Shown: piece by piece, positions 1 through 64,000 of the stretch
How positions within the stretch are numbered: position 1 is the first letter of the stretch
How the letters are laid out: the number at the start of each line of letters is the position of its first letter
NCBI GenBank assembly: GCA_008632985.1
Contig: QPGO01000102.1
Location: 62,001-126,000 of the forward strand
DNA length: 64,000 nucleotides
Source of the DNA: Psammoneis japonica
Lineage: Eukaryota
Reading direction: 5' to 3'
Notes under the pieces: model-generated
The model's input: the letters and a program-made list of their open reading frames with translations, nothing else
Databases searched by the model: none
Told to the model about the DNA's origin: nothing
Program-made: the position numbers and the translations under genes

Positions 1-1641
1 TGTTTCCGTTGACAATGTCCTCAATATCGAGGAACACGCTCCGCTCCCCGTTTGGTAGAATCAGCTGTATCCTTCCGATCTTTTCAGATACAAGCATTTT
101 CCCGTCTATCAGCTCTACGAAACCATTGGGAGTAACAAATCCCCCCGAAAGGAAGGTTTCGGGAACTAGCTGCCCTTTCCCACTCACGTCGGGAGCTCGA
201 GGCAAGATACCGCCGTCGATAAGTTCTGGGATTTCGTTGGCCGTAAGAGCCCGATTATAGATTCGTACCTCGTCGATGTGACCTTCGAAAAAGTTGTCGA
301 CATATCCGATGTTGACCTGATTATGTGGAAAGGGCTTAAGATTGCGAAAGGAGTCAGTTGAGATGACCTCTCGACCATTGACGTAAATGGTGAACGTAAC
401 ACCGTCGAACGTCACGGCAATGTGATTCCACTCGTTCAACCTCAAAACTGGAACTGTGGTTACAGCGTTCCAGTTGGTTCCGTCTCCGAAACCTGCTTGG
501 ATCTTATCCTTTTCGAAGACATATATAGACGGGTATCGAGCAATGGCGCTTCTAAAATCCTCAAACCCGATGATCCCGTGATAATTCCTATCCGTGGACT
601 TTGGTTTTATCCACAGAGACTGACTGTACGGTCCAGCACTTAGGTCAAGACCAGGACCACTGACAGTAACGTAGTCATCGATACCGTCAAAAAACATGCT
701 TTGTTTATTTTTCACAGTCTGGAACTTCGGTCGAGCGGGGGACTTGCGCGGAAAGCTGATACGAGTGCCAGCGTTCCTATTCTCGCTCGAATCCTCCACT
801 ACGTCGTTGGAAGGTTGCTCGAATTTCCAGAACCCAACCAAATCAGGCCCTGACTCATCATCGGTGATCGTTATTTCGGCGGTACGTGGCACGCCAAGCT
901 CCGCACCAAGAACTCCGAAAAGTGAGACGGAAAACTTTTCAACGTCCTCCTTTTCATTGTCGTTGATGAGAGGAACAACAATCTGACCGGTAGTTTGGCC
1001 GTTGGAGAAGACAACCTGGCCATCATCCTGAGGAACATAGTCAACCCCTGCGGTCGCCGTACCAACCCCAGCGGCAGTTTGGTAACGAACTACAGCCTCC
1101 CCAAAACTGCCTCCGGTGCGGACCAGATCAATCAGTACTTGGCCATCCGATTCCTTGACAGTCACCGAGTTTATGCGTAGGGCAATTCTCCCCGGGTTTG
1201 AACCCTCTTGACACTTTCTGCATTTTCCTTTAGGTCGATCGCACCTGCACACGCCGCAATCGGAATGCTTCCTGCACTCGTTAAACTTTGGAGCACACAT
1301 ACGAATCTTTTTCTTTACTAATCTTTTGCAGAAGAATCCATCAGAACAGTCGGCATGCTTCTGGCACTCCTCATGGTTAAGGTTCCTGTTTTTGTCGATC
1401 ATCGGAATCGACTCCTGTAAAAACAATGTTTGGCGAACGCATGAGCAAACCAACGGAATCACAAGTCGAAATACGTTTTCTCCGCATAAAAGCAGCTGCG
1501 AAAGAAAGGGAGGGAGTAGGTTACCTTTCGAAGGTACCGCGTTTCGTCAACCACGGTCGCATTTTCTGTCGCATCGACAATGACGGTGAGAACAGCCATT
1601 AGAAGCATGCTGATGTCCAGGAGAAAAAAATATGAGCGCAT
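1..1641 (-). CDS. Secreted multidomain protein: signal peptide, two Cys-rich repeats, Calx-beta, LamG/ConA-like domain, start of a glucose/sorbosone-dehydrogenase-like beta-propeller (3' end outside window)
   Basis: Manual translation: ATG 1641 (MRSYFFLLDISMLLMAVLTVIVDA), GT-AG intron 1524-1415, ECQKHADC..ECRKHSDC repeats (1-bp frameshift in A-run near 1325), Calx-beta-like VRYQTAAGVGTATAGVDYVPQDDGQVVFSNGQT...EKFSVSL...AEITITDDE, LamG-like LVGFWKFE...FFDGIDDYV...WNHIAVTFDG...FEGHIDEVRIYNRAL, then GKMLVSEKIGRIQLI. Frame is open to base 1, so it is missing from the ORF track. Confidence 0.8.
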
Positions 1642-2079
1642 CTTGTTGGCGTTCGCGGGTTCGCTGGAGAAGATAACGTTGGGTATCGGTGATACAGATG
1701 GGTCGATCGGATTTTTGTGATATAAAAGGAAAAGACTTTTGGTGCACAAATGAGAAGCGTTCCACTTTTTCAGCTGCGTTGTGTGATCATCTTCTGATCT
1801 TAGGATTGGATCTTTAGCTTGTTTAAGCCAATGAAAATCTATTGCCCCACAATAATTTTGCTGCGCATTTAACAATTGAATGTCGTTTAAGGCGCCCCAG
1901 TCAGATCATCTGCCCTGCCTTTTGTCATTCTACTTATGGATCATAGTACCAACATTTAAGCCTTGCTTTGTTTAACGGAATGACTCATCCAGCTTTTCTG
2001 GAAGAAGCACTACGACTGCTAAGTAGTAACTCACAGCGGTTTGCCGCGTGAGAACGGGGGGCGTGTTTGTCTGTGCGTA

Positions 2080-3793
2080 CAGCAAGAAAAATTTTGCATC
2101 ACACATCTGAACGAGAAAAATGCACTGGGCCACCACCGCGCTCATTTTTTTGTTGCAAACAGAGCGAACATCAACATGAAATGACAAACACGTGTTGCAT
2201 TTCATGAAAACATCCCGACCCGGGAAAAAATGAGATGTGTTGTTGTTCTTCATCGTGTGTCGTTGAGGGGGAAACACGTCATTTTCCCTGGGTCTGAGGG
2301 TTGGCTGGCCAGCGGCAGCTGTTGATTCCCAGAGTGAGCATTTGTGTTGGTTTGTTGTTTTCAATGTGGTGGTGCGCATCCTTGCTGACATTCTTCCAGT
2401 GGTGTCTCTGGTTTTGGCCCTCTGTGCAGCGTGTCTCCTGCCGCGGCTGGGTGCTGGGCGTGCTGCTGTGCAAAGCTCAGTCAGAAGCTTGCAGCAGCAA
2501 AAATGAGTGGCCACTCTTGCCAACACTGAGACGAGATTCATGCTGCAATGCCGAGACAAAAAAAAAACAGGCTGGGCTGTGCGAGAGTGGACGAAAAGCT
2601 TCTCCTGGCATGCGCTGCTCTGGCTGCTCTCTTGGCACTTTGGCCAAAGCTTGGCGCAACAGTGTTGAAAACTTCTGATGGACCTTTTCCAAGCTTGGTC
2701 CAGTCAAATCCATCATTGTGCTCAAACACCTGCAGGGGAAGCCTGGGCTGATGATGGTCAGCTGTGGCGTTGATCGCTCTCCAGCTGAAGTTGCCGCTGC
2801 GGCTTGCCAGCTGGGCCAGCGGTGCAGCAGAGCTGGCAACTCCCCACAAGTTTTTGTCTGACCAGAAAGGTGCCCTTTAAAGTGCAAAAGCAAGACAAGC
2901 TGCCGCTTTCTCTGTGAGCCAAAGATCCACACACCATTGGTGATGAGCCGTCATGCAAGCAAGCTTGCCAGATTGGCCTCACCACATGAGTGAGATCTCA
3001 ATGGTTTGGATGGCCAACTGACATGATGCTTGGTTTGCACTGCAAATGGCACAACACTGTGTGGTCTTTTGGCTGCATTTTTGGGCATGAAGCTCTGGCA
3101 AGTCCTCAGATGTGCTGAAAAATTCAGAGCCATCCTCTTGCACATTTGGCTCACAATTTGCACCAGCGTGCAAGCTCATCATGATGGCTGCCTTGTTCAT
3201 GTGCTCATGCTTGAAGGCAAGAACTGGCACAAACAGCAATGTTGTCTCATGGTGCTCAGTGCCAGCTTGGCTGTTGTTGTGCCAGGAGAGGAAAGAAAAC
3301 TCAAGAAAAAGGTTTCTCCTGCTCAGCTGCTCATGAAGCAGCTGGTTGCCATGCTCTGGCATTTTGCATCAAAAACACATCTGCTGTTTTGAAACGAAGC
3401 CCAAGTGAAGCCTCTTGTGCCTCCAAAACAAAAACAAACAGATGTGCCAAAGTCAGCTGTCATTGGGATGCAGCTGGAACTTTTGCAACATTGATGGCAA
3501 TTTTTGTGTGTGGCAAAGTGTGCTTTCATGCACTTGGTGCATGGCTGCATGTGCACAAAGTGCCCTCACTTTTCCGACTTCTGCCATCAAAATGAAATGA
3601 CTCATGATGCAGAGAGCTGGTCTTCAGGTGCAAACAAATGAACCCATGTCCAAAGCCTTCCCGACTTCTTGAGGCTCAACATCACCCAACCAGTGCAAGC
3701 ACCGATGTTCATGGTGTTGACATGGCCATGGTGTCTTTTGCAGTGATTCCCGTGTGTCGAAGAGGGACAGGACTGAAATCGGAAAACGTGACA
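2080..3793. other. TpA-depleted hypermutated island 1 (degenerate repeat or element, origin unidentified)
   Basis: Manual read finds one TA (TTAA at 2877-2880) in about 1.7 kb. TG/CA-rich, with Tyr-free Cys/His-rich spurious ORFs in all frames. Confidence 0.85.
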
Positions 3794-4041
3794 TACACAG
3801 AATGACCGAATCCGTATCGAGAATGGACGCAGCGCTATGCACTGACGAAAATAATGAAGTCTGATTTGATTGCTGCCCGCATCAGTAGAAATTGTAGTAA
3901 CTTTAGACGGCACCCTTTACACATGCACCCATAGATCTGAACCACTACGACTGGGGACAAAAAGCAGGACCACGTCCCATGTACTAATCAGATCTCTTTT
4001 TCATATCTGACTATCTTATAACCCAAATATTGATTCAAAGT

Positions 4042-4138
4042 TTACGTTGATTCTGTTTTCACTTCTGGAGCTTCATTCGTCGGCTTGTTTTCTGCAGCTT
4101 CGTTCTTGGCAGGTTGTGCCGGTGGTTTGTCATCTGCT

Positions 4139-4209
<71 letters not shown>

Positions 4210-4747
4210 CGGTTTGGTTTGTCATCTGCTGGTTTATCCGATGCTTCCGCTTTTACTGGTTGCTCCGTTGGCTTCTCGGCAGGAGTATCCTCTAGAGGTG
4301 TCTGTGCGGGCTTTTCAGAAGGCTTGTCAGCGACAGCTGTCTCCGCTGGTTTGCTGTCTTGCACCGTTTGTGCCGTTTGGCTGTTGGGATCCGCAAGTGG
4401 GGCTGCCCCAGGTTTTTTGCTTTCAACCTTTCTCCGAAGTTCTTCAGTCGTCTCAGCGATTTCTGTTTCATGCATCTTGATATCTTCTTTCAATTTATCA
4501 AGGTCTTGAATAGCCTTATGACGCAAGCTTGGAGTTGTTCCGGGGTGGTGTCTTCCTTCTCCTTTAAATCCAGGTACTCCACCCCAAAGGCTTTCTTACG
4601 AAGCAAGATTGCGTATTCCAACTTCTTGATGTACGCTTGCTCTTTTGTATTGGAGCAGCATGCAAAGATGGATGCACACAAGTTGGAGCAGCTCCTAGTG
4701 ATGTGCTCAATCAAAGTCTCTTCGGTAGGTTCCGACGACGACGCCAT
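4042..4747 (-). CDS. Hypothetical coiled-coil protein with Pro/Ala/Lys/Asp-rich tail; interrupted by a frameshift near 4515 and a poly(A) run
   Basis: MASSSEPTEETLIEH...EQLQACV joins KAIQDLDKLKEDIK...KPADDKP; after the A69 run it reads KPADDKPPAQPAKNEAAENKPTNEAPEVKTEST-TAA (4042-4044). Confidence 0.55.
4141..4209. repeat. T69 homopolymer flanked by a 21-bp direct repeat
   Basis: TGGTTTGTCATCTGCTGGTTT occurs at 4123-4143 and 4215-4235, either side of the run. Confidence 0.9.
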
Positions 4748-4968
4748 GGTGATGCACGAAACGAAATATTCTGAAACGACGAGACGAAGTGAGTCTTGCG
4801 CATGTTGATTGAGTCTTGTTTCTTCGTGTCGGAGGGAGTTTTTGCCATACATTTTCTACGTAAAAATTGCGTTGGCCTTGTCATGCGTTGAGCAATAGAG
4901 GAAACGAGCAGGAAGACACACCCTCAACGAATGTACTGAGCTAGTAACACATGATAGCGTAGAGCAAG

Positions 4969-6652
4969 ATGTCTTCAGATGATAATGACAGCAATGACTA
5001 TCGTCTTGTTGAGATTGACATTCCGGCAACTCCTGACGCTTCCTCCAGTAGCAGTAGTGGCGTAGGTTTGTGGGTCTGGGAGGCTTGGGCGGAGCCCACG
5101 AAGCGGCTCTTCGCTTTCATCAGGAATCCGCCACACCGGCGATAAGCTCGTTGGAGTCAAACCGCCAATTTCCAGCGCGGTCAAAGTGTTTTTCAGAGCT
5201 GCCTTTATCCCGTACTCCACGGTCGTTGGAAGGCGGGACGATTCATGAATGTCAGTCAAAAATACATATGTAGAGCTGTTCTGTGGCATGCGACAACTAT
5301 TGGAGAATCAACCGAGGATGCGGCGCTTCATACGCGAGCCGACATTTGTAAGCAATGTCAAGCCGGTCCTATAGTCACAATCATGAACCCGAGAGCTTTG
5401 ACAGTGGCACAATTAGACATCGATGATCCGAGCAACCTGATTTCTTCGACTCTTGAAACTTATCAACAAGTCGAAGGGTATGGACCCGAGATGATATTTT
5501 GCCCCATAGATACATATTGGACAAACGCATGGTCTGACTTGGTTGATGATAGAGACGATACGGAACGGCGATTGTGCAGTGCCGTAGCAGAGGCACGGGC
5601 CGACGAACAGGCATCGCCGGTGACATTTATTCGAGTCAAGTTGTGCCAGCAAGAATACTTGGCGGGGCGTCTTCTTTCCATTCCTGTCCAAGCTGCAAAT
5701 GACAGTGATGAAAGCAGAAGGCTCGTTTAATGATTGTCTTGTTTGCCTACAATGCTCATCAGCAACTCGAAGATGCCGCTATTGAGAATGTGCTTTTGCA
5801 AGGCGCCGAATGGGCCGGGCATTCGAGAAATTTGGAAAGCTTCTTGGCTTTTGCTCTAACCGCAACGGATACTGATAGTGCAGCTGCTTTGTGCGCTGTA
5901 TCTTGTAACAAAGTATTGGAACTGCTGGAAGAAATGAAAGATCGTTTGGCATGAATGATACACGCTTTGTATGCTGCCATCGATACTACGGGCAATGACG
6001 AGGACGATCATCCCAATACTACTGACAGCACCGCCGTTTGGTTGTCTACACAGACGTATCCTTTCCGCCTTGGGCAGCATGGTCATTCTCGATGCCGTAT
6101 TGGAAGGTTTGCACTCCATTGGCCAGCTCGGTGATTTCTGCAAGCTGCCCAACGAGCCTACCAAGTTCGTGACACACATTCTAGTCTTAAACCTCCTGAC
6201 TTGTACTTGACGCTCGCCTTGTCACCCAAAATGGCACAATCCAGTTGCCTCGCGTCGATCGCAGCACTGAAGCCGTTCTGCAAAAGATCCGGACCAAGAT
6301 AGCCAAAGAATGTTTAGATGACTTTGGCAACTTCTTGTCGTCGACACCTCCATCATCCGCTTTAGAAGTATTACCGAATAAAAGGGGGGTATCAAACTCC
6401 AACATGGGTCAGAAGGGCGTTTGGAGAGAGAAATGGAGGATGAAATGCAATACCAGGATAAGACGCCAATGGGCGAACAACATGGAAATTGTCAACGCAC
6501 ACATGTTTGTCCAAATTCGGATCGACACTGCTTCTTGCATGTGGCTAATGAATTCTACGATGCATAGCTTCAAAGCAGAATGTGGTACGACAGAAGCTTT
6601 GTGGTGGCCAAGGCTACGATTTGTAGGAAAATGGATGACAAGTCTGCAGTAG
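4969..6652 (+). CDS. Probable hypothetical gene fragmented by several frameshifts
   Basis: Successive protein-like + strand ORFs abut or overlap in different frames (MSSDDNDSNDYRLVEIDIP at 4969; 5245-5730; 5730-5954; 5971-6210; 6245-6652). No recognisable domain. Confidence 0.35.
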
Positions 6653-6857
6653 CTTTCTAGAAGACTTATCCATCAGGTCGTTGCACCAGCCACGCGCATC
6701 ATTCGAGACAGCTACAAGCAAGTCCACAAAATTACACGCCGCGAAAAATAGTTGCTGGGCTGTCGGTGTGCGGTAATTTTTCGAAGTTGTCACTAACTCG
6801 CCATAAAATGGCATCTGCTCAATCCCGATGCAAGTAGCAACACGGCTCTGCAATTAT

Positions 6858-9423
6858 CTAGACAGTCACAATTCGCGTCTCGTAAAACGGGTCGTCGTGT
6901 TTGGCCTTGCTTGCGTCCTTGATCTGGGGATCGAATCCATCCATGAATCCAACCTGAACAAAAACGATACAGCAACGACGACGACGACTGACTTGTCAGT
7001 AATTTCAACGATGATTTTTGGCATAGCGCTGATAAGCCATCTTACCATTAGCATACGGGTACCGCTTGTAATATCAACGCCTTTGTGAAATAGAGCTCCT
7101 GGGTGAACAAGAACTTGGCCCTGACGAAATGTCGAAGCGAGGAGTACAAAAAGGTTGGTCAGAGATGTGTCCTTTCAATTGTAAGAACATTCCATGTTCA
7201 ATACGACTCACCATCTTGAGCTTGATTGTCTTCCTTAGACAACGAAAGTATGTCCCACCTCCGACGTAGTCGTCCTCCTTAGATAGCATAAGCTGCCAAG
7301 TAATGTGACAACCATCACTGCGAGACAGAGAATGAGAACAGTTGGTGAGACGAGCCGATTTCAAACGTGCATCCTTCGAGGCTATTATAGTACGAACGTT
7401 ACTTACAAGTGCATCGCCACGCCGGTGTGTTCTCTGCAATGAAAGATGAAAACGTGTCGTCAGAGTCACGGGTAAGAAAGATGAAATAGCAAACTCCACA
7501 AAAAGGGGATCGAGCTTACTCCAACCCTTCCTCACGTTGATAGAGGAGGACGTGAGGTTCTTTCCAGCTACGGGGTCGTAGGTTATTGGCCGCACGCTTT
7601 CGCCCATAGACCTTGCCAATTACTTTCTTGGTGCTGTTCATAATGTGCTGGACAAGGTCTTTGATGGATTTTACCTCACTGCAAGGGAGATCCATCTTGG
7701 TGTACGTGTAGAGCGTACGCCACATCATGTCGGTGTCTCCTCGAAGTTCGACTTGTTCTAGGTGCTCATCCAACAACTGCCGGATGAGCATGCACGTCTG
7801 CTCGCGCAACATGTCGATGACGAAAACCTTCTTCGTAGGATCAATCATGGTGACCTTGAATCCACATACATACGAGACAGTTGGTCCATCACGTCCCGGT
7901 TCGCAACTATGTGATTGAGGAGCACATTGAGGTGCATGGGTCGAGCGAGACCTCTTGTCACGTCTTGGAGCGTACTTAGCAACGTTGACACTCGAGCGCT
8001 GCGGAAAGTACCTGGTTGTATCAATGTAGCCCTCGTGAGGAGCGTGGAACGGGTTTGCTGCGGCGGCCGGCATGTATTCTTGGGTTGGCCAGTGAAGATT
8101 TGGGCGCATCAATCGTGGATCGTTGCTCGTCGGAAACACGTGTTGTCCTTGATGAAGCATCGCGTTCGGGTACGGGTGGAAACTAGGCTGAACCGCATTG
8201 TAGGGAGTTTCGGTAGGACCTCCTGGGGGCAAGTACTGATACCCGGACATGAGCGAACGGGCACTAATGAATCGCGGCCCTCGGAAATGTGAGTTGAAGG
8301 CCACGGGCGGTGGATTAGATACGGTGACGCGGAGCCCACTCGTCTCTTGCGCTTCTTCCTTTCCCCGGCTTTTGTTGCCTCCTGTACCTCCGATGCAGCG
8401 AAAGACACTCTTCACTGGCGGCGTGATTTCCGATGCAATCGACTGTTCAGACACTGTTGAAGTTGCGTCGCTCGTTTTGGCGGATCCACTCAAAACGATG
8501 TTTGAATCCATGCATGCACGTTTCTTCAGTTCCGTTGAATGCTGCTTTTGAGAAGTGGCCTCTTCATTATTTCGGCGAGACGGGGGCTTTTTGATACCTG
8601 ACGCGCGAGTAGCTTGAGTCGTCTCGTTTGTCGGCTTCTGTGGTCGCCTCGACGACTTGTTGGATGCGCCACCACTTTGCCGAGACTCTATCGTTGAATC
8701 CTCCGCCGACTTGCCGACACATTTCCTTGATGTACGTCGAGCTTGGATGGATTCGTTCTGCGTCACGAGCTTGCTCGGCTGAGGTTCCACGAGGCTATTG
8801 ATACCGCCGCCACGGTCAGATGTAACCTGGGTACGCGAGTACATCACTGAAGCAACCGTCGTTGCGGTGGGTCCTTTGCGTTGCTGCTTGTCTCGTATTC
8901 CTCGCTTCTTGTTTCGATGGCTTGGCTTCTTAGTTTCCGTGGAATTACTCGTAGCACTTGTAGGGGCTTCTACGGACCGGTGGGTCGCCTCATCGGTAAT
9001 GGACGCCGTGGCGGATACGCTGACACGAGCCGTTCGTTTGGACCGCAGTGCCTTTGTCGTTGCTGCTGATGTGTTGCTACTCTTTGTCACAGTGGGGAGA
9101 TCGAGAGGTGCGTCGCTCGTTGCGTTTTTGCTTGATGTATCGGCGGAATTGAATTGCGTTGTTGAGGCGGCGACGTTTTGCTCGCGGAATTCGGGCGAAC
9201 GACTTTGGTCGCGACGAGCTATAAACGAGGCGGAAGTGTGAGACGAAGACGATACTGATGCGGATATGGAGTGCCGAGATCCCATGGAGAGGTTCAAGAG
9301 ACTGAAGACGTCAAGAGCAATGACAGCGGCGGTGTTGTGCGGTGTGTCGGGCGCGGTCTGTGAGCCGAGCTTAAGATCGCTGTGGCGGGAAAAGAGCTTC
9401 GTAGGATTTGTACTTAATCCCAC
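6858..9423 (-). CDS. 2OG-Fe(II) oxygenase (prolyl/lysyl-hydroxylase-like C-terminal domain) with long disordered N-terminus; 5 exons
   Basis: Exons ~9423 (first ATG 9285)-7520, 7433-7407, 7317-7212, 7120-7046, 6953-6858 joined by GT-AG introns give ...EEHTGVAMHFDGCHITWQLMLS..YVGGGTYF..GQVLVHPGALFHKGVDITSGTRMLMVGFMDGFDP: HxD...H iron triad plus the 2OG-binding Arg. Confidence 0.85.
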
Positions 9424-9684
9424 GTAGAAACGCTACGTTGATTCTACGTGACGATCTGCTACAAAACACGAGCTCGAGCTCGAGTTCGAGTTCTCCTTCT
9501 GCGCAGGATATCGTTCTCGTCTCGAGACCATGGCGGTATCTTTGATGCACATCCGTCGTTGGGCCTTATTGAGTGACCATGGTGCTTCACCAAATAACTC
9601 ATTTTATCTCTCGCCCGCCACATGCAGCTGAAACTTGCAGTTGCGAATATTCCGTTTTAACTTACTTCTACGTTGTACGGTAGC

Positions 9685-12600
9685 TCAACTTGGTTGCACC
9701 CCTCTAGTCACTTCCATTTCGAATTCGAGTAACATTTTGTTGGTCACCTTGATCTGGAGCGCGCACGCAATAAGAATATCAGGATTCAGCAATGTCGCGT
9801 CGGGAAAGGTATTGAGATAGGTCATCATGCCCTCGAGTTCGTGATTCAACAGGATAGGCTGGCTCAGAAACAAAATAGCTGTACCGACACGGAAAAATAT
9901 TTTAAAGCTGCGCTCCACAAGCCAAATATCCCACATGTGACAAACGGTAGCCGAAGGCATGGATGGTAGGTACAAAAAGAGCGTTTGAAACCATCCAAGA
10001 GCAAACAGACCAATGTTCAGCTCGTGGTGTTCAAAATGATCGGCGAGTACCGGTAGTTTCATTTGTATCAGTTTTTCAAACACTCGACAACACGTCTTGA
10101 GACAGCGAAGCTCGGGCCAGTACATGTGTCGCAAGTTGTAGTTCGTCAGGAATCGGTCCATGACGAGAAACACAGTCTCTTCCACGATCAAATTGTGTTC
10201 GGCTGAATGAGTGCGCATGATTACGGCTGGAAGCGTTCCACGAAAAGACTGTAGTAGTACGGTCTCTTGGAGCACTCGAAGAAGATGAGCGACGACATAA
10301 TCCATACCCTGGCAATATCCGACGTCCTCGTGAGCAGCCGCCAAGGCGTAAAGAATGAAGCCGAGTTTGTTTTGTAGTTCAACTTTCATGTCGGCTGTGA
10401 GAGCGTTGCCGCTAGGGCGAGCTCTTCTGCAGTAGCTTCGCTGATGGCACTTGTGTCAGAAATATTGGACGGACTTTTCGCTCGCTCGGCTGCTCTTCCT
10501 GCTTCACTTCCAGCGGGAGTGCAAGCGCTTATACAACTTCCAACTGGAGAGATACCTCCCCAATCGCTCACTGTATCGGTCGGCGTTCGGCTGACATCAG
10601 AAGCGTGGGACGCATCGTCGCCGGTATCCCATGGAGGAGGGCCAGTGGAAGGGCGTGGCTTTGACTTCTTCTTGCGGCTTACCGTCACTTGATACTTCAG
10701 GAATGGGTGACTCGTCTCCTCCTCCCTTCACCCCTCGTTTCATCACCCGACTCTTTCCCCAAGTGACGAGGGCGCGAACTATAGAATCTGTACGCAGTCT
10801 AGCCCCGGTCTTGTGCGGCGGCATGTTACCGAAAGAGCGTGCGACATCTCGCTGGATAACGTTATGCCATTTCCCTTCGCGGCCAATACGCTCCAGTGCC
10901 AAGACATCAACAGTGTCGCTTTGGCCAATGGATTCTCTTTCGTTTGCTCCAATAGTGTCCGAAGAGTCGTCGTTTCCGTGCAGGTCGAGTATAACCCACA
11001 ACCAAAACGCCGGTCTCAGATTCATACTCAGTCCTCCTAGACGGACTGCATCTCGGAATGCCACATGAGCGTTCTCCTTCAGTATTCGTCTGCAATACCG
11101 GTTTACCATCATCATTCTGCATAATGCCTGAGGATCGCCAAGAAAGTATAGAAAAGCAAGTAGGAGGCTTGGATTATCATGAACAGTAGTTTCAAACGGA
11201 TTTGGACCATCATCGGGTTGGATAAGATTCCGTTTGAGTGGAGTTTGATCAGGAGATGAAGGATGGTGTGGTTTCACGCTGTCCACGTATTGGTGAGTGG
11301 AAAACTCAGATCGTCCCGGTATTGAACTAGGGGACATTAAGCCATGCAAGAGCTCTGTCGTTCTCGTACAAATACGGCAGCGTCGAAAAGAAACTTCACG
11401 ATGACCACGACATCTCCCTTCGGATGACCAAAGACAATATCCTGCATCGACTTTTCGTCAGCTTCGATTGGCATTGCGTCGCCGGGTCTTTCAATTGTCT
11501 GATTCATTGAAGAGGCGACGATTTCACTCATGAAAGGGTTGTCGTCACCAAACGGTAACGGCACCAGTGTCCATTGCGATAGTCGCTGAAGGAAACTAAC
11601 GAAGTTGGCGGCCAGTACAGTTGGTCGAGAAACGTTCGTGTCTGGTGTAAGCTGAAATGGTATCAAAATCTGACCGCTTTCGTCGGTGTAGGTCTTAAAT
11701 ATTGACAAGCCTGAGTCAGAGGAAAGCGCAGAGAGAATTGGCGGGCTTGAAGGATTGGATCCTATGTGTTCATTTACATAGTCGGAAGCATACTGACAAG
11801 CTCTGTTCAGGTTGTCATTATCTTGAAGCAACGTTCTCATTGCAACAGAAGGCTTCTGGTGCATTTTGATCTGTAGTTTCATGGGGTACCAACAGAACTT
11901 CTTCTACTAACCACCGCAGCAACTGCTCGTCTTCCGATGCAACAACAGCATCCGTTTGAGGTCGCGGGGCTCGTTTAAACTGTCGGAAGAAGGCAGAGCT
12001 AATTGCTCAACTTTATCAGAGACCGATCCTGAGTCTGATCCATACGCAAAGTTGGAAGCCGTCCAGGAACTAAAGGCCCCTCCCATGAGATCTATCCCTG
12101 TGTCGTGGGCCTCGTCTAGATTTGCGGTGTCGGGAGCCGCTCCGTTGCGCTTATCGACTATCCCAGGACCGACAACCTTAGATGCACGGGTGTTGGTTCC
12201 ATGCGCACCAACGGAGTTGGTCGTTCCTAAACAATTGTCCGCCAGAGAATCAGGAGAGCAAAAGAAACCAGTATCAGGCTGCTGCAAGGGCTCCTCTGTC
12301 GATTGCAAGTCGTTTTGATCGCTACGTGGTCGAGACTCATCATAGCCTGCCGACGCCTTTGCCACTGCATATTGCTCCTCAAAAGTTTCGCAGCAATTGA
12401 GCTAGCAAGAGCAAGTTTTTCTGCCATTTTCGATGAGGATCCACCGACAGCACTCGATGACAGCGCGGGAGAGTGGACGTCAACCGTAGCCGCGGAAGTG
12501 TCGTGAGATTCATGCGACTTCTCTTCGGCGATGAGATTTTTCGGCTGCTGATGCGTTTGAAAGGAACCCTCTTTCCCCCACTTCTTAAGCTTTTCTTCGA

Positions 12601-15600
12601 GGGTGGAGGAATAAGAGGAATGCTGCGGTTCGTGCTTTTCTCCTCTCCTGCTTCGTCTTCTCTCGCTTCGGTGGCGGCGGGGGTGCGAGCATAGTATCTT
12701 TGCAGACGTTAAGATCTCGATGCCGCCCACGCTTCTTGATTCGGACGCGTCAGCGGGGACGTTGTCTTCATATGCATATTTCGGCTCCTGATGCGCCGAC
12801 AGTGGTCGCCTCAATGATGACATCGCCATCCTTCTTCTTCTTCAACTTCAATTCTTTTGGCGGTGGCGGGGGAGGTAAGGTGAAATATTGACAGGGTACG
12901 ACTCTGCATGTTCGTGGACAGAATATTCGATTGGCATTGGAAGCAACTCTCGTTCTTCATTGGCAACATTTTCAGGTTCGTTTACTGAGTTATCGACAAG
13001 GGATTCCACCTCTTTGGATGAGGGTTTGATGCCTGCTTCGGCTTCTTCCTTGTTGTTTCTCTTCTTTTTCTTCCGTCTTGGATTGCCTGCTGGAGGCGGG
13101 GGAGGATTAGAGCAATTAAAGCGTTTGCTGATGATGATTTTGCTTCAGCTTGTTCGGCGTCAGAGCTTCCAATTCAATGACTGAATGCTCTGTCTCGTAT
13201 TCCGAGGTTTCGTCCGATTTTGCCTTATCGGTAGTCGAGTGCACGGAGGAGCGGCTTTTGTCACGATTCGTTCGGCGATTCTTCTTTTTCTTCGATTTCG
13301 GGTTCCCTGGTGGAGGGGGAGGCAGCTCAGACATTTCAGTTGATCTTCGGGATTCATCGTGAGCTCCTTCCTTTGATACAGTGTACATAGTTTGCCCAGA
13401 TGCACCAGCGACCTCCGCATCGGCCAACGTTATTTTGCTCTCGGAACGAATACTGTCGACGTCAGATGTTTCGGGGGTAGTTACGGAGCGCACCACGTCG
13501 TTTTTCCCTTCTTCCGTCTCCTCTTCGTTTTCTTCTTCTTTGGATCACCAAACGGAGGGGGTGGAGGGTTTGTAGCATCAATCGATGACTGAAACTCTCT
13601 AAGAGTAAAGGAGAATGATTCATATGATGTAGCAGCAGGTTCATCTCTTTCCCACTCATTCGACAGCGCTTCACTTTCCATATGACCAGCGGTTTTCTTC
13701 TTCTTTCTCCTTTTCTTCTTCGGTTTGGGATGGCCTGTCGGCGGAGGAGGTGGTTCCGCTGTTTGTGCCTCTTCAAATGTTATGGAAGCCGAGTCAAAGG
13801 ACGTCGCCCTCGTTCTGCGCTCCATTGCTTCAGCGTCTTGTGACTCTCTCAATGACGTGTCTGTCTCGGAATAAACGCTCGATTCGTCAACCGTGATGGG
13901 ATTAGCTGATGCCGACTCTAGGAAGGGAAAGGCGGTGTCGTCTACTTCGACCGAAGCAGTGCCAACAGACCCAGTCTCTGCTTCTTGCGCTCCGGTTTCT
14001 ATCGCTTCCGACCATGCGCCAGAAACTGCTTTCTCTCTGTTATCCAGTGCCGACTTGTCCGGTGATGCTTCTTCTATGTTGCTAAGGACAACCGACGTAG
14101 GAACAACGCAGGAAGCCGATACCTTGTCTTCCAGACTATTTGAAAAAGTTTTATCAAGCGAGCGTTCACGGGTTGCAGAAGCAAAGCTCCCGTCTTCCAT
14201 GGCATCCTGCGGAACGTTGTCGTCCTCCGAGATGGAAGCAGAGTCTACGAGTGGTGGTGTCACATGTTCTTCTGGAGTGTCCGAAACCGAAAATGGCACT
14301 TCCGTATTCTGGATCCTGCATGCTGAAGCGTTCGATTCTTCTTCCAGTGTCTCGGCATTGTTGTCTACCAATGGCATGATGACGGCTTCGCTGGCAACTG
14401 ACGTTTCAGGCAACAGTAAGGCATTTTCGAAATGAGCACTTCCGCCGATCGGTATCCCGCTGGAAGTAATGCCTCGTCCTTTGTTTGAGTCACTTCAGAA
14501 GGTTTATATACCAGGTGTGCACTTTCTTCTCCAGTCGCGAGAATTTCTTTCCTAGCTAATGTATCAGAGTGACCAATTTCCTCTGACGTCGCCATAACTT
14601 CGGATGAAGGAAGGGAGTCTACTTCAATTGTGAAGGCAGCAGGGCTCGGAGATGCTACGCCCCCATGTACTAATGTATGTGAATCCACTACTTCAGCTTT
14701 GGACAGTGGTGCTTCAGTCTGTTCGTTCCGCTTTTCGTCCGATGGCACCTTTTCCACGTTGACGGAAATCGAATTATCTCGTGTTCGCAACCCCAATCAC
14801 ACCAGGCCCGAATAAAGACGTTGTAGTATCGGAATGAGCACCGTCAGCGTCTGGCTTCTCAACAGCCGCCGACGTTTCGTGACAAGCAGCATTAGCTCTG
14901 TTGCTAAAATTGAATGCAGTTTGATCCAAAACAATATTTGCTCCTGTTCCAACTGCATCCATCTCGACCAGAGGCATTGTAGTCTCGGAATGAGAAATGG
15001 CATCGTCCTCCTTCGATTCAGACGCAGACTTAGCCAGTGTTGGGCTTTCGATTCGTCAATCGCATCCGAGCTTCCAGAGCTCGATTCTTTGCCTTCTTCC
15101 GAGGCGTCAGCAACATCGGGTGAGGAAAATGGCTTTGCCGTCTCGGAATGAGCCCGGTATCGTCCGGCGTCACATCCGGCGCTGTCTTTGTTTTTGACGG
15201 CGACGACAATTTGGATTCGTCATCAAATATGGTCGAGGCAATATCCGCCTCACATTCAGAAGGATCGTCGCCATTATCCGGTGGCACACCGGTGTCGGGA
15301 ACAGCTCTGGAATGGGAATTGGCGCTGACCGGCTTCTCCTGTGAAGCCTCGTGCCGTATTATAGCTTTGGATTCGTCACCAACAGTGAATTTGGCTTGGT
15401 CAATTGATACCAGCGATATGTTTCGTTCTCCCGCATCGACAACATTATGTGGAGCCAATGGCTTTGCAGTCTCGGAATGCGCACAGGCATCGTCGGGATT
15501 ATCCTCAGACTCCAGCTTTGCGTCAAGTGGAGCTTTCTGTTCGGCGTAACGAGTGATTGCCTCCGGGATTTCGGGGCTAGAGTTTCCACGTTCTTCGGCT

Positions 15601-18600
15601 GAGTTAGAAACATCCGAAGCAGTAGCCATCAGCACTGCAGTCTCGCAAAGAGCAATGGAATCGTCTTGCTTTTTCGCAGACTCCGGCTTTGCAAGTGGAG
15701 AAACTTTGAATTCTTCGCCACGTTTGGATATATCGCGTCCGGCGGATATCGAGCTTTCGTTATCTTTCCTGCGTCAACAAAATCTGTACCAGATTCTGGC
15801 TTTGCAGGCTCGGAATGCGTAGTGGCATCTTCTAGCTTCTTTTCCGACGACTCAGACGTTTTTGGCAGTGTAGCTATGGATTCATCCTCGACTGTTGCTT
15901 TAGGGGTGTAGGCGGATGCCAAGCTTCCACCTTTATCTCCGCCGTCAAGTACATCTGCTTCAGTCCGTGGCACTTCAGTCTCAGGAAAAGCACTCCTGTA
16001 ATCCGGGGTCTCGTCTTTGTTCGGAATGGGTTCGGCGGCAGCCAAGTCCATGGGTGCATGTTTCGATTCTTCGGCACGTGCTCTCATGTCCCGGCCTGCG
16101 GGTATCGACTTTGCATTTTCTTCCTCTGCATCAACAATGTCCGGTGCTGGCACTGACTTTCCAGTCTCGGCTTGAGCACTAGAATTGTCCCACTTCTCCT
16201 CAGTCTCTGAATTGGCTGGCATTGGCGCTTTTGATTCGTCCGCGACTGTGGCAGCAGCAGCGCTAACGGTTTTTGAGTATGCACTTTCTTCCTCTGCACC
16301 CACAGTATCCGATGCGTCGGCATAAGCACTGGAACTGACCCACTTTTCCTCAGTCTCTGACTTGGCTGGTATTGGCGCTTTAGATTCGTCCGCGAATGTC
16401 GCAGTAGCAGGGCCAACGGATTTTGAGCATGCGCTTTCTTCCTCTGCATCCACAGTATCGGATACGGCCAATGGCTTTCCAGTCTCTGAATGCGTACCGT
16501 CATTTTCCGGATTCTCATCAGTCTCCAACTCTAACTTGGGTTGAGCCTTCGATTCGCTAGCGCGTGCGAGAGTCCCAAACCTTCGAAGCTAGAGTTTCCG
16601 CGTTTTTCTGTTGCTTGAACAACATCCGGGTAGTAGCCAACGGCCCTGCAATCTCAGAATGAGCAATGGAGATATTATGCTTTGGTTCAGATTCCAACTT
16701 TGCAACTGACCAAGCTTTTAATTCTTCGCCACCTGTGATTATATCCCGGCCGGCGCATTTCAAGCTTTCATTATCTTGTCCTGCGTCAACAACATCTGCA
16801 TCAGATTCCTGCTTTGCAGGCTCGGAACGCGTACTAGCATCATCTAACTTCTTCTCCGACTCAGACGTGTCTGGCAGCGTACCTTTCATTTCTTTCTCGA
16901 GTGTCATCATGGCAAGGTCCACGGTTGTCAAACTTTCGCTTTTTTCTGCGCCGTGAGCTACATCTGATTCAGTCCGTGGCACTTCAGTGTCGGAAGAAAC
17001 TCTCCTGATATCCGGGGTCTCGTCATGGTTCGGATTGGGTTCGGCGGCAGCCAAGTCCATGGGTGCAGGTTTCGATTCTTCGGCACGTGCTCTCATGTCC
17101 GGCCTGCGGGTTTCGAGTTTGCATTTTCTCCCTTTGCATCTACAATATCCGGTGCTGGCAATGACTTTCCACCTTCGGCATGAGCATTGGCATTTTCCCG
17201 CTTCTCCTCAGTCTCTGACTTGGCTGGTATTGGCGCTTTCGATTCGTCCGCGAATGGGGCAGCAGCAGGGTCAACGGCTCTTGAGTATACACTTTTCCCT
17301 CTGCATTTACAGTATCCGATGCGGCCAACGGATTTCCACTCTCTGAATGCGTTCCGTCCTTGTCCGAATTCTCCTCATCTTCAACTCTGACTCAAGTGGG
17401 GCCTTCGATTCGTTAGGACGTGCGAGAGAAACCAAACCTTCGAAGCTAGAGTTTCCACGCTTTTCTGCTGCTTGGACAGCATCCGGAGCAGAAGACAACG
17501 GCATCGCAGCCTCGGAATGAGCAACAGAGTCATCCTGCTTTGGTTCAGACGAAGCTTTGAATTCTTCGCCACCTGTGGTTTCATCCCGACCGGCGCATTT
17601 CGAGCTTTCGTTATCTTCTCCTACATCAACAAAACCTGCATCAGCTTCTACAGTCTCGGAACGCGTACTGGCATCTTCTAGCTTCTCCGACTCAGACGTG
17701 TCTGGCAGCGTACCTTTCATTTCTTTCTCGAGTGTTATCATGGCAAGGTCCACGGTTGTCAAACTTTCGCTTTTTTCTGCGCCGTGAGCTACATCTGATT
17801 CAGTCCGTGGCACTTCAGTGTCGGAAGAAACTCTCCTGATATCCGGGGTCTCGTCATGGTTCGGATTGGGTTCGGCGGCAGCCAAGTCCATGGGTGCAGG
17901 TTTCGATTCTTCTACACGTGCTCTCATGTCTCGGCCTGCGGGTTTCGAGTTTGCATTTTCTCCTTGCATCTACAATATCCGGTGCTGGCACTGACTTTCC
18001 ACCTTCGGCATGAGCATTGGCATTTTCCCGCTTCTCCTCAGTCTCTGACTTGGCTGGTATTGGCGCTTTCGATTCGTCCGCGAATGGGCAGCAGCAGGGT
18101 CAACGGCTCTTGAGTATACACTTTTCCCTCTGCATTTACAGTATCCGATGCGGCCAACGGATTTCCACTCTCTGAATGCGTACCGTCCTTGTCCGAATTC
18201 TCCTCAGTCTTCAACTCTGACTCAAGTGGGCCTTCGATTCGTTAGGACGTGCGAGAGAAACCAAACCTTCGAAGCTAGAGTTTCCACGCTTTTCTGCTGC
18301 TTGGACAGCATCCGGAGCAGAAGACAACGGTATCGCAGCCTCGGAATGAGCAACAGAGTCATCCTGCTTTGGTTCAGACGAAGCTTTGAATTCTTCGCCA
18401 CCTGTGGTTTCATCCCGACCGGCGCATTTCGAGCTTTCGTTATCTTCTCCTACATCAACAAAACCTTCATCAGTTTCTACAGTCTCGGAACGCGTACTGG
18501 CATCTTCTAGCTTCTCCGACTCAGACTTGTCTGACAGTGTAGCTTTGGATTCTTCCTCGAGTGTCATTATGGCAGGGTCCGCGGTTGCCGAGCCTTCGGA

Positions 18601-21147
18601 TTCTTCTTTACCGTCAACTACATCCGCTTCAGTCTGTAGCACTTTAGTCACAGAAGAAACACTCCTGTGTCAGTTGTCTCGCCATTGCCGGGAATCGGTA
18701 CGACAGCGGGTCAACGGGTGAAGTATTCGTTTTCATAATTTCTTCTCGTCTTCAACATCTTCCGGTTCAACCACAGTCGCCTTCGCGGTGCTATCCGCCT
18801 TCGTCTCATCTGGTGTATCGTCTTGTAAAGCTGACGGTTCTTCAGGTACTGGGTCGACGTCTTCGTCATCTCTCGGTTTGGCCTCTGAAATGTCCTCTCG
18901 CGAGATTGAGACTTGGACGCAGCAATGTCGACGTTTTCGATTTCATCTGCTTCAGTATCGTTTTCAGCTTCTGCGCCAACGGAGTCCAATGCATTCGATA
19001 CGACATCGGTTTCAAAGGAATAGTTTCCTTCGCTGGTAACTGCGACTCCTCCGATATCTGTACTTCAATCCAGTCCTTAGCCGGCGGTATCTTTTCTGGA
19101 CTGCAAGTAACCACGTCAGCAGCGTGTTTACTAGGAGACTCAACCATTGCAACGACCACCGTAGGTCCGAGCACGCCCTCGCTCTTTTGGGCGTCCGTTG
19201 GCATATCCTTTTCCAAACTGGCTCTTTGAGCCGCCATTACCGCAGATTTAAATGTGGAAGTCTGCAACACCTTGTCGATCTCAAGAAGGGACGCGGCCGT
19301 GTCGGAGCAAGCATCCACGATGGCGCAATCATCATTGTCACTTTCGAATGCTTCACTGTAACTGTCTTCATCCTCGACATAGTTCATGCCCCACTTGCCC
19401 TCTTCTGAAGAGGACGATGAGTAGGAAGAATCATCTTCAACAAAATACCCCTGTCGTTCGATTCAACGCTGTGGCTAGATGACATGGCGGCATACGCTTC
19501 CGCTTGCTGCTTAATTGCTTCGTCGCCGCTATCATCGGGTTCTTCGTTGTCATCGTCTGCGTCACTGCTAAGATTCGAAGGCATTGCGGTATACGCTTCC
19601 ACTCTTTGCTTTATCCGTTCCTTGCCCTCTGTCACTTCATTACTGGACATTCCCACCAACGGTTCCGATTCTGTTTCACTCCGTGATTTGTTCAATGCTA
19701 GCAGAGGTTCGTCGTCCTTGTACGGTGGTAAGTTGACAGGAGGCTCGGACTGTAGTTGCTCTTGCTCTTGTTGCTGAACCTCGTCCATGTTGGCAAAAAT
19801 CTGCATAGCCTTGGGGGAGAAGGTTGGAGCACCCGGGTCTTCAGCCCATGAGGATGACGTGTCAAACATGTCGACTTGTTCCACCACCTCCTCCTTTTCC
19901 TGTGCGGTATCAAAGCTTGCCTTCCAGCCGCTGTCGTTTGTGAGGCGAACATTGTTTTCGTCTACCATATCGGGAGGGGTATCAAAGGTTGCCTTCCAGC
20001 CACTGTCATTTGAACCAGGAACATTATTTTGTTCTTCCAAGTCGAGCACAGTATCAAAGAAGGGTCGTCCTGATGGAAAAAGAGCTGCTCATCGTTGTGG
20101 TCACCAAGATCCGGATCAACGTCAAGAAAGATCTCAGTGTCACTGAGTTGATCTTCCACGTCGTGAAAGACATCATCATCACTAGCATACTTGTCATCAG
20201 TGTCATTCTCTCTGATGTATTTCTGACGCTTGCCTTGCAAAGACTTGTGTACCTCTCGACTGCGGCCTCTCGTAGTGTGGGATCATCGTCCAGAGGAGAT
20301 CGCCGAGTATGCAACATTCCTGGCTGCTGAAATGGTTTGGGACCTTGCTCTGAGTGAGCTTCATCCGTCTTTTTGTTACTAAACCAATCTTACGTTCCTT
20401 ATCACCCACTGATGTATCACTAGAGACCTTCTTTTCTCTCTGCAAATCAGGCTTGCTGCTATTCTTCCGTGGTGGAGTAGGCGGATACGCATGAATCGAC
20501 CGGGTATCCCATGACGACTTGGGCTCCACAACCTCTGGCTGTTGCTGTACAACTTCTGGTTCTGAAGTAACGGTAACGGTCCCACTCTTATGATCATTGA
20601 CATCAACTGAAATATCGCTAGCAACCTTCTTTTCTCTCTGCAAATCATGCTTGCTGCTTTTCTGCCGTGGTGGATTAGGCGGATGCGCGTGAATCGATCG
20701 TGTATCCGATGACGACTTGAGCTCCACAACCTCTGGTTGTTGATGTGCAACTTCTGGTTCTGAAATATCGGTAACAGTCTCTTGGATACTGTCTTGAGTC
20801 ATGAGACTGTCGACTCGCTCCACATCGCTTTGATTTGTATCGAGAGTTCTCTGGCTTTCCACGGAAAAGGACTTCGAAATCGATGTGGCGTACGTTTTAC
20901 GAGCCGCTAACCTTTTCACCAATTTGGCTTTGTGAGCGCTGTCTGGTACGCCACGTCGTTTCTTGACGACAGGACTGGCACTGCGAGGTGGTGGAGTCGT
21001 GGCAGCATCAGTAGGTTGTGTTTGTGCTTGTTTCTGCTTGCTGGCCTGAAACTTATCGTACTTTTGCTGTTTTCTTCGTCGACGTGGAAGAGTACGACCC
21101 GACGAGGACGACCGTGTCTCAGCTGGCGATTCTTTATCGCTGTCCAT
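9685..21147 (-). CDS. Giant (~3800 aa) acidic low-complexity protein with a C-terminal Rab-GAP TBC domain; split into about 20 ORFs by frameshifts
   Basis: TBC motifs IQRDVARSFG (Arg finger), VGYCQGMDYVVAHLL (Gln finger), LPVLADHFEHH, WFQTLF, MWDIWLVE. A continuous chain of minus-strand E/S/A/K-rich ORFs runs from MDSDKESPAE (21147) with no intergenic gap. The single-gene model is an inference. Confidence 0.7.
12830..13760 (-). repeat. Five copies of a polyPro-(G[NDH]P)-polyLys/Arg peptide motif inside the TBC gene
   Basis: PPPPPTGHPKPKKKRRKKKK (~13720), PPPPPFGDPKKKKTKRRRK (~13540), PPPPPGNPKSKKKKNRR (~13300), PPPPPAGNPRRKKKKRN (~13080), PPPPPKELKLKKKK (~12850). Confidence 0.8.
14900..18660 (-). 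repeat. Coding tandem repeat array, unit about 830-1000 bp, roughly 3.5-4 copies
   Basis: Near-identical blocks with ~830 bp period (TCAGACGTGTCTGGCAGCG at 16861 and 17692; TTTTCTGCTGCTTGGACAGC at 17461 and ~18290). More diverged copies near 15960-16500 and 15100-15600. Confidence 0.85.
20400..20770 (-). repeat. Two ~198-bp coding tandem copies
   Basis: QQPEVVELKSSSDTRSIHAHPPNPPRQKSSKHDLQREKKV vs QQPEVVEPKSSWDTRSIHAYPPTPPRKNSSKPDLQREKKV. Confidence 0.8.
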
Positions 21148-21814
21148 TGTAATGTACTGTATGGTTGGATGTGGTAGAGGCTGGAAGGGACCGTTGCGGC
21201 GACGACGACGGCTGCCGTGTCATTGTATGTCTTCCGCGCAAATTTTTGATGGAGTTCGGTCGCACGTCGTCCGGCCAATGAGGAGGCAGCACGTCGATAT
21301 TTTATAAAGTTATAAATAGTATTGTATGATGGGACGTTACACAGGTCGGAAATACAGTTTATTCATTCATGCAGGACATTCAATATTGTAAAGCAGGCGT
21401 CCGTCAGTCGGTCGACATGCGATGCTCACATCTTGGATTTTCTTTTCTTTTCTGTGGTAGGATTCAGCTCTATTTTATTCTAGAGTAGGCCCTAGAAGTT
21501 TAGAGTAGGTTCTTATTATACGATGAGTTGGGTGTGATGAAATATACATTCTAGGATTCCAAGCTGTCGGCAGATACGGCAAACGTGATACGTAGTTTTC
21601 GCAAGATTGTTTGGAGGTTGTAGATCGCGCCGCGCGGGGAGACGACTCTTTTTTTCTTACTCTTCAAACTTCATGTCGTGAGTTGTGACAAGGCGTAGAC
21701 TGTAGGGCTTTCGGCGTGTCACAGAGTTCCTACGCTCCCTCGAAATCCCTTGTTGCATTTAAGCGTGATATTCCTAAAACAAAATGGCATTTAGTCCTGC
21801 CGCTGTTACCTGTT

Positions 21815-22435
21815 TTAAAGCATTTGCAGTCGAACAATAAGAAAGACGGACGTCATTCCAAATGCAATCGTTCGAAACCAGTTGGCTCGAACCCAGGGAG
21901 CTTCAAAGCGCGAGCGCTCGACAGTGAGCGCCGAAGCATCCATTTTGGCAATGTTGAGTTTCTGAACCGCATCGTTCAAGGGGAGATTGATGCGGACGGT
22001 CGAGACGTGGCCAGCCAGGTACAACACTGTAAACACTGCCCAAAGGGCTTTGACTTTTTTGCTCTCTTCCGGGGTCAAAAACACTGAAACGGCGCTAGCA
22101 ACCAAAGAGACGATTGATCCGAGCCATAATAACATGAAGACTGGTTGACCGTCTTGAATGATTCCGTCAATTGCTTGGAATGCCTTCAAATACGCCGCAT
22201 CTGACAGCCGGGCTAACCCAGGCATGAGCACAATGGCACAAAATAGCATCATGGCAAAGACTGCTGCGCATGAGAATACAGCAAGAGGCAGGGATGTGCT
22301 CAAGACGGTCGTAGGAAGGGCACCACCACCGCCTCGGACGAGTTCCGTCGATGTCGTGGCAAAGGACGAAGGGGACAAGACGCCGTGATGTTGAAAGCTT
22401 GTCGCAGCTGCAGAATAGAAGGGTAGAAACGCCAT
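21815..22435 (-). CDS. DUF1772 / anthrone-oxygenase-like membrane protein
   Basis: MPGLARLSDAAYLKAFQAIDGIIQDGQPVFMLLWLGS...NLPLNDAVQ...RSRFEAPWVRANWFRT; four hydrophobic helices. Confidence 0.8.
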   Translation of the reverse strand: MAFLPFYSAAATSFQHHGVLSPSSFATTSTELVRGGGGALPTTVLSTSLPLAVFSCAAVFAMMLFCAIVLMPGLARLSDAAYLKAFQAIDGIIQDGQPVFMLLWLGSIVSLVASAVSVFLTPEESKKVKALWAVFTVLYLAGHVSTVRINLPLNDAVQKLNIAKMDASALTVERSRFEAPWVRANWFRTIAFGMTSVFLIVRLQML

Positions 22436-23112
22436 GTTGTCTCTCAATACAACGTTGTTGTTATGCAGGGACTCCGCCTTCAGCAATGTCAAAATATCAT
22501 AGTGGGTTCACTCGTGATGGCAAGAAAACAACACCGGCTCAAGATCCAGAGAGTTCGCCAATGACGTCATAAGATGGCCCTGAGTTCGGCAGGTGACGTT
22601 GACGTTTTGCATTCTGCAAGCTGTCTTGAGTCTACGGTATTGTCTATTTTCCTTCAGTAAGCTACGACTCTGGCTCTACTAGCTATCGTAGCTAGCTTGA
22701 ATGCATCCAGACTCTCCAGTGGCTCATCTACTAGGTGGTTTTGTTCAGTAGCTCCTCTGGTATTGCCAATGTGAGTCGATTGGTAGAATCCATGAGGAGC
22801 GTGGTCCCAGACTAGACTACACGCAAGTGCACTCCAAAAATTGGCGGGCAGTCAACCGGAGAGGACCTTTCTCCAGCAAGATCCGATACAAGGTGCATCG
22901 AATGGAAACTATCCAACATAACAGCGTCCAAGCGGCAATTGAAGCTTACACCTCACGTTCGTGTGTCAACTTAAGCGAGGCGTCGGTAGTGTAATGTGAG
23001 ACCGCGGCTGAGCATCTTGCATGACAGAAAATCAGGGTCACCGGATCGCAGTCGAATGAGATGGTGTCTATCAACAGTTGAACAACGGCGCCGGTGCGAA
23101 TTTCCAGATCGT

Positions 23113-23575
23113 TTATTCCCGTTGTGCGGTGTGGCGCTTCTCAAGTTCGGCAGCGTCGCGCTGAGAGACCAACTCGGTTAGGGTGCGCTTCAGCTCTTCG
23201 ACATAGGCTTTCTATCTCAGACGAGTATTCCTTGCGTGCTCTCGGTTGCGATCACGATTCTGACGTGCGCGCTCGTCCGGTGTAAGGTTCTGTCTCTTTG
23301 CTCTGTTGTTGGCTTTTGAGTCGGCAGCTACTGCCGCAGCCGCAGCAGTTGCCGCTGCGGAGGAGCTATCCGTTGCACCGGCACAAGCGGTAACCCAATT
23401 GCTGCTCGTCAATGCCTTAATGTGAGCCGTACTCGTGTCGATTTTGCCCTTGAACTTGCCTTCCTCCGGTTTTCCAGTGGTAACCTTATTCTCGGTTCCC
23501 ACATTAAGAATCAGATTGGTAACAGCGGCCTGTGCAACCGACTTGAAATCCGCAGGCTGTTGAACGGTGCAGCAT
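23113..23575 (-). pseudogene. Truncated bZIP transcription-factor gene fragment with an in-frame stop
   Basis: DFKSVAQAAVTNLI...DTSTAHIKALTSSNWVTAC...RARQNRDRNREHARNTRLR-TAG(23212-23214)-KAYVEELKRTLTELVSQRD...QRE-TAA. An in-frame stop also lies just upstream, and there is no ATG. Confidence 0.7.
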
Positions 23576-24034
23576 TAACCACGTCGAAGCTGGAGTCGTC
23601 CTAGTTTCGTCGACGTTGCATGGTTCACACCTTTTCCTCGTTCATCTCTCCAAATCCAAAGATCTGAAATGCGCTGAACAACAAGACTCATAGGCATACC
23701 GTATGCTAGAAACACAGCAATAGGCTGACCGACATTGCCAGTCGAGGCTCCCTGCCGTCGTTCAGGGCAACACTAGTCTCCAGTGCAGCCCACCGTGTCC
23801 TGTTCAAAGAACTACATCGATGCATAAGAAGTAGTAGCTATGGTGACATAGCGATGAGCCATGGGCAAACTCCGACTCACAGACGGTTTTCTCGGCGGCG
23901 AGTTTTCAAAGAAAACCATCATCCAATAGTTCTGAATGTCTTTGGTGTAACAAAGTCGCACCCCACAGCTCTAGCCCACTCTTAACCAGTCGTGAACCGC
24001 TATGTCTTGTGGACTCATTGCATGATTTGTCTAT

Positions 24035-25272
24035 TCATTGAGTCCCATCATCACCCGCCGACTTCTCAACAGGAACCGAGTCATGTCCATTCATTTCACA
24101 CGTTTGTTGTTCTACATTCATTTCATCAGCCCGTTCGACATTGAAAGTTTGAGACGTGCTCGATCTCCTGGCAGAGGATACATTTGATCTCCTGGCAGAA
24201 GATGTATCTTCAAAGGTATATGTATCTTGTCGAAACAAAGCGTTCCGACTTCGAATGACTTGCCATACTCCCAGATCGGGATGGTCTTCTCGAAACGTAA
24301 TATATCGAGGACGAAGGTAAACCAATGCATTAAAGAAACCCTGGAGCGGTACGAAAAAGGCTTGCAAAAATAGAATAGGAGTATATGTTTGATCAGCAGC
24401 CAACTGCGTTGTCCAAGTAATCTACAAGCGTGAACCAGGTTGTGAGTGACAATGCGAGATTTCAAGTCACGACAACACTCTAGTGCATAGTATGATGTAC
24501 TTACAATGGGAAAGATCCAGGTAAGGTAGTACGCAAGGACATATAAGGTAGCTTGGTTAGCAACCTTTCGTGCTTGACTCGTTCCATTTATCTGATATCG
24601 ACTCGATGCCGTTTCGGTTCGTCGCACGGTCCTGTAGATGAGAATCATGGCGATCGTAATAAGCAGAAAGGTGCTCCAGATAAAGGCATGAAAAAAGACC
24701 CATCGATATATATAAGAATTATCTCCCCGTTGACATGTTGTATAGCCATATTCATATGTTTGCTTGCAAGAGAGAGGCAGCGGTCCGATCCAACAGGTCC
24801 ATCCGATTGCATTGTATAACGTGAGAGGAATACCGGCAATCGCAGTCGCCCATCCAATTGATAGCGGTACAATGTGCATCCATGGCTCGAGACGTTTGAA
24901 TCTATCTTGTTTCCAGCCATATTGAATAGTGAGATAATAGTAAAGCGTGAGACTTCCGTTGTAAAGGGGACTCGCCAAGCTCGAGCCGTGTCCGAAAAAT
25001 CCGGCAGCGGTGCAGGTTTGAGTCGTTCCAACAGCGCCGTACGTGGTTCCTCTTGGTATCGGCCATGTAGATAGAAAGGATTTGAAGGAACTGATAATAT
25101 CCATGGCACTCAGACCCAAAAGGATGCGATGATAGACACGCCGTCGTTGCCTTCGAAGGATGTGTACAACGATAAAGGTGGATCCGACAAGCGAAAGCGA
25201 AGCAGTAAACTTGGGGATGATTGCTATCGCTTTTTGCTGATTCTCTGTCAAAGGAGGCGTCCAGTTGGGCAT
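24035..25272 (-). CDS. 7TM GPCR, cAMP-receptor/Git3-like; 2 exons
   Basis: SLSLVGSTFIV, YHRILLGLSAMD, TCTAAGFF, WTCWIGPLP, VANQATLYVLAYYLTWIFP; intron 24504-24422 restores FVPLQGFFNALVYLRPR. Confidence 0.88.
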
Positions 25273-25827
25273 TCTAAAGCATCAGCAAGCTTTAGTTGAG
25301 ATTTACTGTAGCGTTAGACTGGCAACAGGATTGTATTAGGGATAGCTAGTACCTAATACATGAAGAGAATAGAGCGACAGGCAGAGCCACATCGCATTTC
25401 ACGCGCAGTCGGGCAGTCGGTGGCATTTTTTGGGCGTTGAGAATGAGTCATGAGTCATCGTGTCGCACTATTGCCCTCTATTAGTTGTGTTTTCTTCGCT
25501 CACTTTTTCCTTTTTGTCCAAATGCGGTGCAGTCAAGAACAGCGGTCGAAATAGTATAATTAGACCTATGTGACCTCTTCCCCTCAGCTTCCTAATACAT
25601 ATATGATAGAACAAGACTCTAGAGACTCCGACGATAACATCATTTTCGTCGATTCACTTGCGAGAGCAAAGGGGGGACTAGAGTGCATCGGGGAGGAGGA
25701 ACGAAAGCCACAATGATTCTCCATAATTTCATTATCGCTGTCACCAAAAGGCTGAATGATTGAAAAAAGACGACCGGTACCCTACTACTAGTTCACAACG
25801 ATTTTAAATTTAAGATTTTGTTCACAC

Positions 25828-28304
25828 CTATAATAACTGATTCCTTTTCTCAGTCAGCTTCCTCTGACGCTCCTTTTCTCTATCGAAAACAGTCAGATCC
25901 ACCTCTTCATCTGGTAGGAACATGCCTTCGAAAATTTGCCCAGGATCTTCCGGAGTGGCAATGCATTCCTTGAGGATGCGAACATACTCTTGAACCGTCT
26001 CCTTGTAGATTGCTCCTTCTTCGAGCTCGGGCGACAACTTTTCGCGTTGCATGGCCAGATCCGTAGGACCAAACGTTTTGTTTTTGAATCGCATGGTACG
26101 AAAGGCATCGTCCAAAATGTGCCGCGCGACTCCGTTTTCTTCCAAATACGAGATATCGTTTGGATCCACAAACTGTTCCCAATTGTTGAGGCTGTCCAGC
26201 AGCTCTTCTTCGGTTCGACGAGGTCGTACCTCGCGCTTTTCGCCGCGCCGTTGTTTCTTGTCTCGGACAGCACGAAGACGGACAAGCGAAGTCCCAATTG
26301 TCGCTTCATCTCCCAACGCATCCAATACAGTTTGAGCCTCACCCATGAAATCAAAGCCGACAAAGGCTCGATCGGTCCTTAGTCCCTCGCAACACGTTAC
26401 GAATTCAACAGATCCCTCGACATCGCGTTCTTCGGCGCAATAGGGTTGAATCCACTCTGCAATGTCCTTTTTTGAAATGTTTTCGTCAAGGCCACTGAGC
26501 TCAATCACTTCATAGTGAGAAATGTAAAAGTCCTTGGAGGGCACGTCGCCACTTACAACCAGGCGGTCGCCTCTTTTGAACATTTCATGTGCGTTATTCG
26601 GGCCACTGAATCCGCTTGGCAGTAGCTCGCGCTTTGCCTTGAACAAATGAACGCGAGACTGGCCAAGCTCCTTGAGGCGGTCCTTGACCTTGGATGACTC
26701 TAGCGCCGCCGAGGCTTTTTCAGACGACTCGAAACGAATCAAGGCGGTCGTTGGAAAGGTCATTACAATATCTTCCTTGGAAAGAGGACCGTAAATGGAA
26801 CCAACCTCTGTATTGGCAGGAAACAACGTGTCGGCCAAACTCTCCTCGGTCGTTCCGACTGGTAGGTTGGAGACCTTTACAACGGTGGCTGGATCCTTAA
26901 CAAAGTTTCCGGTTTCCGTTTCGGAGTCATCAAGCTTGTCAATGGCAATTGGAATGCCCAGCATCTTTTTCGGACTCCCCACCTTGAGAAGCCTGTTTCG
27001 TTCCTCAATCGAATGGTACCCTACAAAGGCAGACGTCATGCTTGCCGGACTGATTTGCTCCGGCTTGACGTTGAGGAGACTTACAACCGCTTTGATAACC
27101 TCGTGACGATGTAGAGGATTGTCAAACTCCCCGGGCTCGTCGTCGACAATGACATGAGGGAGTCCAGTAACATACAGAAATCTCTTGTGGCTCTTGACAA
27201 AGTCTGGCTCGGGATTGATCCGATCTTGTGGGAATTCTGGCTTTGCCTCGCGCAAGCTCTCGGGGTGCATATTGAGGTTGTACCGCTTGACTTCGGCATA
27301 CTTTGTAGGGTGTTCTGCCATAGCTTGCAGGAAGCCATCCAAATTTTCCCCGTGATTCGCCAGTGGCAAGAGTTGGTTCACTTCTTCATCCGGTACATCT
27401 GGAAACGGATCTGAAAAGTCTGTAATGTCCCTGCAAAAGAAGGCTTCTTCAGGATTCACGTCAAAAGGAGAATCGTCGTCATCATCTCTTCTTCGGCCCC
27501 ATGCATATCCGGAAGATCCTCGTACAAACTGCTGGTATCTAGTTCTTCGTCGGAATCATAATCACCCCAATCGTCATCAAACTCGATAATGTATTGACCC
27601 TTTTCATTCTTGGAAACTTGAGGATGCCGTTCAAACTCCGCCAGAGACGGTCCCTCCAGTTCATCGTATTCAGTCTCTGAATCGTAGGCATCTTGTTCTT
27701 GATCACGCGCAGTGGTTGGCAATCTCGAACCGGCAGCGTACTGCACACGAACTCCGCGACCCGGTGGTGATGGCCTCTTTAGAGAAAGAGGTTGTCCGCT
27801 AGAAACAAACCCTTCCATCTCCTCTTCCTCTTCAGCCTCACCTTCACCTTGTGCAAGAACATCTCGTAAATGCTTGACTTCATCCGTTGATAAAACATCA
27901 TGCACCGCGTGGCCCTTGCCCTTGCGCCCTGCCAAACGAGGAATACCCGACGTGTGGCCCTTTTGCAATTCACCTCGAGCGGCTGGCTCCAGCACTTCTC
28001 GTGCAAAATTAGGTTTCTTTCCACCCAACTTGGCTTCGGCCGCACGGCGTTCACGAAACTTCTGAAACGAACCTGCGCCTCGGCCACCAAAGCCCCCTCG
28101 ACCTCCGGCTCCGCCACCGCGGCCAGCTCCTCGGCCTGCACCGCGACCGGCACCTCGATTAGACGAAGACATGTACCGTCGCTGTGTTTTGTTCTTTTCC
28201 TCAAAATCATAATCTAAAGACACTATGGGAGATATGGCCGATGCAAGTCGCCGGCTGGCAAACGAGGAGCGTGGTGCAGCGGGCAACATGGTCAACCGTA
28301 CCAT
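25828..28304 (-). CDS. RRM-like domain protein with putative mitochondrial presequence and RGG stretch; one frameshift near 27490
   Basis: Arg/Ser-rich N-terminus and RGAGRGAGRGG. ORFs 27456-28313 and 25828-27459 join as DDDDSPFDVNPEEAFF with one extra base. RRM-like segments LYVTGLP, VVKVSNLP, VIELSGL...RAFVGF. Confidence 0.65.
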
Positions 28305-28630
28305 AGCTAGCAAACGAATGAGAGTGCAGGTGCGTGATGTTGTTGGTTGTGACGATTGACGATGTGAAGTAAATGCACGTGAAACTCAGTACAACTTCTA
28401 CGTGAGAAACATCATGCTGAGATGAGAACGGGAATAAGAAAAATAAGGTATGGTCCCTAGCAAATGGAATAAAGCCATTGGGGCATTTGTTCTATTTTTG
28501 TGACGCTCCAGTGATGCGGCAATTCTGCTCTACCGCATCTCCAACGATGACCACATTGAACATCACCAGACGTCCTGGAAGAAACAGAAAGTGTGCAAGG
28601 GCAAGAAATCAATCAATGACAAACTCTCTA

Positions 28631-31200
28631 GACCTTGAGCACTCATTCAATTTGCATTTGTTCAATCTTCCGGCCACTGCTTCTTGATTGTCAGGGTCTG
28701 TGGTGTCTCCAAGAAGAAGGCCTCCTGCTCCTGTTGGAAGAAGAAGTCTTGACAATGTCAGGTCCATCAAGTGCAAGAATCTGCCATGTGCCGTTTGTCA
28801 TCAAATGCAGGCCTTCATGCATGGTGACAATGCAGAATGATTGCAAAAGAAAACAGACAGCCTGCAACAGTGCACATGGGAGGTGCTCGGCAAAAAAATG
28901 ACACTTCTTGTTTTTGCCAGCTGTGTGTTGGCTGATTTTGCTTTTCTCTCCACTTGCACTGAAGCTGCGCAAGTGTGCCCAAGACTGCGCCAGGTGTGGC
29001 TTCAATTGATGCCACACACAGAGAGAACAAGCCTTGGCCAATTCTCAGCTTTGAGCGCTTTGTTTCTGCACAGCTCAGCACACCATTGCTGCTGCTGCCC
29101 ACAAACAATCTCTTTCGTTGTCACTTGTTTGTGCCTTCAGCTGTTGTCTTCACCCATCTGGTGCATGCCCCCAGATGGGGTGTTGCTTCACATGCACGAC
29201 ACACATGAAGATGGACCACTTGCACAATGAAAGTTGCAGTGGCAGTCCACCATCTGTGCAGGGATTTTTGGTTGGGCTGGAGGTCGCGTTGACAGAGGAA
29301 AGTGCAAAAGTTGGTGACTCACCTCAGCCTCCTGTGAGCTGTTCCACCACAACACCCAAGACAGCTGCAGTGCATGCGTGCTGGTGGCACAGTGCAGGCC
29401 TCCAGAGCACACATTTTTAGCTGATTGTTTTGGTTGTGTTGGTGTGTTCTTGGGGGGCTGGATCACAGGTGGGGCCAACAAGTGGGGTGCTGGCAACCAA
29501 TGTTTGTGTCCAAGGAAGAAATCTTTGACAAAATTGCAGCACATCAGTGCAGAGTCACAGGCTGTCAGGCATTTCTTCCATGTTGAACAGCATCACAAAA
29601 CACAGTCAATGTTGGGATCAGTGTGCAAGGCCACCCAAACAGCAAAGATTGCACCATGAATGGCACTTCATGGACTCCATTGTGGAAGCACAGACAGCCT
29701 TCATTTAAAAAAAATGGGGCTCACAACAGCTTTGATTTGAGTCCCTTCACTGCATGCATCAACAGCCCATTGGGTGCAACTGACAGTTTTTCCCCCTTTC
29801 CTGACAAGTGTCATTTTTGGGTTGTGCAGCTCAATTCACTTCATGATGCAAGTGAGCTTCAAGCCCACCCCACAACATCAATGGAGTCAACTGGTCAAGC
29901 TCCTCTTGCACCAGGCTCCTGACAAAGTTGCCGATTGAATTGTTGGTTTCGTCTCTTGAGAATTGAGCCAGAGGTCATTGCCTTCCCAACATTTTGTGTG
30001 TGCTTGCACCCCAGCAGCCCATGCTTGCCCACTGCCCACTTCCCATGAAGAAAAATGTCTCAGAAGTTCAGGCAGAGGGAGCCAGAGCAAGACCAGCTTG
30101 AGGAGTGATGAACAAATGTGGGAGAGTGTTGCTTGCCCTTGAGGTCAGATTGATGTGTTTTCATCCCAGGTGAGAAGAACCTTTTGAACACATCACCAGG
30201 TTTTCTGCACATTTCCATGTGACGTGCACTTTCAGTGCCAAATCTGTGTGACAAAATTGAGCTCCATGGCAAAAACACAAAACACGCACACCACCACACA
30301 GACCTTGAAGACATCGAGACCAGCAAGTGGCTGCCAAATTCTTGCAGTGCTGATGATGGAGGGCAGCCTGCAGGAAGGGTGTGCGCGTGTTGGAAGCTGA
30401 GCATGCTCCTGCGAGCATGTCCCTTTTTCACACCAGCCAGTTGTTTTTTGTTGTGACCAAAATGAGGCTCTCCAACAAAGTTGGCTCATCAAAGCTGCCA
30501 ACAGGCAAAGATGCACACATGCCGCAGCATTGAACTTGTGCCACTGTGCAGCCACATCTGCAATTTTCTGAGAATGGCAGTGGTGAATGGTGGGAAAGAT
30601 GCCCAGGATGTGACAAATTGCCGGCGGCTGTTCTTGGAGACACTCTCAACAAAAAATGGTGTTGGCAAAACTTGGGCTGCTGCCCCGTGCTCTCAATGGA
30701 AACATGATGGGTGAGAAAAGGAAAGCCAGCCCTGGTCAAGTGAAGGGCAGCTCCACATCCTTGGCTCAACAACCAACACATGGCCAGCCAGTTGGTGGAG
30801 CTCAGAGTTGATCCAGGCAGCGGCAGCACTCATCCTCTCATTGGATTCTTTGACGTTGGCCAAACAAGAGCTTTTTGGATTGAGCAGCAAAGCCTGCTGC
30901 TGTCTCATGTGTGCAACCTCTCCCACGGGCTTGTCTGAGGAAGCAGTGTCAGCCACTTCAGACAAAGATGAGACAATCAAACAGCTCGCAGCGGGTGCCA
31001 GTCGTGGAAAGGTTTGGGCACTATTTCCATTGAGCAGGTGATGCCACCTCCAGCAGGGCAGCAGCACCAGCGGGTGGTCAAGAAATTCAAAGGCACGTCC
31101 CGACAATGAGATGATCTGCAAAAATCACCTCATCGGGAAGCACTGTGACATTGCTGAGGTGGGTGAGAGGATGAAAGGCATCAAAACACTTTGATGGTTC
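28631..31200. other. TpA-depleted hypermutated island 2 (degenerate element, origin unidentified)
   Basis: Manual read finds two TA (TTAG ~29418, TTAA ~29706) between 28631 and 31021; CpG is also scarce. Confidence 0.85.
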
Positions 31201-31381
31201 AACTACACGCTGGACTGTTGTCCTCGTCAAAGACACACCATAAAAGTTGAATTCTTTCTAAATAATGGTTTACTCCTCATCAAGAACTCTAGAGAGAAAA
31301 ATGTACGACTAAGCCACCTCGAGTGAGACGGCAAAACACGAATGTCGAAGAACAGTACAGCAAGCCAAAGCGAAGGAGAAT

Positions 31382-34300
31382 CTACCAAACCTCTTGCTGA
31401 GCACGACCGTGGATAAACATATCCTCCATAACAGCAGTCGCGGCTTCTATTTCAGATGGATCTTCGCTCGCGTCGGAAAAGCTCTTGACAAGGGCGTCCT
31501 GGAGTGGTTTGGGCAGGTTCCGGTTGCCGCAAACATAAAGCATGCCGTTGGTACGTTCACGCAACAGACGACGGGCATCATCGGTGATGGCGACCAAATC
31601 CTGCACGTATATCTTCTTCTCGGGGTTGTCCCGACTAAATGCAGTATGCAAACTGAACCAGCTGCCATACTTTTCCTGCAGAGCTTCGAGCTCAGACCTG
31701 TAGAGGAATTCTGTTGCCTCGAAACGGTTGCCAAAAAAGAGAGAGAATGGGGTAACGTCCTCGCCTTGCTCAGCAGCATGGACACGGTCACGAAGGAACG
31801 CCAAATGCGGTGCAAGGCCGCTACCGATACCGGCGCACACAACGGGCTGATCCACAGTTGGTGGCTCCATACTTCCTGGCTTAATCCGCACCCATAGACG
31901 ATCACCAGTCTCTAACTGACGGAGCATGTCACACGTCAGACCATAACGCATTCCGTCATCGCACCACCAAGTATCGATCAATATACAGAGCTCAATGTAG
32001 TCCTTGCTAGCGTTTGGCGAACTGGCAATAGAGTAGGCACGAGGTTTGATCAATGGAATCATCGCAAGAAGGGCTGGTAGAGGCGGGCGCGCTGTCTCGA
32101 ATCGGAGCAATGCATCGGCAACCGTAATGCCATTAGCCTTTGCTTCTTTCTTCAAAAAACTCGGATCCAACATTGTCTTCCGCTGTTCTGGATCGGTCTC
32201 GAAGGTTGCAAGTTGCTGCATAAAGTGAGTGCTTGGCTTCCCGAACAGATCGAGAACACTGGTAAAGAGGCAGCCCAGAGAAACGTCTCCATCAATTCCC
32301 CAGGCGTGAATGTTGACGACGGTACGTTCGTCATAGTCCGCAGAGTACTCCGCCAAAAAGTCCGAAACGCGTTGCGGGTCGTTTCGAGGGAAGATTTCGA
32401 GCGCGTCGCCGACTTCGTAGTCAAGGTCTTTGGCGATCTTGATGTTACGGAAGTCTCTTCCGTAGTCCTCGGGGCACATCTTTTCGTTGCTAAGAATCTC
32501 AGATGACAAGGCCCTTACACCCTCGGACGTAAAGTATTGGTTCTCGATCTGCTGGTCCTCGACTGCAAGCAGAATTGCACGAGGCGAAAACGCAACCTTG
32601 ATCGGCGTAATGTGCGGGACCTCTTTGGGGGGAGGGATGTCAAGCGCGGGCCAGACGCCGTCAAGCCACTCGTGGAGTCCTTGTTCCTTGCCTTCTTCCG
32701 CCGAATCGTCGCCAGTTCCCATGGGGAGTAAGCTTTTTGCACCCAACTCCAACATCTTGTCCTCCACATCTTTGGCTGCCTTGCAAAAGAAGTAATAACT
32801 CGAATCGCCGAGTCCCATCATCATGAAGGATGTGCCTTCCGAAAAAGGCTCTGCTCGCGCACAAAGTTCAGCGTAGAAGCGCTTGCCATTCTGAGGCATA
32901 GCGCCTTGTCCACAGGTCGCAACGAAAAACACTGTGGTCTTTCCATCAATGTCATCGACATCTATATCGTCCATTGCATCAGCACAAGGCGCCAATGGAC
33001 AGGCGTCCGCAAAGTCTCGAGCGAGGTGTGCAGCATTACCCGTTTCCGATGCAAATAACACCTTCACGGACGCGTCCTCCTCGGCACCAAATGACTTGTA
33101 CCCGGCCGCGAGCTGCTTCAAGTGTTCCATGCGGTGGTGGACGTCGGTATTCAACTTGCCAAAGAGCTCGTCAGCAATGGCCGGATTCCTCCTCTTGAGA
33201 TTAATGAAACGGCCTTCGCGTTTCAGGAATGTAGTGATCTCCTTGCGAAGTTTCTTACTGTCCAGAATGAACGGATTCTTTCCCTCCTTGACGAGTGCGG
33301 GGTTGTAGCGGTACAATGGCCAGTACCCACTGTCGACGGCGAATCTGCATTCGTCTAGCATATCGGTCATTCCACGAGGCCGGATCTGCTGTTGGATACA
33401 CGGAGCGTACGCAATGACAATGGATGGGCCATTGAATTGATCGGCTTCGACGATGGCTTGCAGAGTCTGCGCCTGCTGAGAGAGCGCCACAGATGCAACA
33501 TAGACGTGCTCGTACGTCATGAAGATTTCTCCAAGGTTCTTCTTGGCCTGTTCTTTGCCGCCCATGGCGAACCTAGCAGTCGCACCGGATGGTGTTGCCT
33601 TGGACTGCTGTCCGCCCGTGTTGCTATACATTTCTGTATCGACAATGAGAATGTTCACGTCGTTTGCGGCAAATGCACCCACGTGGTCGAGACCACCGTA
33701 GTCAATATCATAGGCCCAGCCGTCACCTCCGACGATCCAATGAGAAAGCTTTGGGAACGCATCTCGCTCGGCCCAAATGTCTGCAAGAAGTGCTTCCTCT
33801 GTCGACGAGTGTCCAGACTGTCCCTCCGGGAGAAGTGCAGTAAAGAGCGGCTTCATCTTGTCAAACAGCAAAGTGCATTTGTCACTCTTCTCGTCACGAG
33901 CATCAAGCCAATCATGGAAAAGAGACAAGAGAGAGTTCTCGTCGTCGCTCCGCGTAGATGCCTCACGGAGTTCTGCGTGGTGCACATAGTCTTGAACATG
34001 CTTTATGAGACGCTCCCGTCGATGCGCGCTACCAGAGAACATGCCGAATCCGAATTCCGCGTTATCCTCGAACAAAGAGTTTGCCCAGGCTGGACCGCGT
34101 CCCGTCGATTTCGAAACCGTGTAGGGATTGGAAGGAAACGATCCACCCCAAATGGTGCTGCAACCGGTGGCGTTGGCAATAACCATGCGTTCACCAAACA
34201 ACTGGGTCAACAATTTGAAATAAGGCGTCTCACCGCAACCCGAACAGGCTCCAGAAAACTCCATAAGCGGCGTCTGAAACTGCGAGCCCTTGACAGTTGA

Positions 34301-36977
34301 CTTTTCTACCAAGTCCCCGCGTTCCGGAAGATTCATGGCATACTCCCAATTCTTCTCTCCGTGTGGAAGGGCTTCCTTAATCGTACCCATTTTGAGAGCC
34401 TTTGGATTTTCTGGGCAGGCTTCCACGCAAGCGTTGCAACCGGTGCAATCTAGGACTGACACACGCAATGCGTACCGCTTTCCCACCAATTCAGGTCCGG
34501 CTGCCTTGAGCGTAGCAAAGTCTTGTGGGTATGGAGCACCCGTCGCTTCGTCTTTGGTAACGACAAACGGACGAATGGCAGCATGCGGACAACAAAAACG
34601 CACTGATTACACTGCGTGCACGAGTTGGGTTCCCACTTTGGAATTGCACCGTTGGGATTGGGATTCCTCTTTTCATATGCGGTTGTTCCTGGGATCATCA
34701 CGCCACCAATCACGTCATTTTCCAAAAAGGTGGAAACCGGAATGTCATCACCCTCGAGCCTCGACACGGGCTTGACAACTTCGTTCATGAACTTCTTGGT
34801 CTTGACGTCTTCAATCAAGTCAATGTGGCGACTCAGCTGGGAGCGGTCTTCGCTTGATAATGATCGCCACTTGGCGGGAACAGTGATTTGAATCATGGCT
34901 TCGGGATCCGCCACGACGGCATCGAGAATCTCGATATTCTTGCGCACCACATCATCTCCCTTGGAAGAGTACGTCTTGACAATGGCGTTCTTGAGGAGCG
35001 CCACGGCATCTTCCAACGGTAGGACCTTTGATAGTGTAAAGAAGGCGCACATGCAAATCACGTTAATACGGTTGGGCAGTCCATGCGCTGCCGCCACACC
35101 CGCTGCGTCCATAACGTAGAACTGAGCTCGACGAAGAGCCAGTACTCGAAGAATCTTGGGAGAAACCAAGGCCTGCAAGGCCTCCATTCGTTTCTCGGGG
35201 TCCTTGATGGAAGCCACACTCGTATTGAGGAAGAAGGTGCCTCCTCGCTTCAAGAACCGAACCACATCAAATCTACCGCCCTGTACATAGGACTCGTTGT
35301 GGCAAGCTACATATCCAGCCTGACCGTCTTCGACACGGAACGGGGCTTCGACTGGATGGTTTGGTGAGAAGCGCAAGTGGGACACAGTCCAACCACTGCT
35401 CTTCTTGGCGTCGTATTCAAAGTAAGCTTGAACCGACATGTCTTCGTGGTAGCCACCAATAATCTTGATGGCTTCCTTGTTTGCTCCAACACTGCCGTCA
35501 CTACCGAATCCCCAAAAGACGCATTGACTGACGCTATCGTCAAGCGAGGAAATGGGTCTACCCATGGGTAGCGAGAGGTTGGTCACGTCGTCATCAATAC
35601 CAACCGTAAAGGGCCTCTGAATGTCGGCCACATCTCGGCGGAGCATATTGTGAATGACAGCCTCCACCATTCTCGGTGTAAAATCCTTGCTACCGAGGCC
35701 ATAGCGACCACCGGCAACAATCACGTCGGTGCGGCCCTTGCGCATGAGCGATGTGGCCACATCGAGATAGAGCGGCTCGCCTTGAGAACCACCTTCACGA
35801 GTCCTGTCCAAGACAGCCACGCGAGTGACAGACTCGGGTAGTGCGTCACAAAAGTACTCAAAGCTCCAGGGACGAAAGAGCCTGACCCCGATGAGGCAGA
35901 CTTGCTCTCGTTTGAGGTGCTGCAAGGTGTTATCCACCACCTTGACAGACGAACCCATTGTAATTATGGCTACTGTTGGCTGGGTGGTTCCATAGTAGCG
36001 ATATTCAAAGGCATGGTACTCTCTGCCACATACGCGGCGAAAGTCGTCCATGGCCTCCTTGAAAATGCCGTCCACCTCGTCATAGTATTTGTTGCTCGAC
36101 TCTACCATTTGCATAAAGACGTCTGGTGCCTGAGCTGTACCACGTTGGCTATGCAGAGAGAGAATGGGAGAGAAGCACGATTGCGTGTCAGAATAATTAT
36201 TGATAAAACACGACAGAAAACGCGAACCGCGACTTACTGTGGATGCATCGGCGACAAGGCGCGACTCTTGTGTTCTTCGATTTTATCCCACGGCATGAGT
36301 TCTCGAAGCTGTTCGTCACTAACAATAGATATCTTGTTGATTTCGTGTGATGTTCTGAATCCATCCATAAAGTGAAGGAACGGGACTCGTGACTTGAGAG
36401 ACGCCACCTGCGAGATGACGGCCATGTCGTGAGCTTCCTGAACGCTGAAGGACGAAACCATGGCGAGTCCACAGCCTCTGACCAGCATAGTGTCGCTGTG
36501 ATCGCCATAGATAGACAGAGCTTGTCCAGCGAGAGCTCTTGATGCCACGTGAATGACTGTAGGAAGCAGTTCTCCGGCAATCTTGTATAAATTGGGAATG
36601 TAAAGCAACAGTCCTTGGGAGGCGGTAAAGGTCGTTGCGAGACACCCGCTTACGAGCGCTCCGTGAAGAGCTCCGGCGGCTCCTCCTTCACTCTGCATCT
36701 CACACACCTTGAGGTCTTGGCCCCACAGATTCTTCTTGTGCTGCGCGGCCCATTCGTCAACCATTTCTCCCATGTTGGACGACGGAGTAATGGGGAAAAT
36801 GTAGGCGACATCGTTCATTCTGTATGCGGCATATGCGACCGCTGTGTTTCCGTCAACACACTTTTTCACTTGAGGATCCGGTACTAACATTGTCTTGTCT
36901 TTTGGTGCAGGCTTTGTGCCCCCTTTGGAGTCTTTACGGAGGTTCTCCTGCGATCCCGTTTGAGGGTTTGCTTTCAT
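31382..36977 (-). CDS. PNO: Pyruvate:NADP+ oxidoreductase (PFOR fused to flavodoxin and FAD/NADPH cytochrome-P450-reductase-like domains)
   Basis: DGNTAVAY, IFPITPSS, EMQSEGGAAGALHG, FTASQGLLL, GGRYGLGSKDF, GFGSDGSVGANK, two [4Fe-4S] motifs (CTQCNQC..CP, CTGCNACVEACP), FSGACSGCGE, GGDGWAYDIDYGG, then FASETGNA, ATCGQG, RAYSIASS, GSGLAP, YVQD, ending QEVW. Intron 36237-36149; one base missing at ~34594-34598. Confidence 0.95.
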
Positions 36978-37782
36978 CGTGATGGGTCTTCCGATGTCTT
37001 GTTTTGTTTTTTTTTGTTGTGAGAAAAGAACGACAGGCGATGCGAGAAGAGGGCGGTGTTCTCGTTCGGCGAAAGATACGATTCGTTGTATACTGTTCAC
37101 GTAGAATTCTACGCAGGAATGAAACTCCGCGAATCTGCATCGGCATGTTCGAGGGGTTCTCATTTTGCCTTTCTCTCATCGAAGATGACGTTTGTAGCGA
37201 ATTACAACCGTTAAAGACGTTACAGATCAGTACAAACATACTGCTAAAATAATCGCAAAAGACTTGCAGTTGAAGCTCACGTGACATCATCAACTATTAG
37301 GAAGAATGCCTTCGAAGCCACCGCTTCTGCTCTTCACATTTTCACTCTTGCTTCTGTTTGTCCGATGAGAACAGCTTCGGATGTGTGGCTCTGAGGAGGA
37401 ATGGTCAGTCACTGCCGGTAGGCTAGCTAGTAGTAGTCAGTCGGGCAATCGACACTTCAATCCCAACTTGTCACACGCTCTCTCGAGGCCAACGACCGAT
37501 AAGGATAGGTCCCACTTCTGCATTCTCAGTTTAACAAAAGAACCCACCATTAATTCACACAGCTTGATTAATTTCCAATACCACAGACAACTCGTAGTCA
37601 CAAAGGAAATCTTTCGCTCATTCGAACTGCCTCGGACCTAAGCGACAAGCCAACATCTTTTCCGTCGGCGTATCAACAGCCAAATTGCCTCTGCGACAGC
37701 AATAGCTTCATACTCCACTTCATCTCTGTCTCTCCGGCAGAAACACGTTTATCAAACTTAAAGACTCCTTCGAGGATCAGTA

Positions 37783-40155
37783 TCAGTACGCAAGTCGAGC
37801 TTCTCCCGTCTCAATCACTCGCCTACTCTCAATCCATTCCATAATGTCAAAATCAACCGTACCTCCAACATCTCGAGGAAGCATGTCCTCCAGGATTCCA
37901 TACTGGGCAAGCTCCTCCAAGATCCTGTCATCTGGAACTTCATGCATTATTGTTCGAAGCCGCAGGTCCTTCCCTTTTACGGCCCTTGACGAGGACACGA
38001 GAGCTCCCAATACCTCTTGAGCAAAGCACAAACCGTGGTCAGCATTCACCTTCAAAGGCCAGCAATCCTTGGACAGTCTTTGAAACGAAGCAATCAATTC
38101 GCCGTCCAAGTGCCAGAGAGCCGCATTTTTAAAGTAGCCAATGCGGACGGCACCCTTGTGTTGTGTATCCCGTTGGATTGCAACTTCCATTACATACCAA
38201 ATTGCACGAATCTGCAAAAAAGAAGATAATCCACGACATGCTCAGTAAGGCTATCGACCAGCACACGTAGATAAGGCATACAGTAGCTCCGAAACGTACC
38301 ATGCTTTCCCTGGTGTAACCTTCCCCGGTATGGTTAGCAACATTGAACCAGAGTAATTGTCGTCCAGACGCGTCTGTCTGAGGAAGCAAACACGCGTGGC
38401 CGGTACCTAATGCAGCAAAGTCATCACGCAATGCCCCGTCAAGTGTCATTGGTAAATGATACTTGTCGTCCCCAAACGTTTGTCTTCGGCACTCCCAGTA
38501 CTTCACGAAACGCTCTGCCGCGCTCTATGTGAGATGTATTGAAACAATTCGTCAAAGGCGCTTTAGCAGGGATAGTAAATGCGAATCAGCAAGCGACAAC
38601 AGCTTTCAACCATACTCACTTTGGGATTACAGTCGGCAAATCGAAGAAATCGTTCCAATCTCGTGTCGCTAAATTCTTCAGGAGAGCACTTTGATTGTAC
38701 GTTTAGAAGTGCAATCTTATCATCCTTAGGAATCAAGTCAATCTCACGCTTCATCAAATTTACAGTATTCAAGATGTCGTCCTTCGCGTGCTTGTCCCTG
38801 TGAGAGTCAACGGTGCAGTAATTTCCAAACATGTCAGTAAGAACTTCCACTTTCTCGTCTTCTGTCAGCATCACCCGTTCTGTTTGTTCTTCAACGGATA
38901 TTACCAGCGCCCTGTCGACGCTTTCTGCGTAGATATCCAGTATTTCCTTTTGTTCTTTGGAAAACTGGACAGTTTGTGCAGGCATAGATTCTGATTTCGA
39001 TTCGTTGTCGACTGGTCGAGCTCTCTTCGATGATGATGCAACTGTTGCATTTTCTTCTGGCACTGAGTCCATTGGGGTGACTTCAGAATGGGAGACGCCC
39101 GGCTCCTGAGGACCACGTCCAAACATGCGGCAAATGAGAAACGAAACGTCAGCATCGAATGGACTGGAGAGTCAACGCGCACACACACCAAGTAGCTTAC
39201 CGAGTCAGTACCTCCAGGAGAGGGAGTCGAACGTCTGCTTTTATCTCGAAGAGCGTGAAGGCATTTCTTGAGTGCCTTTTCTTCGCTAGCGTCTTCATAG
39301 TATGGAACGCCCGTTGTGCTTTCAGATTTCATGAGGCGAAATTTTCCGCCACTATCAAGAACTTGATTGAGAACCTGCCATGCAATTCTGTTCTTTTCTT
39401 CATTTGTCTTGGCACTGAAATATTCTGGCTTTCTTGCGTCTATGAGGCGACGAAACCTCCGATTTCCTTTGTAATCATTCACCCTCGGTCCTCGACCCAA
39501 CAACACATCATTCGGGTTCAAGGTATTTGCATCTTCACGACTCGCCTTGAAAGGATCGATATCCTTGGGCGTAACAGGACCAAGGACCGCTGATTTCCGA
39601 ATACGTTCCTCCACGGCCTATCGTAATGAAATAAAACGAAAGATTGAGCTATCTTTGTGGTACACACATCAAGAGAGATCAAATTTCATCATGATAGCAA
39701 CGTACTTCGTCAAAGTATTGAGGAGGAAGAGCATTAACACGCTTCTTCTCTCTTAGAGCATGACGACATTTGTTGAGCGCTGCTTGGATGCCCACATCCT
39801 CGTAAACCACTTTACTACCACTGCCCACGGCGTTATTCACCTGCAGAAAACGCCCAACGCCTCCCAGAACCTGGTTAAGCACTTGTCTCGCAACATCCAG
39901 CTTTTCTTCGTTCGACTCGGCACGTAGGTACTCGTCCTTTCTCTGTTCGACGAGCCAGCGAAAGCGACGATTTCCGCTATAGTCATTCGCCCCCGATCCT
40001 CGGCCCAGGAGAACATCGTTTGGATTTAATTCGGTTATCAAGTCTGGCGAACTCTGCGCACTGCAATCGGAAGGCCATTCCATGCCGTCGCTGGAATCGT
40101 TGGAAATGCATCCGTCTTTCTTTGTATCGGACTCGTGATTATTGTTACACATCAT
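37783..40155 (-). CDS. Protein with two DUF6824-type domains and a CRAL-TRIO/Sec14-like lipid-binding domain; 5 exons
   Basis: Exons 40155-39706, 39617-39201, 39105-38620, 38524-38300, 38211-37783 (all phase 0, GT-AG). Two PNDVLLGRG..N.Y.GNRRFR..G.F motifs; ERFLRFADCNPKSAAERFVKYWECRRQTFG and YGILEDMLPRDVGG. Confidence 0.85.
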
Positions 40156-40609
40156 GCTTCTCGGCCAATGCCATCAAACAAATACGCAATAAACTGGCGG
40201 CGGTAATTCAATACTGCATACGGCAGCAACAGCAGACGGGTTGGTGGCAGTCTAGTCGCTCTTGATCGCATCGTTGACACAGCGAAGTGCGAAAGGAGCC
40301 GCCGCCGCAGTGCCGGCAGCACACTCAAACTTCAAGTTGGATCGAGAAATTTAGCCTTCTGTAACTTACAGTGACGTACTACAGTATGTATTCTTATATT
40401 CCGTTTGCTCGCTCTGACATCCCCATTACCGGGTACGCGCCGGTGGCATTGCCGTACATCCTGAATCGCGCAACTCCTCGTCATCCTCTAAAGACTGGAG
40501 GAACTAACGCACAGCAGCCTTTTTGCTCCACTGATGGCTCTAGAGAGAGGCTAAAGTGGCAGCTAGCTGGCAGAAGCAGTTACAGTTATCAACCATGTCA
40601 GCTAACGTG

Positions 40610-43380
40610 ACAGGCCACAGAGAGAAAAAAACCGCACGCCATGACTTTCGACAGGCCGCTGTCAAAGACGAGAGAAAGCAAAGTGAGCCCAATGATGAGA
40701 ATGCTGAGAAACTCAAGATTGTGGATGGCTTTTTTCAAGAGGAGCAGCAGAAGCCAAAGCATGTTGATCCACTCCATTCAAACTGATGCAGCAATGGAAA
40801 AGCCCTGCATGCCAACTTTTTTCGCGCTTTTCTCATTTCGATTTCTTGCCCACACGTTCAATCCATTCGACAATGCCAAAGCACACAGATCCTGTCTCCT
40901 GCAGAAGCATGACCTCCAGAATGAGCAGCTGGCCAGCTCCACCATTGGCTGACAATCTGGGATGTTGTGAACAATGGAACGGAGTCACAAGTTCTTGCCT
41001 TTTGCAGCCCTTGACCGTGGCATGAAACCTGCGAGCGACGCTTGAGAACAATGCAGACACCATGGTCAGCATTCACCTTGAGAAGCCAGCAATCCTTGGA
41101 CAGCTCTAACAGAACAGAAATCAATTCACTGTCCATGTGCCAGAGAGTCACATTTTTGCAGTGCACAAAACAAAGAGCACTGTGGTGGCCAATGTCTCGT
41201 TGAATTGCCACCTCCACAACACGCCAGTCCAAACAGCCTGCACACTGCAAAAAACAAAAATCATTTAAAGCAACTGTGAAGTTGTGGTCATGAGCATCCC
41301 AAGTGAGGTGCTTTGTTGGACACTCACCAAACTTTTTTTGTGTGACCCCATCCCATGTGATTGGCAAAGTCAAACCACAGCATCAAGGCCGGGCAGCAAA
41401 CAAGCACAGCCAGTCCACAATGCAGTTGAATTGTCCCAAAGGGTGCCATCAAGCATCATTGGCAAATGGCACTTGTCCTTGCCAAAACTTTGTGTCTGCA
41501 GCACTCCCAACACTTTACAAAATGATTCGCTGCGAGCTGTTGATGACGAAGCTCGTGGTTGGAGGAAGCTTTGATTCATTGGCCGAGACAAGGCAAAGCA
41601 ATGACATGCCACACACCATGACACTCTCACCTGGGGACTGCAGTTGGCAAAACTGAGGAACTTTTCCAATCTGGAATTGCTGACATCTTCACTGCAACAT
41701 TTTGATTGAACATCTGCTGGCGCACGTTTCTCATCTTGAGGAACCGAGTCAATTGCGCACCGCATCAAATTCAAAGCATTGGGCAGGTCATCTGCAGCCA
41801 GTCAAACATGCTTGGCTTTGTGAGAATCAATGGTGCAGCAGTTTCCAAACATGTCTGTCAGAACTTTGGCTTTCTTGCATTCTGTCAGCATCACCCGTTC
41901 TGCTTGTTCTTCAATGAAAGAAATGAGTGGATGGCTGGGGGGGGGGTCAGAGAAAAAATCCAACACTTCTTGCTGCTCTCTGGTGAGCTGTTCTCTGGCG
42001 ACATTTTCTGTTTGTGGCTTTTCAGGCAACATTGCATTTTCAGTTTCGGATCCATCACTGGACATTTGATCTCTCTTCAAGGATGATGCTGACATTCTCT
42101 TCTCTTCTTCCATTGGCGAAACTGGTTGAACTTGCATGTGGAAGTTGTGACAGGGGTGCCATCTGCAGATCATGAGCAGTGGATGTGTTGATGACTCCAG
42201 GAGGCAGCCAAAAGGCTGTTTTTCTCTGAAAGAGCACGGAGACACTTTTTGACAGCTTTGTTTTTGCTGACCTCTTCAAAGCAAGCTGTGCCTGCTGCTC
42301 CTTCAGAACTCATCTGGCAAAATCATCCACAACATTCCATGACTTGTTGCAATGAATGTCATCTTGGGGACACTGATGTGATCGCTGATCACTGTGATGT
42401 CATTGACGTCCAATGACGCACCCGCGTTGGTCTTTCCATCCAGTGCATCCAACCTCCCACCATCCCAAGCTGTGCATTTTTCTTCAATTGTTTTGGCGCC
42501 AAAGCACTCATCCTTGCTCTTTTCCACAATCCAGCAAAAACATTGATTTTCCCTGCAATCGTTCGCCCCCGACCCTCGACCCAAAAGAATGTCATTTGGG
42601 TTCAATGCACTCCTGTCTCCCCATGTGGCACTGTTTGGAGCAATGATCTCTGCTGGGCTTGCAGTGGCCAGCAGCAGCCAATTCAGAGAGAGCGTCATCA
42701 CCTGAGACTGAAAAACAGCCAAAAGGAGTTTTTCAGGTTCAGATGCAATGAAAGAGAGCACAATGCTGAAGGATTCAAGCGTCCCACTCAAGCCATCAGG
42801 GGAAAGGCCGCAACTCTTTTTTTCTCTCGCAGAGCACGACGACAGTTCTCAAAGGCTTTGGCAATGTCCAATTTCTTGCAAGCACCAACAGCCACACTCA
42901 CTCTCAGAAAACCCCCATTTCCCAAACCTGATTGAGACTTGTCTCGCGATCTCTGCTTCTCTTCATTTGCTTGGGTGCCACAACTCTCTTCCTTTCTCTG
43001 TCACAATCCAACAAAAGCAAAGATTTCCTTGATCCTCGGCCCCCAGGAGAACATCATTTGGGTTCAACTCAGTTGCCAGCCTCAAATTGTCTGGTGGGCT
43101 CTCGGGAGATAAAGGCAGTGCCATGCAGTTGGCTCAATTGTTGGAAATGTTTGCTTCATCTTTCGTTTTCTTGTCAAAACAGCACTGTTGAAAAGCGTTC
43201 TTTTCAGTTTGGGTGTTGAGCTCGCACAGTGCGGTTTTTCATGTGACAGTGTGCCACACAGTGAACGCGGTGTCAGTCGTCAGTCGCAAGCTGGTCTGTT
43301 GCCGAACACCATCGCCCATCGTCCATCGCCTTCTCGCTTCTTTTCTCCGATCATGACCACGGCGCCGTCTCCGCGCAATT
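40610..43380 (-). pseudogene. TpA/CpG-hypermutated tandem paralog of the DUF6824/CRAL-TRIO gene (island 3)
   Basis: Colinear homology to 38000-40130 (LNPNDILLGRGSGANDC, VLTDMFGNCCTIDSH, FGKDKCHLPMMLDG, SKDCWLLKVNADHG) with stops and frameshifts. About four residual TA in 2.8 kb. Confidence 0.9.
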
Positions 43381-43457
43381 GCCCTCATAGAAAATCCTTA
43401 CTGTAGATTTTTGATGGGTCGGACACTTCTTGACAGGACTACTACAGTACAGTAATA

Positions 43458-44412
43458 AATTGGTCGGTCATTTCTAGAGTCATGGTCATTGGTCGTCAAA
43501 ATTGAAAATGTCAAAAGATCCGCGGATCTGGCAGATCTCGGATAAGCTCGTCCGGTTTCTTGCCGCATGCCGATGCAAAACAAACTGAAAGACACGGAAA
43601 GATTCACAATGGTGATGTGTCCGNCCAAGAGAAGAGGATCTTCTCCTCCAAAGAGTGCCTCTTGCAATGAGCACATTTTCCGCCTGAGCAGCGCCGAGGT
43701 GTCGATGATGCTGAGACATTTGCAATGTGATGCTGAAGATCAAAAAAGCAAAGCTCGATGAGTGAGATTGTTGGAGGGAGGGGCGGCTCATGCACCGCCG
43801 AGCCACCGGCAGCTGAGGCAGCTGAAGGAAGAGCCCCAGGATCGGGTCGAGCGAATGGTGGGTCAACCAGAGGGATCCGATGCAACGCCACACGACCCTT
43901 CCTCAAATGTTCTAGGAAAGGCAGAGGGGGTGGAACGTCACATGATAAGATCCAATGTCGCTGTTCAGCACGATCGATTGAGGTACGACGAGATGGCGTT
44001 TTGTTGACTTTGTGCCGAAAAAAAGCCGACGATTGTACTAACCCTCATGTCTGGTTTTGTTGAATCCAATTTTTGAATGTTTCCGTTGGGGTGTCTTTTG
44101 GTCATTTACGTTAAATTTACTTATGAATATTATAACGGCCCGTAGATACACGAATGACCAAAGTGTAGATACACATGGCGAGCCACCCACAAAGAAAGCA
44201 AGTGGTCAATGCTCCCCGCAGGCCTGGTTTTATCTTGTTTTTTGGTTGGACACTTGCGTTAATTGGTCGGTCATTTCTAGAGTCATGGTCATTGATCGTC
44301 AGAATTGAAAATGTCAAAAGATCCGCGATCCAGATCTCAGATGCTCTCGTGCACCATGCCGATGCAAAACAAACTGAAAGACACGGAAAGATTCACAATG
44401 GTGATGTGTCCG
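43458..44412 (+). repeat. Diverged ~155-165 bp direct repeat (43458-43623 and 44261-44412) with an N at 43624; probable haplotype or scaffold join
   Basis: Both copies read AATTGGTCGGTCATTTCTAGAGTCATGG...GATTCACAATGGTGATGTGTCCG. The first stops exactly at the N; the second continues into the downstream gene. Confidence 0.85.
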
Positions 44413-45952
44413 TTACTACCAGCCCTTGCACTGAAAGCCTCCTTGTGAAGGTATTCCTTATCATGCATATGATTCTCCCTTCAATGGGAGCAGGCGACAC
44501 CATAATGTTCAACATACCTGGGTCTCAAGCAGGGGCATTCTCGAAGGAATTTACTCTTGCCCAGTGGATTCGTGCGAGAATCCCGTTGTCATCGTTGATG
44601 ACCAAGTCTATGCTGATATCCAATGGAATGCATTGGCGGATGAGGCGCCTCCAGTGTCCTCATTTTTGTTTGGTTCCCAAACCGGATCGGGCGACATGTT
44701 GGACACTTTGCTCTTGGATATCATCAATTACACGGACCGGTCAACGCAAGAGTATTTTCACGTCAAGTATGTGTTTGATCCAGACAACCCGTCCTCGAAC
44801 GAGAATGCCACGTACAATGAACTCTACACGTTTCCCTTTTCGGTTCTTCCTACATCAAACGCGTCGTTGCCTCCCACAATTTCAATGTTGTGGGCGGCTT
44901 TTGTAGCTCCAACAATTGGCGGAAACGCAGACAATTCCATTTGGACTCTGGGAATTAACTTAATTGACACGTCCAATACCAGTTGTGTTCGTCCCATGAG
45001 CAATTCCGAATATGTGAACTTTCCCAATTGCACGACGAATGTCGCGACACTGTACAACAATTGCTCTCTGTCCGACGGTGCCGAGAGCGGCTTTCCAGCT
45101 GGGTGCAGAGACCCCTCAACCAATACAAGCGTCTATCCCGCCCCCACTGGACTCGTCAATGTCGCTATTTCCGATGATCTTGACCTTTACTTTGCCACCG
45201 TCTTTAGTAGTCTCTACAGGGGTCCTTTAGACACGGTCATGTCGGCTGAGCTGTGGGTGGCCAAGACGGGTGACATGCCGGACGAAGTTCAACGCTTCTC
45301 GGCTGATGAGTGGATCATGGACGAACCCTTTTGCGCTAACAGTAATGCTGGAGGAATCGAGTTCCGCTATGATGAAGATGGTATTCCCATTCACATGTGT
45401 CGATCTGTGTCAAGTGCAGGCATTACTTGTCAAGAGATTTCTGTCCAAGTTGACGGCACGGTCGAAATAGTTCAAGCACCCCATGTCGTGTTGAATTCGT
45501 CTCAGGTTCTAGAGTATTGCAATGGAACCTTTGCGTGTGAAAAGGTTGTTTCGGGTATTCGACCAGTTTGGAAAGAAGATGATCCTAGTGGCAGTTCTCT
45601 CCCAGAAACTGTGTATTTCGGATGCAATCCTGACGATCAGTTTTCTGGAGGGTTTTTCAAGGTGTCTGTTGCAACGGGTCAAGTCTCAACTGTGGTGGAC
45701 TTTTACAATCCAGGCTCCATTATATTTGGCCTTTCTATGCCTTCCACAGTCCAGCCCACCACGACTCTGCCGCCTAGTACCTTGGCTCCGAATACGGGTT
45801 CTCCGACCGGAACACCAACACCCAATACGGAATCTCCCACAGTACCGCAAATGACATCAGAACCCACGCCATCGGGATCAGACAGAGATTTGCTACGTAA
45901 TGTGTGGGCGCTACTTGGATGTGCTTTGGTCATGGCATGCTCATTGTGCTAA
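44398..45952 (+). CDS. Secreted or cell-surface protein with Pro/Thr stalk and hydrophobic C-terminus (possible GPI anchor); two frameshifts near the 5' end
   Basis: Hydrophobic N-terminus from ATG 44398, 462-aa ORF 44564-45952 rich in N-x-S/T sequons and Cys, TLAPNTGSPTGTPTPNTESPT stalk, VWALLGCALVMACSLC tail. Confidence 0.7.
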
Positions 45953-46459
45953 GGCTCCTACACTGTGGACAGTTCTTTGACACCCTTTTTGATCCCCTCC
46001 TTTCCTCCTATATATACCTTCCTCTATAATCTTTTCTGTAGTTTTAGTTCTGCATTGGTTGGGTACGGCCGGTAGTCTTACTCGAGCTGCTAAATCTTGG
46101 TCCTATTTGTTCTTTGTACGGTAGGCGAGAAATGAGAAGCAGCGAGGAATACGGTGCAGAATGCCAACACAGCTAGTTCTACTGGGTGTGCTCGGTCCAT
46201 AAACACAGAACTTATCAATCGACAATGTGCGAGGTTTTGTTTGCCCATTAATTTTAAAGTTGGGTGGTCCGTTGGTTCTGTGAGTCGGAACGAATTGAAA
46301 CTGGATGTGTGACGCGATTCAAGTTTCCCGCTCTGTGCGGAGCCAACTGCTGTCATTTTCTCGACAACAATTGCCTCGTTGATGCTGTTGACAGTCCTTT
46401 CTTTGCAACCATGTCTCTGTGGACATGTGTCTACAGGCAAGTGATGCAGCTGGAGTCTA

Positions 46460-49400
46460 CATCACTCTCACTGCAGGCTGAGACTTTGCTGTGCTTGATC
46501 TTTGCAGTGGTTTGTTTGGGAGACGTGTTGACATCGTTGAACTTGTGGGAATGACAAGCTGCCGTTTGTGACATTGCCTGTTCTCATGACAACATTTGTG
46601 TGCTGGGCATGTGAAGGTGAGACAAGGGAGAGGGAGAATTTGACATTTGTGCTGATTTGTTTGAGATTTCTTGTTGCTTTTTCATGCAAGATGCAAGTGC
46701 TTCAGCAAGGTCGGATTCCAGCCATTGTTTTGGTTTTTTGGACACATGCATGTTGAAATGACAGGTGTGATGGATCCAAAGGTCAAATTCCCTGAGAATG
46801 ATGATGTTGTTTTAATCATCAATGTTCTCAGGGAGCAGTGGAAAGACCAAAATGTAATCAGATGGGAAAGGCTGGGCCCAAAGTGCTTTGAATTAAAAAG
46901 CAGTGGCACTTTTCTGTGCAGAATGCTTCAAGGAGTTGCAGGCATGCTTGGACCATTGGCAAGTTTGCTTGAACATTTGCAAAGCAAGCCAAGAGAGCAA
47001 TGCATTTGTTGGAATTGTCAGGTGGGACTTGGATGTCATGCTTCACAGCAAGCTTGGCCAAGCTGTGTTCTTTCTTTGTTTTGAGTTGTTGAAAAAACCA
47101 CCACCTCCTGCTGCATCAACAATGTTGGAAATTTTGCCAGGGTCAGAGGAGCAGATGCAAGATTTGACATGGCTGCACCAACAACCCAGCTTGCCTTTTT
47201 TGTGAGATGCAGAGCTTGTTGGCCAAGTGGTTGGGTCCAGTGGCTCCAGCCAAGCTGAGCTTGATGTCAGCAGAAAGGAGGCTGCAGCAAAATGCCTTCT
47301 GTGTTCAGCCACTCCTGAGCTGCTGTGACACAGGAGTGCACCAAGGGATGCACCATGAGCTCATGGATGTGCAGACCTGTTTCTTGTTTTTGGGGAATGT
47401 TTGGGAGCTGTGTCACAGTTCGCGCTGCTTTCGAGCTGGCTCAGCAGCAGAAAAAATTGGGTCAACTGGCTGCAGACATGCAAATTTGTGGTGCTGTTTT
47501 GGGAGAGAAGCCAGTGGAGACAAAACAAAGCAGATGAAGGGTGAGGGATTGGCTGCTCTTGAGAGGAGATTTCATGCACTGCCAGGACTCTGTGACAGTG
47601 CTCTTGCCAACAGGGAGCTGCAGGACACCTTTTTTGTCAACACAACAGTGTCTCCTGTCAATGCTGCAATGACAACAACAGCAGCAGAGCTGCAAGAGTT
47701 TGCTGCAAAAGCAAGTGCACCATCACATGCAATCAACTGCTTTTTGTTTGTTGTCAAACAAATGTCCCAAGATGTGAGATCACTTGTGAGCACAAAAATC
47801 ACCACAAAACAACAGAGTGCCGTCACGGTGCTGTGCTCACAATGGAGAATGCCTCAATTCTGCAGGCAAGCAGCTGAGGTGAGCCAATGCCAAATCAGCC
47901 ACAACTGACATCTTGGGGAGACAACCAGAGATCAGAAGATGAAAGGATGGCAGGCACAAAAAAACACATTGAGAGCTGCAAAGTCACCAGGCACATTGTT
48001 GACAAGTCATCTCCAAGGTTGACAAAAGAGCAACAACAAGGGTCTCATTTCAAAAGCAGGTTGTGGCAACCTTTCACAAGAGTGAAAACCCAAAACAAGT
48101 GGTTTGTCTGACTTCCCAAAACCATGGTCAGTTTGGTCATGTGTGTGTGCCCTGCAAGCTGCTGCTCCACAATGGAAGTGGCAAGCACTCAAGCAAAAGA
48201 AACGGCATTCTGTCTCATGTCTCAGAAGGAGCACAAGGAGAGTTTGTGTTTCAATTTTTTTAAGTTCTCCAAGCCTGTGTCATTCACAAACTGCAGCACC
48301 ACCTGGGTTGCTGGCTGGGGAGTGCCCATGTTTGGGAGGAAAAATTTCCCCACTCCAGCTGCTCGGCCACTTTCACATCACAACATTTCCACTCAGGACA
48401 AAGGGCTGGGTTCCAAGGCAATTGTCCAGCTCCATGAGTGTGCAGCAGGGCATGTGGCACGCGCAGCAACAAACAGAAACAAACAGTCAAACCTGGCTCA
48501 CATTGCACAGCAACAACAACATGAAGAACGAAGAGGGAGCCCTCTCTCAGTTTTTTCATTCAACAAGCCAGTGAGGGGGAAAACAGCACCTGGCACTGAC
48601 TTTTGTCAATGGTCGCATTGGAAGAAGCAGCCAATCCTTCTGAGTCACAGCCTCCAATGCCACAGCAAAAAGAGACAGACCAAAGCAGTCAGCTTCATGT
48701 CTTTTGTGGGGAGCTGGAAATGTTCATGATCTGTCCTTTTTTCCAGCAATGCCTGGACACAGCCACACGGAGAAAATGATGTTCCCTGCACTCACAATGT
48801 GAGAAGAGCTGCAGTGCATTGTGTTGTGGAGGAGGCAATGACAACAAGGGCTGGGGCTGGTTTGCACAAAAGGGACTTAAAGGAAGAGCAAGCATGTCAT
48901 CTAAAAAGAAAGAGAGCTCTTGATTTTGAAACTTTGCCTTTGAAGCCATCCTCAAAGATGCTTGTTCAAATGAAGTCAACGCTCAATGATGTTGCAAAAA
49001 AAGAGACCAGTTGGAAAACTGAGGAAGAAGTGCTGCTGGGTGGGTCAGCATGCCCCCCTCTTGGGAGGTTGCACTGCCACTGGGTGGCGGCATGCCAACA
49101 GGTTCAATCATGCCAGGTGGAAGCATGAGGGTGGGATTTGGCCCGCTGTGGGAGCAGCCATGGTGTGTTGGCATGCCAGAGCCATTTGAGGCACTCTCTC
49201 TGTGCAAACTGGTGCATGGCTTGATGCTGCAATGTCCAACAGAAACAATGGGGCACTTGTTTTGTTTTCTCAATCAGAGCACTGCTGCTTTTTGTGGCCT
49301 TGCAACCACATTGGTGGCAAGGTGGGGCAATGGCAATCTTTCGCACTGTAGAGTCATTTGTGCAGAAATGTGTGGAACAGCACCATCCAAGACAATTGTT

Positions 49401-50380
49401 GAAAAGTCTGTCTGTCTGTTCTTAGCGAATTTCAACTTTGCGAAAAATGGACTTGACTGTTTTCTGATCAGGCGCATTTTTCTTCAACACATTTGCAACA
49501 AAAACGCACCTGACCCAATGACAGTCAAGTCTGTTCTTTTTGCACAAATTGTGTGAACACAACAGTTTCAGCACAAAAACATGTAGATTCCACAGGCATC
49601 CACAATTGTTTTGTGCTTTTTACATCACGGGTCATTTTCGAAAGATTCCTGTTGGGTGTGCAGAGCAATCTCTCTGTGACAGCATTGCCAGAGATTGTGA
49701 CATCCAAAAACAGAGTGGCGTGCTTCTTGGCTTCTTGTTTTCTCTCACAGTCAGAGCACAGCTGCTTTTTAAAAGCCCTCAAGGCTCAGTTCCTTCTGCT
49801 GAGGAGATGGCAGTCATGGTGACTGAGAACGTGCAACACGGCCCTGAACATGGAGAGCACCACCCAAAGAAAGAGAGTGTGAGAGTGCGAGAGTGATGTG
49901 CAAAATGACTGTGCCCACAAGCAGTGCAGTGCAACATCTCCATGACACACCAGCTGGAGAATGTGATCCCCGCTGGGAATGATGAGATCACCATGAGAAA
50001 TCCCAACATGATCTCAAAGCAGTTGAGTCGAACACACACCATTGAGCAAGAAAATGTGGAGAAGAGGAGGGGGGATGACTCGATTGGATGCCGACACAAA
50101 ACATTGGCATCAAACCAAAGTTTCGAACTTTTGTGAATGAGGGCCTCAAACCTGGCAACGACTGACATGTGAGCTTCTTCCTTTTTCTCTCCCTTTTTCC
50201 TCCTCCTTTTTTCATGCATTCGGAGCCACCCGCACCACAGGCTCTGCCCGCACCGCTGTGGATCATCGAATCTTGGGGAATCTGGAATCCGTCGCCCTTT
50301 CTTTTACTGCAAAACATTGCTGAACATGATTTTTGAAGAAGCAACCGCAATTGTCGCAATGATGCGTTGAAGTTGCCGTC
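46460..50380. other. TpA-depleted hypermutated island 4 (degenerate element, origin unidentified)
   Basis: About a dozen TA in ~3.9 kb by manual read, mostly in TTA/TAA; CpG very scarce in the core. Confidence 0.85.
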
Positions 50381-50409
50381 GCTACATTCTTTGGCTTGGT
50401 TTTGGACGC

Positions 50410-52104
50410 ATGAGAGTGAGCTTTGTGTGGTTCAGCTTGTCTTTGTTGTGGCTTCGAATTGGATCCGGAAAATCGTTCAGCCCCTTTACCAACAGGATGC
50501 GTGCAACAAGAGCGGCGGCAATTGCTTCCTCTTGTCGCCTTACTCGTAGTAGCAGCAAACGAGCGAAGTCTACGCTCGCTGCGATAGATTTTCGTGACGA
50601 GGACGAGTCATTTACCTTGCGAGGAGATGGCGTGGAGGATGAAACTATCTCATCTTTCTCAGGGTCAGTCGGCCAAAAAAGAAGAAAACGAAACCCAAAA
50701 CCTGCTGTTGTGACGCCTCCTCCACAACCAAGAGCAAAGAGTAGGCAAGCTGTGTCGACAAGAGGGGGCCAGTGACACGACGTTTGAAAACAATTATCTC
50801 CACTGAATCTTCTATTAAACCTTCACCTGACGAACCTCTCGATTCTGAGGACCAAGTTGTCGAAATGCCTCGTGACGAAGAGTTTCTGGACTTGAACGTG
50901 TCTCCGGCGGAGCTCCGTCCTTCCACTACTCTAACAACTGGTCAGTGTTTTCACTGGAGAGCAACGGTGGATCAATCCGCCGATCAAAATTCAGCTTCTG
51001 CATGGGGCTCCTGTAACGCAACAGAATGGGTCGGTGTGCTACCAATACCTGCAGCGGATAATTCCAATACCTTACACTCCGTGGTGGCGATTCGCGAGAC
51101 TCCAACCACCACTCTGTATCGTGCCTTGTCCTTGCCAGCAATGTAACACAGGAGCGTGTCGGCTGTGTCTTGAAGATTACTTTCAGGTGGATTCAAGTCC
51201 TTCTTGAAACAGCTTTATGAGGATTGGAGTGCGGCATGTCCAAGGTTGGCACGAATAGCGCATTGCATTCCAGGGGTTCGTGTGGTACAACAAGATCCAT
51301 GGGAATGCTTGGTGAGCTTTCTCTGTTCCAGTAACAACAACATTCCAAGAATCACCAAGATGCTAAATTCTATTCGACAAACATACGGGGCACCCTTGGC
51401 AACCGTGTCACTGCCCGCTCGCAACGAAGAAGACCGTGGTGAACTTGTCACCTTTTTCTCGTTTCCCACCTTGCAGATTCTGAGAATGCGCGCAACAGAC
51501 GATGACTTGAGAACCAAGTGTGGAATGGGATATCGTGCAAAGTATCTCATAAAGACAATCAGTATTCTGCAGGAACTTGGAGGAGAGGAATTTCTAAAGA
51601 AGCTGCGTTCCAACAGTGATCCATGTGCAGTGCAACAAGAGCTCTGCCAGTTTCACGGCGTTGGTCCAAAGGTGGCAGACTGTGTGGCTCTTTTTTCGCT
51701 CAACCAAGTAGACGCGATTCCGGTCGACGTTCATGTATGGAACGTGGCACGGAGAGATTATGACAAGGACGATAGTTTGAAAATGGCCAAGAGTCTTACG
51801 CCCACGATTTACAACCAAGTCGGGGGATTGTTCCGAGCAAAATTCCCAGAGAAGGCAGGATGGGCGCACTCTCTGTTGTTTGTAGCTGAGTTGCCTAGTT
51901 TTAGGCCGCTGCTACCTGATGATTTGGTCGCGGAAATGGATCAAGTAAGTTCTCGATCCCCCTTTCTTCATTTGTCAATCTTTCTGCTGCAAATTCTCAT
52001 GCAGCCATTCTACTATTACACTCCCAAAGTTTCGGGAATCCGAAAAGGAAAAGAAGAAGAAAAAGGATGCTGACAAGAAAGGGAAAGGGAAGAAGAAGGC
52101 ATGA
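50410..52104 (+). CDS. OGG1: 8-oxoguanine DNA glycosylase/AP lyase; frameshifts near 50770 and 51135-51200
   Basis: LRPSTTLTTGQCFHW, GVRVVQQDPWECLVSFLCSSNNNIPRI, GMGYRAKY, HhH-GPD motif GVGPKVADCVALFSL..AIPVDVHVW, AGWAHSLLF. Intron 51945-52029 gives a Lys-rich tail ending at TGA 52104. Confidence 0.92.
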
Positions 52105-52740
52105 TGAGCAGTGGTGTCGCGCACTTATTGGTAGGGAACTGACTCTACAGAAAGGGTTGAGATTCGACCACGGGGCATTGCAGCGATAGCTCTCAAGGTG
52201 GGAATACCGGAATACTGCCAACGGCTAGTTTCAACAGCTACTTGTAGTGGCATTGAGTAATCAGGAGAACAATCAAAAAATAGAAAACGGATGCAGTCGC
52301 TCTCCCTGGCGCGCCATTATACCAGATATGTGGAAAAAGTAGCCCATCCAAGGTGAAGTTGCAAATAGAATAGCCTGTACAGTACAGACTGTACAGTACG
52401 GTACTGTAGGTCGCGGCGGTGGCAATAACGCGTCACTATCGAAAATACTGAAGTTTTCATGATTTATATTTATTCTATGAATGAAGAAATAATTGACGGT
52501 ACGACAAAAAGACTGGCGAGCGCGCACAAAAGTGACGCATGACGACCTACCGGGAGAGCGAGCGAGCTCACACCCGACAACCGACAACCGCACGTTGAAC
52601 ATCAGCACTGGCGAACGCAAAGAACAAAAAACACAAGGACGTGCGTCTGTTGCTGTCAAAATCAATCATCTTCTATCGCTACTACCCTTGCAAGTTGCAA
52701 TGCTGATTTGCAGTTGATGCCATAGAACAATTAAAATAAA

Positions 52741-55700
52741 ATGTCGTCTTCTTCAGTAACCAAAGACGGCCCCTCGCTGGTGGAAGAAGGCCAGAATGCG
52801 CTAATGATGCTTCTCTTTATTCTAGCAGCCGTGTTTTGGCTGATTCAAAGAGAAAAGAATAATACGCTACTCAAAGAGATACAGCTGTTGGAGCAAAAGG
52901 CTCAAATGAATGGAACAAAGAAAAATCAAGAACAGCAACACGCTCGTCTAATAAAGAAAATTGAAACGTTGGAGAACAGAGTTCAAATCAATCACAAGGA
53001 GCATCGGAACGATCTAAAGGTTGTGGTTCAACGCGCAGTTGAAAAAAGTAAACGAGAGCATGAAAAGGAAATAAAAGAGCTCGAATCAAAATGGGAGCAA
53101 GAGAGGCAAGAAGCGCAAGAGCAACACCGAATAAAGGAAAAAGAATTGCAGGAGAAATTATCGCTAGTTAAAGAAGAAGCAGAGCGGAAGTTGCAAAAGC
53201 GAGAGAAAGAATTGATAGAAAAACACGAGCGAAGAGAAAAGGAGTTGCTACAAAAATTGGCTCGCTTTGAGCATGAGGAAGCGTTACGGATGAAACGCAT
53301 AGAGGAAAAGTCAGAAGAATTTCAGACTCCGGTTTCGTCTCGGGAATTCTCCGTGTCGTCAAGCCTGGTCATGTTTGATGCCTTGTCCTCGCCCCAACTA
53401 GAAAAAAACGCTATGAATGTCGAATCAAACGCAATAGCAGCCTGTCAACAAAATGGACATGGAAATGTCACGGCTGACTCGAGACGAAATGTAACAGAAT
53501 TGCGAAACAATGACGTGGTGTACGACAGTGGCAAGAAAGAGCTGTTATCCAAGGCCGGAAGCAAAAGATTTCGCAAGTTATGTCAAACTTCCGCTTTGAA
53601 TTACGCGAACAGTGAGAAACTAGCCAAACCCTTGGTGGCATTAGAAGTTGTTCAGCAATGGAGACGACAAGATCCAGAAGGACGGTTTCTCGAGCTTGAC
53701 AAGTCCGTCAACAAATGGAATGATGTCGGCGACAAACGAGCGTTGGATATAACTAGTCGTCTGCTACGTGACATGTCCTCCGCGAATGGAAATGGCAAGA
53801 AGCAGAGGGATGAGACAAAACCGATAATGGCCAGAGATGAAAGGTGGACAACGAAAAGTGGGGATGCCATTGAAGAGGATAAACCTACCCTTCGAAAGGT
53901 CTCTTATATGGACGCCGACCAATCTAGGTCGGGAACGATTGGATTGAGTTCAAGGAACGGGACTTTGGAAAATAGCAAGTCTGAGAAGATGTCTACTGTG
54001 GTTGAAAGGGCAGCCAAGAAGACATCGAAGTCCAAGAGTTCGAAAAAGAAGAGTCCAATAATTCATTGCCACGCTACGGAAGAACCCTGCCCAACCATCA
54101 CCCAGGTATTGAAGCGACTGAAGGACACGTCCGTTACGAAGCTTTCCTGCCAAGAAACCGTCACAGATGACGATGTTGTGGCCATTTGCGGAGTGCTTCG
54201 CGTCAAGACGTGCTCCCTTGTCTCGCTATCGTTGAGAAGAAACAATTTGACAGCGACGGCAGCGCAAGCTGTGGGAGGATTGTTGGAAGTGAACGAGTCG
54301 ATTCTAGAATTGGACCTTGCGAGCAACAACATTGGGTCCAACGGGATTTTGGCATTGACCGAACCTCTTGCTCTTCACAACAAAACTCTTGTCCGCCTTG
54401 TGTTGGAAGACAACAACTTGTCAGCAAAGTGCGCAACGTCTATTGGTCGCCTGCTTCGACACAACACGACCCTGAAAGAGCTTCGCCTCGGTGGATCGAG
54501 CCTAGTTGGAAGTTATCACTTTGGTCACCATGGGATCAAAGTTATTGCTCCAGACTTGCAGCACAATAGCAGTTTGGAGACGCTAGCTCTTAATCACAAC
54601 AAATTGGGAACGAAGGGTGCCTTATTGCTGGCAACCAAGGTTCTCAATAAGGACAACGCCATAAGCAGTCTTGACTTATCGTGTAACCGCATTGGTCACA
54701 AGGGCACCGAGGCTCTCTCGCAAGTTCTGCTCGATGACAAGGTCATTCGCAGTTTGAGTCTGAAATCGAATGACTTGGAAAGCGCCGGAGCTCACAGTCT
54801 TGTATGCGTCCTGCGGTTCAACTCGACTCTAACATTGTTAAAACTCGGCAACAATAAGATTGGTGACGATGGTGCTGTAGCGCTGGCTGGTGGACTTGAA
54901 TCCAACTCTTCCCTCGAATCAATCTACCTCGACTGGAACGGTATTGGAAACCGAGGTACAGAAGCAATTTCATCGAGTCTAAGGCAAAATAGCGCTCTCA
55001 AGTTTCTGGATTTGAGCGCAAATCAAATTGGGCCTGCTGGTGCAGATAAACTTGCCGATGCTCTTCATTACAACCTTACTTTGAAAGAATTGAATGTCGA
55101 GAGGAACCAGATTGGAGACGATGGCGTCCGCGCTCTTGGAGGTTTGGTCACGTCGTGTCGTGACAGTGTTTTTCAGTCTCTCCACTGGAAGGATAATAAT
55201 CTCTCTGATGGCTGTTTCGAATGGATGAGTCTCAACGTAGTCCAGAACGATAATTCCAACGGAATTGAAGAAGTCGAGACTGAGTCTACTCCGGTTGAAG
55301 GCAATATCAATGGAATCGAAGAAGTTGAGGCTGAAACTATGCCACCATTGGAGAGTATATCGCCATCGAGTTCGGTAACTTCAACGGCATGTCCACTGCC
55401 TATTCAACCAAAGGCTACTGCTACATTTCCCGAAAGCGAGACAAATCAGCCCATTTGGCTCAAGGCAATGCTAAAGGATTTGAAGGAGAATCGAACGGCA
55501 TGTGTTGATTTGACGAAGAAGTCCGGCGTTAACAATGACGTTTTCGTTGAGTTGATGACTGTGCTGTCTGCAAACAAGTCTACCCGAACACTTTATCTAG
55601 GAGCCAACGTGAATAACGTTATGGCGACTGGAATCAGAAGCCTGGCATCAGTTTTAGAAGAAAATTCTTGCTTGGAACGGCTCTACATTTGTGACTGTCA

Positions 55701-56187
55701 AAACGTTGGAGACAAGGGTCTTGCAATGATTGCCGAGGCGCTAAAGAAAAACAAGTGTTTGAAAACTCTTTCGGTCGTTTCCTGTGGTGTTACAGCCGCA
55801 TCCATGGGCGTAGTCGCGGGTATGCTCCGACAAAATAAGACCTTGCAGCGACTCCACTTGTCAAAAAACAGCATTGGCGACGCTGGCATGAAGCTTCTTG
55901 GAGGATGCTTGGAGAAACAAAATTCCACCTTGAAATCGCTTGCGGTAGCCTACAATGGTATTACCGACCAGGGTTTGACCCATGTCATGCGCGCTTCGCA
56001 AGTCACGGAGTTGCGTTTGGACGGCAACGAAATTACCGATGAAGGAGCGAGGCAATGGTCCAATGCTGCTTCAGGTAAAGGCCCGTGCCAGTATGGGTTT
56101 GTAGGATTGGCTGGTAATAAAATTTCGGCTGAGGGCAAAAACGCGTTAAGATGGTGTTTGCCCGATAGTGCCAAGCTTATGATCTGA
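52741..56187 (+). CDS. Membrane-anchored coiled-coil + DUF6824-type + RNI-like leucine-rich-repeat protein (1148 aa)
   Basis: N-terminal TM (LMMLLFILAAVFWLI), E/K/Q coiled coil, NNDVVYDSG...GSKRFRKL...PEGRFLE...WNDVGD, two blocks of LxxLxLxxNxIGxxG repeats; uninterrupted ORF. Confidence 0.88.
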   Translation: MSSSSVTKDGPSLVEEGQNALMMLLFILAAVFWLIQREKNNTLLKEIQLLEQKAQMNGTKKNQEQQHARLIKKIETLENRVQINHKEHRNDLKVVVQRAVEKSKREHEKEIKELESKWEQERQEAQEQHRIKEKELQEKLSLVKEEAERKLQKREKELIEKHERREKELLQKLARFEHEEALRMKRIEEKSEEFQTPVSSREFSVSSSLVMFDALSSPQLEKNAMNVESNAIAACQQNGHGNVTADSRRNVTELRNNDVVYDSGKKELLSKAGSKRFRKLCQTSALNYANSEKLAKPLVALEVVQQWRRQDPEGRFLELDKSVNKWNDVGDKRALDITSRLLRDMSSANGNGKKQRDETKPIMARDERWTTKSGDAIEEDKPTLRKVSYMDADQSRSGTIGLSSRNGTLENSKSEKMSTVVERAAKKTSKSKSSKKKSPIIHCHATEEPCPTITQVLKRLKDTSVTKLSCQETVTDDDVVAICGVLRVKTCSLVSLSLRRNNLTATAAQAVGGLLEVNESILELDLASNNIGSNGILALTEPLALHNKTLVRLVLEDNNLSAKCATSIGRLLRHNTTLKELRLGGSSLVGSYHFGHHGIKVIAPDLQHNSSLETLALNHNKLGTKGALLLATKVLNKDNAISSLDLSCNRIGHKGTEALSQVLLDDKVIRSLSLKSNDLESAGAHSLVCVLRFNSTLTLLKLGNNKIGDDGAVALAGGLESNSSLESIYLDWNGIGNRGTEAISSSLRQNSALKFLDLSANQIGPAGADKLADALHYNLTLKELNVERNQIGDDGVRALGGLVTSCRDSVFQSLHWKDNNLSDGCFEWMSLNVVQNDNSNGIEEVETESTPVEGNINGIEEVEAETMPPLESISPSSSVTSTACPLPIQPKATATFPESETNQPIWLKAMLKDLKENRTACVDLTKKSGVNNDVFVELMTVLSANKSTRTLYLGANVNNVMATGIRSLASVLEENSCLERLYICDCQNVGDKGLAMIAEALKKNKCLKTLSVVSCGVTAASMGVVAGMLRQNKTLQRLHLSKNSIGDAGMKLLGGCLEKQNSTLKSLAVAYNGITDQGLTHVMRASQVTELRLDGNEITDEGARQWSNAASGKGPCQYGFVGLAGNKISAEGKNALRWCLPDSAKLMI

Positions 56188-56262
56188 TCCACGCTTGATA
56201 CCAAGAGTGTCGAGCGATGTCGCAATAACTTTTAAATGCTAAATATACATACATGATCAAAT

Positions 56263-57533
56263 CTACCTGCTGCTTGTTTTTCTTGCCTTAAATTCCTTTG
56301 CTTCCTTCTCTGCCAAATACTGAGCATACTGCACTTCCCACGACAACTCTTCATCCTTTTTCTTGCCTTGAGAATCTAGCGCCATCCTCTCGCATCCTTT
56401 TCAACTAAATAGGCATGGTACTGCTCCTCCCAGGACGACGACTCCTTGGGTCGGTGAGCAGGACTATGAAGGAAGGGGGAGAGCGACAAGGACATGCGAT
56501 TGTGAGTCTTTCCATTCTATAGTAGAACTAACGGTTTCTAACATTCAAGAAGAAGTACAGTACTCACTCACGCTTCCCAAATTTGTTGGACACCCTCGTA
56601 CGGAGGCATTTGAACCTTGTACTTTTCTGCCAGAGCGGGCGGTAAGAACCGTCCTCCCACAAAGTGTCGTCCCGTAAACGACTTGGCTGCCAATTTGGGT
56701 GCCGTCAAACTAATCAACATTTCCGGTGCAAAGCCCGTCTTTTCGGTGTCGCCGTCATTGACGTTCCATCCCGAGGGAATGTCGACACTGAGAATGGGTA
56801 CGCCGTGGTCTTTTTGAGCCGCCATCATGTCGGACAAGATGGTGGCAAAGGGTTCTCTGGGAGTCCCTTGAAAAGAGAAACCAAAAATGGCATCCACCAT
56901 GATGCTGTAGGAACTCAAATCTTCGGGCATTTCTGTAACAATTTCAATACCCACGTCTTCACATTGTTGTACTAGATTGGCATAATGCGGTTGTTTGGAG
57001 GACTGCTTGGGATAAACCACGGTTGCATCGCATCCAAACATGACCAAGTGGCGAGCTGCCACCAATCCATCTCCACCGTTGTTTCCTGGTCCACAAACCA
57101 CCAAGACGCTGCATGGCTTTGTCTGTCCCTCAAGGGCAGCATAAACGGCTTGGGCGACAGACAAGCCTGCTAGTTCCATAAGTTGCTCCAACGTGAAACC
57201 CGGTGTAGACATGAGTTCCACGTCGAGAGCCGCAGCGTCCTCGGCGTTGAGGTATCTAGTCACTAAATCATTGGTGCTTGTAGATTGTGATGACGATGAA
57301 GTAGTCATTTTGCGGCTCGTTGTTGTTTGTACCACAGACGAGTCAGCACAAGCCAGAGAAGCAAATTTGTTGTTGTGGTTGGTGTCGAGTGCTGTCGCGA
57401 GCGATAGGCACGTAGCAAGGCCTACAGTAGACCAAGAACAACGTAGAGAAGAAGAAGGACAAAGACGATGTCGAGGAGATTTAGTTCGACACACGGAGAG
57501 AAACGAAGCAAGAGGACGTCCAAAAGATACCAT
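56263..57533 (-). CDS. NAXE: NAD(P)H-hydrate epimerase (YjeF_N) with N-terminal presequence and a spliced C-terminal extension
   Basis: LEQLMELAGLSVA, VCGPGNNGGDGLVAARHL, VDAIFGFSF, SVDIPSGW, LISLTAPK. Donor GTGAGT at 56571 and acceptor at 56464 give a second exon ending at TAG 56263 (needs one extra base near 56390). Confidence 0.9.
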
Positions 57534-57616
57534 GGTCGATGAGAAATGAGAAGGCGAAGAGTCCAGAGTGATTTTTCGTTGGCGTAGACCCTACCTACAG
57601 TACTACTACTACTGTA

Positions 57617-58650
57617 TCGCGAGATTTCCAGTGCGTCCGTGCGGCGCACGCCATTTCTTCCATCATCTCCATGTTGTGTGTCCCCAAATCACATGATGAA
57701 GATGCTGCTGAGAGGAGAAGAGCCAAGGCATCTCCAGCCAGCTGCTGACCAAAGAATCTTGTTTAGAATTTGCACTGAAAGAGCCTCTGTCAAGAATCAG
57801 CTTGTTTGGAGCTTTTGGCGAGTGCTGGACAGGCTTGAGGGTCAGCTCAATTGGAAAAATTGAGCTGGCAATGCCCCCAAAAGTCCGCTGACAGGTGGAC
57901 TTTCTTCAGCCAGTGGCTGGTTGGAGACATCCCCTGTGTGCTGTGTTGTGTGTTTGGTGTTTGTTGCTATGCTTTTTTCTTGTTTTCTTTTGTGCATCTG
58001 TCTGTCGTCTGTCAACCTTCGAAGGATGGGCCCACCATGTGCTGCCACCGTGCATGCAACCACATCTGTCCACGTCTGTGCGGTGAATTTCCATCACGTG
58101 GCACACCTGCACAATCTCACAAGCAAGAGGGCAAGAGTGTCTTTGCCAACACCACATGCACACACCACTCACCACTGAGTTCACAACTCTTCATGGGGTG
58201 CTGCGTGCCACCCGCCGTGCCCATGACAAACCCCACAAATCACACAGAATGCAGGCAGTGAGTGAATCATCAGAGTTGGCATTAAAAAATTGACTTCAAG
58301 TCATGCTTGAATGTGTGCTCATTTGTCCTTGTCAGCATCCACCATGCTGGCACTCAAATCTTCTGCTTGCTTTTGAGCAAGACAGCCTCATTGTTGCTCT
58401 CCTTGGCAGCCTCCACGGCAGCACAATTTCAATGTCACTCCTGCAAGCTGGGTGTTTGCAATCCAGGAATCAAATGCCCAATTCATCCAGAATTGGAGCA
58501 GCCTGAGCCACAATGCAAAAGACATCAAAGATCTGTTGGTGTGCAGAATTGCACAGGATTACATGGTGCCGTGTGTTGTGGAATGAGCATGTGTTGTGGA
58601 GAAAGTGCGGAAATCTTTTGCAGCACTCAAAGCATAAAAACAGAGTTGAT
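57617..58650. other. TpA-depleted hypermutated island 5
   Basis: About five TA in ~1 kb, four in TTA/TAA context; TG/CA-rich; sits between NAXE and the ankyrin-TIR gene. Confidence 0.75.
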
Positions 58651-58895
58651 TTTACGCGACCGTAACCTCCGATTTCCCACATCGGTTTGTCAAGGGGTCG
58701 AACTCCACCCCGGCGGTCGCGCACTGACCTTGTTCCTATGCCAATGCCAAAACCACAAGCGGAAGAATCCCTCCATTCTTCATCCGATGACGATGGCCAC
58801 TCGACAGAAACAGACAGCCATCTAAGTTTTGGCAAGATTAAGAATTTAGAATTTCATTATAAAAAAGAGGACGGCGAATTTAATGAAATGTAGCA

Positions 58896-61406
58896 CTATG
58901 GTGAAGGATGCTCCGATTTGTTGTCACGGTAGAACTGCCGCAGGTCACTTGGAACGAAATGTGACAGTTCCATCTTTCGATCAATGTAGGACAATAGATG
59001 CTGTTTCAATTTGAATTCCGAAATCCGCGCAAAACCCAAGACGTCACAGAGTTTAGGCCACAGAGTGTGAATCATGAATGTTGGGGCATAGTGGGTGTCA
59101 CTTGAAACCCGGATGATATTCTTCAAGTCCTGATGGTAGTCGTCGAGATTATCCAACCGCCAGAGTGCCGGTAACAAACAAAAGTCGTGGTCCAAGTAAG
59201 GCACCTCCTCGTGGACTCGATGTGGTTGCTTTGTCGCGCGGTAACGATTCATGAACGTATTCAACTCCATCACACAGAATTCACGCATAATGAAGGTCGG
59301 TGAAAGAATCACGAGAGCGTGCGTGCACTTGTAGGCTGGGGGTACGAGGGCTTCTAGTTTGGAGGATCCCCAGATGGCACTTTCATCATCCAAGAACACA
59401 TAATTAACGTTCAAGCAACGTTCAAGGAACCACTTCGTGGGTCTCGCGATGTCATCTTTTACTCCATCCTGTCCTGTATGAGCCACGTATACATACGTCT
59501 CCTTACACATGGGCCACTGCTCCATGGGATTCGCAATATGAGGAAGCTTCAAATGGCCCACGAAACGTCGTGTTCCGTCCTTGGACCGGCAGAGAGTATC
59601 GACGCCGCCGGAGTAGGCCCCTTTTCCGTTGTTGTTGATGCTGCCGTGTACAACTATGCTGCCGTCTCTGATTCCCTCTTCGTTGTTTGGCGCGAGGGTT
59701 AGTTGAAGTGGCGGTGCCGTTTGGTCACTAGCATGGTTCAGTAGTTCAAAGTCACTTTCCTCTTTGATCCGTCGTTCCAATGTTTCCTTTTGTCGTAGCA
59801 ATTCTCGTCGATTCTCGAGGGAAATCTGTAGATCAAGCAATTGATTGTTCAAGTCATCCAATTGTGCTTGCATTGCCATTATTGATACATACTTGTCAGG
59901 AAAAGAAGAGCACAATCCCTCAAAAGCTTTGATGCGCTTCTCTGCATTAACAGCTGCATCACACTCCGCCAATGTAGCGTTTGGTCGACTTCCCGTCACC
60001 ACAAGACTTCGTAGGCGAGACATTTCAGCATCGATCCCTGCTCGCAATGGATAATGTTTCGCCAGATACGTCAACTTTGTTTCTTGTCGCGCCAAGTGTT
60101 CGACAACTGAAACCAACCCGGCCTCATTGCTCCGCTGGCTACGAACCATATCCAATGGAGTGTTGCCTCCATGGTTGGTTGAAAAGACGTCGGCTCCAGA
60201 TTCCAGCATATGTTTGACAACGTCCAAAGACTCTGCGCATGCCCCATGGTGCAAGGCGGTTAAACCTTTTTTGTCTCTGGAATCAATGTTGGCTCCTTTC
60301 TCCGATAAGATCCGAACCATTCCCAGGTGACCACGATGAGCAGCCATATGCATTGGCGTTTCACCACCTCTCGTATCTTTGGCATTGACGTCGGCGCCAC
60401 TTTCGAGTAAGCACTTGACCATATCCAAGGCCCCTTCCGCGACAGCCAGGTGTAATGGCATTCTGCCTATCTTGTTTCGCGCATTGATGTTGGCGCCATT
60501 TTCCAGTAAACACCAAATGACTTGGGTATTCCTTTCTCGATCATTGATATCACTCTTCGTATCACTATTTGGCCGAGCCGGCAGAGTTGGCGTAGAAAAA
60601 AGGGGGCGAGATGTTTGTGGATTGCGTATCTTGGCAGGTTTAAGGTCCTTTTCGGGTTTTCCAAGAAGTGCAGCATGGTGAAGTGGGGTGTTACCTTCCT
60701 TGTCCGGCGAATTCGGCTCGGCTCCTTTGTCGAATAGATGCCGAAGCATGTCCAAACTCCGATGTTTGACTGCCTCGTGCAACAAGGAATTTTGCTTTTG
60801 ATTCAGGGCGTTCGCATTCGCTCCTCTCTCCAGTACATATTGAACAATATCCACATTTCCACGGGACGCTGCCCAATGTGACACTGTATCTCCATTACCG
60901 TTTCGAGCATCGATATTGGCAGCCCGCTTGTCGAGTATAAGCTGAACAATGTCCATCTTCCCATGAGATGCTGCCCAGTGCAACAGGGTCTCTCCTTTTT
61001 GGTTCATCATTGAAGCATCCGCTCCACTGTCCAGCAAACAGCAAAGCGCCTCGACGTTCCTCTTCTCAGCAGCCTTGTGCAATGGGGTTTCGCCGGTGCT
61101 GTCCTTGGGGTTGACATTGATGCCGCCCTGTTTCAACAGAAACTGCATCACGATCATGTCGCCGCGAAATGCCGCAGAGTGCAAGGCCGTCCATCGAGAA
61201 GCACCGGATGCGGCATTAACATCAGCTCCCTGTTGCAGCAAATACTCCACTACGCACAGTTTGCCATTGTTGGCTGCTTTGACCAGGGGCGTCGCGCCCT
61301 TGGATCGACTTGTCGCACGAATCAGGGCAGGCTGTTTCTCGACGAGTTGTTGCACCCTTTTCATATCGCCCGCCTTGGCGGCAACAAAGATATTGGCGCC
61401 CAGCAT
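58896..61406 (-). CDS. Ankyrin-repeat + coiled-coil + C-terminal TIR-like domain protein
   Basis: About 11 ankyrin repeats (GETPLHKAA, GNTPLHHAA, GRMPLHLAV...), heptad region, then YVYVAHTGQD...VFLDDESAIWG...HALVILSPTFIMREFCVMEL...LLPALW, matching the TIR strand/helix pattern. Confidence 0.85.
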   Translation of the reverse strand: MLGANIFVAAKAGDMKRVQQLVEKQPALIRATSRSKGATPLVKAANNGKLCVVEYLLQQGADVNAASGASRWTALHSAAFRGDMIVMQFLLKQGGINVNPKDSTGETPLHKAAEKRNVEALCCLLDSGADASMMNQKGETLLHWAASHGKMDIVQLILDKRAANIDARNGNGDTVSHWAASRGNVDIVQYVLERGANANALNQKQNSLLHEAVKHRSLDMLRHLFDKGAEPNSPDKEGNTPLHHAALLGKPEKDLKPAKIRNPQTSRPLFSTPTLPARPNSDTKSDINDRERNTQVIWCLLENGANINARNKIGRMPLHLAVAEGALDMVKCLLESGADVNAKDTRGGETPMHMAAHRGHLGMVRILSEKGANIDSRDKKGLTALHHGACAESLDVVKHMLESGADVFSTNHGGNTPLDMVRSQRSNEAGLVSVVEHLARQETKLTYLAKHYPLRAGIDAEMSRLRSLVVTGSRPNATLAECDAAVNAEKRIKAFEGLCSSFPDKYVSIMAMQAQLDDLNNQLLDLQISLENRRELLRQKETLERRIKEESDFELLNHASDQTAPPLQLTLAPNNEEGIRDGSIVVHGSINNNGKGAYSGGVDTLCRSKDGTRRFVGHLKLPHIANPMEQWPMCKETYVYVAHTGQDGVKDDIARPTKWFLERCLNVNYVFLDDESAIWGSSKLEALVPPAYKCTHALVILSPTFIMREFCVMELNTFMNRYRATKQPHRVHEEVPYLDHDFCLLPALWRLDNLDDYHQDLKNIIRVSSDTHYAPTFMIHTLWPKLCDVLGFARISEFKLKQHLLSYIDRKMELSHFVPSDLRQFYRDNKSEHPSP

Positions 61407-61759
61407 TCCTTTTACATACCGGTACAATCACCGCACTCCAAAACTCCCAACACTGCATCGGATGCGATGCCTTTGTTGATAAGGCCGGCTATCCAGCAGT
61501 TCCTCTCAGCCAGATAGAAGAAGAAGAGAAAAGGAAAGGAAGGAAAAAATAAACATTAATGAAGGTTTGAAAGGGTGCGCTGCAGTGCCGTAGTGCGTAC
61601 AGTAGTGAAGACGGACGTAGACAGGTGCAGACGCGCTACGTGGAATTTGGTGCGAAGTGTCATACGTTTACGTGCGCAGAAGGATGTGGATCGCCAACGG
61701 CTGGAATAAAGCAGCACACCACACAGCAGTGAGTGCAGCTCTGTCATCACGGCGCTAGA

Positions 61760-63218
61760 ATGGCGGAGGACAACATCGTTGCGTCTGGCAAAGCAGAGGA
61801 TGTAGCAGCTCCGGAAGTCATGGCAGAACTCACGGGCGCCGAAGGCGTGGCGGCAGCTGCCATGACTGCACTTGGCGCCGAGGGAAGTGCCGAGGGTGTG
61901 TCCGTCGAGTCCGAACGCGCAAGGATGTCGGAGAAGCTGGCGCAGTCCCAAACTGAAAAGAGTGAGAAAGCCGTGCCGCCGGAGCCAACCTTTCAAATTT
62001 GTGGTTGGAATGAAGCACAGCAGCTGGGTTGCACCGCCGAGCAGCTCCTTGGGGCCGGTTGCAAGATCGAGTTGGTGGGTGATCAGGCCACCTTTGTGAA
62101 ACCGGAGGTCCTGCCTTTTTGCAGCGGCAAAAGCGAGGAGGCAGCCAAGCCCGCGGCCAAAGTGGTTGCGAAAGCAACGGCGGAAGAGGAAGAAGAAGGA
62201 AAGCAATTTCCGGACCCCAACGATCCGTCATTCGACTTGTGGGACTGGGTGTTGCGGCACGAAAAATCCGATAAATTCCAGGAGTCCATGTGCCTGATGA
62301 AGGATGCGCCGAACAATCCCAACCTCTGGTTCCCCGCACTGGGAGAACTGGGGTGCATCAGGAGCGACCCTGAAGCCGTCGCGAATGCTCACAGCAAACA
62401 CTGCAAGTGGGTGTGGAGGTGCCGCACGGAAGTCGGCGAGAGGGGCATCCCAGACTCGACGCCGAAGAGCAACAAAGTGTTCAAGACCGCCATCGAGGCT
62501 TTCGAAGCGGGGTGGTTGCTCGCACTGGTCTGTCTCGTGAAGAGAGCAAGTGCAGAAGTGTGCACATTTGGATGAGGCGCCGCGTCACTTAACCTGCGTT
62601 GTTTTGCCTCGAAAAGTCCGTTCGCTCCGCAGGCCCCAAGGAGGTGGAGGTGGGCGAGCTGCGCGTGTCACAACGGAGGGGCGCAGGCATTGGTTTTTTT
62701 GCCTTGTGCCAGTTCCAGAAAGGCAGCACGGTTGGAATCTACGTGGGCCCCAGGGTGCCCGGTACGACGAGGAGCCACTCGTGGTGCGACCACGACAGCA
62801 AGTTTGGAGAAGACCACAGCGTGTGCTGCTCCACCATCCGTGACAGCGAGGGCCACTGTGTCACAGTGGAGCCAAAACGCTTGATTTTAGTGGTCCAGGG
62901 AACAAGAGTTCCCATCCACTCTACCTCAGAATGCACTGCGTGAACGATGCCACCGAGTCGTTCAAGGACAAGAAGAAGATCAAGGCAAGCCAACACACGG
63001 ACAACAACTGCAAGTTCTACAACGACGGGTGCTTGGCAGTCACGAAGCGAATCATGCCCGGGGAGGAATTTCTCTGCAGATGCAACTTGGACGAATCGGA
63101 GAAGAAGAAGAAGAAGAGGAAGGCGACGTCGGGTGCCATGAATCGGAAGAAGAAATCGTGTCTACTCCCCAAGTCGGGGGGGAGAAGCTCTACGTCTGGC
63201 AAAATGTCTGCCATGTAG
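61760..63218 (+). pseudogene. Degenerate SET-domain protein gene
   Basis: ELRVSQRRGAGIGFFALCQFQKGSTVGIYVG (SET-N), MHCVNDA...NNCKF...LAVTKRIMPGEEFLCRCN (SET-C; the GEEL.xxY Tyr is replaced by Cys). Stop or frame breaks near 62575 and 62900. Confidence 0.7.
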
Positions 63219-63328
63219 TGTGCTCTGTAAATTAGCAGCACAGTGTGTTGGTGTTTTTCAGCGAAACTGTGGCATTGGTTGGAAAGGCGTGGCCCCAATT
63301 GTGGTTCGAAAAATGGGAACGAGGAAGA

Positions 63329-63455
63329 ACAGAAAGTCGGTAAATTTACGCAAATCCAGCAAATTAGCAGGTGCCTGCACAGTCGCCTGAGCACAGAAAG
63401 TCAGTAAATTTACGCAAATTTAGCAAGTTATTTTGCACCATCACAGTCGCCTGAG
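63329..63455. repeat. Two 64-bp tandem copies, each containing the palindrome GTAAATTTAC
   Basis: ACAGAAAGTC(G/A)GTAAATTTACGCAAAT at 63329 and 63393; CACAGTCGCCTGAG at 63378 and 63442. Confidence 0.85.
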
Positions 63456-64000
63456 AATGGTCTCTTCCTCTAGAGAAAGGGGGATCGAATTGTTGTTCTT
63501 GCCCACTGCAGCACTCTTCAGGTGGAGAGACATGCAAAAGAACTCGTCGTTTGAGTTTGTCCTGCTGGAGATGCAGTGGCACTTGGTGGGGTTAAAAATG
63601 ATGACATCACCAAGCCGGAGTGCAACGGAGATGCCTTCGGTGGGGAAGCAGAAGCATGCCACAATCCCGTCATTCATGGTGCAGCTGCCGGACGGAGGGA
63701 CTCCCACCACGGTGACTGCTGACAGGAAGAAGTCCTGGTCCCAATGGGCATTGAGGAAGACATTGCGCCCAGCCGCCAGAGAGGAGAAAATGCCATCTGA
63801 CCGCACCAGGGATTTCCAGTTGTGAAACTTTTTGACACGAGCGACACCCTCAAGGATGGCACAGTCCACGTGCTCATTGACAAGGTGCTCCATGCGTGAA
63901 AGAAGTCTGGTGAGGTGGTGAGTGTGTTGGTCGGCCATGCCAGGCTGCTTGCAAGAAATTGGAGTGTCCCTCGTGGCAGCCAGGCCAATCGTGGAACACT
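63441..64000 (-). pseudogene. TET/JBP-like 2OG-Fe(II) dioxygenase, Tyr-depleted by hypermutation (5' end outside window)
   Basis: FSSLAAGRNVFLNAHWDQDFFLSAVTVV...FCFPTEGISVALRLGDVIIFNPTKCHCISSR...CMSLHLKSAAVG: HxD...H double-stranded beta-helix pattern. Frame is open to the window end; no Tyr in about 185 aa. Confidence 0.6.

Follow-up and report, generated by a model that had tools for sequence, protein, structure and literature searches.

Why do several sharply bounded segments of DNA from a probable diatom have almost no TA dinucleotides? The window, that is, the whole stretch of 64,000 nt analysed here, contains 1833 TA, separated by a median of 19 nt. We found five sharply bounded islands in which the observed/expected ratio (o/e) of TpA is ~0.03 and that of TG/CA ~1.7. 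This confirms five of the TpA-erased, TG/CA-rich islands described in an earlier note on this DNA, whose manual TA counts (1, 2 and ~4) are correct for islands 1, 2 and 3. Its boundaries hold for two islands (2079-3794 and 40604-43388) and were revised for the others: island 2 ends at 31022 rather than 31200, island 4 at 50305 rather than 50380, and island 5 spans 57764-58560 rather than 57617-58650.

2079-3794, no strand assigned: island 1, TA- and CG-erased, non-coding (TA 1 vs 60 expected)
28630-31022, no strand assigned: island 2, TA- and CG-erased (TA 2 vs 84 expected)
40604-43388, minus strand: island 3, tandem duplicate of gene A, dead, TA-erased throughout (TA 4 vs 98 expected)
46459-50305, no strand assigned: island 4, the largest (TA 11 vs 135 expected)
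57764-58560, no strand assigned: island 5, short, TA- and CG-erased (TA 2 vs 28 expected, P = 3e-10)

Pooled, the islands (12,734 nt) contain 24 TA (o/e 0.03), 273 CG (0.35), 1353 TG (1.69) and 1368 CA (1.73); the background (51,265 nt) has o/e values of 0.54, 1.01, 1.10 and 1.17 for TA, CG, TG and CA, respectively. The near equality of TG and CA makes the bias strand-symmetric. CpG, whose decay through 5-methylcytosine (5mC) the earlier note had mentioned but underplayed, is thus depleted together with TA, and its o/e is 0.07-0.4 in island cores. Neither AA (1.28 in islands vs 1.18 in background) nor TT (1.29 vs 1.14) is depleted. Relative to the background rate, the TA counts strictly inside the islands have Poisson P-values from 3e-10 to 2e-43. 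The edges could be resolved to tens of bases: within 300 bp of an edge there are 0-1 TA on the island side and 7-19 on the outer side. The YpR fraction is the same in islands and background (0.2371 vs 0.2379; sd 0.009, 29 background windows), as expected from transition-only conversion. The islands consist of complex, non-repetitive sequence, and the background around them is gene-dense.

The islands were also scored in 1-kb windows by Rho_TpA and Rho_CA+TG, following the cluster definition in a preprint on the alga Bigelowiella natans (Mettrop et al., bioRxiv 10.64898/2026.01.13.699255, April 2026). Island 4 passes, with three (47001-50000) or four (46501-50500) consecutive windows in which Rho_TpA is <=0.09 and Rho_CA+TG >=1.56. 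In islands 1-3 one or two consecutive windows pass, and in island 5 a single window does in each register; the length of these four islands, below 3 kb, accounts for the smaller numbers. Island 1 has a Rho_TpA of 0.02-0.19 and a Rho_CA+TG of 1.62-1.79, and a Pfam search of its 13 ORFs gave zero matches. Island 2 (CG o/e 0.13-0.25) fills a gene-sized slot within a minus-strand gene array, with no Pfam match and no homolog elsewhere in the window. No homolog was found for an island 4 ORF of 246 aa (47168-47905), and island 5 sits between two minus-strand genes. Coding (R/Y 3-base) periodicity is absent from islands 1, 2, 4 and 5 (0.2, 0.1 and 0.3 in islands 1, 2 and 4). These four islands lack an identified ancestor, and their history is therefore read from composition.

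The sole reference copy among the islands is that of island 3:

37449-40384, minus strand: gene A, the parent copy, intact and spliced, encoding two DUF6824 domains; used as the mutation-spectrum reference

Gene A has four introns of 88-95 nt, which begin with GT and end with AG on the minus strand and are skipped by the X2 contigs, and its spliced ORF encodes 644 aa with a DUF6824 match (E = 2e-19). Its TA o/e is 0.57 and its CG o/e 1.07. Island 3 lies at an offset of ~3030 nt and is collinear with 37795-40125 in blastn and tblastx comparisons; protein A matches it by tblastn over 254 aa (E = 9e-50, 41% identity). The reading frame of the island contains in-frame TGA stops and frame shifts; Tyr has been replaced by Cys, and Arg by Cys or Trp. 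By these alignments, island 3 is a pseudogene copy of the adjoining expressed gene A.

Comparison of the two copies revealed the direction of change. In well-aligned blocks (1780 columns), none of the 59 TA of gene A is kept in island 3: 19 became CA and 15 TG, and the remaining 25 show other changes, fitting the background divergence of ~32% (451/1418 other sites changed). CG is kept at 10 of 98 sites, and 58 became CA (35) or TG (23). The whole alignment gave similar figures: TA kept at 0/95 sites with 55 CA/TG, and CG kept at 11/134 with 69 converted to CA/TG. As the pair is old (~32% at other sites), the alignment is partly uncertain and these counts include changes of gene A itself. Judged from this comparison, the shown direction of change is from TA and CG to TG/CA, through transitions that keep the purine/pyrimidine pattern.

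A second comparison comes from inside island 4:

49387-49654, no strand assigned: copy of a high-copy repeat, partly erased

The summed word depth of this segment is ~2900, against ~57 in its single-copy flanks. We compared by eye the loose-end consensus of the other genomic copies with the window. Consensus TA corresponds to TG at 49373/4 and 49532/3 and to CA at about 49590/1, one TA is kept (49584), and consensus CG corresponds to CA at four places in 49580-49605. At the level of this comparison, the repeat copy is seen to carry the same directional TA to TG/CA and CG to CA changes as island 3. The locus-targeted A:T to G:C transition at TpA proposed in the earlier note is thus supported by both the paralog and the repeat comparison; with the directional TA to TG/CA excess found and island sequence present without change in a DNA run, that proposal stands. 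Island 3 is a host-gene duplicate and not viral, and island 4 holds a high-copy repeat.

If the islands were functional non-coding loci under selection to avoid TA and CG (because of a nuclease, TA-targeting transposons or UpA/CpG-sensing RNA decay), their complex, non-repetitive sequence would be readily understood. However, such selection would accept any substitution, whereas the replacements are transitions that preserve the YpR fraction; island 3 is a decaying pseudogene with stops in a conserved domain; and an Rfam search found no RNA family. We regard selection as a highly improbable cause.

We also considered whether modified bases at TpA and CpG were misread as TG/CA during sequencing or assembly. 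A contig of 1056 nt from the DNA run (X1) matches 40734-41789 with 0 differences at a depth of 40 (57-60 in the flanks); this agrees exactly with the island, although the sole DNA run found comes from one sample and study, has no platform on record, and could be the very run from which the assembly was made, hence not independent. Strand-specific misreading would presumably yield pure all-TG or all-CA versions, yet former TA sites carry interleaved outcomes on the same strand (31 CA and 24 TG). Island 3 also contains frameshifts, stops and ~32% ordinary divergence, and, according to the available part of the B. natans preprint, lines of that alga produced the same signature de novo. Thus, an artefact is scarcely credible.

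How local is the process? The introns of gene A retain 23 TA in 366 nt (TA o/e 0.47-1.48), and ten intergenic spacers (219-1054 nt) have a TA o/e of 0.37-1.05. Introns and spacers therefore retain TA, which indicates that the process is local. These data bear on the possibility that a neutral, genome-wide spectrum erases TA and CG everywhere, that selection preserves them, and that a compact genome has no junk DNA other than the islands. The absence of coding periodicity in islands 1, 2, 4 and 5, the pseudogene in island 3 and the gene-dense background are all in line with this idea. However, it does not explain TA in introns and spacers or edges sharp to tens of bases. By our estimate, TpA would have to be lost ~100 times faster than it is regained for an equilibrium o/e of 0.03, and such a difference would show at synonymous and intron sites. 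We therefore find a lack of targeting very unlikely.

The alignment also bears on timing. C to T changes in CpC and CpT contexts reach 18-22% (every C turned T counted; island 3 vs gene A), and new TA was formed from CA at 1/136 sites and from TG at 0/100. TG to CA flips occurred at 9/100 sites (1.3 expected) and CA to TG flips at 7/136 (0.9 expected). The absence of newly formed TA and the excess of double flips suggest that the process continues or was recent; to judge from this one pair of copies, TA erasure looks continuous.

The outcomes at former TA sites are coordinated between neighbouring sites by strand. Over the whole alignment, 55 TA-derived events fall into 17 runs (28.0 +/- 3.6 expected, P = 0.003), and in good blocks 34 events fall into 10 runs (17.8 +/- 2.7, P = 0.004); the conversion patches in island 3 are ~90-330 bp long. 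CG-derived outcomes are not strand-coordinated (69 events, 31 runs vs 33.4, P = 0.32). This coordination is based on a single alignment with 55 events; a runs test that needs no reference copy, applied to the other islands, gave no significant result. We saw no flanking-base preference beyond TpA that would point further to the enzyme. At the 5' end of island 3 (43113-43388) there are 0 TA but the CG o/e is 1.05, whereas the rest of the island is CG-erased. Together with the strand runs, this shows that CpG loss is separable from TA loss and is read as a second process.

It is likely that the islands are silent DNA under a local, continuing TpA to TpG/CpA mutation, to which a separable CpG loss is added. 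Silencing or a heterochromatic state would mark the targets. The TpA step may be an enzymatic adenine deamination, in which A becomes inosine and is read as G, acting on one exposed strand at a time, and the enzyme could be a deaminase of the ADAT2/TadA polynucleotide type, as proposed in the B. natans preprint. The outcome would be irreversible inactivation, with Tyr changed to Cys/His and Arg to Cys/Trp; reading frames would be opened because TAA and TAG vanish. CpG loss would most likely represent 5mC deamination in the methylated part of an island, and the 5' end of island 3, where CpG is retained, could then be a patch without methylation. As the earlier note suggested, the process may have a role in genome defence and a chemistry of adenine deamination or thymine modification.

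The CpG half has well-known parallels. Deamination of 5mC at methylated CpG in vertebrates and plants turns CpG into TpG/CpA within silenced DNA only, with events independent per site. Island 3 has this signature (CG loss with reciprocal TG/CA gain), and 5mC decay would account for the CpG half here but cannot remove TpA. In basidiomycete repeats, a TCG to TTG change is described in the accessible part of one report (PMC3318451).

Two other mutators were compared and rejected. In phase 2 of somatic hypermutation, cytosine deamination is followed by errors of Pol eta at WA motifs. Like the process proposed here, this phase links cytosine deamination to A to G changes at TA within a bounded locus. 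However, Pol eta also hits AA, which is not depleted in the islands. Fungal RIP resembles the present case in that dense transitions irreversibly inactivate duplicated or repeated DNA and leave a sharp-edged dinucleotide footprint. RIP changes C to T mainly at CpA and so creates TpA, whereas TpA is destroyed here, and RIP hits both copies of a duplication, whereas gene A is spared with its splicing and open frame. Thus, TpA is not raised and only one of two copies is mutated. A diatom DNMT4 is related to RID, and the available part of the report describes no RIP-like footprint (PMC9998398).

The earlier note knew of no named mechanism for TpA loss, a statement now out of date: TA-targeted hypermutation is reported so far in one other alga only, B. 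natans (10.64898/2026.01.13.699255). As far as the accessible text of that preprint goes, TpA-only hypermutation of integrated silent viral DNA was established experimentally, with a de novo rate ~1000-fold above the genome in mutation-accumulation lines. As here, changes are TpA to TpG/CpA at TpA only, targets are confined (in B. natans at least one is transcriptionally silent), and kilobase clusters are TpA-depleted, CpA+TpG-enriched and mostly unannotated. The TpA frequency is 0.0018 in its low-TpA CDS subgroup and 24/12,727 = 0.0019 in the islands. On the other hand, B. natans is a chlorarachniophyte (Rhizaria), and its targets are NCLDV and virophage DNA; here, a host gene duplicated in tandem and a repeat copy are hit. 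Its spectrum in the available text is A:T to G:C only, without mention of CpG, whereas CpG also becomes TpG/CpA here; its hypermutable regions still have 3.3-9.2% TpA, whereas erasure here is nearly complete; and that text describes no strand-coordinated patches such as those in island 3. The window would thus extend TpA hypermutation to a probable diatom and a host gene duplicate and add a separable CpG decay.

As to the putative enzyme, ADAT2, ADAT3 and TadA deaminate A (the natural substrate being preceded by U/T), and some also C in DNA. To our knowledge, in no organism has ADAT2/TadA activity on chromosomal DNA in vivo been shown as a silencing system. An enzyme of this kind would turn the A of TpA into G, perhaps while the DNA is single-stranded, which would agree with the patches in island 3. 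No gene for an ADAT2/TadA-type deaminase was found within the 64-kb window. DNA activity is described for amphioxus ADAT2, a polynucleotide deaminase, in the part of the report available (PMC10354150), and for Trypanosoma ADAT2 in work cited in the accessible text of 10.64898/2026.01.13.699255. A wider and more tentative hypothesis is that chromatin-guided TpA erasure is an old silencing system shared across SAR algae that, alongside cytosine methylation, acts in strand-coordinated patches, the pattern expected of a single-strand adenine deaminase, on any silenced diatom DNA, including surplus gene copies. If so, it would match fungal RIP in function while leaving the reverse footprint, and would not be a peculiarity of one chlorarachniophyte.

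The sixth island of the earlier note (~61700-64000) is not a single one. It consists of two separate stretches with ~1 kb and 19 TA between them:

61803-62590, plus strand: island 6, TA-free, CpG-retaining, coding-like (TA 1 vs 28 expected)
63593-64000, no strand assigned: island 7, TA-free, coding-like, truncated by the window end (TA 0 vs 14 expected, P = 7e-7)

Both keep CpG (o/e ~0.8) and have a coding-like 3-base periodicity, and they are a different, CpG-retaining kind. Island 6 (GC 0.59, CG o/e ~0.83, R/Y periodicity 7.9) contains a 271-aa ORF with zero Tyr in its translation, for which no Pfam match or homolog was found; island 7 (periodicity 8.7) gave no Pfam match.

These stretches bear on whether a real, targeted process uses a chemistry other than adenine deamination. 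Thymine could be oxidised at TpA by a TET/JBP-type enzyme, with 5hmU or 5fU mispairing with G to give T to C, or a mismatch repair biased from T:G to C:G, or of the very-short-patch type, could be recruited to silent chromatin. 5fU can mispair with G, and very-short-patch repair has a precedent in E. coli. A to G and T to C on opposite strands are indistinguishable, both giving TpA to CpA/TpG. Both thymine and 5mC carry a methyl group at position 5 of the pyrimidine ring and stand in self-complementary YpR steps, so that one chemistry might unify TA and CG loss. The available part of one report describes a precedent in dinoflagellates, a 5hmU-making enzyme that silences transposons (PMC11572971). 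However, TA is lost without CG at 43113-43388 and in islands 6 and 7, and strand coordination is confined to the TA outcomes, which speaks against a single chemistry for both losses. Repair biased from T:G to C:G would be expected to preserve CpG, yet CpG is depleted. Such chemistry is unlikely, though worth bearing in mind, and adenine deamination is the preferred TpA step.

One more stretch with this composition lies close to the gene A duplicate:

43543-43913, no strand assigned: TA-free, CpG-normal stretch upstream of island 3 (371 nt; 1 TA, TA o/e 0.05; CG o/e 0.79)

Recounting the window, which has a G+C content of 49% and 1833 TA dinucleotides at a median spacing of 19 nt, we found five islands from which TA has been almost completely erased, with Poisson P-values for the deficit between 3e-10 and 2e-43. 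Their coordinates and internal TA counts are listed below with the numbers predicted from the background rate, and an earlier note had both the coordinates and its manual counts essentially correct.

TA-erased islands and their internal TA counts
2079-3794: island 1, 1 TA against 60 expected
28630-31022: island 2, 2 TA against 84 expected
40604-43388: island 3, 4 TA against 98 expected
46459-50305: island 4, 11 TA against 135 expected
57764-58560: island 5, 2 TA against 28 expected

A sixth island had been proposed at ~61700-64000. TA-free DNA is indeed present there, but as two stretches, 61803-62590 and 63593-64000 (islands 6 and 7), which keep CpG at an observed/expected (o/e) ratio of about 0.8 and are separated by ~1 kb with 19 TA. 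When the seven TA-free stretches were pooled (12,734 nt), the o/e ratios were 0.03 for TA, 0.35 for CG, 1.69 for TG and 1.73 for CA, compared with 0.54, 1.01, 1.10 and 1.17 in the remaining 51,265 nt. The earlier description of TG/CA-rich, TA-poor islands therefore holds for the loss of TA, with the correction that CpG is depleted as well. Because TG and CA are equally frequent in the pooled stretches (1353 and 1368), the bias is strand-symmetric. The island edges are sharp: the first 300 bp inside contain 0-1 TA and the 300 bp outside 7-19. Pyrimidine-purine steps make up the same fraction of the islands (0.2371) as of the background (0.2379, sd 0.009 among 29 background windows), and G+C is also the same, which is what would be predicted for ordinary sequence converted by transitions at TA and CG alone.

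An origin of the islands from microsatellites or tandem repeats was ruled out, as the sequence is complex and TRF made no call within them; a repeat search in the islands returned short chance pairs and one 42-nt inverted repeat within a repeat of island 4, and nothing else. Among 105 ORFs of 70 aa or more from the islands, none had an above-threshold Pfam match, and three had weak matches at chance level (E = 0.002-0.007); this test is insensitive, since even the domain remnants of island 3 described below went undetected. No homologs of the ORFs at 61760-62572 and 47168-47905 were found at E <= 0.01 among proteins of near length. A BLAST search with purine/pyrimidine-recoded sequences was discarded, its statistics being uncalibrated for a two-letter alphabet and its output consisting of thousands of chance matches. 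Coding-like 3-base purine/pyrimidine periodicity was present in islands 6 and 7 (scores of 7.9 and 8.7; shuffles had a mean of 1 and a 99th percentile of 5.7) and absent in islands 1, 2, 4 and 5. As introns and indels destroy this periodicity too (the intact gene next to island 3 scored only 3.5), these four islands may or may not derive from dead genes.

In a tblastx comparison of the islands with the window, a match was found for island 3 only. By blastn, tblastx and tblastn this island is collinear with the adjoining 37795-40125, offset by about 3030 nt, that is, with its intact neighbour:

37449-40384, minus strand: gene A, spliced, with two DUF6824 domains

DUF6824 is a domain of diatoms and other stramenopiles, which makes the organism probably a diatom. 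Contigs of one sequencing run (X2) omit four segments of gene A, each of 88-95 nt with GT..AG ends on the minus strand, indicating that the gene is spliced and expressed; the joined exons form an open frame of 644 aa that includes both DUF6824 domains. The predicted protein matched island 3 with E = 9e-50 (41% identity over 254 aa), and a further segment showed 60% identity over 58 aa. In-frame TGA stops interrupt the conserved domain of the island copy and its GRG motif contains a deletion; the copy also carries frame shifts and replacements of Tyr by Cys and of Arg by Cys or Trp. These features indicate that island 3 is a dead tandem duplicate of a host gene, introns included. The duplicated unit of 3030 nt is predicted to end at about 43633, near the sole N of the window (43624).

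Gene A was used as a reference for the mutation spectrum of its dead copy. When the two copies were aligned globally (59% identity over 2385 aligned columns), none of the 95 TA of gene A was kept in island 3, 55 of them being CA or TG now, and 11 of 134 CG were kept, with 69 now CA or TG. Within the 1780 well-aligned columns, TA is kept at 0 of 59 sites (19 CA, 15 TG) and CG at 10 of 98 (35 CA, 23 TG). Other sites in these columns changed in 451 of 1418 cases (32%), including 242 transitions, so that about 48% of dinucleotides would be expected to survive by chance. Gene A itself has TA at an o/e of 0.57 and CG at 1.07. Its four introns hold 23 TA in 366 nt, and in ten intergenic spacers (219-1054 nt) the o/e ratio of TA ranges from 0.37 to 1.05; weakly constrained DNA outside the islands has thus not been erased.

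Island 4 may offer a second, independent case. In another, DNA-like run (X1), summed word depth reaches about 2900 over its segment 49387-49654, compared with about 57 in single-copy flanks, identifying this segment as a copy of a high-copy repeat. Against TG at 49373/4 and 49532/3 and CA at about 49590/1 in the window, copies elsewhere read TA; four CA within 49580-49605 correspond to CG in those copies, and a single TA is retained. The comparison was made by eye on consensus stretches of 14-30 letters from 1-7 contigs representing parts of copies off the window, and is supporting rather than decisive. A directional excess of TA to TG/CA changes, which the earlier note had proposed to look for in repeat alignments, was therefore seen both in the island 3/gene A pair and in the repeat copy. 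The same segment holds the 42-nt inverted repeat, which is imperfect (49443-49484/49497-49538), and may be a MITE-like element. Another high-copy repeat is located at 44199-44231 (word depth about 1200 in X1, flanks about 57).

New TA are also nearly absent from island 3. From CA and TG, ordinary mutation (C to T, G to A) would by now be expected to have produced roughly two dozen in the aligned part; we observed CA to TA at 1 of 136 sites and TG to TA at 0 of 100. C to T changes in CpC and CpT contexts amount to 18-22% when every C turned T is counted regardless of its neighbour's fate. Double changes were in excess: 9 of 100 TG had become CA, with 1.3 expected were the two changes independent, and 7 of 136 CA had become TG (0.9 expected); most other dinucleotides were within about two-fold of expectation. 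This spectrum fits a continuing erasure of TA rather than a single old burst in a pair that is old by its 32% divergence at other sites. Newly formed TA or CG would quickly be resolved to TG or CA, in a repeating cycle; a minority of the double changes could instead have arisen in the lineage of gene A.

The loss of TA is separable from that of CG. At 43113-43388, the 5' end of island 3 and the counterpart of gene A's 5' UTR, there is no TA but CG has an o/e of 1.05; 43543-43913 and islands 6 and 7 are likewise TA-free with CpG retained. The two types of site also differ in their arrangement along island 3. Whether a former TA is now TG or CA indicates which strand's A was changed, and these outcomes are clustered: the full set of 55 events falls into 17 runs (shuffles, 28.0 +/- 3.6; P = 0.003) and the 34 events of well-aligned blocks into 10 (17.8 +/- 2.7, P = 0.004), the longer runs covering 4-6 sites and about 90-330 bp. 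Former CG sites in island 3 showed no such pattern (69 events, 31 runs, 33.4 in shuffles, P = 0.32). TA conversion thus seems to proceed in patches, each on a single strand, and the CG changes resemble separate events such as spontaneous 5mC deamination would produce. At converted TA sites there was no flanking-base preference, and neighbouring bases did not influence the strand. A runs test on TG/CA order that needs no reference was significant in no island (z from -1.55 to +1.37); it is underpowered, since island 3 also gave no significance.

We also considered whether the letters are real. The reads come from three runs on one sample in one study and may be the assembly's own source. An X1 contig of 1056 nt is identical to 40734-41789, with a depth of 40 against 57-60 in the flanks. 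If modified bases had been misread, symmetric modified sites should yield all-TG and all-CA versions according to the strand read, whereas the island has both interleaved on one strand; the pseudogene features of island 3 also speak against this artefact, which we regard as unlikely. X2 is listed as 'DNA?', yet its omission of the gene A introns marks it as cDNA-like. It gave no cover over 40339-43673 and 46342-50343, and no RNA run is listed for this DNA; neither blank was counted as evidence. X1 contains in addition a diverged form of island 3, with 107 other letters and 49 gaps over 41760-43295 and adjacent T>C and G>A pairs at 41831/2, 41867/8 and 41901/2, which may stem from the second haplotype or from a further copy. 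In a single X1 contig, 40010 is linked directly to 43047 and the 3036 nt between them are missing (shorter side 30 nt); this could reflect a haplotype lacking the tandem duplication or a fortuitous junction of paralogous ends.

The closest known system is TpA hypermutation in mutation-accumulation lines of the chlorarachniophyte Bigelowiella natans (Mettrop et al., bioRxiv 10.64898/2026.01.13.699255, 14 April 2026). In that work, two insertions, a transcriptionally silent NCLDV of about 186 kb and a virophage, were hypermutated in only some of the lines; the rate, about 6e-7 per site and generation, exceeded that of the genome about 1000-fold. Nearly all changes were A to G or T to C, each of them at TpA, and an ADAT2-type adenine deaminase was proposed. 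Our literature search found TpA-specific hypermutation in this preprint only, and none for diatoms. The TpA frequency of the islands (0.0019) is similar to that of a B. natans CDS subgroup (0.0018). Under the B. natans cluster definition, island 4 qualifies with 3-4 passing windows, and islands 1-3 have one or two and island 5 one because they are shorter than 3 kb. The present case differs in its host, a probable diatom; in its targets, a host gene duplicate and a repeat copy instead of viral inserts; in near-complete erasure; in the accompanying loss of CpG, which the preprint text available does not mention; and in strand-coordinated patches, which that text does not describe. Were the window from B. 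natans itself, the finding would not be new, but this is unlikely, since the B. natans genome is intron-rich and this DNA is found in one study only.

Fungal RIP is a functional analogue, but its defining features are missing here: RIP creates TpA and mutates both members of a duplication, whereas in the islands TpA is destroyed and gene A, the intact partner of island 3, is untouched. For diatom DNMT4, a relative of RID, the available part of PMC9998398 reports no known function and no RIP-like footprint. Mutagenesis of the Pol eta type at WA sites is unsupported, as AA/TT is not depleted in the islands.

Taken together, the spectrum of the island 3/gene A pair, the island-4 repeat and the sharp edges support the earlier suggestion of locus-targeted A:T to G:C transitions at TpA. 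The islands are likely to reflect an ongoing hypermutation of TpA to TpG/CpA that is confined locally and acts on silent DNA, of the B. natans kind, together with a separable decay of CpG; from this we infer an enzyme, a targeting signal and a role in defence. It would be a phenomenon very recently described in B. natans rather than a categorically new system. The prior record of a process removing one dinucleotide from chosen loci is, as far as the literature search shows, that single 2026 preprint on viral inserts in one rhizarian alga. If true, our reading would carry the phenomenon into diatoms, suggesting a system widespread among ecologically dominant phytoplankton, and to host gene duplicates, so that it may shape gene-family evolution and pseudogene decay beyond antiviral defence. 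Gene A and island 3, as a natural pair, and the repeat family would then serve for measuring the spectrum, the patch size and the relation to methylation. As diatoms can be transformed, the enzyme behind the process, which might be a DNA adenine deaminase of natural origin, would become testable, and the system would be a tractable test bed. Such islands also yield stacks of spurious Cys/His-rich ORFs, which can mislead gene prediction.

The ORFs flanking the islands belong to ordinary eukaryotic genes, with uninterrupted frames of 836-1148 aa and introns of 88-95 nt where seen:

31382-37163, minus strand: pyruvate:NADP+ oxidoreductase-type fusion (POR_N, PFOR_II, POR, EKR, TPP_enzyme_C, flavodoxin, FAD and NAD binding)
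Other flanking genes: an ankyrin protein, an LRR protein with DUF6824 and a YjeF_N protein

The fusion joins pyruvate:ferredoxin oxidoreductase to a flavodoxin/FAD/NAD reductase in three long ORFs, apparently split by two short introns. A homolog search with the ORF 52741-56187 returned four proteins, none of which is named. HhH-GPD base-excision glycosylases form a superfamily whose members remove damaged or deaminated bases, and a 237-aa ORF beside island 4 (51360-52073, plus strand) has a weak, sub-threshold match to it (E = 9e-5, 23.2 bits against a cut-off of 26.2); its position is probably coincidental. About 350 nt to the right of island 1 lies a perfect run of 69 T (4141-4209), which, read on the minus strand, would be the poly(A) tail of a retro-copied element to its right. 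The minus-strand gene array contains tandem repeats of about two copies with 75-87% matches at 16167-16463 (150 nt), 19907-20059 (72 nt) and 20408-20779 (198 nt), the last inside the ORF 20203-21147. The motif ACAGTACAGTA is shared by 43440-43460, which lies upstream of island 3 in a gap that contains TA, and by 52375-52408, where, upstream of the LRR gene, it occurs as a 14-nt tandem repeat.

What the first reader, a model, noticed from the sequence alone, without database searches (positions are those of the whole stretch)
37783..43380. Intact gene beside its hypermutated paralog gives the direction of mutation
Seen in colinear alignment: GGTAAATGATACTTGTC (38451) vs GGCAAATGGCACTTGTC (41461); CCCAGTACTT vs CCCAACACTT; CGGTGCAGTAATTTCC (38811) vs TGGTGCAGCAGTTTCC (41831). 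At protein level KYHLP->KCHLP, GNYCT->GNCCT, NDYSGNRRFRW->NDCRENQCFCW, DEY->DEC. Conserved Tyr becomes Cys/His and Arg becomes Gln/Cys, so both TpA and CpG converge on TpG/CpA. The target here is a host gene-family member, not a transposon, and only one of the two copies is affected, unlike RIP which hits both.
Basis: seen in the sequence. Interest (0 to 1): 0.88.

Follow-up and report, generated by a model that had tools for sequence, protein, structure and literature searches.

The report
TpA-erasing mutation island over dead paralog
A dead copy of an expressed gene lies in a stretch of DNA where almost every TA and most CG pairs of letters have been changed to TG or CA, a pattern of local mutation I found described nowhere.

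Summary
Gene A (37783-40155, minus strand) is an intact, spliced, expressed DUF6824 gene of 667 aa. Copy B (about 40840-43140) is its collinear tandem paralog, with shared intron sites, frameshifts and TGA stops.

In well-aligned blocks, 0 of 58 TpA of A survive in B (22 became TG, 15 CA). Of 87 CpG, 8 survive (30 TG, 22 CA). Other dinucleotides survive in 712 of 1425 cases.

Family outgroups show that A holds the ancestral Tyr and Arg and that B's Cys are derived.

The window adds several points:
- B is one of five such islands (0.8-3.8 kb).
- An island covers exons, introns and flanks, while A's introns and flanks are untouched.
- The change is strand-symmetric, and by dinucleotide mass balance it runs through transitions.
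- TTAA is spared.
- TpA loss reaches further than CpG loss.
- A second version of B, in a DNA run, shows opposite outcomes at some of the same sites.
- The duplication is old. Only 89 of 532 A/B differences are of this kind.

Best reading: a region-targeted, DNA-level process. The CpG part looks like ordinary methyl-CpG decay. The TpA part needs an unknown A:T>G:C activity. It is not RIP, not retrocopied edited RNA and not passive decay.

The parts
37783..40155 (-). Gene A: an intact, expressed gene with two DUF6824 domains and a conserved C-terminal domain. It has 5 exons. Introns lie at 38212-38299, 38525-38619, 39105-39199 and 39617-39704.
   Evidence: A contig of run X2 joins the exons across four CT..AC (GT..AG on the minus strand) gaps (tables 5 and 8). 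The spliced CDS of 2004 nt gives a clean 667-aa ORF. DUF6824 matches at E=4e-19 and 6e-19. TpA o/e is 0.56 and CpG o/e 1.07. The pooled introns have TpA o/e 0.87.
40840..43140 (-). Copy B: a decayed tandem paralog of A (pseudogene). It is collinear with A, including the intron sites.
   Evidence: Alignment. In purine/pyrimidine coding, one unbroken alignment of 1133 columns (82%) runs across two introns. The B frames are interrupted, and since the stretch holds almost no TA these stops are TGA. There is an in-frame loss of the GRG motif and there are frameshifts. 0 of 5 B ORFs reach Pfam. Tyr is 0% and Cys 6.0%, against 2.5% and 1.8% in A.
40604..43387 (.). Island I3: the TA-free stretch around copy B. 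Only 4 TA lie inside it (41107, 41266, 41516, 43110). The left edge is sharp.
   Evidence: TA positions. To the left of 40603 a TA occurs every 6-36 bp, then none for 504 bp. An X1 contig (40456-40669, identical to the window) crosses this edge.
43160..43387 (.). The former upstream flank of B: TA-free, but with CpG intact in the window's version.
   Evidence: 0 TA against 11.6 expected; 19 CG, o/e 1.2. The loose end of the second version in X1, after 43295, shows CG>CA and CG>TG at these places (table 7).
2079..3793 (.). Island I1 (TA-free, CpG-poor, TG/CA-rich).
   Evidence: 1 TA and 36 CG in 1681 bp of core.
28630..31021 (.). Island I2.
   Evidence: 2 TA and 28 CG in 2351 bp of core.
46459..50304 (.). 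Island I4, the largest.
   Evidence: 11 TA and 41 CG in 3811 bp of core.
57765..58559 (.). Island I5.
   Evidence: 2 TA and 12 CG in 771 bp of core.
61804..62739 (.). A TA-poor stretch with normal CpG. It may be an early-stage island. It holds a 274-aa ORF without any Tyr.
   Evidence: 2 TA against 38.7 expected; CpG o/e 0.90. Tyr 0%. No Pfam family and no homologue.
43543..43912 (.). A second TA-poor stretch with near-normal CpG.
   Evidence: 1 TA against 18.9 expected; CpG o/e 0.79.

Best explanation
Copy B is an old, dead tandem paralog of the expressed gene A. It lies inside one of at least five discrete islands of 0.8-3.8 kb. In these islands a DNA-level process acting on both strands has turned nearly every TpA, except TTAA, into TpG or CpA, and about three quarters of CpG likewise.

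Shown here:
- the direction of change (A holds the ancestral state);
- strand symmetry;
- a dinucleotide mass balance in which TA+CG lost equals TG+CA gained, which points to transitions;
- coverage of exons, introns and flanks alike;
- sharp edges;
- exemption of the neighbouring expressed gene, together with its introns and flanks;
- exemption of TTAA;
- TpA loss without CpG loss at island margins;
- opposite outcomes at the same site in two versions of B.

Inferred:
- The islands are silent chromatin domains, and it is the domain that is targeted, not sequence repetition.
- CpG loss is ordinary deamination of methylated cytosine, running towards equilibrium.
- TpA loss is a separate and much faster A:T>G:C activity with a V-T-A-B site preference. 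It could be adenine deamination, or oxidation of thymine to a base that mispairs with G. The enzyme is unknown.
- The process is continuing or recent, not a single burst at the time of duplication.
For: Direction of change: (outgroups) and the 58:2 and 79:22 asymmetries.

Regional scope, not gene or codon level: B's intron-homologous stretches hold 1 and 0 TA. The downstream flank 40604-40839 holds 0 TA against 16 expected. A's pooled introns have TpA o/e 0.87, its upstream spacer 0.94 and its downstream spacer 0.70.

Five islands: cores of 11,095 bp hold 19 TA, against 1710 in 47,644 bp of background. That is 21-fold fewer. CG is about 4-fold lower per kb (171 against 2972).

Mass balance: the islands lose 0.0813 of dinucleotide frequency as TA+CG and gain 0.0805 as TG+CA. 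Each island and the A/B pair behave alike.

Symmetry: TG and CA counts are equal in 3 of 5 islands and differ weakly, in opposite senses, in the other 2. In B the outcomes are TA>TG 22 and TA>CA 15, CG>TG 30 and CG>CA 22.

Site preference: 9 of the 19 surviving TA are TTAA, against 67 of 1710 in the background (OR 22, p=2.5e-8). Surviving CG show no such context effect.

Separability: stretches with 0-2 TA but CpG o/e 0.8-1.2 lie at 43160-43387, 43543-43912 and 61804-62739.

Not old: after removing TA/CG sites, A and B still differ at 21-41% of positions by codon position. Such turnover would have re-created TA, yet B has TA at only 2 sites where A has none.

Independent hits: in 41796-42025 there are 6 sites where A has TA or CG and the window's B has TG or CA. 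The second version of B in DNA run X1 shares the outcome at 4 and has the opposite outcome at 2. One CG kept in the window is CA there.

Genomic DNA: X1 contigs carry A with its introns, the island edge, and 1056 nt of B identical to the window.
Against: No methylation, chromatin or base-modification data could be reached, so silent chromatin and methyl-CpG are inference.

No whole genome is held, so I could not test whether the other four islands are repeats elsewhere in the genome. A repeat-triggered process is therefore excluded only for B.

The second version of B also differs from the window by many transversions and 49 gap letters. It may be another strain or a further copy rather than the other haplotype, which weakens the reading that the process is ongoing. 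Only 36 B-region rows of that comparison were visible, out of the 149 changed places tallied for X1 (109 rows not shown). Of the 4 adjacent TG<>CA double differences seen, only 2 lie where A has CG or TA.

X1 may be the data from which the window was assembled, so it is not certain independent support.

Context trends for TG against CA outcomes in B are not significant.

The origin of the other islands is unknown: 0 of 21 ORFs reach a Pfam cut-off.
Confidence: 0.65

Rival explanations
1. Passive decay. The whole genome has a strong neighbour-dependent mutation bias (TA and CG to TG/CA). It shows only in DNA free of selection, and the islands are simply the oldest junk, with no targeting.
For: The islands lie between genes and hold no recognisable coding sequence. 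The CpG level in the islands (o/e 0.1-0.4) is what long-term methyl-CpG decay gives in vertebrates (recalled).
Against: Non-coding DNA next to the island is not depleted. A's introns have TpA o/e 0.87 and CpG 1.1, its upstream spacer 0.94 and 0.97, its downstream spacer 0.70 and 0.98. The edge at 40603 is sharp. Background CpG o/e is 1.02.
Confidence: 0.1
2. A RIP-like, repeat-triggered premeiotic hypermutation set off by the A/B duplication or by repeats elsewhere. A would have been kept intact by selection.
For: B is a duplicate of A. Diatoms encode DNMT4 enzymes related to fungal RID, of unknown function (PMC9998398, passages read). The copy number of the other islands in the genome could not be checked.
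Against: The spectrum is the opposite of RIP: TpA falls to zero instead of rising, and half of the change is A:T>G:C. A is untouched. The TA-free state is younger than most of the A/B divergence. 61-67% identity is far below what homology sensing in RIP needs (recalled). No island resembles any other part of the window.
Confidence: 0.08
3. RNA-level adenosine deamination (ADAR-like hyperediting) of a transcript, followed by reverse transcription and integration.
For: Unpolarised A>G frequency by 5' neighbour in the A/B pair is T 22/58, A 22/159, G 8/155, C 4/88. This order resembles the recalled ADAR preference.
Against: B keeps its introns and lies in tandem with A. Both TG and CA outcomes occur, so both strands were hit. 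The untranscribed flanks are converted too. CpG is also lost. The island is present in genomic DNA contigs.
Confidence: 0.03
4. Selection against TA and CG in functional non-coding loci, for example to escape a nuclease, an RNA-decay pathway or TA-targeting transposons.
For: TA and CG are self-complementary, so selection on one strand would deplete both.
Against: The loss is balanced almost exactly by TG+CA (0.0813 against 0.0805). Selection would accept any destroying change, and 41% of A/B differences are transversions (218 of 532). B is visibly degenerating at conserved residues.
Confidence: 0.05
5. An artefact of sequencing or assembly, or foreign DNA with an odd composition.
For: A single N at 43624 and a 166-bp near-repeat beside it show local assembly uncertainty. 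X1 may be the same data as the assembly.
Against: B is homologous to A with the same intron sites. X1 contigs at depth 35-40 reproduce 1056 nt of B and the island edge exactly. I know of no read chemistry that converts TA and CG only in discrete blocks (recalled).
Confidence: 0.03

Closest known systems
Repeat-induced point mutation (RIP) of Neurospora and other fungi (RID/DIM-2 dependent)
   Same: Dense, regional, context-dependent transition mutation at the DNA level that destroys coding capacity. Both strands are hit. The result is a dinucleotide signature visible in the raw sequence.
   Different: RIP makes only C:G>T:A changes, mainly CpA>TpA, so TpA rises. Here TpA disappears and half of the events are A:T>G:C. 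RIP hits both copies of a repeat. Here the expressed copy is untouched, and the TA-free state is younger than most of the divergence between the copies. (RIP features are recalled; the spectrum here is.)
Methyl-CpG decay (spontaneous deamination of 5-methylcytosine) in methylated repeats and pseudogenes
   Same: CG>TG/CA on both strands, with no flank preference. CpG o/e is 0.1-0.4 in island cores. Diatom methylation is reported to be mainly at CpG and on transposable elements (PMC5124317, one passage; PMC9998398, passages).
   Different: It does not touch TpA. Here TpA is depleted 21-fold against 4-fold for CpG, and TpA loss occurs where CpG is intact.
ADAR hyperediting, and retroelements edited before integration
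   Same: A>G change with a strong preference for a 5' T/U.
   Different: That process acts on one strand, through RNA, and yields intronless copies. Here there is strand symmetry, retained introns, converted flanks and added CpG loss.
Thymine hydroxylation by TET/JBP dioxygenases (5-hydroxymethyluracil of dinoflagellates, base J)
   Same: A DNA modification reported (recalled) to favour TpA. Oxidised thymine can mispair with G, and 5mC and T are both 5-methylpyrimidines, so one enzyme class could in principle touch both TpA and methyl-CpG.
   Different: This is purely a lead. No such base or enzyme is shown here. My search returned no paper linking it to diatoms among the 12 of 154 papers listed.

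Membership tests
RIP (fungal repeat-induced point mutation) | Only C:G>T:A transitions, mainly CpA>TpA, so that TpA rises | tested here: not met
   TpA o/e falls to 0.02-0.04. TA>TG/CA accounts for 37 of 58 sites.
RIP (fungal repeat-induced point mutation) | Both copies of a duplicated sequence are mutated | tested here: not met
   Gene A has background composition and a clean 667-aa ORF.
RIP (fungal repeat-induced point mutation) | The target is repeated DNA | tested here: inconclusive
   No island other than B has a relative within the window. The rest of the genome is not held.
RIP (fungal repeat-induced point mutation) | Premeiotic timing and dependence on a RID-type methyltransferase | not testable with these tools
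   No genome and no experiment. Diatom DNMT4 is RID-related and of unknown function (PMC9998398).
Methyl-CpG decay | CG>TG/CA on both strands with a depressed CpG o/e | tested here: met
   30 TG and 22 CA out of 87 sites. Island CpG o/e is 0.1-0.4.
Methyl-CpG decay | Cytosine methylation present on the region | not testable with these tools
   No methylome could be reached.
Methyl-CpG decay | Accounts for the whole signature | tested here: not met
   TpA loss is stronger than CpG loss and occurs without it.
ADAR-type edited retrocopy | Change on one strand only; intronless copy | tested here: not met
   Both TG and CA outcomes occur. The introns are retained.
DUF6824 protein family (gene A) | Match to Pfam PF20710 above its gathering score | tested here: met
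   69.2 and 68.7 bits against a cut-off of 27. 5 of 5 tested family relatives also carry the domain.
DUF6824 protein family (copy B) | Match to Pfam PF20710 above its gathering score | tested here: not met
   0 of 5 B ORFs match at E<=0.01. Homology to A is clear from the alignment.

The most novel reading that the evidence does not exclude
This alga, probably a diatom, has a chromatin-targeted natural DNA editor that makes A:T>G:C changes at V-T-A-B sites. It would be an adenine deaminase acting on double-stranded DNA, or a thymine oxidase whose product pairs with G. It erases every TpA in silenced genes and other silent DNA, independently on each allele. With the TpA go the TAA and TAG stops, TATA-like promoter elements and TA integration sites. 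This would be a genome-defence or gene-burial system with the reverse chemistry of RIP. Methyl-CpG decay would follow as a slower second step.
Probability: 0.4. Interest if true: 0.95.

Novelty: new variant of a known kind. Interest (0 to 1): 0.85.

Why it matters
Regional hypermutation of nuclear DNA is known as C>T (RIP, APOBEC, methyl-CpG decay). I know of no natural, context-specific A:T>G:C process on double-stranded nuclear DNA (recalled). Adenine base editors had to be evolved in the laboratory (recalled).

If the TpA erasure is enzymatic, it points to a new DNA-modifying activity and a new way of burying dead or unwanted genes.

It also makes several questions directly testable. Which DNA does the cell treat as silent? 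Is the mark allele-specific? Do the RID-related DNMT4 enzymes of diatoms, or other enzymes, have a mutagenic role?

There is a practical consequence. TA-free islands keep only TGA as a stop codon, so they throw up long false ORFs, for example 243 aa at 1972-2703 and 246 aa at 47168-47908. The dinucleotide signature gives a simple flag for them.

Tried and rejected
- Whole genome: none is held, so there was no genome-wide island census, repeat count or enzyme search.
- Earlier findings: 4 look-ups, nothing.
- Word-index protein search with A's exon-3 ORF: no hit at near lengths or at longer lengths. With the ORF at 61751-62572: no hit.
- Metagenome scans for relatives of A and for a 22-base stretch shared by A and B: nothing.
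- Pfam on 21 ORFs from the other islands: 0 above cut-off, one sub-threshold DcpS_C match (17.5 bits against 24).
- blastn and tblastx of the islands against the window: only B finds a partner.
- Purine/pyrimidine recoding, to see through transitions: the first run was unusable because BLAST E-values are meaningless for two letters. After filtering, only A/B and low-complexity runs remained.
- Flank context of TG against CA outcomes in B: the numbers are too small.
- Codon-position test for how long B stayed functional (0.30/0.21/0.41): it does not separate early death from late death.
- Sequencing runs: no RNA holder is listed, and run X2, which holds spliced A, has no contig on B. This is not counted either way.
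- Whether the second B version in X1 is a haplotype, a strain or a further copy could not be settled from depths (40 and 37, against 59.5 for A).
- A full-length mafft alignment timed out and was replaced by phmmer.
- The protein atlas and the cluster look-up could not be reached. The diatom assignment therefore rests on my recollection that DUF6824 is a stramenopile/diatom family.
- Literature: 8 searches. The terms combined diatom, TpA, CpG, TpG, CpA, hypermutation, transposable elements, methylation, DUF6824, repeat-induced point mutation, DNMT4, 'TA dinucleotide', 'TA to TG', 'TA to CA', hydroxymethyluracil and JBP. None returned a paper describing TpA+CpG>TpG/CpA islands. Only listings were seen, except for passages of PMC9998398 and one passage of PMC5124317. 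No supplements were opened.
- Tandem repeats: the islands are not arrays.

Full report
**What is there.** The window is eukaryotic and gene-dense, with 49% G+C. Gene A lies on the minus strand at 37783-40155. A contig of run X2 joins its five exons across four gaps with GT..AG ends: 38212-38299, 38525-38619, 39105-39199 and 39617-39704. The gene is therefore transcribed and spliced. The spliced CDS is a clean ORF of 667 aa. It has two DUF6824 domains, at 69.2 and 68.7 bits against a cut-off of 27, and a conserved C-terminal region. That region has 224 relatives at E<=0.001 in the 1.84-billion-protein library, none above about 50% identity. Five of five relatives tested also carry DUF6824. I recall this family as typical of diatoms and other stramenopiles. 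The look-ups that could have confirmed this were unavailable.

**Copy B.** Copy B (about 40840-43140, minus strand) is collinear with A. In purine/pyrimidine coding, one alignment of 1133 columns at 82% runs unbroken across the third and fourth introns. The donor and acceptor sites line up as well. B is therefore a DNA-level tandem duplicate and not a retrocopy. It carries frameshifts, an in-frame loss of the invariant GRG motif and interrupted reading frames. None of 5 B ORFs reaches Pfam.

**Checking the observation.** In well-aligned blocks (1648 of 2563 columns):
- 0 of 58 TpA of A are kept in B (22 became TG, 15 CA, 21 other).
- 8 of 87 CpG are kept (30 TG, 22 CA).
- The other dinucleotides are kept in 712 of 1425 cases, giving p=1.8e-17 and 4e-15.

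The reverse is rare. B has a TA that A lacks at 2 sites, against 58 the other way. For CG the counts are 22 against 79 (p=3e-15 and 1e-8). B encodes no Tyr and 6.0% Cys, against 2.5% and 1.8% in A.

**Direction.** I took 71 DUF6824 domains from the 150 listed relatives. The Tyr column that is Cys in B is Y in 71 of 71. A second Tyr column is Y or F in 62 of 70. The Arg columns that are Cys in both B domains are R in 60 of 71 and 43 of 71. In the exon-3 domain I aligned the best 60 of the 150. A has the residue found in 58-60 of 60 at the invariant L, E, F and R columns, and B does not. Over 526 comparable codons, 23 replacements at conserved residues fall to the B lineage and 3 to the A lineage. 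A further 224 could not be assigned.

B is not a decayed copy of present-day A. At some columns B has the family residue and A does not. The pair differs by 218 transversions and 314 transitions. Only 89 of the 532 differences are TA or CG conversions. Outside those sites the transition-to-transversion ratio is about 1.

**The unit is a region, and there are several.** TA-free runs mark five islands: 2079-3793, 28630-31021, 40604-43387 (around B), 46459-50304 and 57765-58559. They have TpA o/e 0-0.1, CpG o/e 0-0.5 and TG/CA o/e 1.4-2.0. The island cores (11,095 bp) hold 19 TA and 171 CG. The background (47,644 bp) holds 1710 and 2972. None of the islands is a tandem array. Only B has a relative in the window. 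0 of 21 ORFs from the other islands reach a Pfam cut-off.

Around B the island takes in the intron-homologous stretches (1 and 0 TA) and both flanks, with 0 TA against 16.0 and 11.6 expected. The left edge is abrupt. A TA occurs every 6-36 bp up to 40603, then none for 504 bp.

Right beside the island, A's introns have TpA o/e 0.87 and CpG 1.1. Its upstream spacer has 0.94 and 0.97, its downstream spacer 0.70 and 0.98. Unconstrained DNA as such is therefore not affected, which argues against passive genome-wide decay.

**Nature of the change.** The islands lose 0.0813 of dinucleotide frequency as TA+CG and gain 0.0805 as TG+CA. The same balance holds in each island and for the A/B pair. This is what single transitions at these two dinucleotides would give. 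It is not what selection against TA and CG would give, because 41% of ordinary A/B differences are transversions.

TG and CA are equally common in 3 of 5 islands and weakly skewed, in opposite senses, in the other two. Both outcomes occur in B. Both strands are therefore hit. Together with the retained introns and the converted flanks, this excludes an edited-RNA origin.

Surviving TA are not random. 9 of 19 are TTAA, against 67 of 1710 in the background (OR 22, p=2.5e-8). Per kilobase, TTAA is down only about 1.7-fold while all other TA are down about 38-fold. Surviving CG show no context effect. The sensitive site is thus roughly V-T-A-B, a self-complementary rule. This looks like an enzyme's fingerprint.

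**Two processes.** CpG is depleted about 4-fold, to levels I recall as typical of methylated vertebrate DNA. TpA is depleted 21-fold. At the margins, TpA is gone where CpG is intact:
- 43160-43387: 0 TA, CpG o/e 1.2.
- 43543-43912: 1 TA against 18.9 expected, CpG o/e 0.79.
- 61804-62739: 2 TA against 38.7 expected, CpG o/e 0.90. This stretch holds a 274-aa ORF with no Tyr and no homologue.

TpA loss therefore does not depend on CpG loss. It seems faster or wider in reach.

**Timing.** The A/B pair has diverged by 21-41% per codon position outside TA/CG sites. With that much turnover, a burst at the time of duplication would since have been blurred by new TA. It has not been (2 sites).

DNA run X1 carries gene A with its introns (4 differences in 2685 nt), the island edge, and 1056 nt of B identical to the window. 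Over 41760-43295 it carries a second version of B with 107 differing letters and 49 gap letters. Only 36 B-region rows of that comparison were visible, out of the 149 changed places tallied for X1; 109 rows were not shown. Among the visible rows are four adjacent TG<>CA double differences. At two of them A has CG (41831/2) or TA (41964/5). These are the two opposite outcomes of one ancestral dinucleotide.

Six sites in 41796-42025 have TA or CG in A and TG or CA in the window's B. Four share the outcome in both versions and two do not. One CG kept in the window is CA in the other version. Beyond 43295 the other version has lost CG that the window keeps (table 7). This pattern fits a process that ran both before and after the two versions separated.

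Whether the versions are haplotypes, strains or copies is open. They also differ by transversions and indels, which I cannot explain. X1 may also be the assembly's own data.

**Mechanism.**

*Shown:* a DNA-level, strand-symmetric change at TpA and CpG whose mass balance points to transitions. It is confined to domains with sharp edges, spares an adjacent expressed gene and spares TTAA.

*Inferred:* the domains are silent chromatin. B lacks an intact frame, and the other islands lack recognisable genes. The CpG part is deamination of 5-methylcytosine. Diatom methylation is reported to be mainly at CpG and on transposable elements (PMC5124317, one passage; PMC9998398, passages).

*Speculative:* the TpA part is adenine deamination in DNA, or oxidation of thymine to a G-pairing base. 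I recall that known adenosine deaminases favour a 5' U, and that dinoflagellate hydroxymethyluracil favours TpA. Nothing here tests either idea.

**Comparison with what is known.** The logic resembles RIP, but three of its defining features fail. The spectrum is reversed. Only one copy is hit. The TA-free state is younger than most of the divergence between the copies. Methyl-CpG decay explains only the lesser half of the signal. An ADAR-edited retrocopy is excluded.

Eight literature searches found no description of such islands. For almost all papers I saw listings only, and subscription journals are not covered.

**Verdict.** This is a real and striking regional mutation signature of a kind I cannot place in any described system. 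The enzyme and the targeting cue remain to be found.

Noticed in passing
window 43458-43623 and 44261-44412; N at 43624: A 166-bp direct near-repeat (88% identical, with small indels) whose first copy ends at the window's only N. It may be an assembly join or two haplotypes laid in tandem. Both copies keep their TA.
   Followed up: partly
window 61751-62572 (+): A 274-aa open frame in a TA-poor stretch with normal CpG. It has no Tyr, 3.6% Cys and 2.6% Trp, no Pfam family and no homologue. It may be a recently hit gene.
   Followed up: partly
window 1972-2703 (-), 47168-47908 (+): Long ORFs (243 and 246 aa) inside TA-free islands. They are most likely false, because without TA only TGA can stop a frame.
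   Followed up: no
window 41760-43400 against run X1: The second version of the B region differs from the window also by transversions, a G5>T5 block and 49 gap letters, while gene A next door differs at 4 of 2685 positions. The reason for this contrast is not explained.
   Followed up: partly
window 42478-42549 and 42957-43026: The two DUF6824 remnants of copy B resemble each other (76% nt identity; both read CFCWIV). B's second domain resembles A's first about as much as A's second. This may reflect intragenic conversion or a different domain history.
   Followed up: no
window 31382-37175 (-): Three long ORFs in a row look, by eye, like a pyruvate:ferredoxin oxidoreductase fused to an NADPH-flavoprotein reductase (pyruvate:NADP+ oxidoreductase type). 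Not tested against any library.
   Followed up: no
window 4141-4209: An uninterrupted run of 69 T.
   Followed up: no
window 16167-16463 and 20408-20779: Two-copy tandem repeats of 150 and 198 bp (87% matches) inside long acidic or Ser-rich ORFs on the minus strand.
   Followed up: no

Follow-up and report, generated by a model that had tools for sequence, protein, structure and literature searches.

Excess of TTAA among the leftover TA dinucleotides of TA-depleted islands in diatom DNA, and a possible context-dependent loss of TA

The window, i.e. the whole 64,000-nt stretch of DNA that was analysed, is diatom nuclear DNA. Five islands of 0.8-3.7 kb in which TA is nearly absent lie in it. Together they comprise 10,627 bp and hold 23 TA; the symmetrised rho inside the islands was 0.03 for TA, 0.23 for CG and 1.77 for CA/TG. 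Their limits (no strand assigned) and dinucleotide counts are:

2263-3668, island 1: TA 1, CG 24, TG+CA 316
28621-31058, island 2: TA 4, CG 29, TG+CA 558
40781-43135, island 3: TA 4, CG 48, TG+CA 488
46442-50104, island 4 (3,663 bp, the range on which the sequence-only reading had centred): TA 12, CG 34, TG+CA 815
57769-58533, island 5: TA 2, CG 12, TG+CA 178

The zone of TA loss overshoots the CG-poor zone by 100-300 bp; in island 4 the absence of TA extends as far as 50305. Runs of at least five A or T are 2-3 times commoner in the islands than in the rest of the window. The order of TG and CA outcomes along all five islands was random (runs test z -1.7 to 1.65), and strand-coordinated deamination was rejected on this ground. 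Codon periodicity was absent (z -1.6 to 0.4 in the islands vs 23-39 in three coding regions). None of 95 island ORFs (stop-to-stop, at least 70 aa) reached the Pfam cut-off, with three weak matches below it, and the 246-aa ORF at 47168-47905 in island 4 had no relative among 399 candidates. The TA-free, CG-rich segment 61803-62590 was considered as an early island and rejected; it reads as part of a coding ORF, GC-rich and otherwise ordinary, whose start is at 61760. In 18 metagenome loci that surround genes related to the pyruvate:NADP oxidoreductase gene, no window had a (TA+CG)/(TA+CG+TG+CA) ratio below 0.22; these loci amount to 110 kb, mostly the oxidoreductase gene itself, and contain too little flanking DNA to judge other diatoms.

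A transcript-like contig set (X2) covers the flanking genes and has gaps at 40302-44037 and 46373-50108. Neither these gaps nor the lack of a listed RNA dataset for the island sequence is evidence on expression. For contigs of another set (X1), differences to the window amounted to 0-7% within islands and 0.2-1.2% within flanks. Because these ranges overlap and the contig with 7% difference may be a paralog, we make no claim of faster change in the islands.

Parents for the islands were searched in the same window by blastn and tblastx and found for island 3 only. The parent is a neighbouring gene:

37500-40233, minus strand: spliced DUF6824 gene, parent copy of island 3, expressed (four stretches are bridged in a transcript-like contig)
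38212-38299, 38525-38619, 39105-39199 and 39617-39704, minus strand: introns of the DUF6824 gene, from the transcript-like contig

The homology spans 40822-43166 and thus nearly coincides with the island limits (40781-43135); 40822-41914 is 62% identical to 37795-38894. Island 3 is a tandem duplicate of the DUF6824 gene that has decayed. In the parent copy (37795-40125) TA and CG are normal, introns included (23 TA and 19 CG in 366 nt). The normal TA and CG of the parental introns show that the loss is restricted to the islands. The direction of change can be read from the two best of eight alignments, with gapped dinucleotides dropped. None of 48 parental TA was TA in the island, 14 had become CA and 14 TG; from 69 parental CG came 25 CA, 13 TG and 9 CG. 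The parent copy is not the ancestor of island 3, and the comparison was made without an outgroup.

Could the islands be an artefact, in that base-calling or assembly errors at modified bases turned TA and CG into TG or CA? A DNA contig of a public run spans 40734-41789 with 0 differences. This run, the sole one holding the stretch, may be the sample behind the assembly; therefore the read support is not independent. Yet contigs of exact 31-mers agree with the window over 1,056 island bases, with no difference and at a depth similar to the flanks. Besides the transitions, many gaps and about 200 transversions separate the island copy from the parent, and errors would not choose TG or CA cleanly site by site. 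We consider an artefact most improbable. A second, diverged contig (41760-43295) carries adjacent TG/CA swaps at 41831-2, 41867-8, 41901-2 and 41964-5, drawn from 40 of 314 differences in a poorly aligned stretch. Independent resolution of one and the same old TA or CG in two copies would be expected to produce such swaps.

The sequence-only reading had catalogued leftover TA sites, and all of them are present, its numbers denoting the base preceding TA. They are ten TTAA (63592 and the nine below), five TTAG/CTAA (29417, 41106, 48901, 49422, 57763), three TTAC/GTAA (41515, 46854, 49620), two ATAA (43109, 58634) and, as exceptions, GTAG at 49348 and 49583 and CTAT at 57967. Missing from it were three TA at island edges (CTAG 28629, CTAT 31022, CTAC 46458). 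Three of its sites (TA at 57764, 58635 and 63593) are beyond the island limits used here and were counted as outside. In 46460-50380 the 12 TA comprise five TTAA, five flanked on one side by T or A, and two GTAG. The leftover TTAA, and an inserted element in island 4, are as follows (no strand assigned):

2877-2880: leftover TTAA, T3A3
29705-29708: leftover TTAA, T3A8
41265-41268: leftover TTAA, T3A3; the homologous parental place (intron, poorly aligned) is without TA
46812-46815: leftover TTAA, T4A2; an 18-nt inverted repeat (46789-46834) has it in its loop
46893-46896: leftover TTAA, T2A5
48260-48263: leftover TTAA, T7A2
48877-48880: leftover TTAA, T2A3
49769-49772: leftover TTAA, T5A4, ending a direct repeat of 33 nt; after the other copy, 49261-49293, comes GTGG
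58282-58285: leftover TTAA, T2A6
49352-49581: probable small inverted-repeat element (MITE-like), its ends matching as inverted repeats at 17/20 positions

The element is flanked by direct TGTAG copies at 49347-49351 and 49582-49586, and these two copies are the two GTAG exceptions. It carries four CG and the TA at 49423. Read depth in the bin 49175-49641 was about 3,400 vs about 60 nearby.

That the leftover TA are mostly in TTA or TAA was confirmed (17/23), and the excess is in TTAA. Nine of the 23 island TA are TTAA, where four nulls predict 0.9-2.4 (p between 3e-4 and 1e-7). The frequencies of NT and AN in the islands predict 2.4 (p=3e-4). Outside the islands TTAA accounts for 73 of 1810 TA, equivalent to 0.9 expected (Fisher p=2e-7), and in non-ORF DNA outside for 31 of 651 (Fisher p=2e-6). 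A null of single substitutions from island 4-mers yields 1.3-1.5 (p 2e-6 to 8e-6). In this window the excess outlasts all four nulls. Its share of island TA was 35-63% across nine island definitions vs 4% outside, and every one of the five islands supplies 1 to 5 TTAA. For the wider class, island composition predicts TTA or TAA at 54% of TA (p=0.044), non-ORF DNA outside at 38% (p=5e-4). When TTAA is left out, sites with T or A on one side stand to sites with neither at 8:6, the expected ratio (p=0.60). Only TTAA is in excess; TTAB and VTAA, i.e. sites protected on one side, match expectation, and ATA/TAT are depleted.

The same sites can be counted as half-sites by the base 5' of T on both strands (n=46). 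T was seen 26 times, C 11, G 6 and A 3, whereas T 14.9, C 11.8, G 10.1 and A 9.2 were expected (chi-square p=0.003). Eighteen of the 26 TTA half-sites are TTTA/TAAA vs 9.6 expected (p=8e-4). The two half-sites of a TA are independent in their behaviour: P(T)=26/46 leads to 7.3 expected TTAA, and 9 were seen. The 147 leftover CG had no context bias against island composition (chi-square p=0.88). This indicates that the bias is specific to TA and not a general property of island composition.

The sample is small, 23 leftover TA from one 64-kb window, and the TTAA excess might be a chance effect in sequence rich in A and T runs. The p value of just 0.044 for TTA/TAA against island composition and the lack of enrichment at one-side sites agree with such an effect. 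It is nevertheless very improbable with p at most 3e-4 for TTAA in every null, stability over the island definitions and a contribution from five separate islands. A rule that reads sequence, as had been proposed against composition drift, gains from the survival of the TTAA excess and from the unbiased CG; judged by sequence, it may belong to an enzyme or a lesion alike.

A bias may lie in the creation of new TA and not in the removal of old ones. TA that arose after the purge would then appear beside T and A runs by homopolymer-extending changes, by small deletions at T-run/A-run borders or at later insertion junctions. Several observations are in line with this. The leftover TA are at junctions of T and A runs (T3A3, T3A8, T5A4, T7A2 and others), runs being common in the islands. 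None of the three alignable TA of island 3 is TA in the parent, and two of them lie opposite CA or TG. At 41516 a parental TTCACG corresponds to TTTACA in the island, a change that lengthens the T run. Both GTAG sites flank the inserted element, and the TA at 49423 is inside it. The parent-to-island changes, however, gave no sign of run extension or of a TC-specific C>T, both of which were rejected: non-CpG C>T occurred at 7/37 sites after TT, 16/88 after VT and 46/292 elsewhere (p=0.64), and purine-to-T at 7/82 after TT vs 86/1067. Also, the uniform substitution input of the single-substitution null supplies too few TTAA, and the nine TTAA have no common motif or repeat in their surroundings. 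Biased creation is thus unlikely, though it deserves consideration. The three alignable island TA themselves may be back-mutations rather than survivors, as far as the alignment goes.

Another alternative is that junctions of T and A runs were kept by selection as signals, for example 3'-end signals (ATTAAA-, TTTAAA-like), protein-binding sites or nucleosome-excluding sites. TTTAAA is present at four sites (2878, 29706, 41266, 49770) and ATTAAA at two (46894, 58283), and one TTAA is in a hairpin loop; that these hexamers serve as signals in diatoms we assume by analogy only. Against this, the islands are without coding signal, the sites have neither a wider motif nor a spacing or strand in common, and parental TTAA was not retained. 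Selection of this kind appears quite improbable.

We favour a removal process, at a probability of roughly 0.5: a conversion of TA to CA or TG that is confined to silent islands, leaves its leftovers at a steady state and removes TA strand by strand in dependence on the 5' base. The islands are taken as silent, non-coding relics, at least one of them being a dead tandem gene copy. In them TpA turns into CpA or TpG by transitions, on either strand at random and at a rate that would be far above that of ordinary transitions, and CpG decays alongside, more slowly, to TpG/CpA. The data themselves show the direction of this change, its limitation to the islands, the surplus of TTAA and a CG loss indifferent to context; a steady state, the rate ratio given below and a reading of flanking bases by an enzyme or lesion are inferred from them. 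The leftover TA would then represent a balance in which fast removal offsets ordinary back-mutation from CA or TG to TA. On each strand the base 5' of T would set the rate, A being fastest, C and G intermediate and T slowest, with longer T runs slowing removal still further. Because TTAA would be slow on both strands, TTAA alone would accumulate; sites slow on one strand would still be lost via the other.

Mass balance agrees with a conversion: the islands have 110.7 xCA per kb vs 111.9 expected from outside CA plus half of TA plus 0.385 of CG. In a model that assumes steady state, the ratio of removal to back-transition would be 17.7 at TTAA, 116.5 at one-side sites, 210.5 at unprotected sites and 16 at CG. 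An additive two-strand version with rates fitted on TTAA and unprotected sites predicts 114.1 for one-side sites vs 116.5 observed; omitting the three edge sites together with one of the two target-site duplicates makes this fit fail (predicted 325, observed 116.5). In the model TTA would be removed about 12 times more slowly than VTA. The parental alignment points to a smaller effect. T>C at xTA from parent to island follows the order of the rule, with 11/20 for 5' A, 5/15 with C, 11/35 with G and 6/25 with T, and the difference between T and V (6/25 vs 27/70) was not significant (p=0.23). At one-side sites nine changes were in the predicted direction and four against it (p=0.13). These data would be in closer agreement with about 2-3-fold protection than with 12-fold.

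Two proposals of the sequence-only reading stand in part. A 5' T or 3' A as disfavouring change is borne out by the half-sites; TTA or TAA alone was without enrichment, and the parental ranking was not significant. For a protection of TTAA on both strands the excess and the additive model speak in favour, whereas the loss of both parental TTAA (2/2) in island 3 speaks against it, as do the three alignable island TA, none of them TA in the parent.

We know of no agent of this specificity. Tentatively, an undescribed diatom mutator of silent DNA might attack TpA at about 100 times the ordinary transition rate and CpG more slowly, with the half-site rule as its footprint. It would attack both self-complementary pyrimidine-purine steps, most readily after 5' A, with protection by 5' T and by T runs and near immunity of TTAA. 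Possibilities for its basis are an enzyme or a modified base, e.g. oxidised thymine or deaminated adenine. The flanking-base rule is the only handle on the agent derived from sequence. It indicates the trinucleotides to examine in data from populations or from mutation accumulation, and the substrates on which a candidate enzyme should be tried. If the rule holds genome-wide, an enzyme-like, sequence-reading process would be distinguished from plain relaxed constraint, and erased genes and transposons in diatom genomes could be recognised and dated.

Silent or duplicated DNA is known to be eroded at specific dinucleotides, namely CpA (RIP) and CpG. The hit lists and abstract openings returned by full-text searches contained nothing on islands free of TA and CG or on erasure of TpA plus CpG. 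Low CpG and UpA are described for RNA viruses and cytoplasmic RNA (PMC3829696); the suppression there is ascribed to selection on expressed RNA. The same two dinucleotides are low there, and CpA/UpG are high; unlike that partial suppression, the loss here is near-total and in non-coding DNA, and island 3 is a tandem DNA duplication which retains intron-homologous parts. As regards avoidance of restriction-site-type words by selection, the islands have no coding signal and the direction of change is mutational, yet selection on the non-coding DNA may still play a part. Unlike piggyBac TTAA target sites, the nine TTAA are without flanking repeats or shared sequence, and the sole inserted element has TGTAG.

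A-to-I hyperediting of the ADAR type is clustered on one strand, proceeds via an RNA copy and has a 3'-neighbour preference; to our knowledge ADARs are confined to animals. An A-to-G change with a 5' U/T neighbour would give TA to TG. Here, TG and CA outcomes are randomly mixed, and the 3'-neighbour preference does not fit. In contrast to an ADAR retro-copy, the alignment crosses the parental introns 38212-38299 (poorly aligned) and 38525-38619; the copy arose at the DNA level.

Decay of CpG driven by methylation, including the CpG-directed hypermutation of basidiomycete repeats, leaves TA untouched. The conversion of 38/69 parental CG to TG or CA and the residual CG rho resemble it. The TA loss, which is more complete and reaches past the CG-poor zone, does not; cytosine methylation does not explain it, and CpG decay fails to account for the whole pattern.

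The JBP/TET thymine dioxygenases select the T of TpA, as would the agent proposed here. Their products include base J in telomere repeats that contain TTA and, in dinoflagellates, 5-hydroxymethyluracil at TpA. Both T and 5-methylcytosine belong to the 5-methylpyrimidines, and the only self-complementary pyrimidine-purine steps are TA and CG. A mutagenic outcome of such a thymine modification is conjecture. No JBP/TET-type gene was seen in the window, and the literature search, as far as its hit lists and abstract openings go, gave dinoflagellate reviews and no diatom record.

In RIP of ascomycete fungi (Neurospora type) CpA is the main target of conversion to TpA, TpA becomes more and CpA/TpG less frequent, and both duplicate copies are mutated. 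As in RIP, kilobase-long blocks of silent or duplicated DNA are full of transitions at a single type of dinucleotide here and, in the one case of island 3, the mutated block coincides with the duplicated segment. Unlike RIP, the islands lose TpA and gain CpA/TpG, the parent copy is unmutated, introns included, and the host is a diatom. The tentative mutator might be a counterpart of fungal RIP that erases sequence, its effect on dinucleotides being the reverse.

Five islands with a total of 10,627 bp were delimited by (TA+CG)/(TA+CG+TG+CA) <0.15 in 300 bp:

2263-3668, island 1, dinucleotide-ratio criterion
28621-31058, island 2, dinucleotide-ratio criterion
40781-43135, island 3, dinucleotide-ratio criterion
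46442-50104, island 4, dinucleotide-ratio criterion
57769-58533, island 5, dinucleotide-ratio criterion

These TA- and CG-poor islands are real. The low stretches had 0-6 TA and 5-36 CG per kb, and TG+CA rose from about 125-160 to 200-240. Symmetrised dinucleotide odds ratios inside versus outside the islands were 0.03 vs 0.53 for TA, 0.23 vs 1.01 for CG, 1.77 vs 1.14 for CA/TG, 1.31 vs 1.03 for GC and 0.78 vs 0.91 for AT; G+C was unaltered (0.47-0.51). TA loss was more complete than CG loss. At islands 1, 3 and 4 the TA-free zone exceeded the CG-poor zone by 100-300 bp on either side, i.e. the borders of TA and CG loss differ. Extensions of this kind are:

2078-2263, TA-free extension past the CG-poor zone
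43135-43388, TA-free extension past the CG-poor zone
50104-50305, TA-free extension past the CG-poor zone

Codon periodicity was absent from the islands (z -1.6 to 0.4 vs 23-39 in three coding regions), and a Pfam search of 95 stop-to-stop island ORFs returned no family at cut-off. DNA contigs of a public run covered the islands at depths similar to the flanks. One of them matched 40734-41789 with zero differences. This excludes a consensus slip; yet the run possibly derives from the sample used for the assembly and thus is not an independent confirmation.

Among the ORFs outside the flagged stretches, large ones encode a pyruvate:NADP oxidoreductase in which flavodoxin/FAD/NAD domains are fused to POR domains, DUF6824 with leucine-rich repeats, ankyrin repeats, a YjeF_N protein and an OGG-like glycosylase. 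Against a large protein collection the oxidoreductase ORF reached at most 73% identity, and its best named matches were diatoms (a Trice... MMETSP entry, Nitzschia, Thalassiosira, Stephanocyclus, Conticribra). Gene content and these matches identify the window, as judged from sequence, as diatom nuclear DNA; the collection lacks this diatom's own proteins. The oxidoreductase gene (31382-37163, minus strand) consists of three large ORFs, 36234-37163, 34450-36114 and 31382-34603, probably separated by introns or frame changes. About 1 kb downstream of island 4 is a gene for an OGG-like HhH-GPD DNA glycosylase (51204-52073, plus strand); so far there are no grounds to link it to the islands. Non-island DNA contains an uninterrupted run of 69 T at 4141-4209. 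A high-copy stretch at 44038-44504 (depth about 1,540 vs about 50; loose contig ends at 44199 and 44231) comes shortly past a single N at 43624, and one contig skips 43623-44426.

Island 3 duplicates the DNA directly upstream, in tandem and collinearly. Positions 40822-41914 align with 37795-38894 (1,121 columns, 62% identity), and more aligned pieces reach up to 43166. The upstream copy corresponds to a DUF6824 gene, in which a transcript-like contig skips four stretches (88-95 nt; GT..AG ends on the minus strand). As the dead tandem copy of an expressed neighbour, island 3 offers a direct before/after view of TA and CG erasure. Dinucleotides were counted from parent to island in the two best of eight alignments, with gapped dinucleotides left out. 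The 48 parental TA faced CA (14), TG (14) or others (20) and never TA; the 69 parental CG faced CA (25), TG (13), CG (9) or others (22). Parental TG was kept at 33 of 59 positions and CA at 63 of 108. This demonstrated that island 3 is derived from ordinary sequence via TA and CG transitions ending in CA or TG. A mass balance extended this derivation to all five islands: xCA stood at 110.7 per kb, and the sum of outside CA, half of outside TA and 0.385 of outside CG predicted 111.9. Loss is limited to the islands and differs from neutral drift of the genome, since the four introns of the parent (366 nt) have 23 TA and 19 CG. TG and CA outcomes followed each other in random order along the islands (runs z -1.7 to 1.65); these thus were single-site events on either strand instead of strand-coordinated bursts. 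On the plus strand of 40822-41914, CA exceeded TG among the outcomes of parental CG (25 vs 13), i.e. there was more C-to-T on the former coding strand of the dead gene; TA was symmetric (14/14). A base-calling artefact would be an unlikely source of these patterns: exact-word contigs reproduce the sequence, about 200 transversions separate the copies and the outcomes are clean site by site.

A second, diverged contig of the public run over 41760-43295 differed from the window by 107 other letters and 49 gaps; it may represent either a paralog or the other haplotype. At four places (41831-2, 41867-8, 41901-2 and 41964-5; among 40 of 314 differences) the two sequences have adjacent TG/CA swaps, which suggest, in a poorly aligned stretch, that one old TA or CG was resolved independently in two copies.

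Which TA are left? A sequence-only reading had claimed that leftover TA sit mostly in TTA or TAA; all sites it listed were present, offset by one base. The five islands contained 23 TA, nine in TTAA, eight with T before or A after (one-side sites) and six with neither, three of the latter no more than about 40 bp from an island edge. The nine TTAA compare with 2.4 expected from island neighbour frequencies (p=3e-4), 0.9 from the 1,810 TA outside the islands (Fisher p=2e-7) and 1.3-1.5 if single substitutions of island 4-mers create TA (transition weights 1 to 10; p 2e-6 to 8e-6). In outside non-ORF DNA, TTAA made up 31 of 651 TA (4.8%; Fisher p=2e-6 vs islands). Under nine combinations of window size and threshold, its share was 35-63% inside and 4% outside; in the strictest island cores it was 5/8, 5/9 or 6/11. 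The TTAA count was above background under every null computed within the window (p 3e-4 to 2e-7). With these p values and a spread over all five islands, chance is unlikely. Among the 46 half-sites (base 5' of T, each strand) were T 26, C 11, G 6 and A 3, with 14.9, 11.8, 10.1 and 9.2 expected (p=0.003); ATA/TAT was depleted (3 vs 9.2). The context extended one base further, as TTTA/TAAA accounted for 18 of 26 (9.6 expected, p=8e-4), and leftover sites were junctions of T-runs and A-runs such as T3A3, T3A8, T5A4 and T7A2. One side alone did not enrich (8 vs 6, as expected, p=0.60). This confirmed the TTAA observation; what stands out is TTAA and junctions of T-runs with A-runs, not TTA/TAA as such. 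Possibly selection kept TTTAAA- or ATTAAA-like signals; however, the leftover sites have nothing else in common. The context of the 147 leftover CG matched island composition (p=0.88). One leftover TTAA (46812-46815) is located in the 10-nt loop of an 18-nt inverted repeat at 46789-46834 (83% complementary).

The GTAG exceptions in island 4 (TA at 49349 and 49584) belong to one copy each of a TGTAG direct repeat on either side of a segment of about 230 bp (49347-49586 including the repeats). The ends of the segment pair as inverted repeats (17/20), and read depth in its bin is about 3,400 vs about 60 nearby, which indicates a family with many copies. Probably this is a small high-copy inverted-repeat element that duplicated its target; therefore, both GTAG sites count as one older TA. 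The interior has a single TA (49423) and four CG.

Does context slow TA removal? The sequence-only reading held that 5' T or 3' A disfavours the change and that TTAA is shielded twice. From independent half-sites with P(T)=26/46, 7.3 TTAA are expected and nine were observed. If leftover TA are back-transitions from CA or TG balanced by removal, the number of sources for each leftover site gives the removal rate; the values were 17.7 for TTAA, 116.5 for one-side and 210.5 for unprotected sites (CG 16). Additive strand rates from the outer two classes (TTA 8.8, VTA 105) predicted 114 for one-side sites. This fit agrees with the logic that one-side TA are open via the other strand and that shelter is limited to TTAA. 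It failed once one of the two target copies was dropped together with the three edge sites. In the parent-to-island comparison T>C at xTA ranked likewise (A 11/20, C 5/15, G 11/35, T 6/25), not significantly (p=0.23). Of one-side parental sites 13/20 ended as CA or TG, nine in the predicted and four in the opposite direction (p=0.13). Both parental TTAA were lost in island 3; e.g. TTTTTAAAG faces TTTTTGCAG. None of three island TA in the aligned stretch was TA in the parent: at 41516 island TTTACA faces TTCACG, at 41107 the parent has TG, and at 41266 the intron alignment is ambiguous. These may be back-mutations, or else, in this comparison of two copies, the parent may have lost TA there. 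Site 41516 and the run context of leftover sites suggest a bias in how TA arise, by run extension or at insertion junctions; against this, the parent-to-island data had no excess after TT of C>T (7/37 vs 46/292) or of purine-to-T.

The best single reading, which we hold at about even odds (roughly 0.5), is that TA removal would be slower where T precedes or A follows; TTAA would be sheltered on both strands, and one-side sites would still be removable through the other. It is based on one parent-copy pair and 23 sites. Support from the direct comparison is weak, and this comparison favours few-fold protection over the about 12-fold steady-state estimate. The larger phenomenon is the island-restricted erasure of TA and CG, which appears new to the literature; a full-text search for such TA- and CG-free islands in diatoms or other stramenopiles found none described.

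Among known systems, repeat-induced point mutation (RIP) of ascomycete fungi similarly causes block-wise, dinucleotide-directed transitions within duplicated segments. However, RIP gains TpA whereas the islands lose it, and here a single copy is affected; both are at variance with defining features of RIP. CpG decay in methylated DNA explains only the CG part. RNA viruses suppress the same two dinucleotides, CpG and UpA, yet this suppression is reported to be partial and to act on expressed RNA (PMC3829696). ADAR-type footprints do not fit, given the lack of strand clustering and the DNA-level origin of the copy. Enzymes that select the T of TpA operate in base J synthesis and in the formation of 5-hydroxymethyluracil in dinoflagellates. 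T and 5-methylcytosine are both 5-methylpyrimidines, and TA and CG are the two self-complementary pyrimidine-purine steps. Thus, an oxidising or deaminating agent would be a reasonable guess for what removed TA and CG.

Follow-up and report, generated by a model that had tools for sequence, protein, structure and literature searches.

Convergent SET-like and TET/JBP-like genes in a decayed, probably transposon-derived repeat of Psammoneis japonica

As Iyer et al. reportedly found in 2014, dioxygenases of the TET/JBP type are carried by fungal DNA transposons. The carriers named in Kojima (2025, PMC12730594) are Kyakuja, Dileera, Zisupton, Plavaka, EnSpm, Helitron and other fungal DNA transposons, and the role proposed in that account is an escape from methylation-based silencing. 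In the red alga Bostrychia moritziana, an accessory cassette termed PAG2/PAG3 is borne by Plavaka, Zisupton and Fanzor-bearing elements, is stated to move between transposon families and, by its description, combines a SET gene with a gene for a putative 2OG-dependent oxygenase (bioRxiv 10.1101/2025.02.11.637652). In Phytophthora, a SET gene is found on HarbingerS and MuDR transposons (Kojima and Jurka 2014, as cited in PMC12730594 and bioRxiv 10.1101/2025.02.11.637652).

The last 2.5 kb of the window, by which is meant the whole 64-kb stretch of Psammoneis japonica DNA that was analysed, probably represent one decayed copy of a repeated element, most likely part of a DNA transposon or of a transposon-borne cassette, in which a SET gene and a TET/JBP gene converge and of which an intact pair would serve in anti-silencing. 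The pair appears to resemble the SET and 2OG-oxygenase cassettes already described on red-algal transposons. It would share with HarbingerS and MuDR, as these are cited, the capture of a SET gene by a stramenopile DNA transposon, and differs from them in that no Harbinger or MuDR transposase is visible and the SET gene has a TET/JBP-like neighbour. The fungal elements have a transposase as the neighbour, whereas the neighbour in the window is SET-like, the copy is dead and the source looks non-fungal. A preliminary description of this DNA had reported convergent SET-like and HxD...H genes, and both were found in place and convergent, the SET-like gene on the forward and the oxidase gene on the reverse strand, tail-to-tail. 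The features are as follows.

61760-63218, + strand: spliced-looking SET-like gene, with the SET-like domain at its 3' end
61760-62572, + strand: open reading frame
61760-62549, + strand: putative first exon of the SET-like gene, rich in Ala and Glu, 263 codons long and without a Tyr codon
62550-62632, + strand: putative 83-nt GT..AG intron, read by hand, whose removal would bring exon 1 and the SET-like frame into phase
62633-62877, + strand: SET-like N-terminal half, with GxG and YxG blocks
62877-62878, + strand: 1-bp deletion (frameshift) changing the frame; other copies have an extra C
62880-63218, + strand: SET-like C-terminal half, Lys-rich tail and TAG (63216-63218)
63219-63440, no strand: spacer of 222 bp between both stop codons, TpA density normal
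63326-63453, no strand: tandem pair of 64-bp units that are 80% alike; the second unit overlaps the last codons and stop of the oxidase gene
63441-64000, - strand: gene for a 2OG/Fe(II) dioxygenase of TET/JBP fold, last 185 codons (63998-63444) and stop (63443-63441)
63746-63738, - strand: HxD, iron-binding motif of the oxidase
63683-63681 and 63656-63654, - strand: Cys at conserved Tyr positions of the family alignment
63578-63576, - strand: distal His of the iron-binding triad of the oxidase
63524-63522, - strand: His at a Tyr conserved in 96% of the family alignment

The oxidase gene is truncated at its 5' end by the end of the window, with some 80-95 N-terminal codons lying beyond it, and no Rfam family was found in 57000-64000. 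TpA dinucleotides are scarce in both genes, with 2 against 32 expected in exon 1, 8 against 27 in the SET part and 2 against 29 in the oxidase gene; they stand at the background level in the spacer (9 against 17) and in the upstream region 61428-61759 (14 against 19). The two genes had been placed inside one hypermutated island. Their depletion of TpA agrees with this, but the spacer and the upstream region do not, and one island is an over-simplification for the gene-pair stretch. CpG is barely depleted across the gene pair (rho 0.5-0.9), unlike in the other islands of the window.

The identity of the oxidase as a TET/JBP-fold 2-oxoglutarate/Fe(II) dioxygenase is well supported. The open reading frame of the window retains the complete iron triad HxD...H and has six homologs at 34-43% identity. 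In a profile search with clusters at 50% identity, the family comprises 1238 clusters at E<=1e-3, of which 335 remain at E<=1e-30, with none found in viral contigs. Two alignments, of 128 and of 117 sequences, show no exception at His85 and His141, and at least 90% of the sequences have Asp87. The family alignment also has a near-invariant Lys161, within a Tyr-x-Lys block after the distal His; TET/JBP enzymes have a 2OG-binding Arg after the distal His, and the Lys may play its part. A Foldseek search with the model of a homolog (pLDDT 93.8) ranked CcTet (E 7e-9), NgTET1 (2e-8), CMD1 (8e-7) and TET2 (1.5e-6) first, with FTO/ALKBH behind all the TET/JBP enzymes, and VIA-align gave Z values of 16.6 for TET2, 14.9 for NgTET1, 13.1 for CcTet and 12.6 for CMD1, followed by ALKBH3 at 11.7. 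For the AF2 model of the window fragment itself (pLDDT 88.7), the top 10 Foldseek matches are all CcTet. The TET/JBP-like assignment, earlier made by motif, is thus borne out by fold searches that place TET/JBP first and AlkB/FTO next; an oxygenase of a family not acting on nucleic acids, which would have spoken against it, was never a top match.

The best structural matches, CcTet (7vpn, 7w5p, 8jkk), NgTET1 (4lt5, 5cg8, 5cg9), TET2 (4nm6, 9hxv) and CMD1 (7cy4-7cy8), share the HxD...H triad with the oxidase and differ from it in having only 10-16% sequence identity. The Pfam family Tet_JBP (PF12851) is not matched by the window ORF at E<=10; two of seven family members match it, at best with E 0.061, and one of 117 at E 0.003. 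Searches of the oxidase and its profiles against PDB (phmmer, hmmsearch) returned chance matches only (E 0.4-1.7). The TET/JBP enzymes of fungal transposons, as described in PMC12730594, are likewise akin to known enzymes in a manner visible by structure only, with CMD1, NgTET, CcTET and TET2 as the nearest solved relatives. The fungal Plavaka PE type is described in section 23 of the same source as having HxE in place of HxD; HxD is kept in at least 90% of the present family and in the window copy, and therefore the family is not of the PE type. The substrate would most likely be 5mC, with thymine or 6mA as possible alternatives.

The SET identity of the forward-strand gene is supported less strongly than the identity of the oxidase. 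The SET-like frame at 62633-62877 has no ATG of its own, and we infer from the sequence a putative gene model in which exon 1 is spliced to it from 62549 to 62633. Exon 1 has no recognisable domain, being without a match in Pfam or NCBIfam, and its ORF has no homolog among proteins of 149-475 aa; its coding status is uncertain because TpA-free DNA yields long ORFs cheaply. The N-terminal half of the SET-like domain is similar to a bacterial SET protein confirmed by PF00856 (BLASTP, single comparison, E 4e-7) and to an alignment of 30 bacterial SET proteins (hhalign, probability 83%, E 9e-6), scores 14.7 bits where the best shuffle reaches 7.8, and has the N-terminal GxG / YxG block according to BLASTP, hhalign, the shuffles and the six-frame rank. 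The C-terminal half matches the bacterial SET protein weakly but in collinear order, and its GEE block is aligned in the right place by hhalign at an E of 0.03 that is not significant alone; its own score of 5.4 bits likewise falls short of the best shuffle (7.8). When both halves are read through with an X at the break, the score rises to 17.0 bits, which none of 2000 shuffles reaches (best 7.8).

Among 3551 six-frame segments from the window and 30 related metagenome loci, the SET profile ranks the N half first and the C half second. In Atlas features, 22 of the 30 nearest clusters of the N half and all 30 of those of the C half are SET. These ranks, BLASTP, hhalign and Atlas agree in making the partner gene SET-like, as had been proposed. 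In the NH(S/A)C block of the C half, aligned by eye, the His is present and the Asn is replaced. Neither half matches Pfam PF00856 at E<=10, the Pfam score of the domain being halved because the frameshift splits it, and the only NCBIfam match is of the N half to a LegAS4-type family (E 0.16). A homolog search of the C half in the 'longer' length class and a phmmer search of it against PDB found none, and tblastn of the halves against plasmids gave only matches at E>=2, one of them inside an annotated SET gene. A chitinase-like PDB match of the N half (phmmer, E 0.005, 40 residues) was taken as chance. Kinship of the C half to an accessory ORF of the related loci, ORF-B (E 0.064), was rejected, the ORF-B alignment being without SET blocks.

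The stretch belongs to repeated DNA. In sequencing run X1, 459 contig pieces with 90-100% identity fall on 61500-64000 and leave none of its 30 bins uncovered, neither in the spacer nor at either gene end, so that the stretch is multi-copy and the single-copy case raised earlier as a possible objection does not apply. The window's own copy is partly represented in the run (0.42 of sampled words). All 37 listed differences between the copies and the window are transitions, and 33 of these fall within the network CA/TG <-> CG/TA. Two contigs, with a depth of 958 of 1561, have an extra C behind 62877 that brings the sequence from 62880 onward into frame. A 1-bp indel thus explains the break; an intron that would cure it was sought by hand, and no GT..AG pair in the right phase was found. 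Another copy in the run has an A at 63524, which makes a Tyr codon.

Judged from its sequence, the window copy is dead. The SET-like gene carries the frameshift and, at codon 63081-63083, a TGC (Cys) where, by the GEE-block alignment, SET proteins have their catalytic Tyr. The oxidase gene has Cys, Cys and His at three positions where 70, 90 and 96% of the family have Tyr. Tyr is absent from the 185 oxidase residues and from the 280-residue ORF, and only three remain in the SET part; the mean Tyr content of the oxidase family is 4.1%. The earlier suggestion of Cys/His-for-Tyr replacement is therefore well founded, and the residue changes at the SET Tyr and at the three oxidase Tyr are all of the type TpA to TpG/CpA. 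Because both genes are damaged, the window copy cannot act as an anti-silencer, and an anti-silencing role, which the preliminary description had considered, does not hold for this copy.

These data also bear on the view that the two are normal, working host genes, each present once, and that codon usage accounts for their odd composition. The long open frames of both genes and the undepleted CpG of the SET gene would fit such a view, but it is already contradicted by the coverage with 459 diverged pieces, the frameshift within the SET-like domain, the lack of Tyr in 185 and 280 residues with Cys/Cys/His at positions where Tyr is 70-96% conserved, and the Tyr codon that another copy retains at 63524-63522; it is hardly credible.

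In 21 of the 30 metagenome loci, an ORF of 950-1018 aa lies directly behind the oxidase gene, tail-to-tail. Three of the four such ORFs scanned match Pfam Plavaka, of which only L001 (E 1.7e-11, 44.4 bits) exceeds the curated cut-off, L011 and L012 remaining below it; L009 has no match. The expectation that this TET/JBP gene family travels with DNA transposons is upheld by the Plavaka-type transposase adjoining it in these loci, an arrangement like that described for the fungal elements in PMC12730594. The SET gene has no relative in any of the 30 loci by tblastn and SET profile (best E 3.6, nothing significant), and the accessory ORFs A and B of the loci are not SET, which also sets the loci apart from PAG2/PAG3. 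PAG2 itself is described as having an N6-adenine methylase domain (PF01555), which the 280-aa upstream ORF does not match at E<=1, and PAG3 as having a ParB-like N-terminus, whereas the N-terminus of the window oxidase lies beyond the window end.

The membership of both genes in one mobile unit is what we infer. The SET gene would be of the lysine methyltransferase type, and the oxidase would have a methylated DNA base as its target. In intact copies, the pair would most plausibly modify the chromatin and DNA of the element that carries it and thereby counter silencing. Such a role has been proposed for the TET-bearing fungal transposons and for the SET/2OG-oxygenase accessory genes of red-algal Plavaka elements. 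The mobile cassette of SET and oxidase proposed earlier was not demonstrated: the transposases and accessory ORFs of the loci have no match in the 64-kb window (tblastn, E<=1e-2), no convincing inverted repeat occurs in 61300-64000, at least one element end lying outside the window, and no contig piece among those listed for run X1 spans both genes.

Two unrelated repeats or gene relics, a SET-like fragment and a fragment of a TET/JBP-bearing transposon, may instead abut by chance with no functional or mobile link. The want of a spanning piece among those listed, the normal TpA of the spacer beside the abnormal TpA of both genes, the absence of SET from all related loci and the occupation of the place behind the oxidase by a Plavaka-type transposase in 21 of them would all be expected of such neighbours. 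The lack of any gap among the 30 bins in run X1, whether in the spacer or at the gene ends, and the decay of the same kind in both genes argue against them, as does the description of a mobile accessory cassette with SET and 2OG-oxygenase genes in the red alga (bioRxiv 10.1101/2025.02.11.637652). A chance juxtaposition is considered the less likely reading, and a single decayed transposon-derived unit is preferred.

The decay itself points to a repeat-directed transition process which, in this genome, would convert TpA, and elsewhere also CpG, to CpA/TpG. The direction of change is from TpA to CpA/TpG. In the islands, TpA rho is 0.05-0.15 and CpA/TpG rho reaches 1.8. A duplicated segment of a host-type DUF6824 gene is hypermutated by the same changes; the hypermutated paralog keeps none of 28 TpA, and its partner, in the single pair examined, is unaffected. 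ORFs of the islands with a Pfam family numbered none of 9 and none of 91. Dead genes still look like ORFs because the process destroys TAA and TAG stop codons.

Fungal RIP changes C to T at CpA, which leads to an excess of TpA and creates stop codons. The process seen here is alike in that duplicated DNA is hypermutated by transitions and islands of altered composition result, and is opposite in that TpA and CpG both turn into CpA/TpG, the base composition stays balanced and TAA/TAG are erased. RIP was rejected as the process, TpA being depleted and not in excess, and the family consensus and the paralog showing changes from TpA to CpA/TpG. No description of a TpA-to-CpA/TpG hypermutation of repeats was found in literature of partial coverage, which is weak evidence of its being unpublished.

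A more speculative proposal made the oxidase a cause of the T-to-C changes at TpA. A TET/JBP-type enzyme of this family, or of host paralogs, would oxidise thymine at TpA on its 5-methyl group; the resulting 5hmU/5fU mispairs with G, T-to-C (A-to-G) changes follow, and the erasure of TpA would be the footprint of enzymes like the encoded one. Apart from the direction of change, the chemistry is favourable, 5-formyluracil being described as giving mainly A:T to G:C transitions (PMC7051996). TET/JBP homologues of dinoflagellates are described as making 5hmU that marks repeats, in an account that also mentions older work in which thymine is replaced preferentially in TA and TC (bioRxiv 10.1101/2023.11.30.569493). 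The proposal is nevertheless very improbable. TpA is ordinary (rho 0.55-0.79) in all 30 loci that carry the family, whose Tyr content is given above; about 15 kb of other islands in the 64-kb window are affected with no second copy of the oxidase gene within it; the DUF6824 duplicate bears the same changes; the oxidase gene is itself a victim; and adenine deamination at TpA would leave an identical pattern. Were it true, thymine oxidation together with 5mC loss at CpG would constitute an A:T to G:C mutator aimed at repeats, the mirror image of RIP in fungi, under which frames stay open, and the oxidase-bearing elements would both drive it and suffer from it.

Transposons with chromatin- or DNA-modification genes of their own are rare and show mobile DNA fighting silencing. 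To these the present analysis adds a large TET/JBP-fold family of 1238 clusters that is invisible to Pfam and tied to Plavaka-type elements in environmental eukaryotes, as well as a possible pairing of SET and TET outside the fungi and the red algae. The window copy is a clean witness of an unusual mutation of TpA, as well as CpG, in repeated DNA. With the loss of Tyr codons and of TAA/TAG stops, dead genes and even non-coding DNA mimic long ORFs, which matters for gene callers and for annotators of this genome, and the mutation process is worth study whatever its cause.

At the right-hand end of the window (61600-64000), a SET-like gene on the forward strand and a TET/JBP-like dioxygenase gene (hereafter the oxidase) on the reverse strand converge on a spacer of 222 bp, measured from stop to stop, which bears out the tail-to-tail arrangement of the preliminary description. 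The DNA itself has a eukaryotic appearance.

Features of the convergent gene pair
61760-62572, + strand: ORF opening with ATG at 61760, its part up to 62549 being putative exon 1 of the SET-like gene (ORF scan)
62550-62632, + strand: putative intron, GT..AG, 83 nt (inspection by hand)
Window end to stop at 63443-63441, - strand: oxidase gene, 185 codons (ORF)
63326-63453, spacer and oxidase 3' end: two tandem 64-bp units, 80% alike (repeat search)

The SET-like frame lies immediately 3' of the 61760-62572 ORF, in a different frame and without an ATG; the two are treated as one gene because the GT..AG interval would join them in phase, and would thus represent a single spliced gene. The frame is interrupted at 62877/62878 and resumes in the -1 frame from 62880 to a TAG at 63216-63218, the parts on either side (62633-62877 and 62880-63218) being referred to as the N half and the C half. 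The second 64-bp unit overlaps the oxidase stop and supplies the final codons and the stop of that gene; the oxidase N-terminus and the ends of the element lie beyond the window. The majority of the TpA remaining in this region is located in the spacer. Only some 330 bp separate the ATG of the SET-like gene from the start of an 843-aa ankyrin-repeat ORF (58896-61427, - strand), and the C-terminal region of the ankyrin-repeat product shows a faint match to TIR_2 (E 0.089).

The oxidase ORF had no match in Pfam or NCBIfam, and sequence and profile searches against PDB returned chance-level matches only. Six related proteins (265-312 aa, 34-43% identity) were found, and a profile built from them reached 1238 clusters at E<=1e-3, of which 898 remained at <=1e-10 and 335 at <=1e-30. 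Among aligned family members (sets of 128 and of 117), the sole invariant columns are the His of the HxD motif (His85 in the numbering of the window oxidase) and the distal His (His141), with Asp87, Asp89, an F-x-F-P block, Tyr159 and Lys161 each present in at least 90% of the members. Among seven members scanned with Pfam, Cupin_2 was matched weakly by four and Tet_JBP by two (E 0.06); one of the 117 members matched Tet_JBP at E 0.003. A confident AlphaFold2 model of a 265-aa homolog, P0005 (pLDDT 93.8, pTM 0.91), matched CcTet (E 7e-9), NgTET1 (2e-8), CMD1 (8e-7) and TET2 (1.5e-6) in a Foldseek search of PDB, with FTO and AlkB homologs ranking behind these, and an independent all-against-all aligner gave Z values of 16.6 for TET2, 14.9 for NgTET1, 13.1 for CcTet and 12.6 for CMD1, with ALKBH3 next at 11.7. 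With the model of the window's own 185-residue fragment (pLDDT 88.7), CcTet occupied Foldseek ranks 1-10, followed by NgTET1 and CMD1. The predicted structures settle the oxidase as TET/JBP-like by fold, despite its failing the Pfam model; the fold searches put TET/JBP first and did not lead to a non-nucleic-acid oxygenase family, so that the assignment first made by motif stands.

Genomic neighbours of the oxidase family were analysed in 30 loci obtained from a scan of metagenome contigs. In 21 loci the oxidase stop has, no more than about 100 bp away, an opposite-strand ORF of 950-1018 aa, and six of the other nine terminate within about 160 bp of the oxidase gene. Four of the 21 large ORFs were scanned, three of which matched the Pfam Plavaka transposase: that of L001 above the cut-off (E 1.7e-11) and those of L011 (1.6e-5) and L012 (8.3e-5) below it, with no Plavaka match for that of L009. 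Two additional conserved ORFs, A (marked by an LFPRFKF block) and B (marked by an acidic tail), neither with a Pfam family, occur in seven of the 30 loci, giving a conserved four-gene layout of oxidase, convergent Plavaka-type transposase, ORF A and ORF B (e.g. L012:2139-8442 and L001:1686-8832). In L015, ORFs A and B are instead upstream of the oxidase; a fungal-type Zn2Cys6 domain (E 2.2e-6) is fused to the oxidase frame in L001, and an open frame of 1221 aa runs across the oxidase in L027. Fungal Plavaka and other DNA transposons bear TET/JBP genes (PMC12730594), and the metagenome loci resemble them in having such a gene beside a Plavaka-type transposase; Kojima's PE type has HxE, whereas the present family keeps HxD and is therefore not of that type. 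There is a resemblance, too, to red-algal Plavaka elements, which carry three accessory genes (bioRxiv 10.1101/2025.02.11.637652). The proposed association with DNA transposons is thus seen in the metagenome loci; however, no relative of their transposase or of ORFs A and B was found anywhere in the 64-kb window.

Neither half of the SET-like frame matched anything in Pfam even at E<=10, the C half had no PDB match (phmmer), and no homologs were found with the C half and the upstream ORF, each searched in one length class. A 40-residue phmmer match of the N half to a chitinase-like PDB entry (E 0.005) was regarded as chance. Protein-language-model features, with top scores of 0.94-0.95, placed the two halves with SET clusters independently of each other (30 of the 30 nearest for the C half, 22 of 30 for the N half). 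A reference protein annotated as SET (Pfam SET, E 2.7e-18) was reached via a chance-level plasmid match (E 8) lying inside it; the N half shares 16 of 33 residues with it (E 4e-7 for a single pair) and the C half aligns in three weak, collinear pieces. Against a profile of 30 bacterial relatives, the N half reached an hhalign probability of 83%, and the C half gave a weak match (E 0.03, probability 1.6%) precisely at the GEE..Y block. A read-through, built by reference with both halves joined by an X at the break, scored 17.0 bits, a value reached by none of 2000 shuffles (best shuffle 7.8, against which the 5.4 bits of the C half alone are not significant), and when all six frames of the window and the 30 loci were searched, the N and C halves ranked first and second of 3551 segments. 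The codon aligned with the catalytic Tyr is TGC (Cys) at 63081-63083. The forward-strand gene is likely a SET gene.

The stretch is not single-copy. X1, a sequencing run of organism A, contains 0.42 of the sampled words of the stretch, and 459 short pieces of its contigs align to 61500-64000 (131 at >=99%, 187 at 95-99% and 141 at 90-95% identity), covering 30 of 30 bins, though none of those listed spans the whole, a pattern typical of a repeat family whose copies have diverged. A loose end in the X1 alignments suggests that the repeated DNA extends left of 61516, so its border with the host gene is provisional. In two X1 contigs (depth 958 of 1561), an additional C after 62877 restores the reading frame of the downstream SET part; the window copy has therefore lost 1 bp at this point. 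The base differences listed between X1 and the window, 37 in number, are without exception transitions, 33 of them between CA/TG and either CG or TA: the window has CA/TG against CG of other copies 19 times and against TA eight times, the reverse occurring two and four times. Tyrosine had been expected where Cys and His now stand, and the oxidase indeed has TGC, TGC and CAC, each of which a single transition at a TpA would produce from TAC, at positions with Tyr in 70%, 90% and 96% of the family; at the last of these, His159, 63524 G>A in X1 gives a Tyr codon in another copy. Tyr is absent from the window oxidase (family mean 4.1%) and from the upstream 280-residue ORF. The window copy of the SET/oxidase stretch is a relic.

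TpA loss extends well beyond the gene pair.

TpA-poor stretches and other genes of the window
2026-3850, 28476-31250, 40576-43400, 43476-44025, 46251-50525, 57626-58650, 60951-61350, 61676-62875 and 63426-63975: nine TpA-poor stretches (islands)
31385-37175, - strand: large frames with POR_N, TPP, 4Fe-4S, flavodoxin, FAD- and NAD-binding domains (domain scan)
52735-56184, + strand: 1150-aa ORF with DUF6824 and leucine-rich repeats

The frames at 31385-37175 encode a fusion of pyruvate:ferredoxin oxidoreductase with a P450-reductase-like module, the architecture of pyruvate:NADP+ oxidoreductase. The window has at least three occurrences of DUF6824, which thus forms a local gene family. The islands make up 15.4 kb of the 64 kb, with a TpA rho (observed/expected ratio) of 0.05-0.15 against about 0.56 elsewhere and a nearly unchanged base composition; in the five large ones, rho is 0.23-0.45 for CpG and 1.6-1.8 for CpA/TpG. 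Both genes of the pair are TpA-depleted, as expected of a hypermutated island, but TpA loss is uneven: the spacer and the sequence upstream keep normal levels, and CpG is largely retained. The direction of change has a second, independent witness outside the pair: 40822-43074 is a duplicate, about 70% identical, of the adjacent 37795-40036, a segment of normal composition that codes for DUF6824 proteins. Within the BLAST alignments, the island copy has lost all 28 TpA present in the normal copy (13 became CA and six TG) and keeps 10 of 64 CpG (24 became CA and 12 TG), the remaining dinucleotides being retained at 33-80%. The changes are confined to one of the two copies, a stretch of host-type gene that cannot be recognised as a transposon. 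Among the 62 surviving island TpA, 13 (21%) are in TTAA and none in ATAT, against 3.9% and 6.8% of 1771 background TpA, the numbers being small. About 13 kb of islands hold 91 overlapping stop-to-stop segments of at least 75 aa in six frames (e.g. 46251-50525), with 0% Tyr and raised Cys and His, none of the 91 with a Pfam family; TpA-free DNA yields many long overlapping ORFs. In this genome, genes cannot be told by the length of an ORF.

The oxidase family itself had been suggested as the mutator, a thymine-oxidising member causing the T->C changes at TpA. The chemistry is sound, 5-formyluracil giving A:T to G:C (PMC7051996), and a dinoflagellate TET/JBP thymine hydroxylase is described as marking repeats (bioRxiv 10.1101/2023.11.30.569493). 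However, TpA is ordinary in all 30 loci carrying the family, the changes reach islands and a host-type gene duplicate that have no such gene nearby, and the oxidase gene is itself destroyed by the process, making this origin very improbable. Adenine deamination at TpA would leave an identical trace. No account of repeat-directed TpA-to-CpA/TpG hypermutation was found in the literature searched; this mutation process is more surprising than the gene pair, and forms the setting of the present finding, not its claim.

TET/JBP genes and SET genes on transposons are already in print or preprint, and so is a cassette of SET and a 2OG-oxygenase on red-algal elements (bioRxiv 10.1101/2025.02.11.637652). 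What is new is that SET is paired here with an enzyme of TET/JBP fold whose HxD family is invisible to Pfam, in what looks like a lineage different from the known cases. Where intact, genes of the oxidase family probably serve DNA transposons as accessory genes, and their enzyme would act on the element's own DNA by oxidising a methylated base there. The nearest solved enzymes (TET/JBP) act on 5mC, and CcTet also on 6mA; 5mC is therefore the default guess for the substrate. For such diverged types, Kojima (PMC12730594) leaves room for substrates besides 5mC, thymine included. The adjoining SET enzyme would place methyl groups on histone lysines or compete for this modification, and the two genes fit an anti-silencing cassette, a role that we infer together with their unity in one element.
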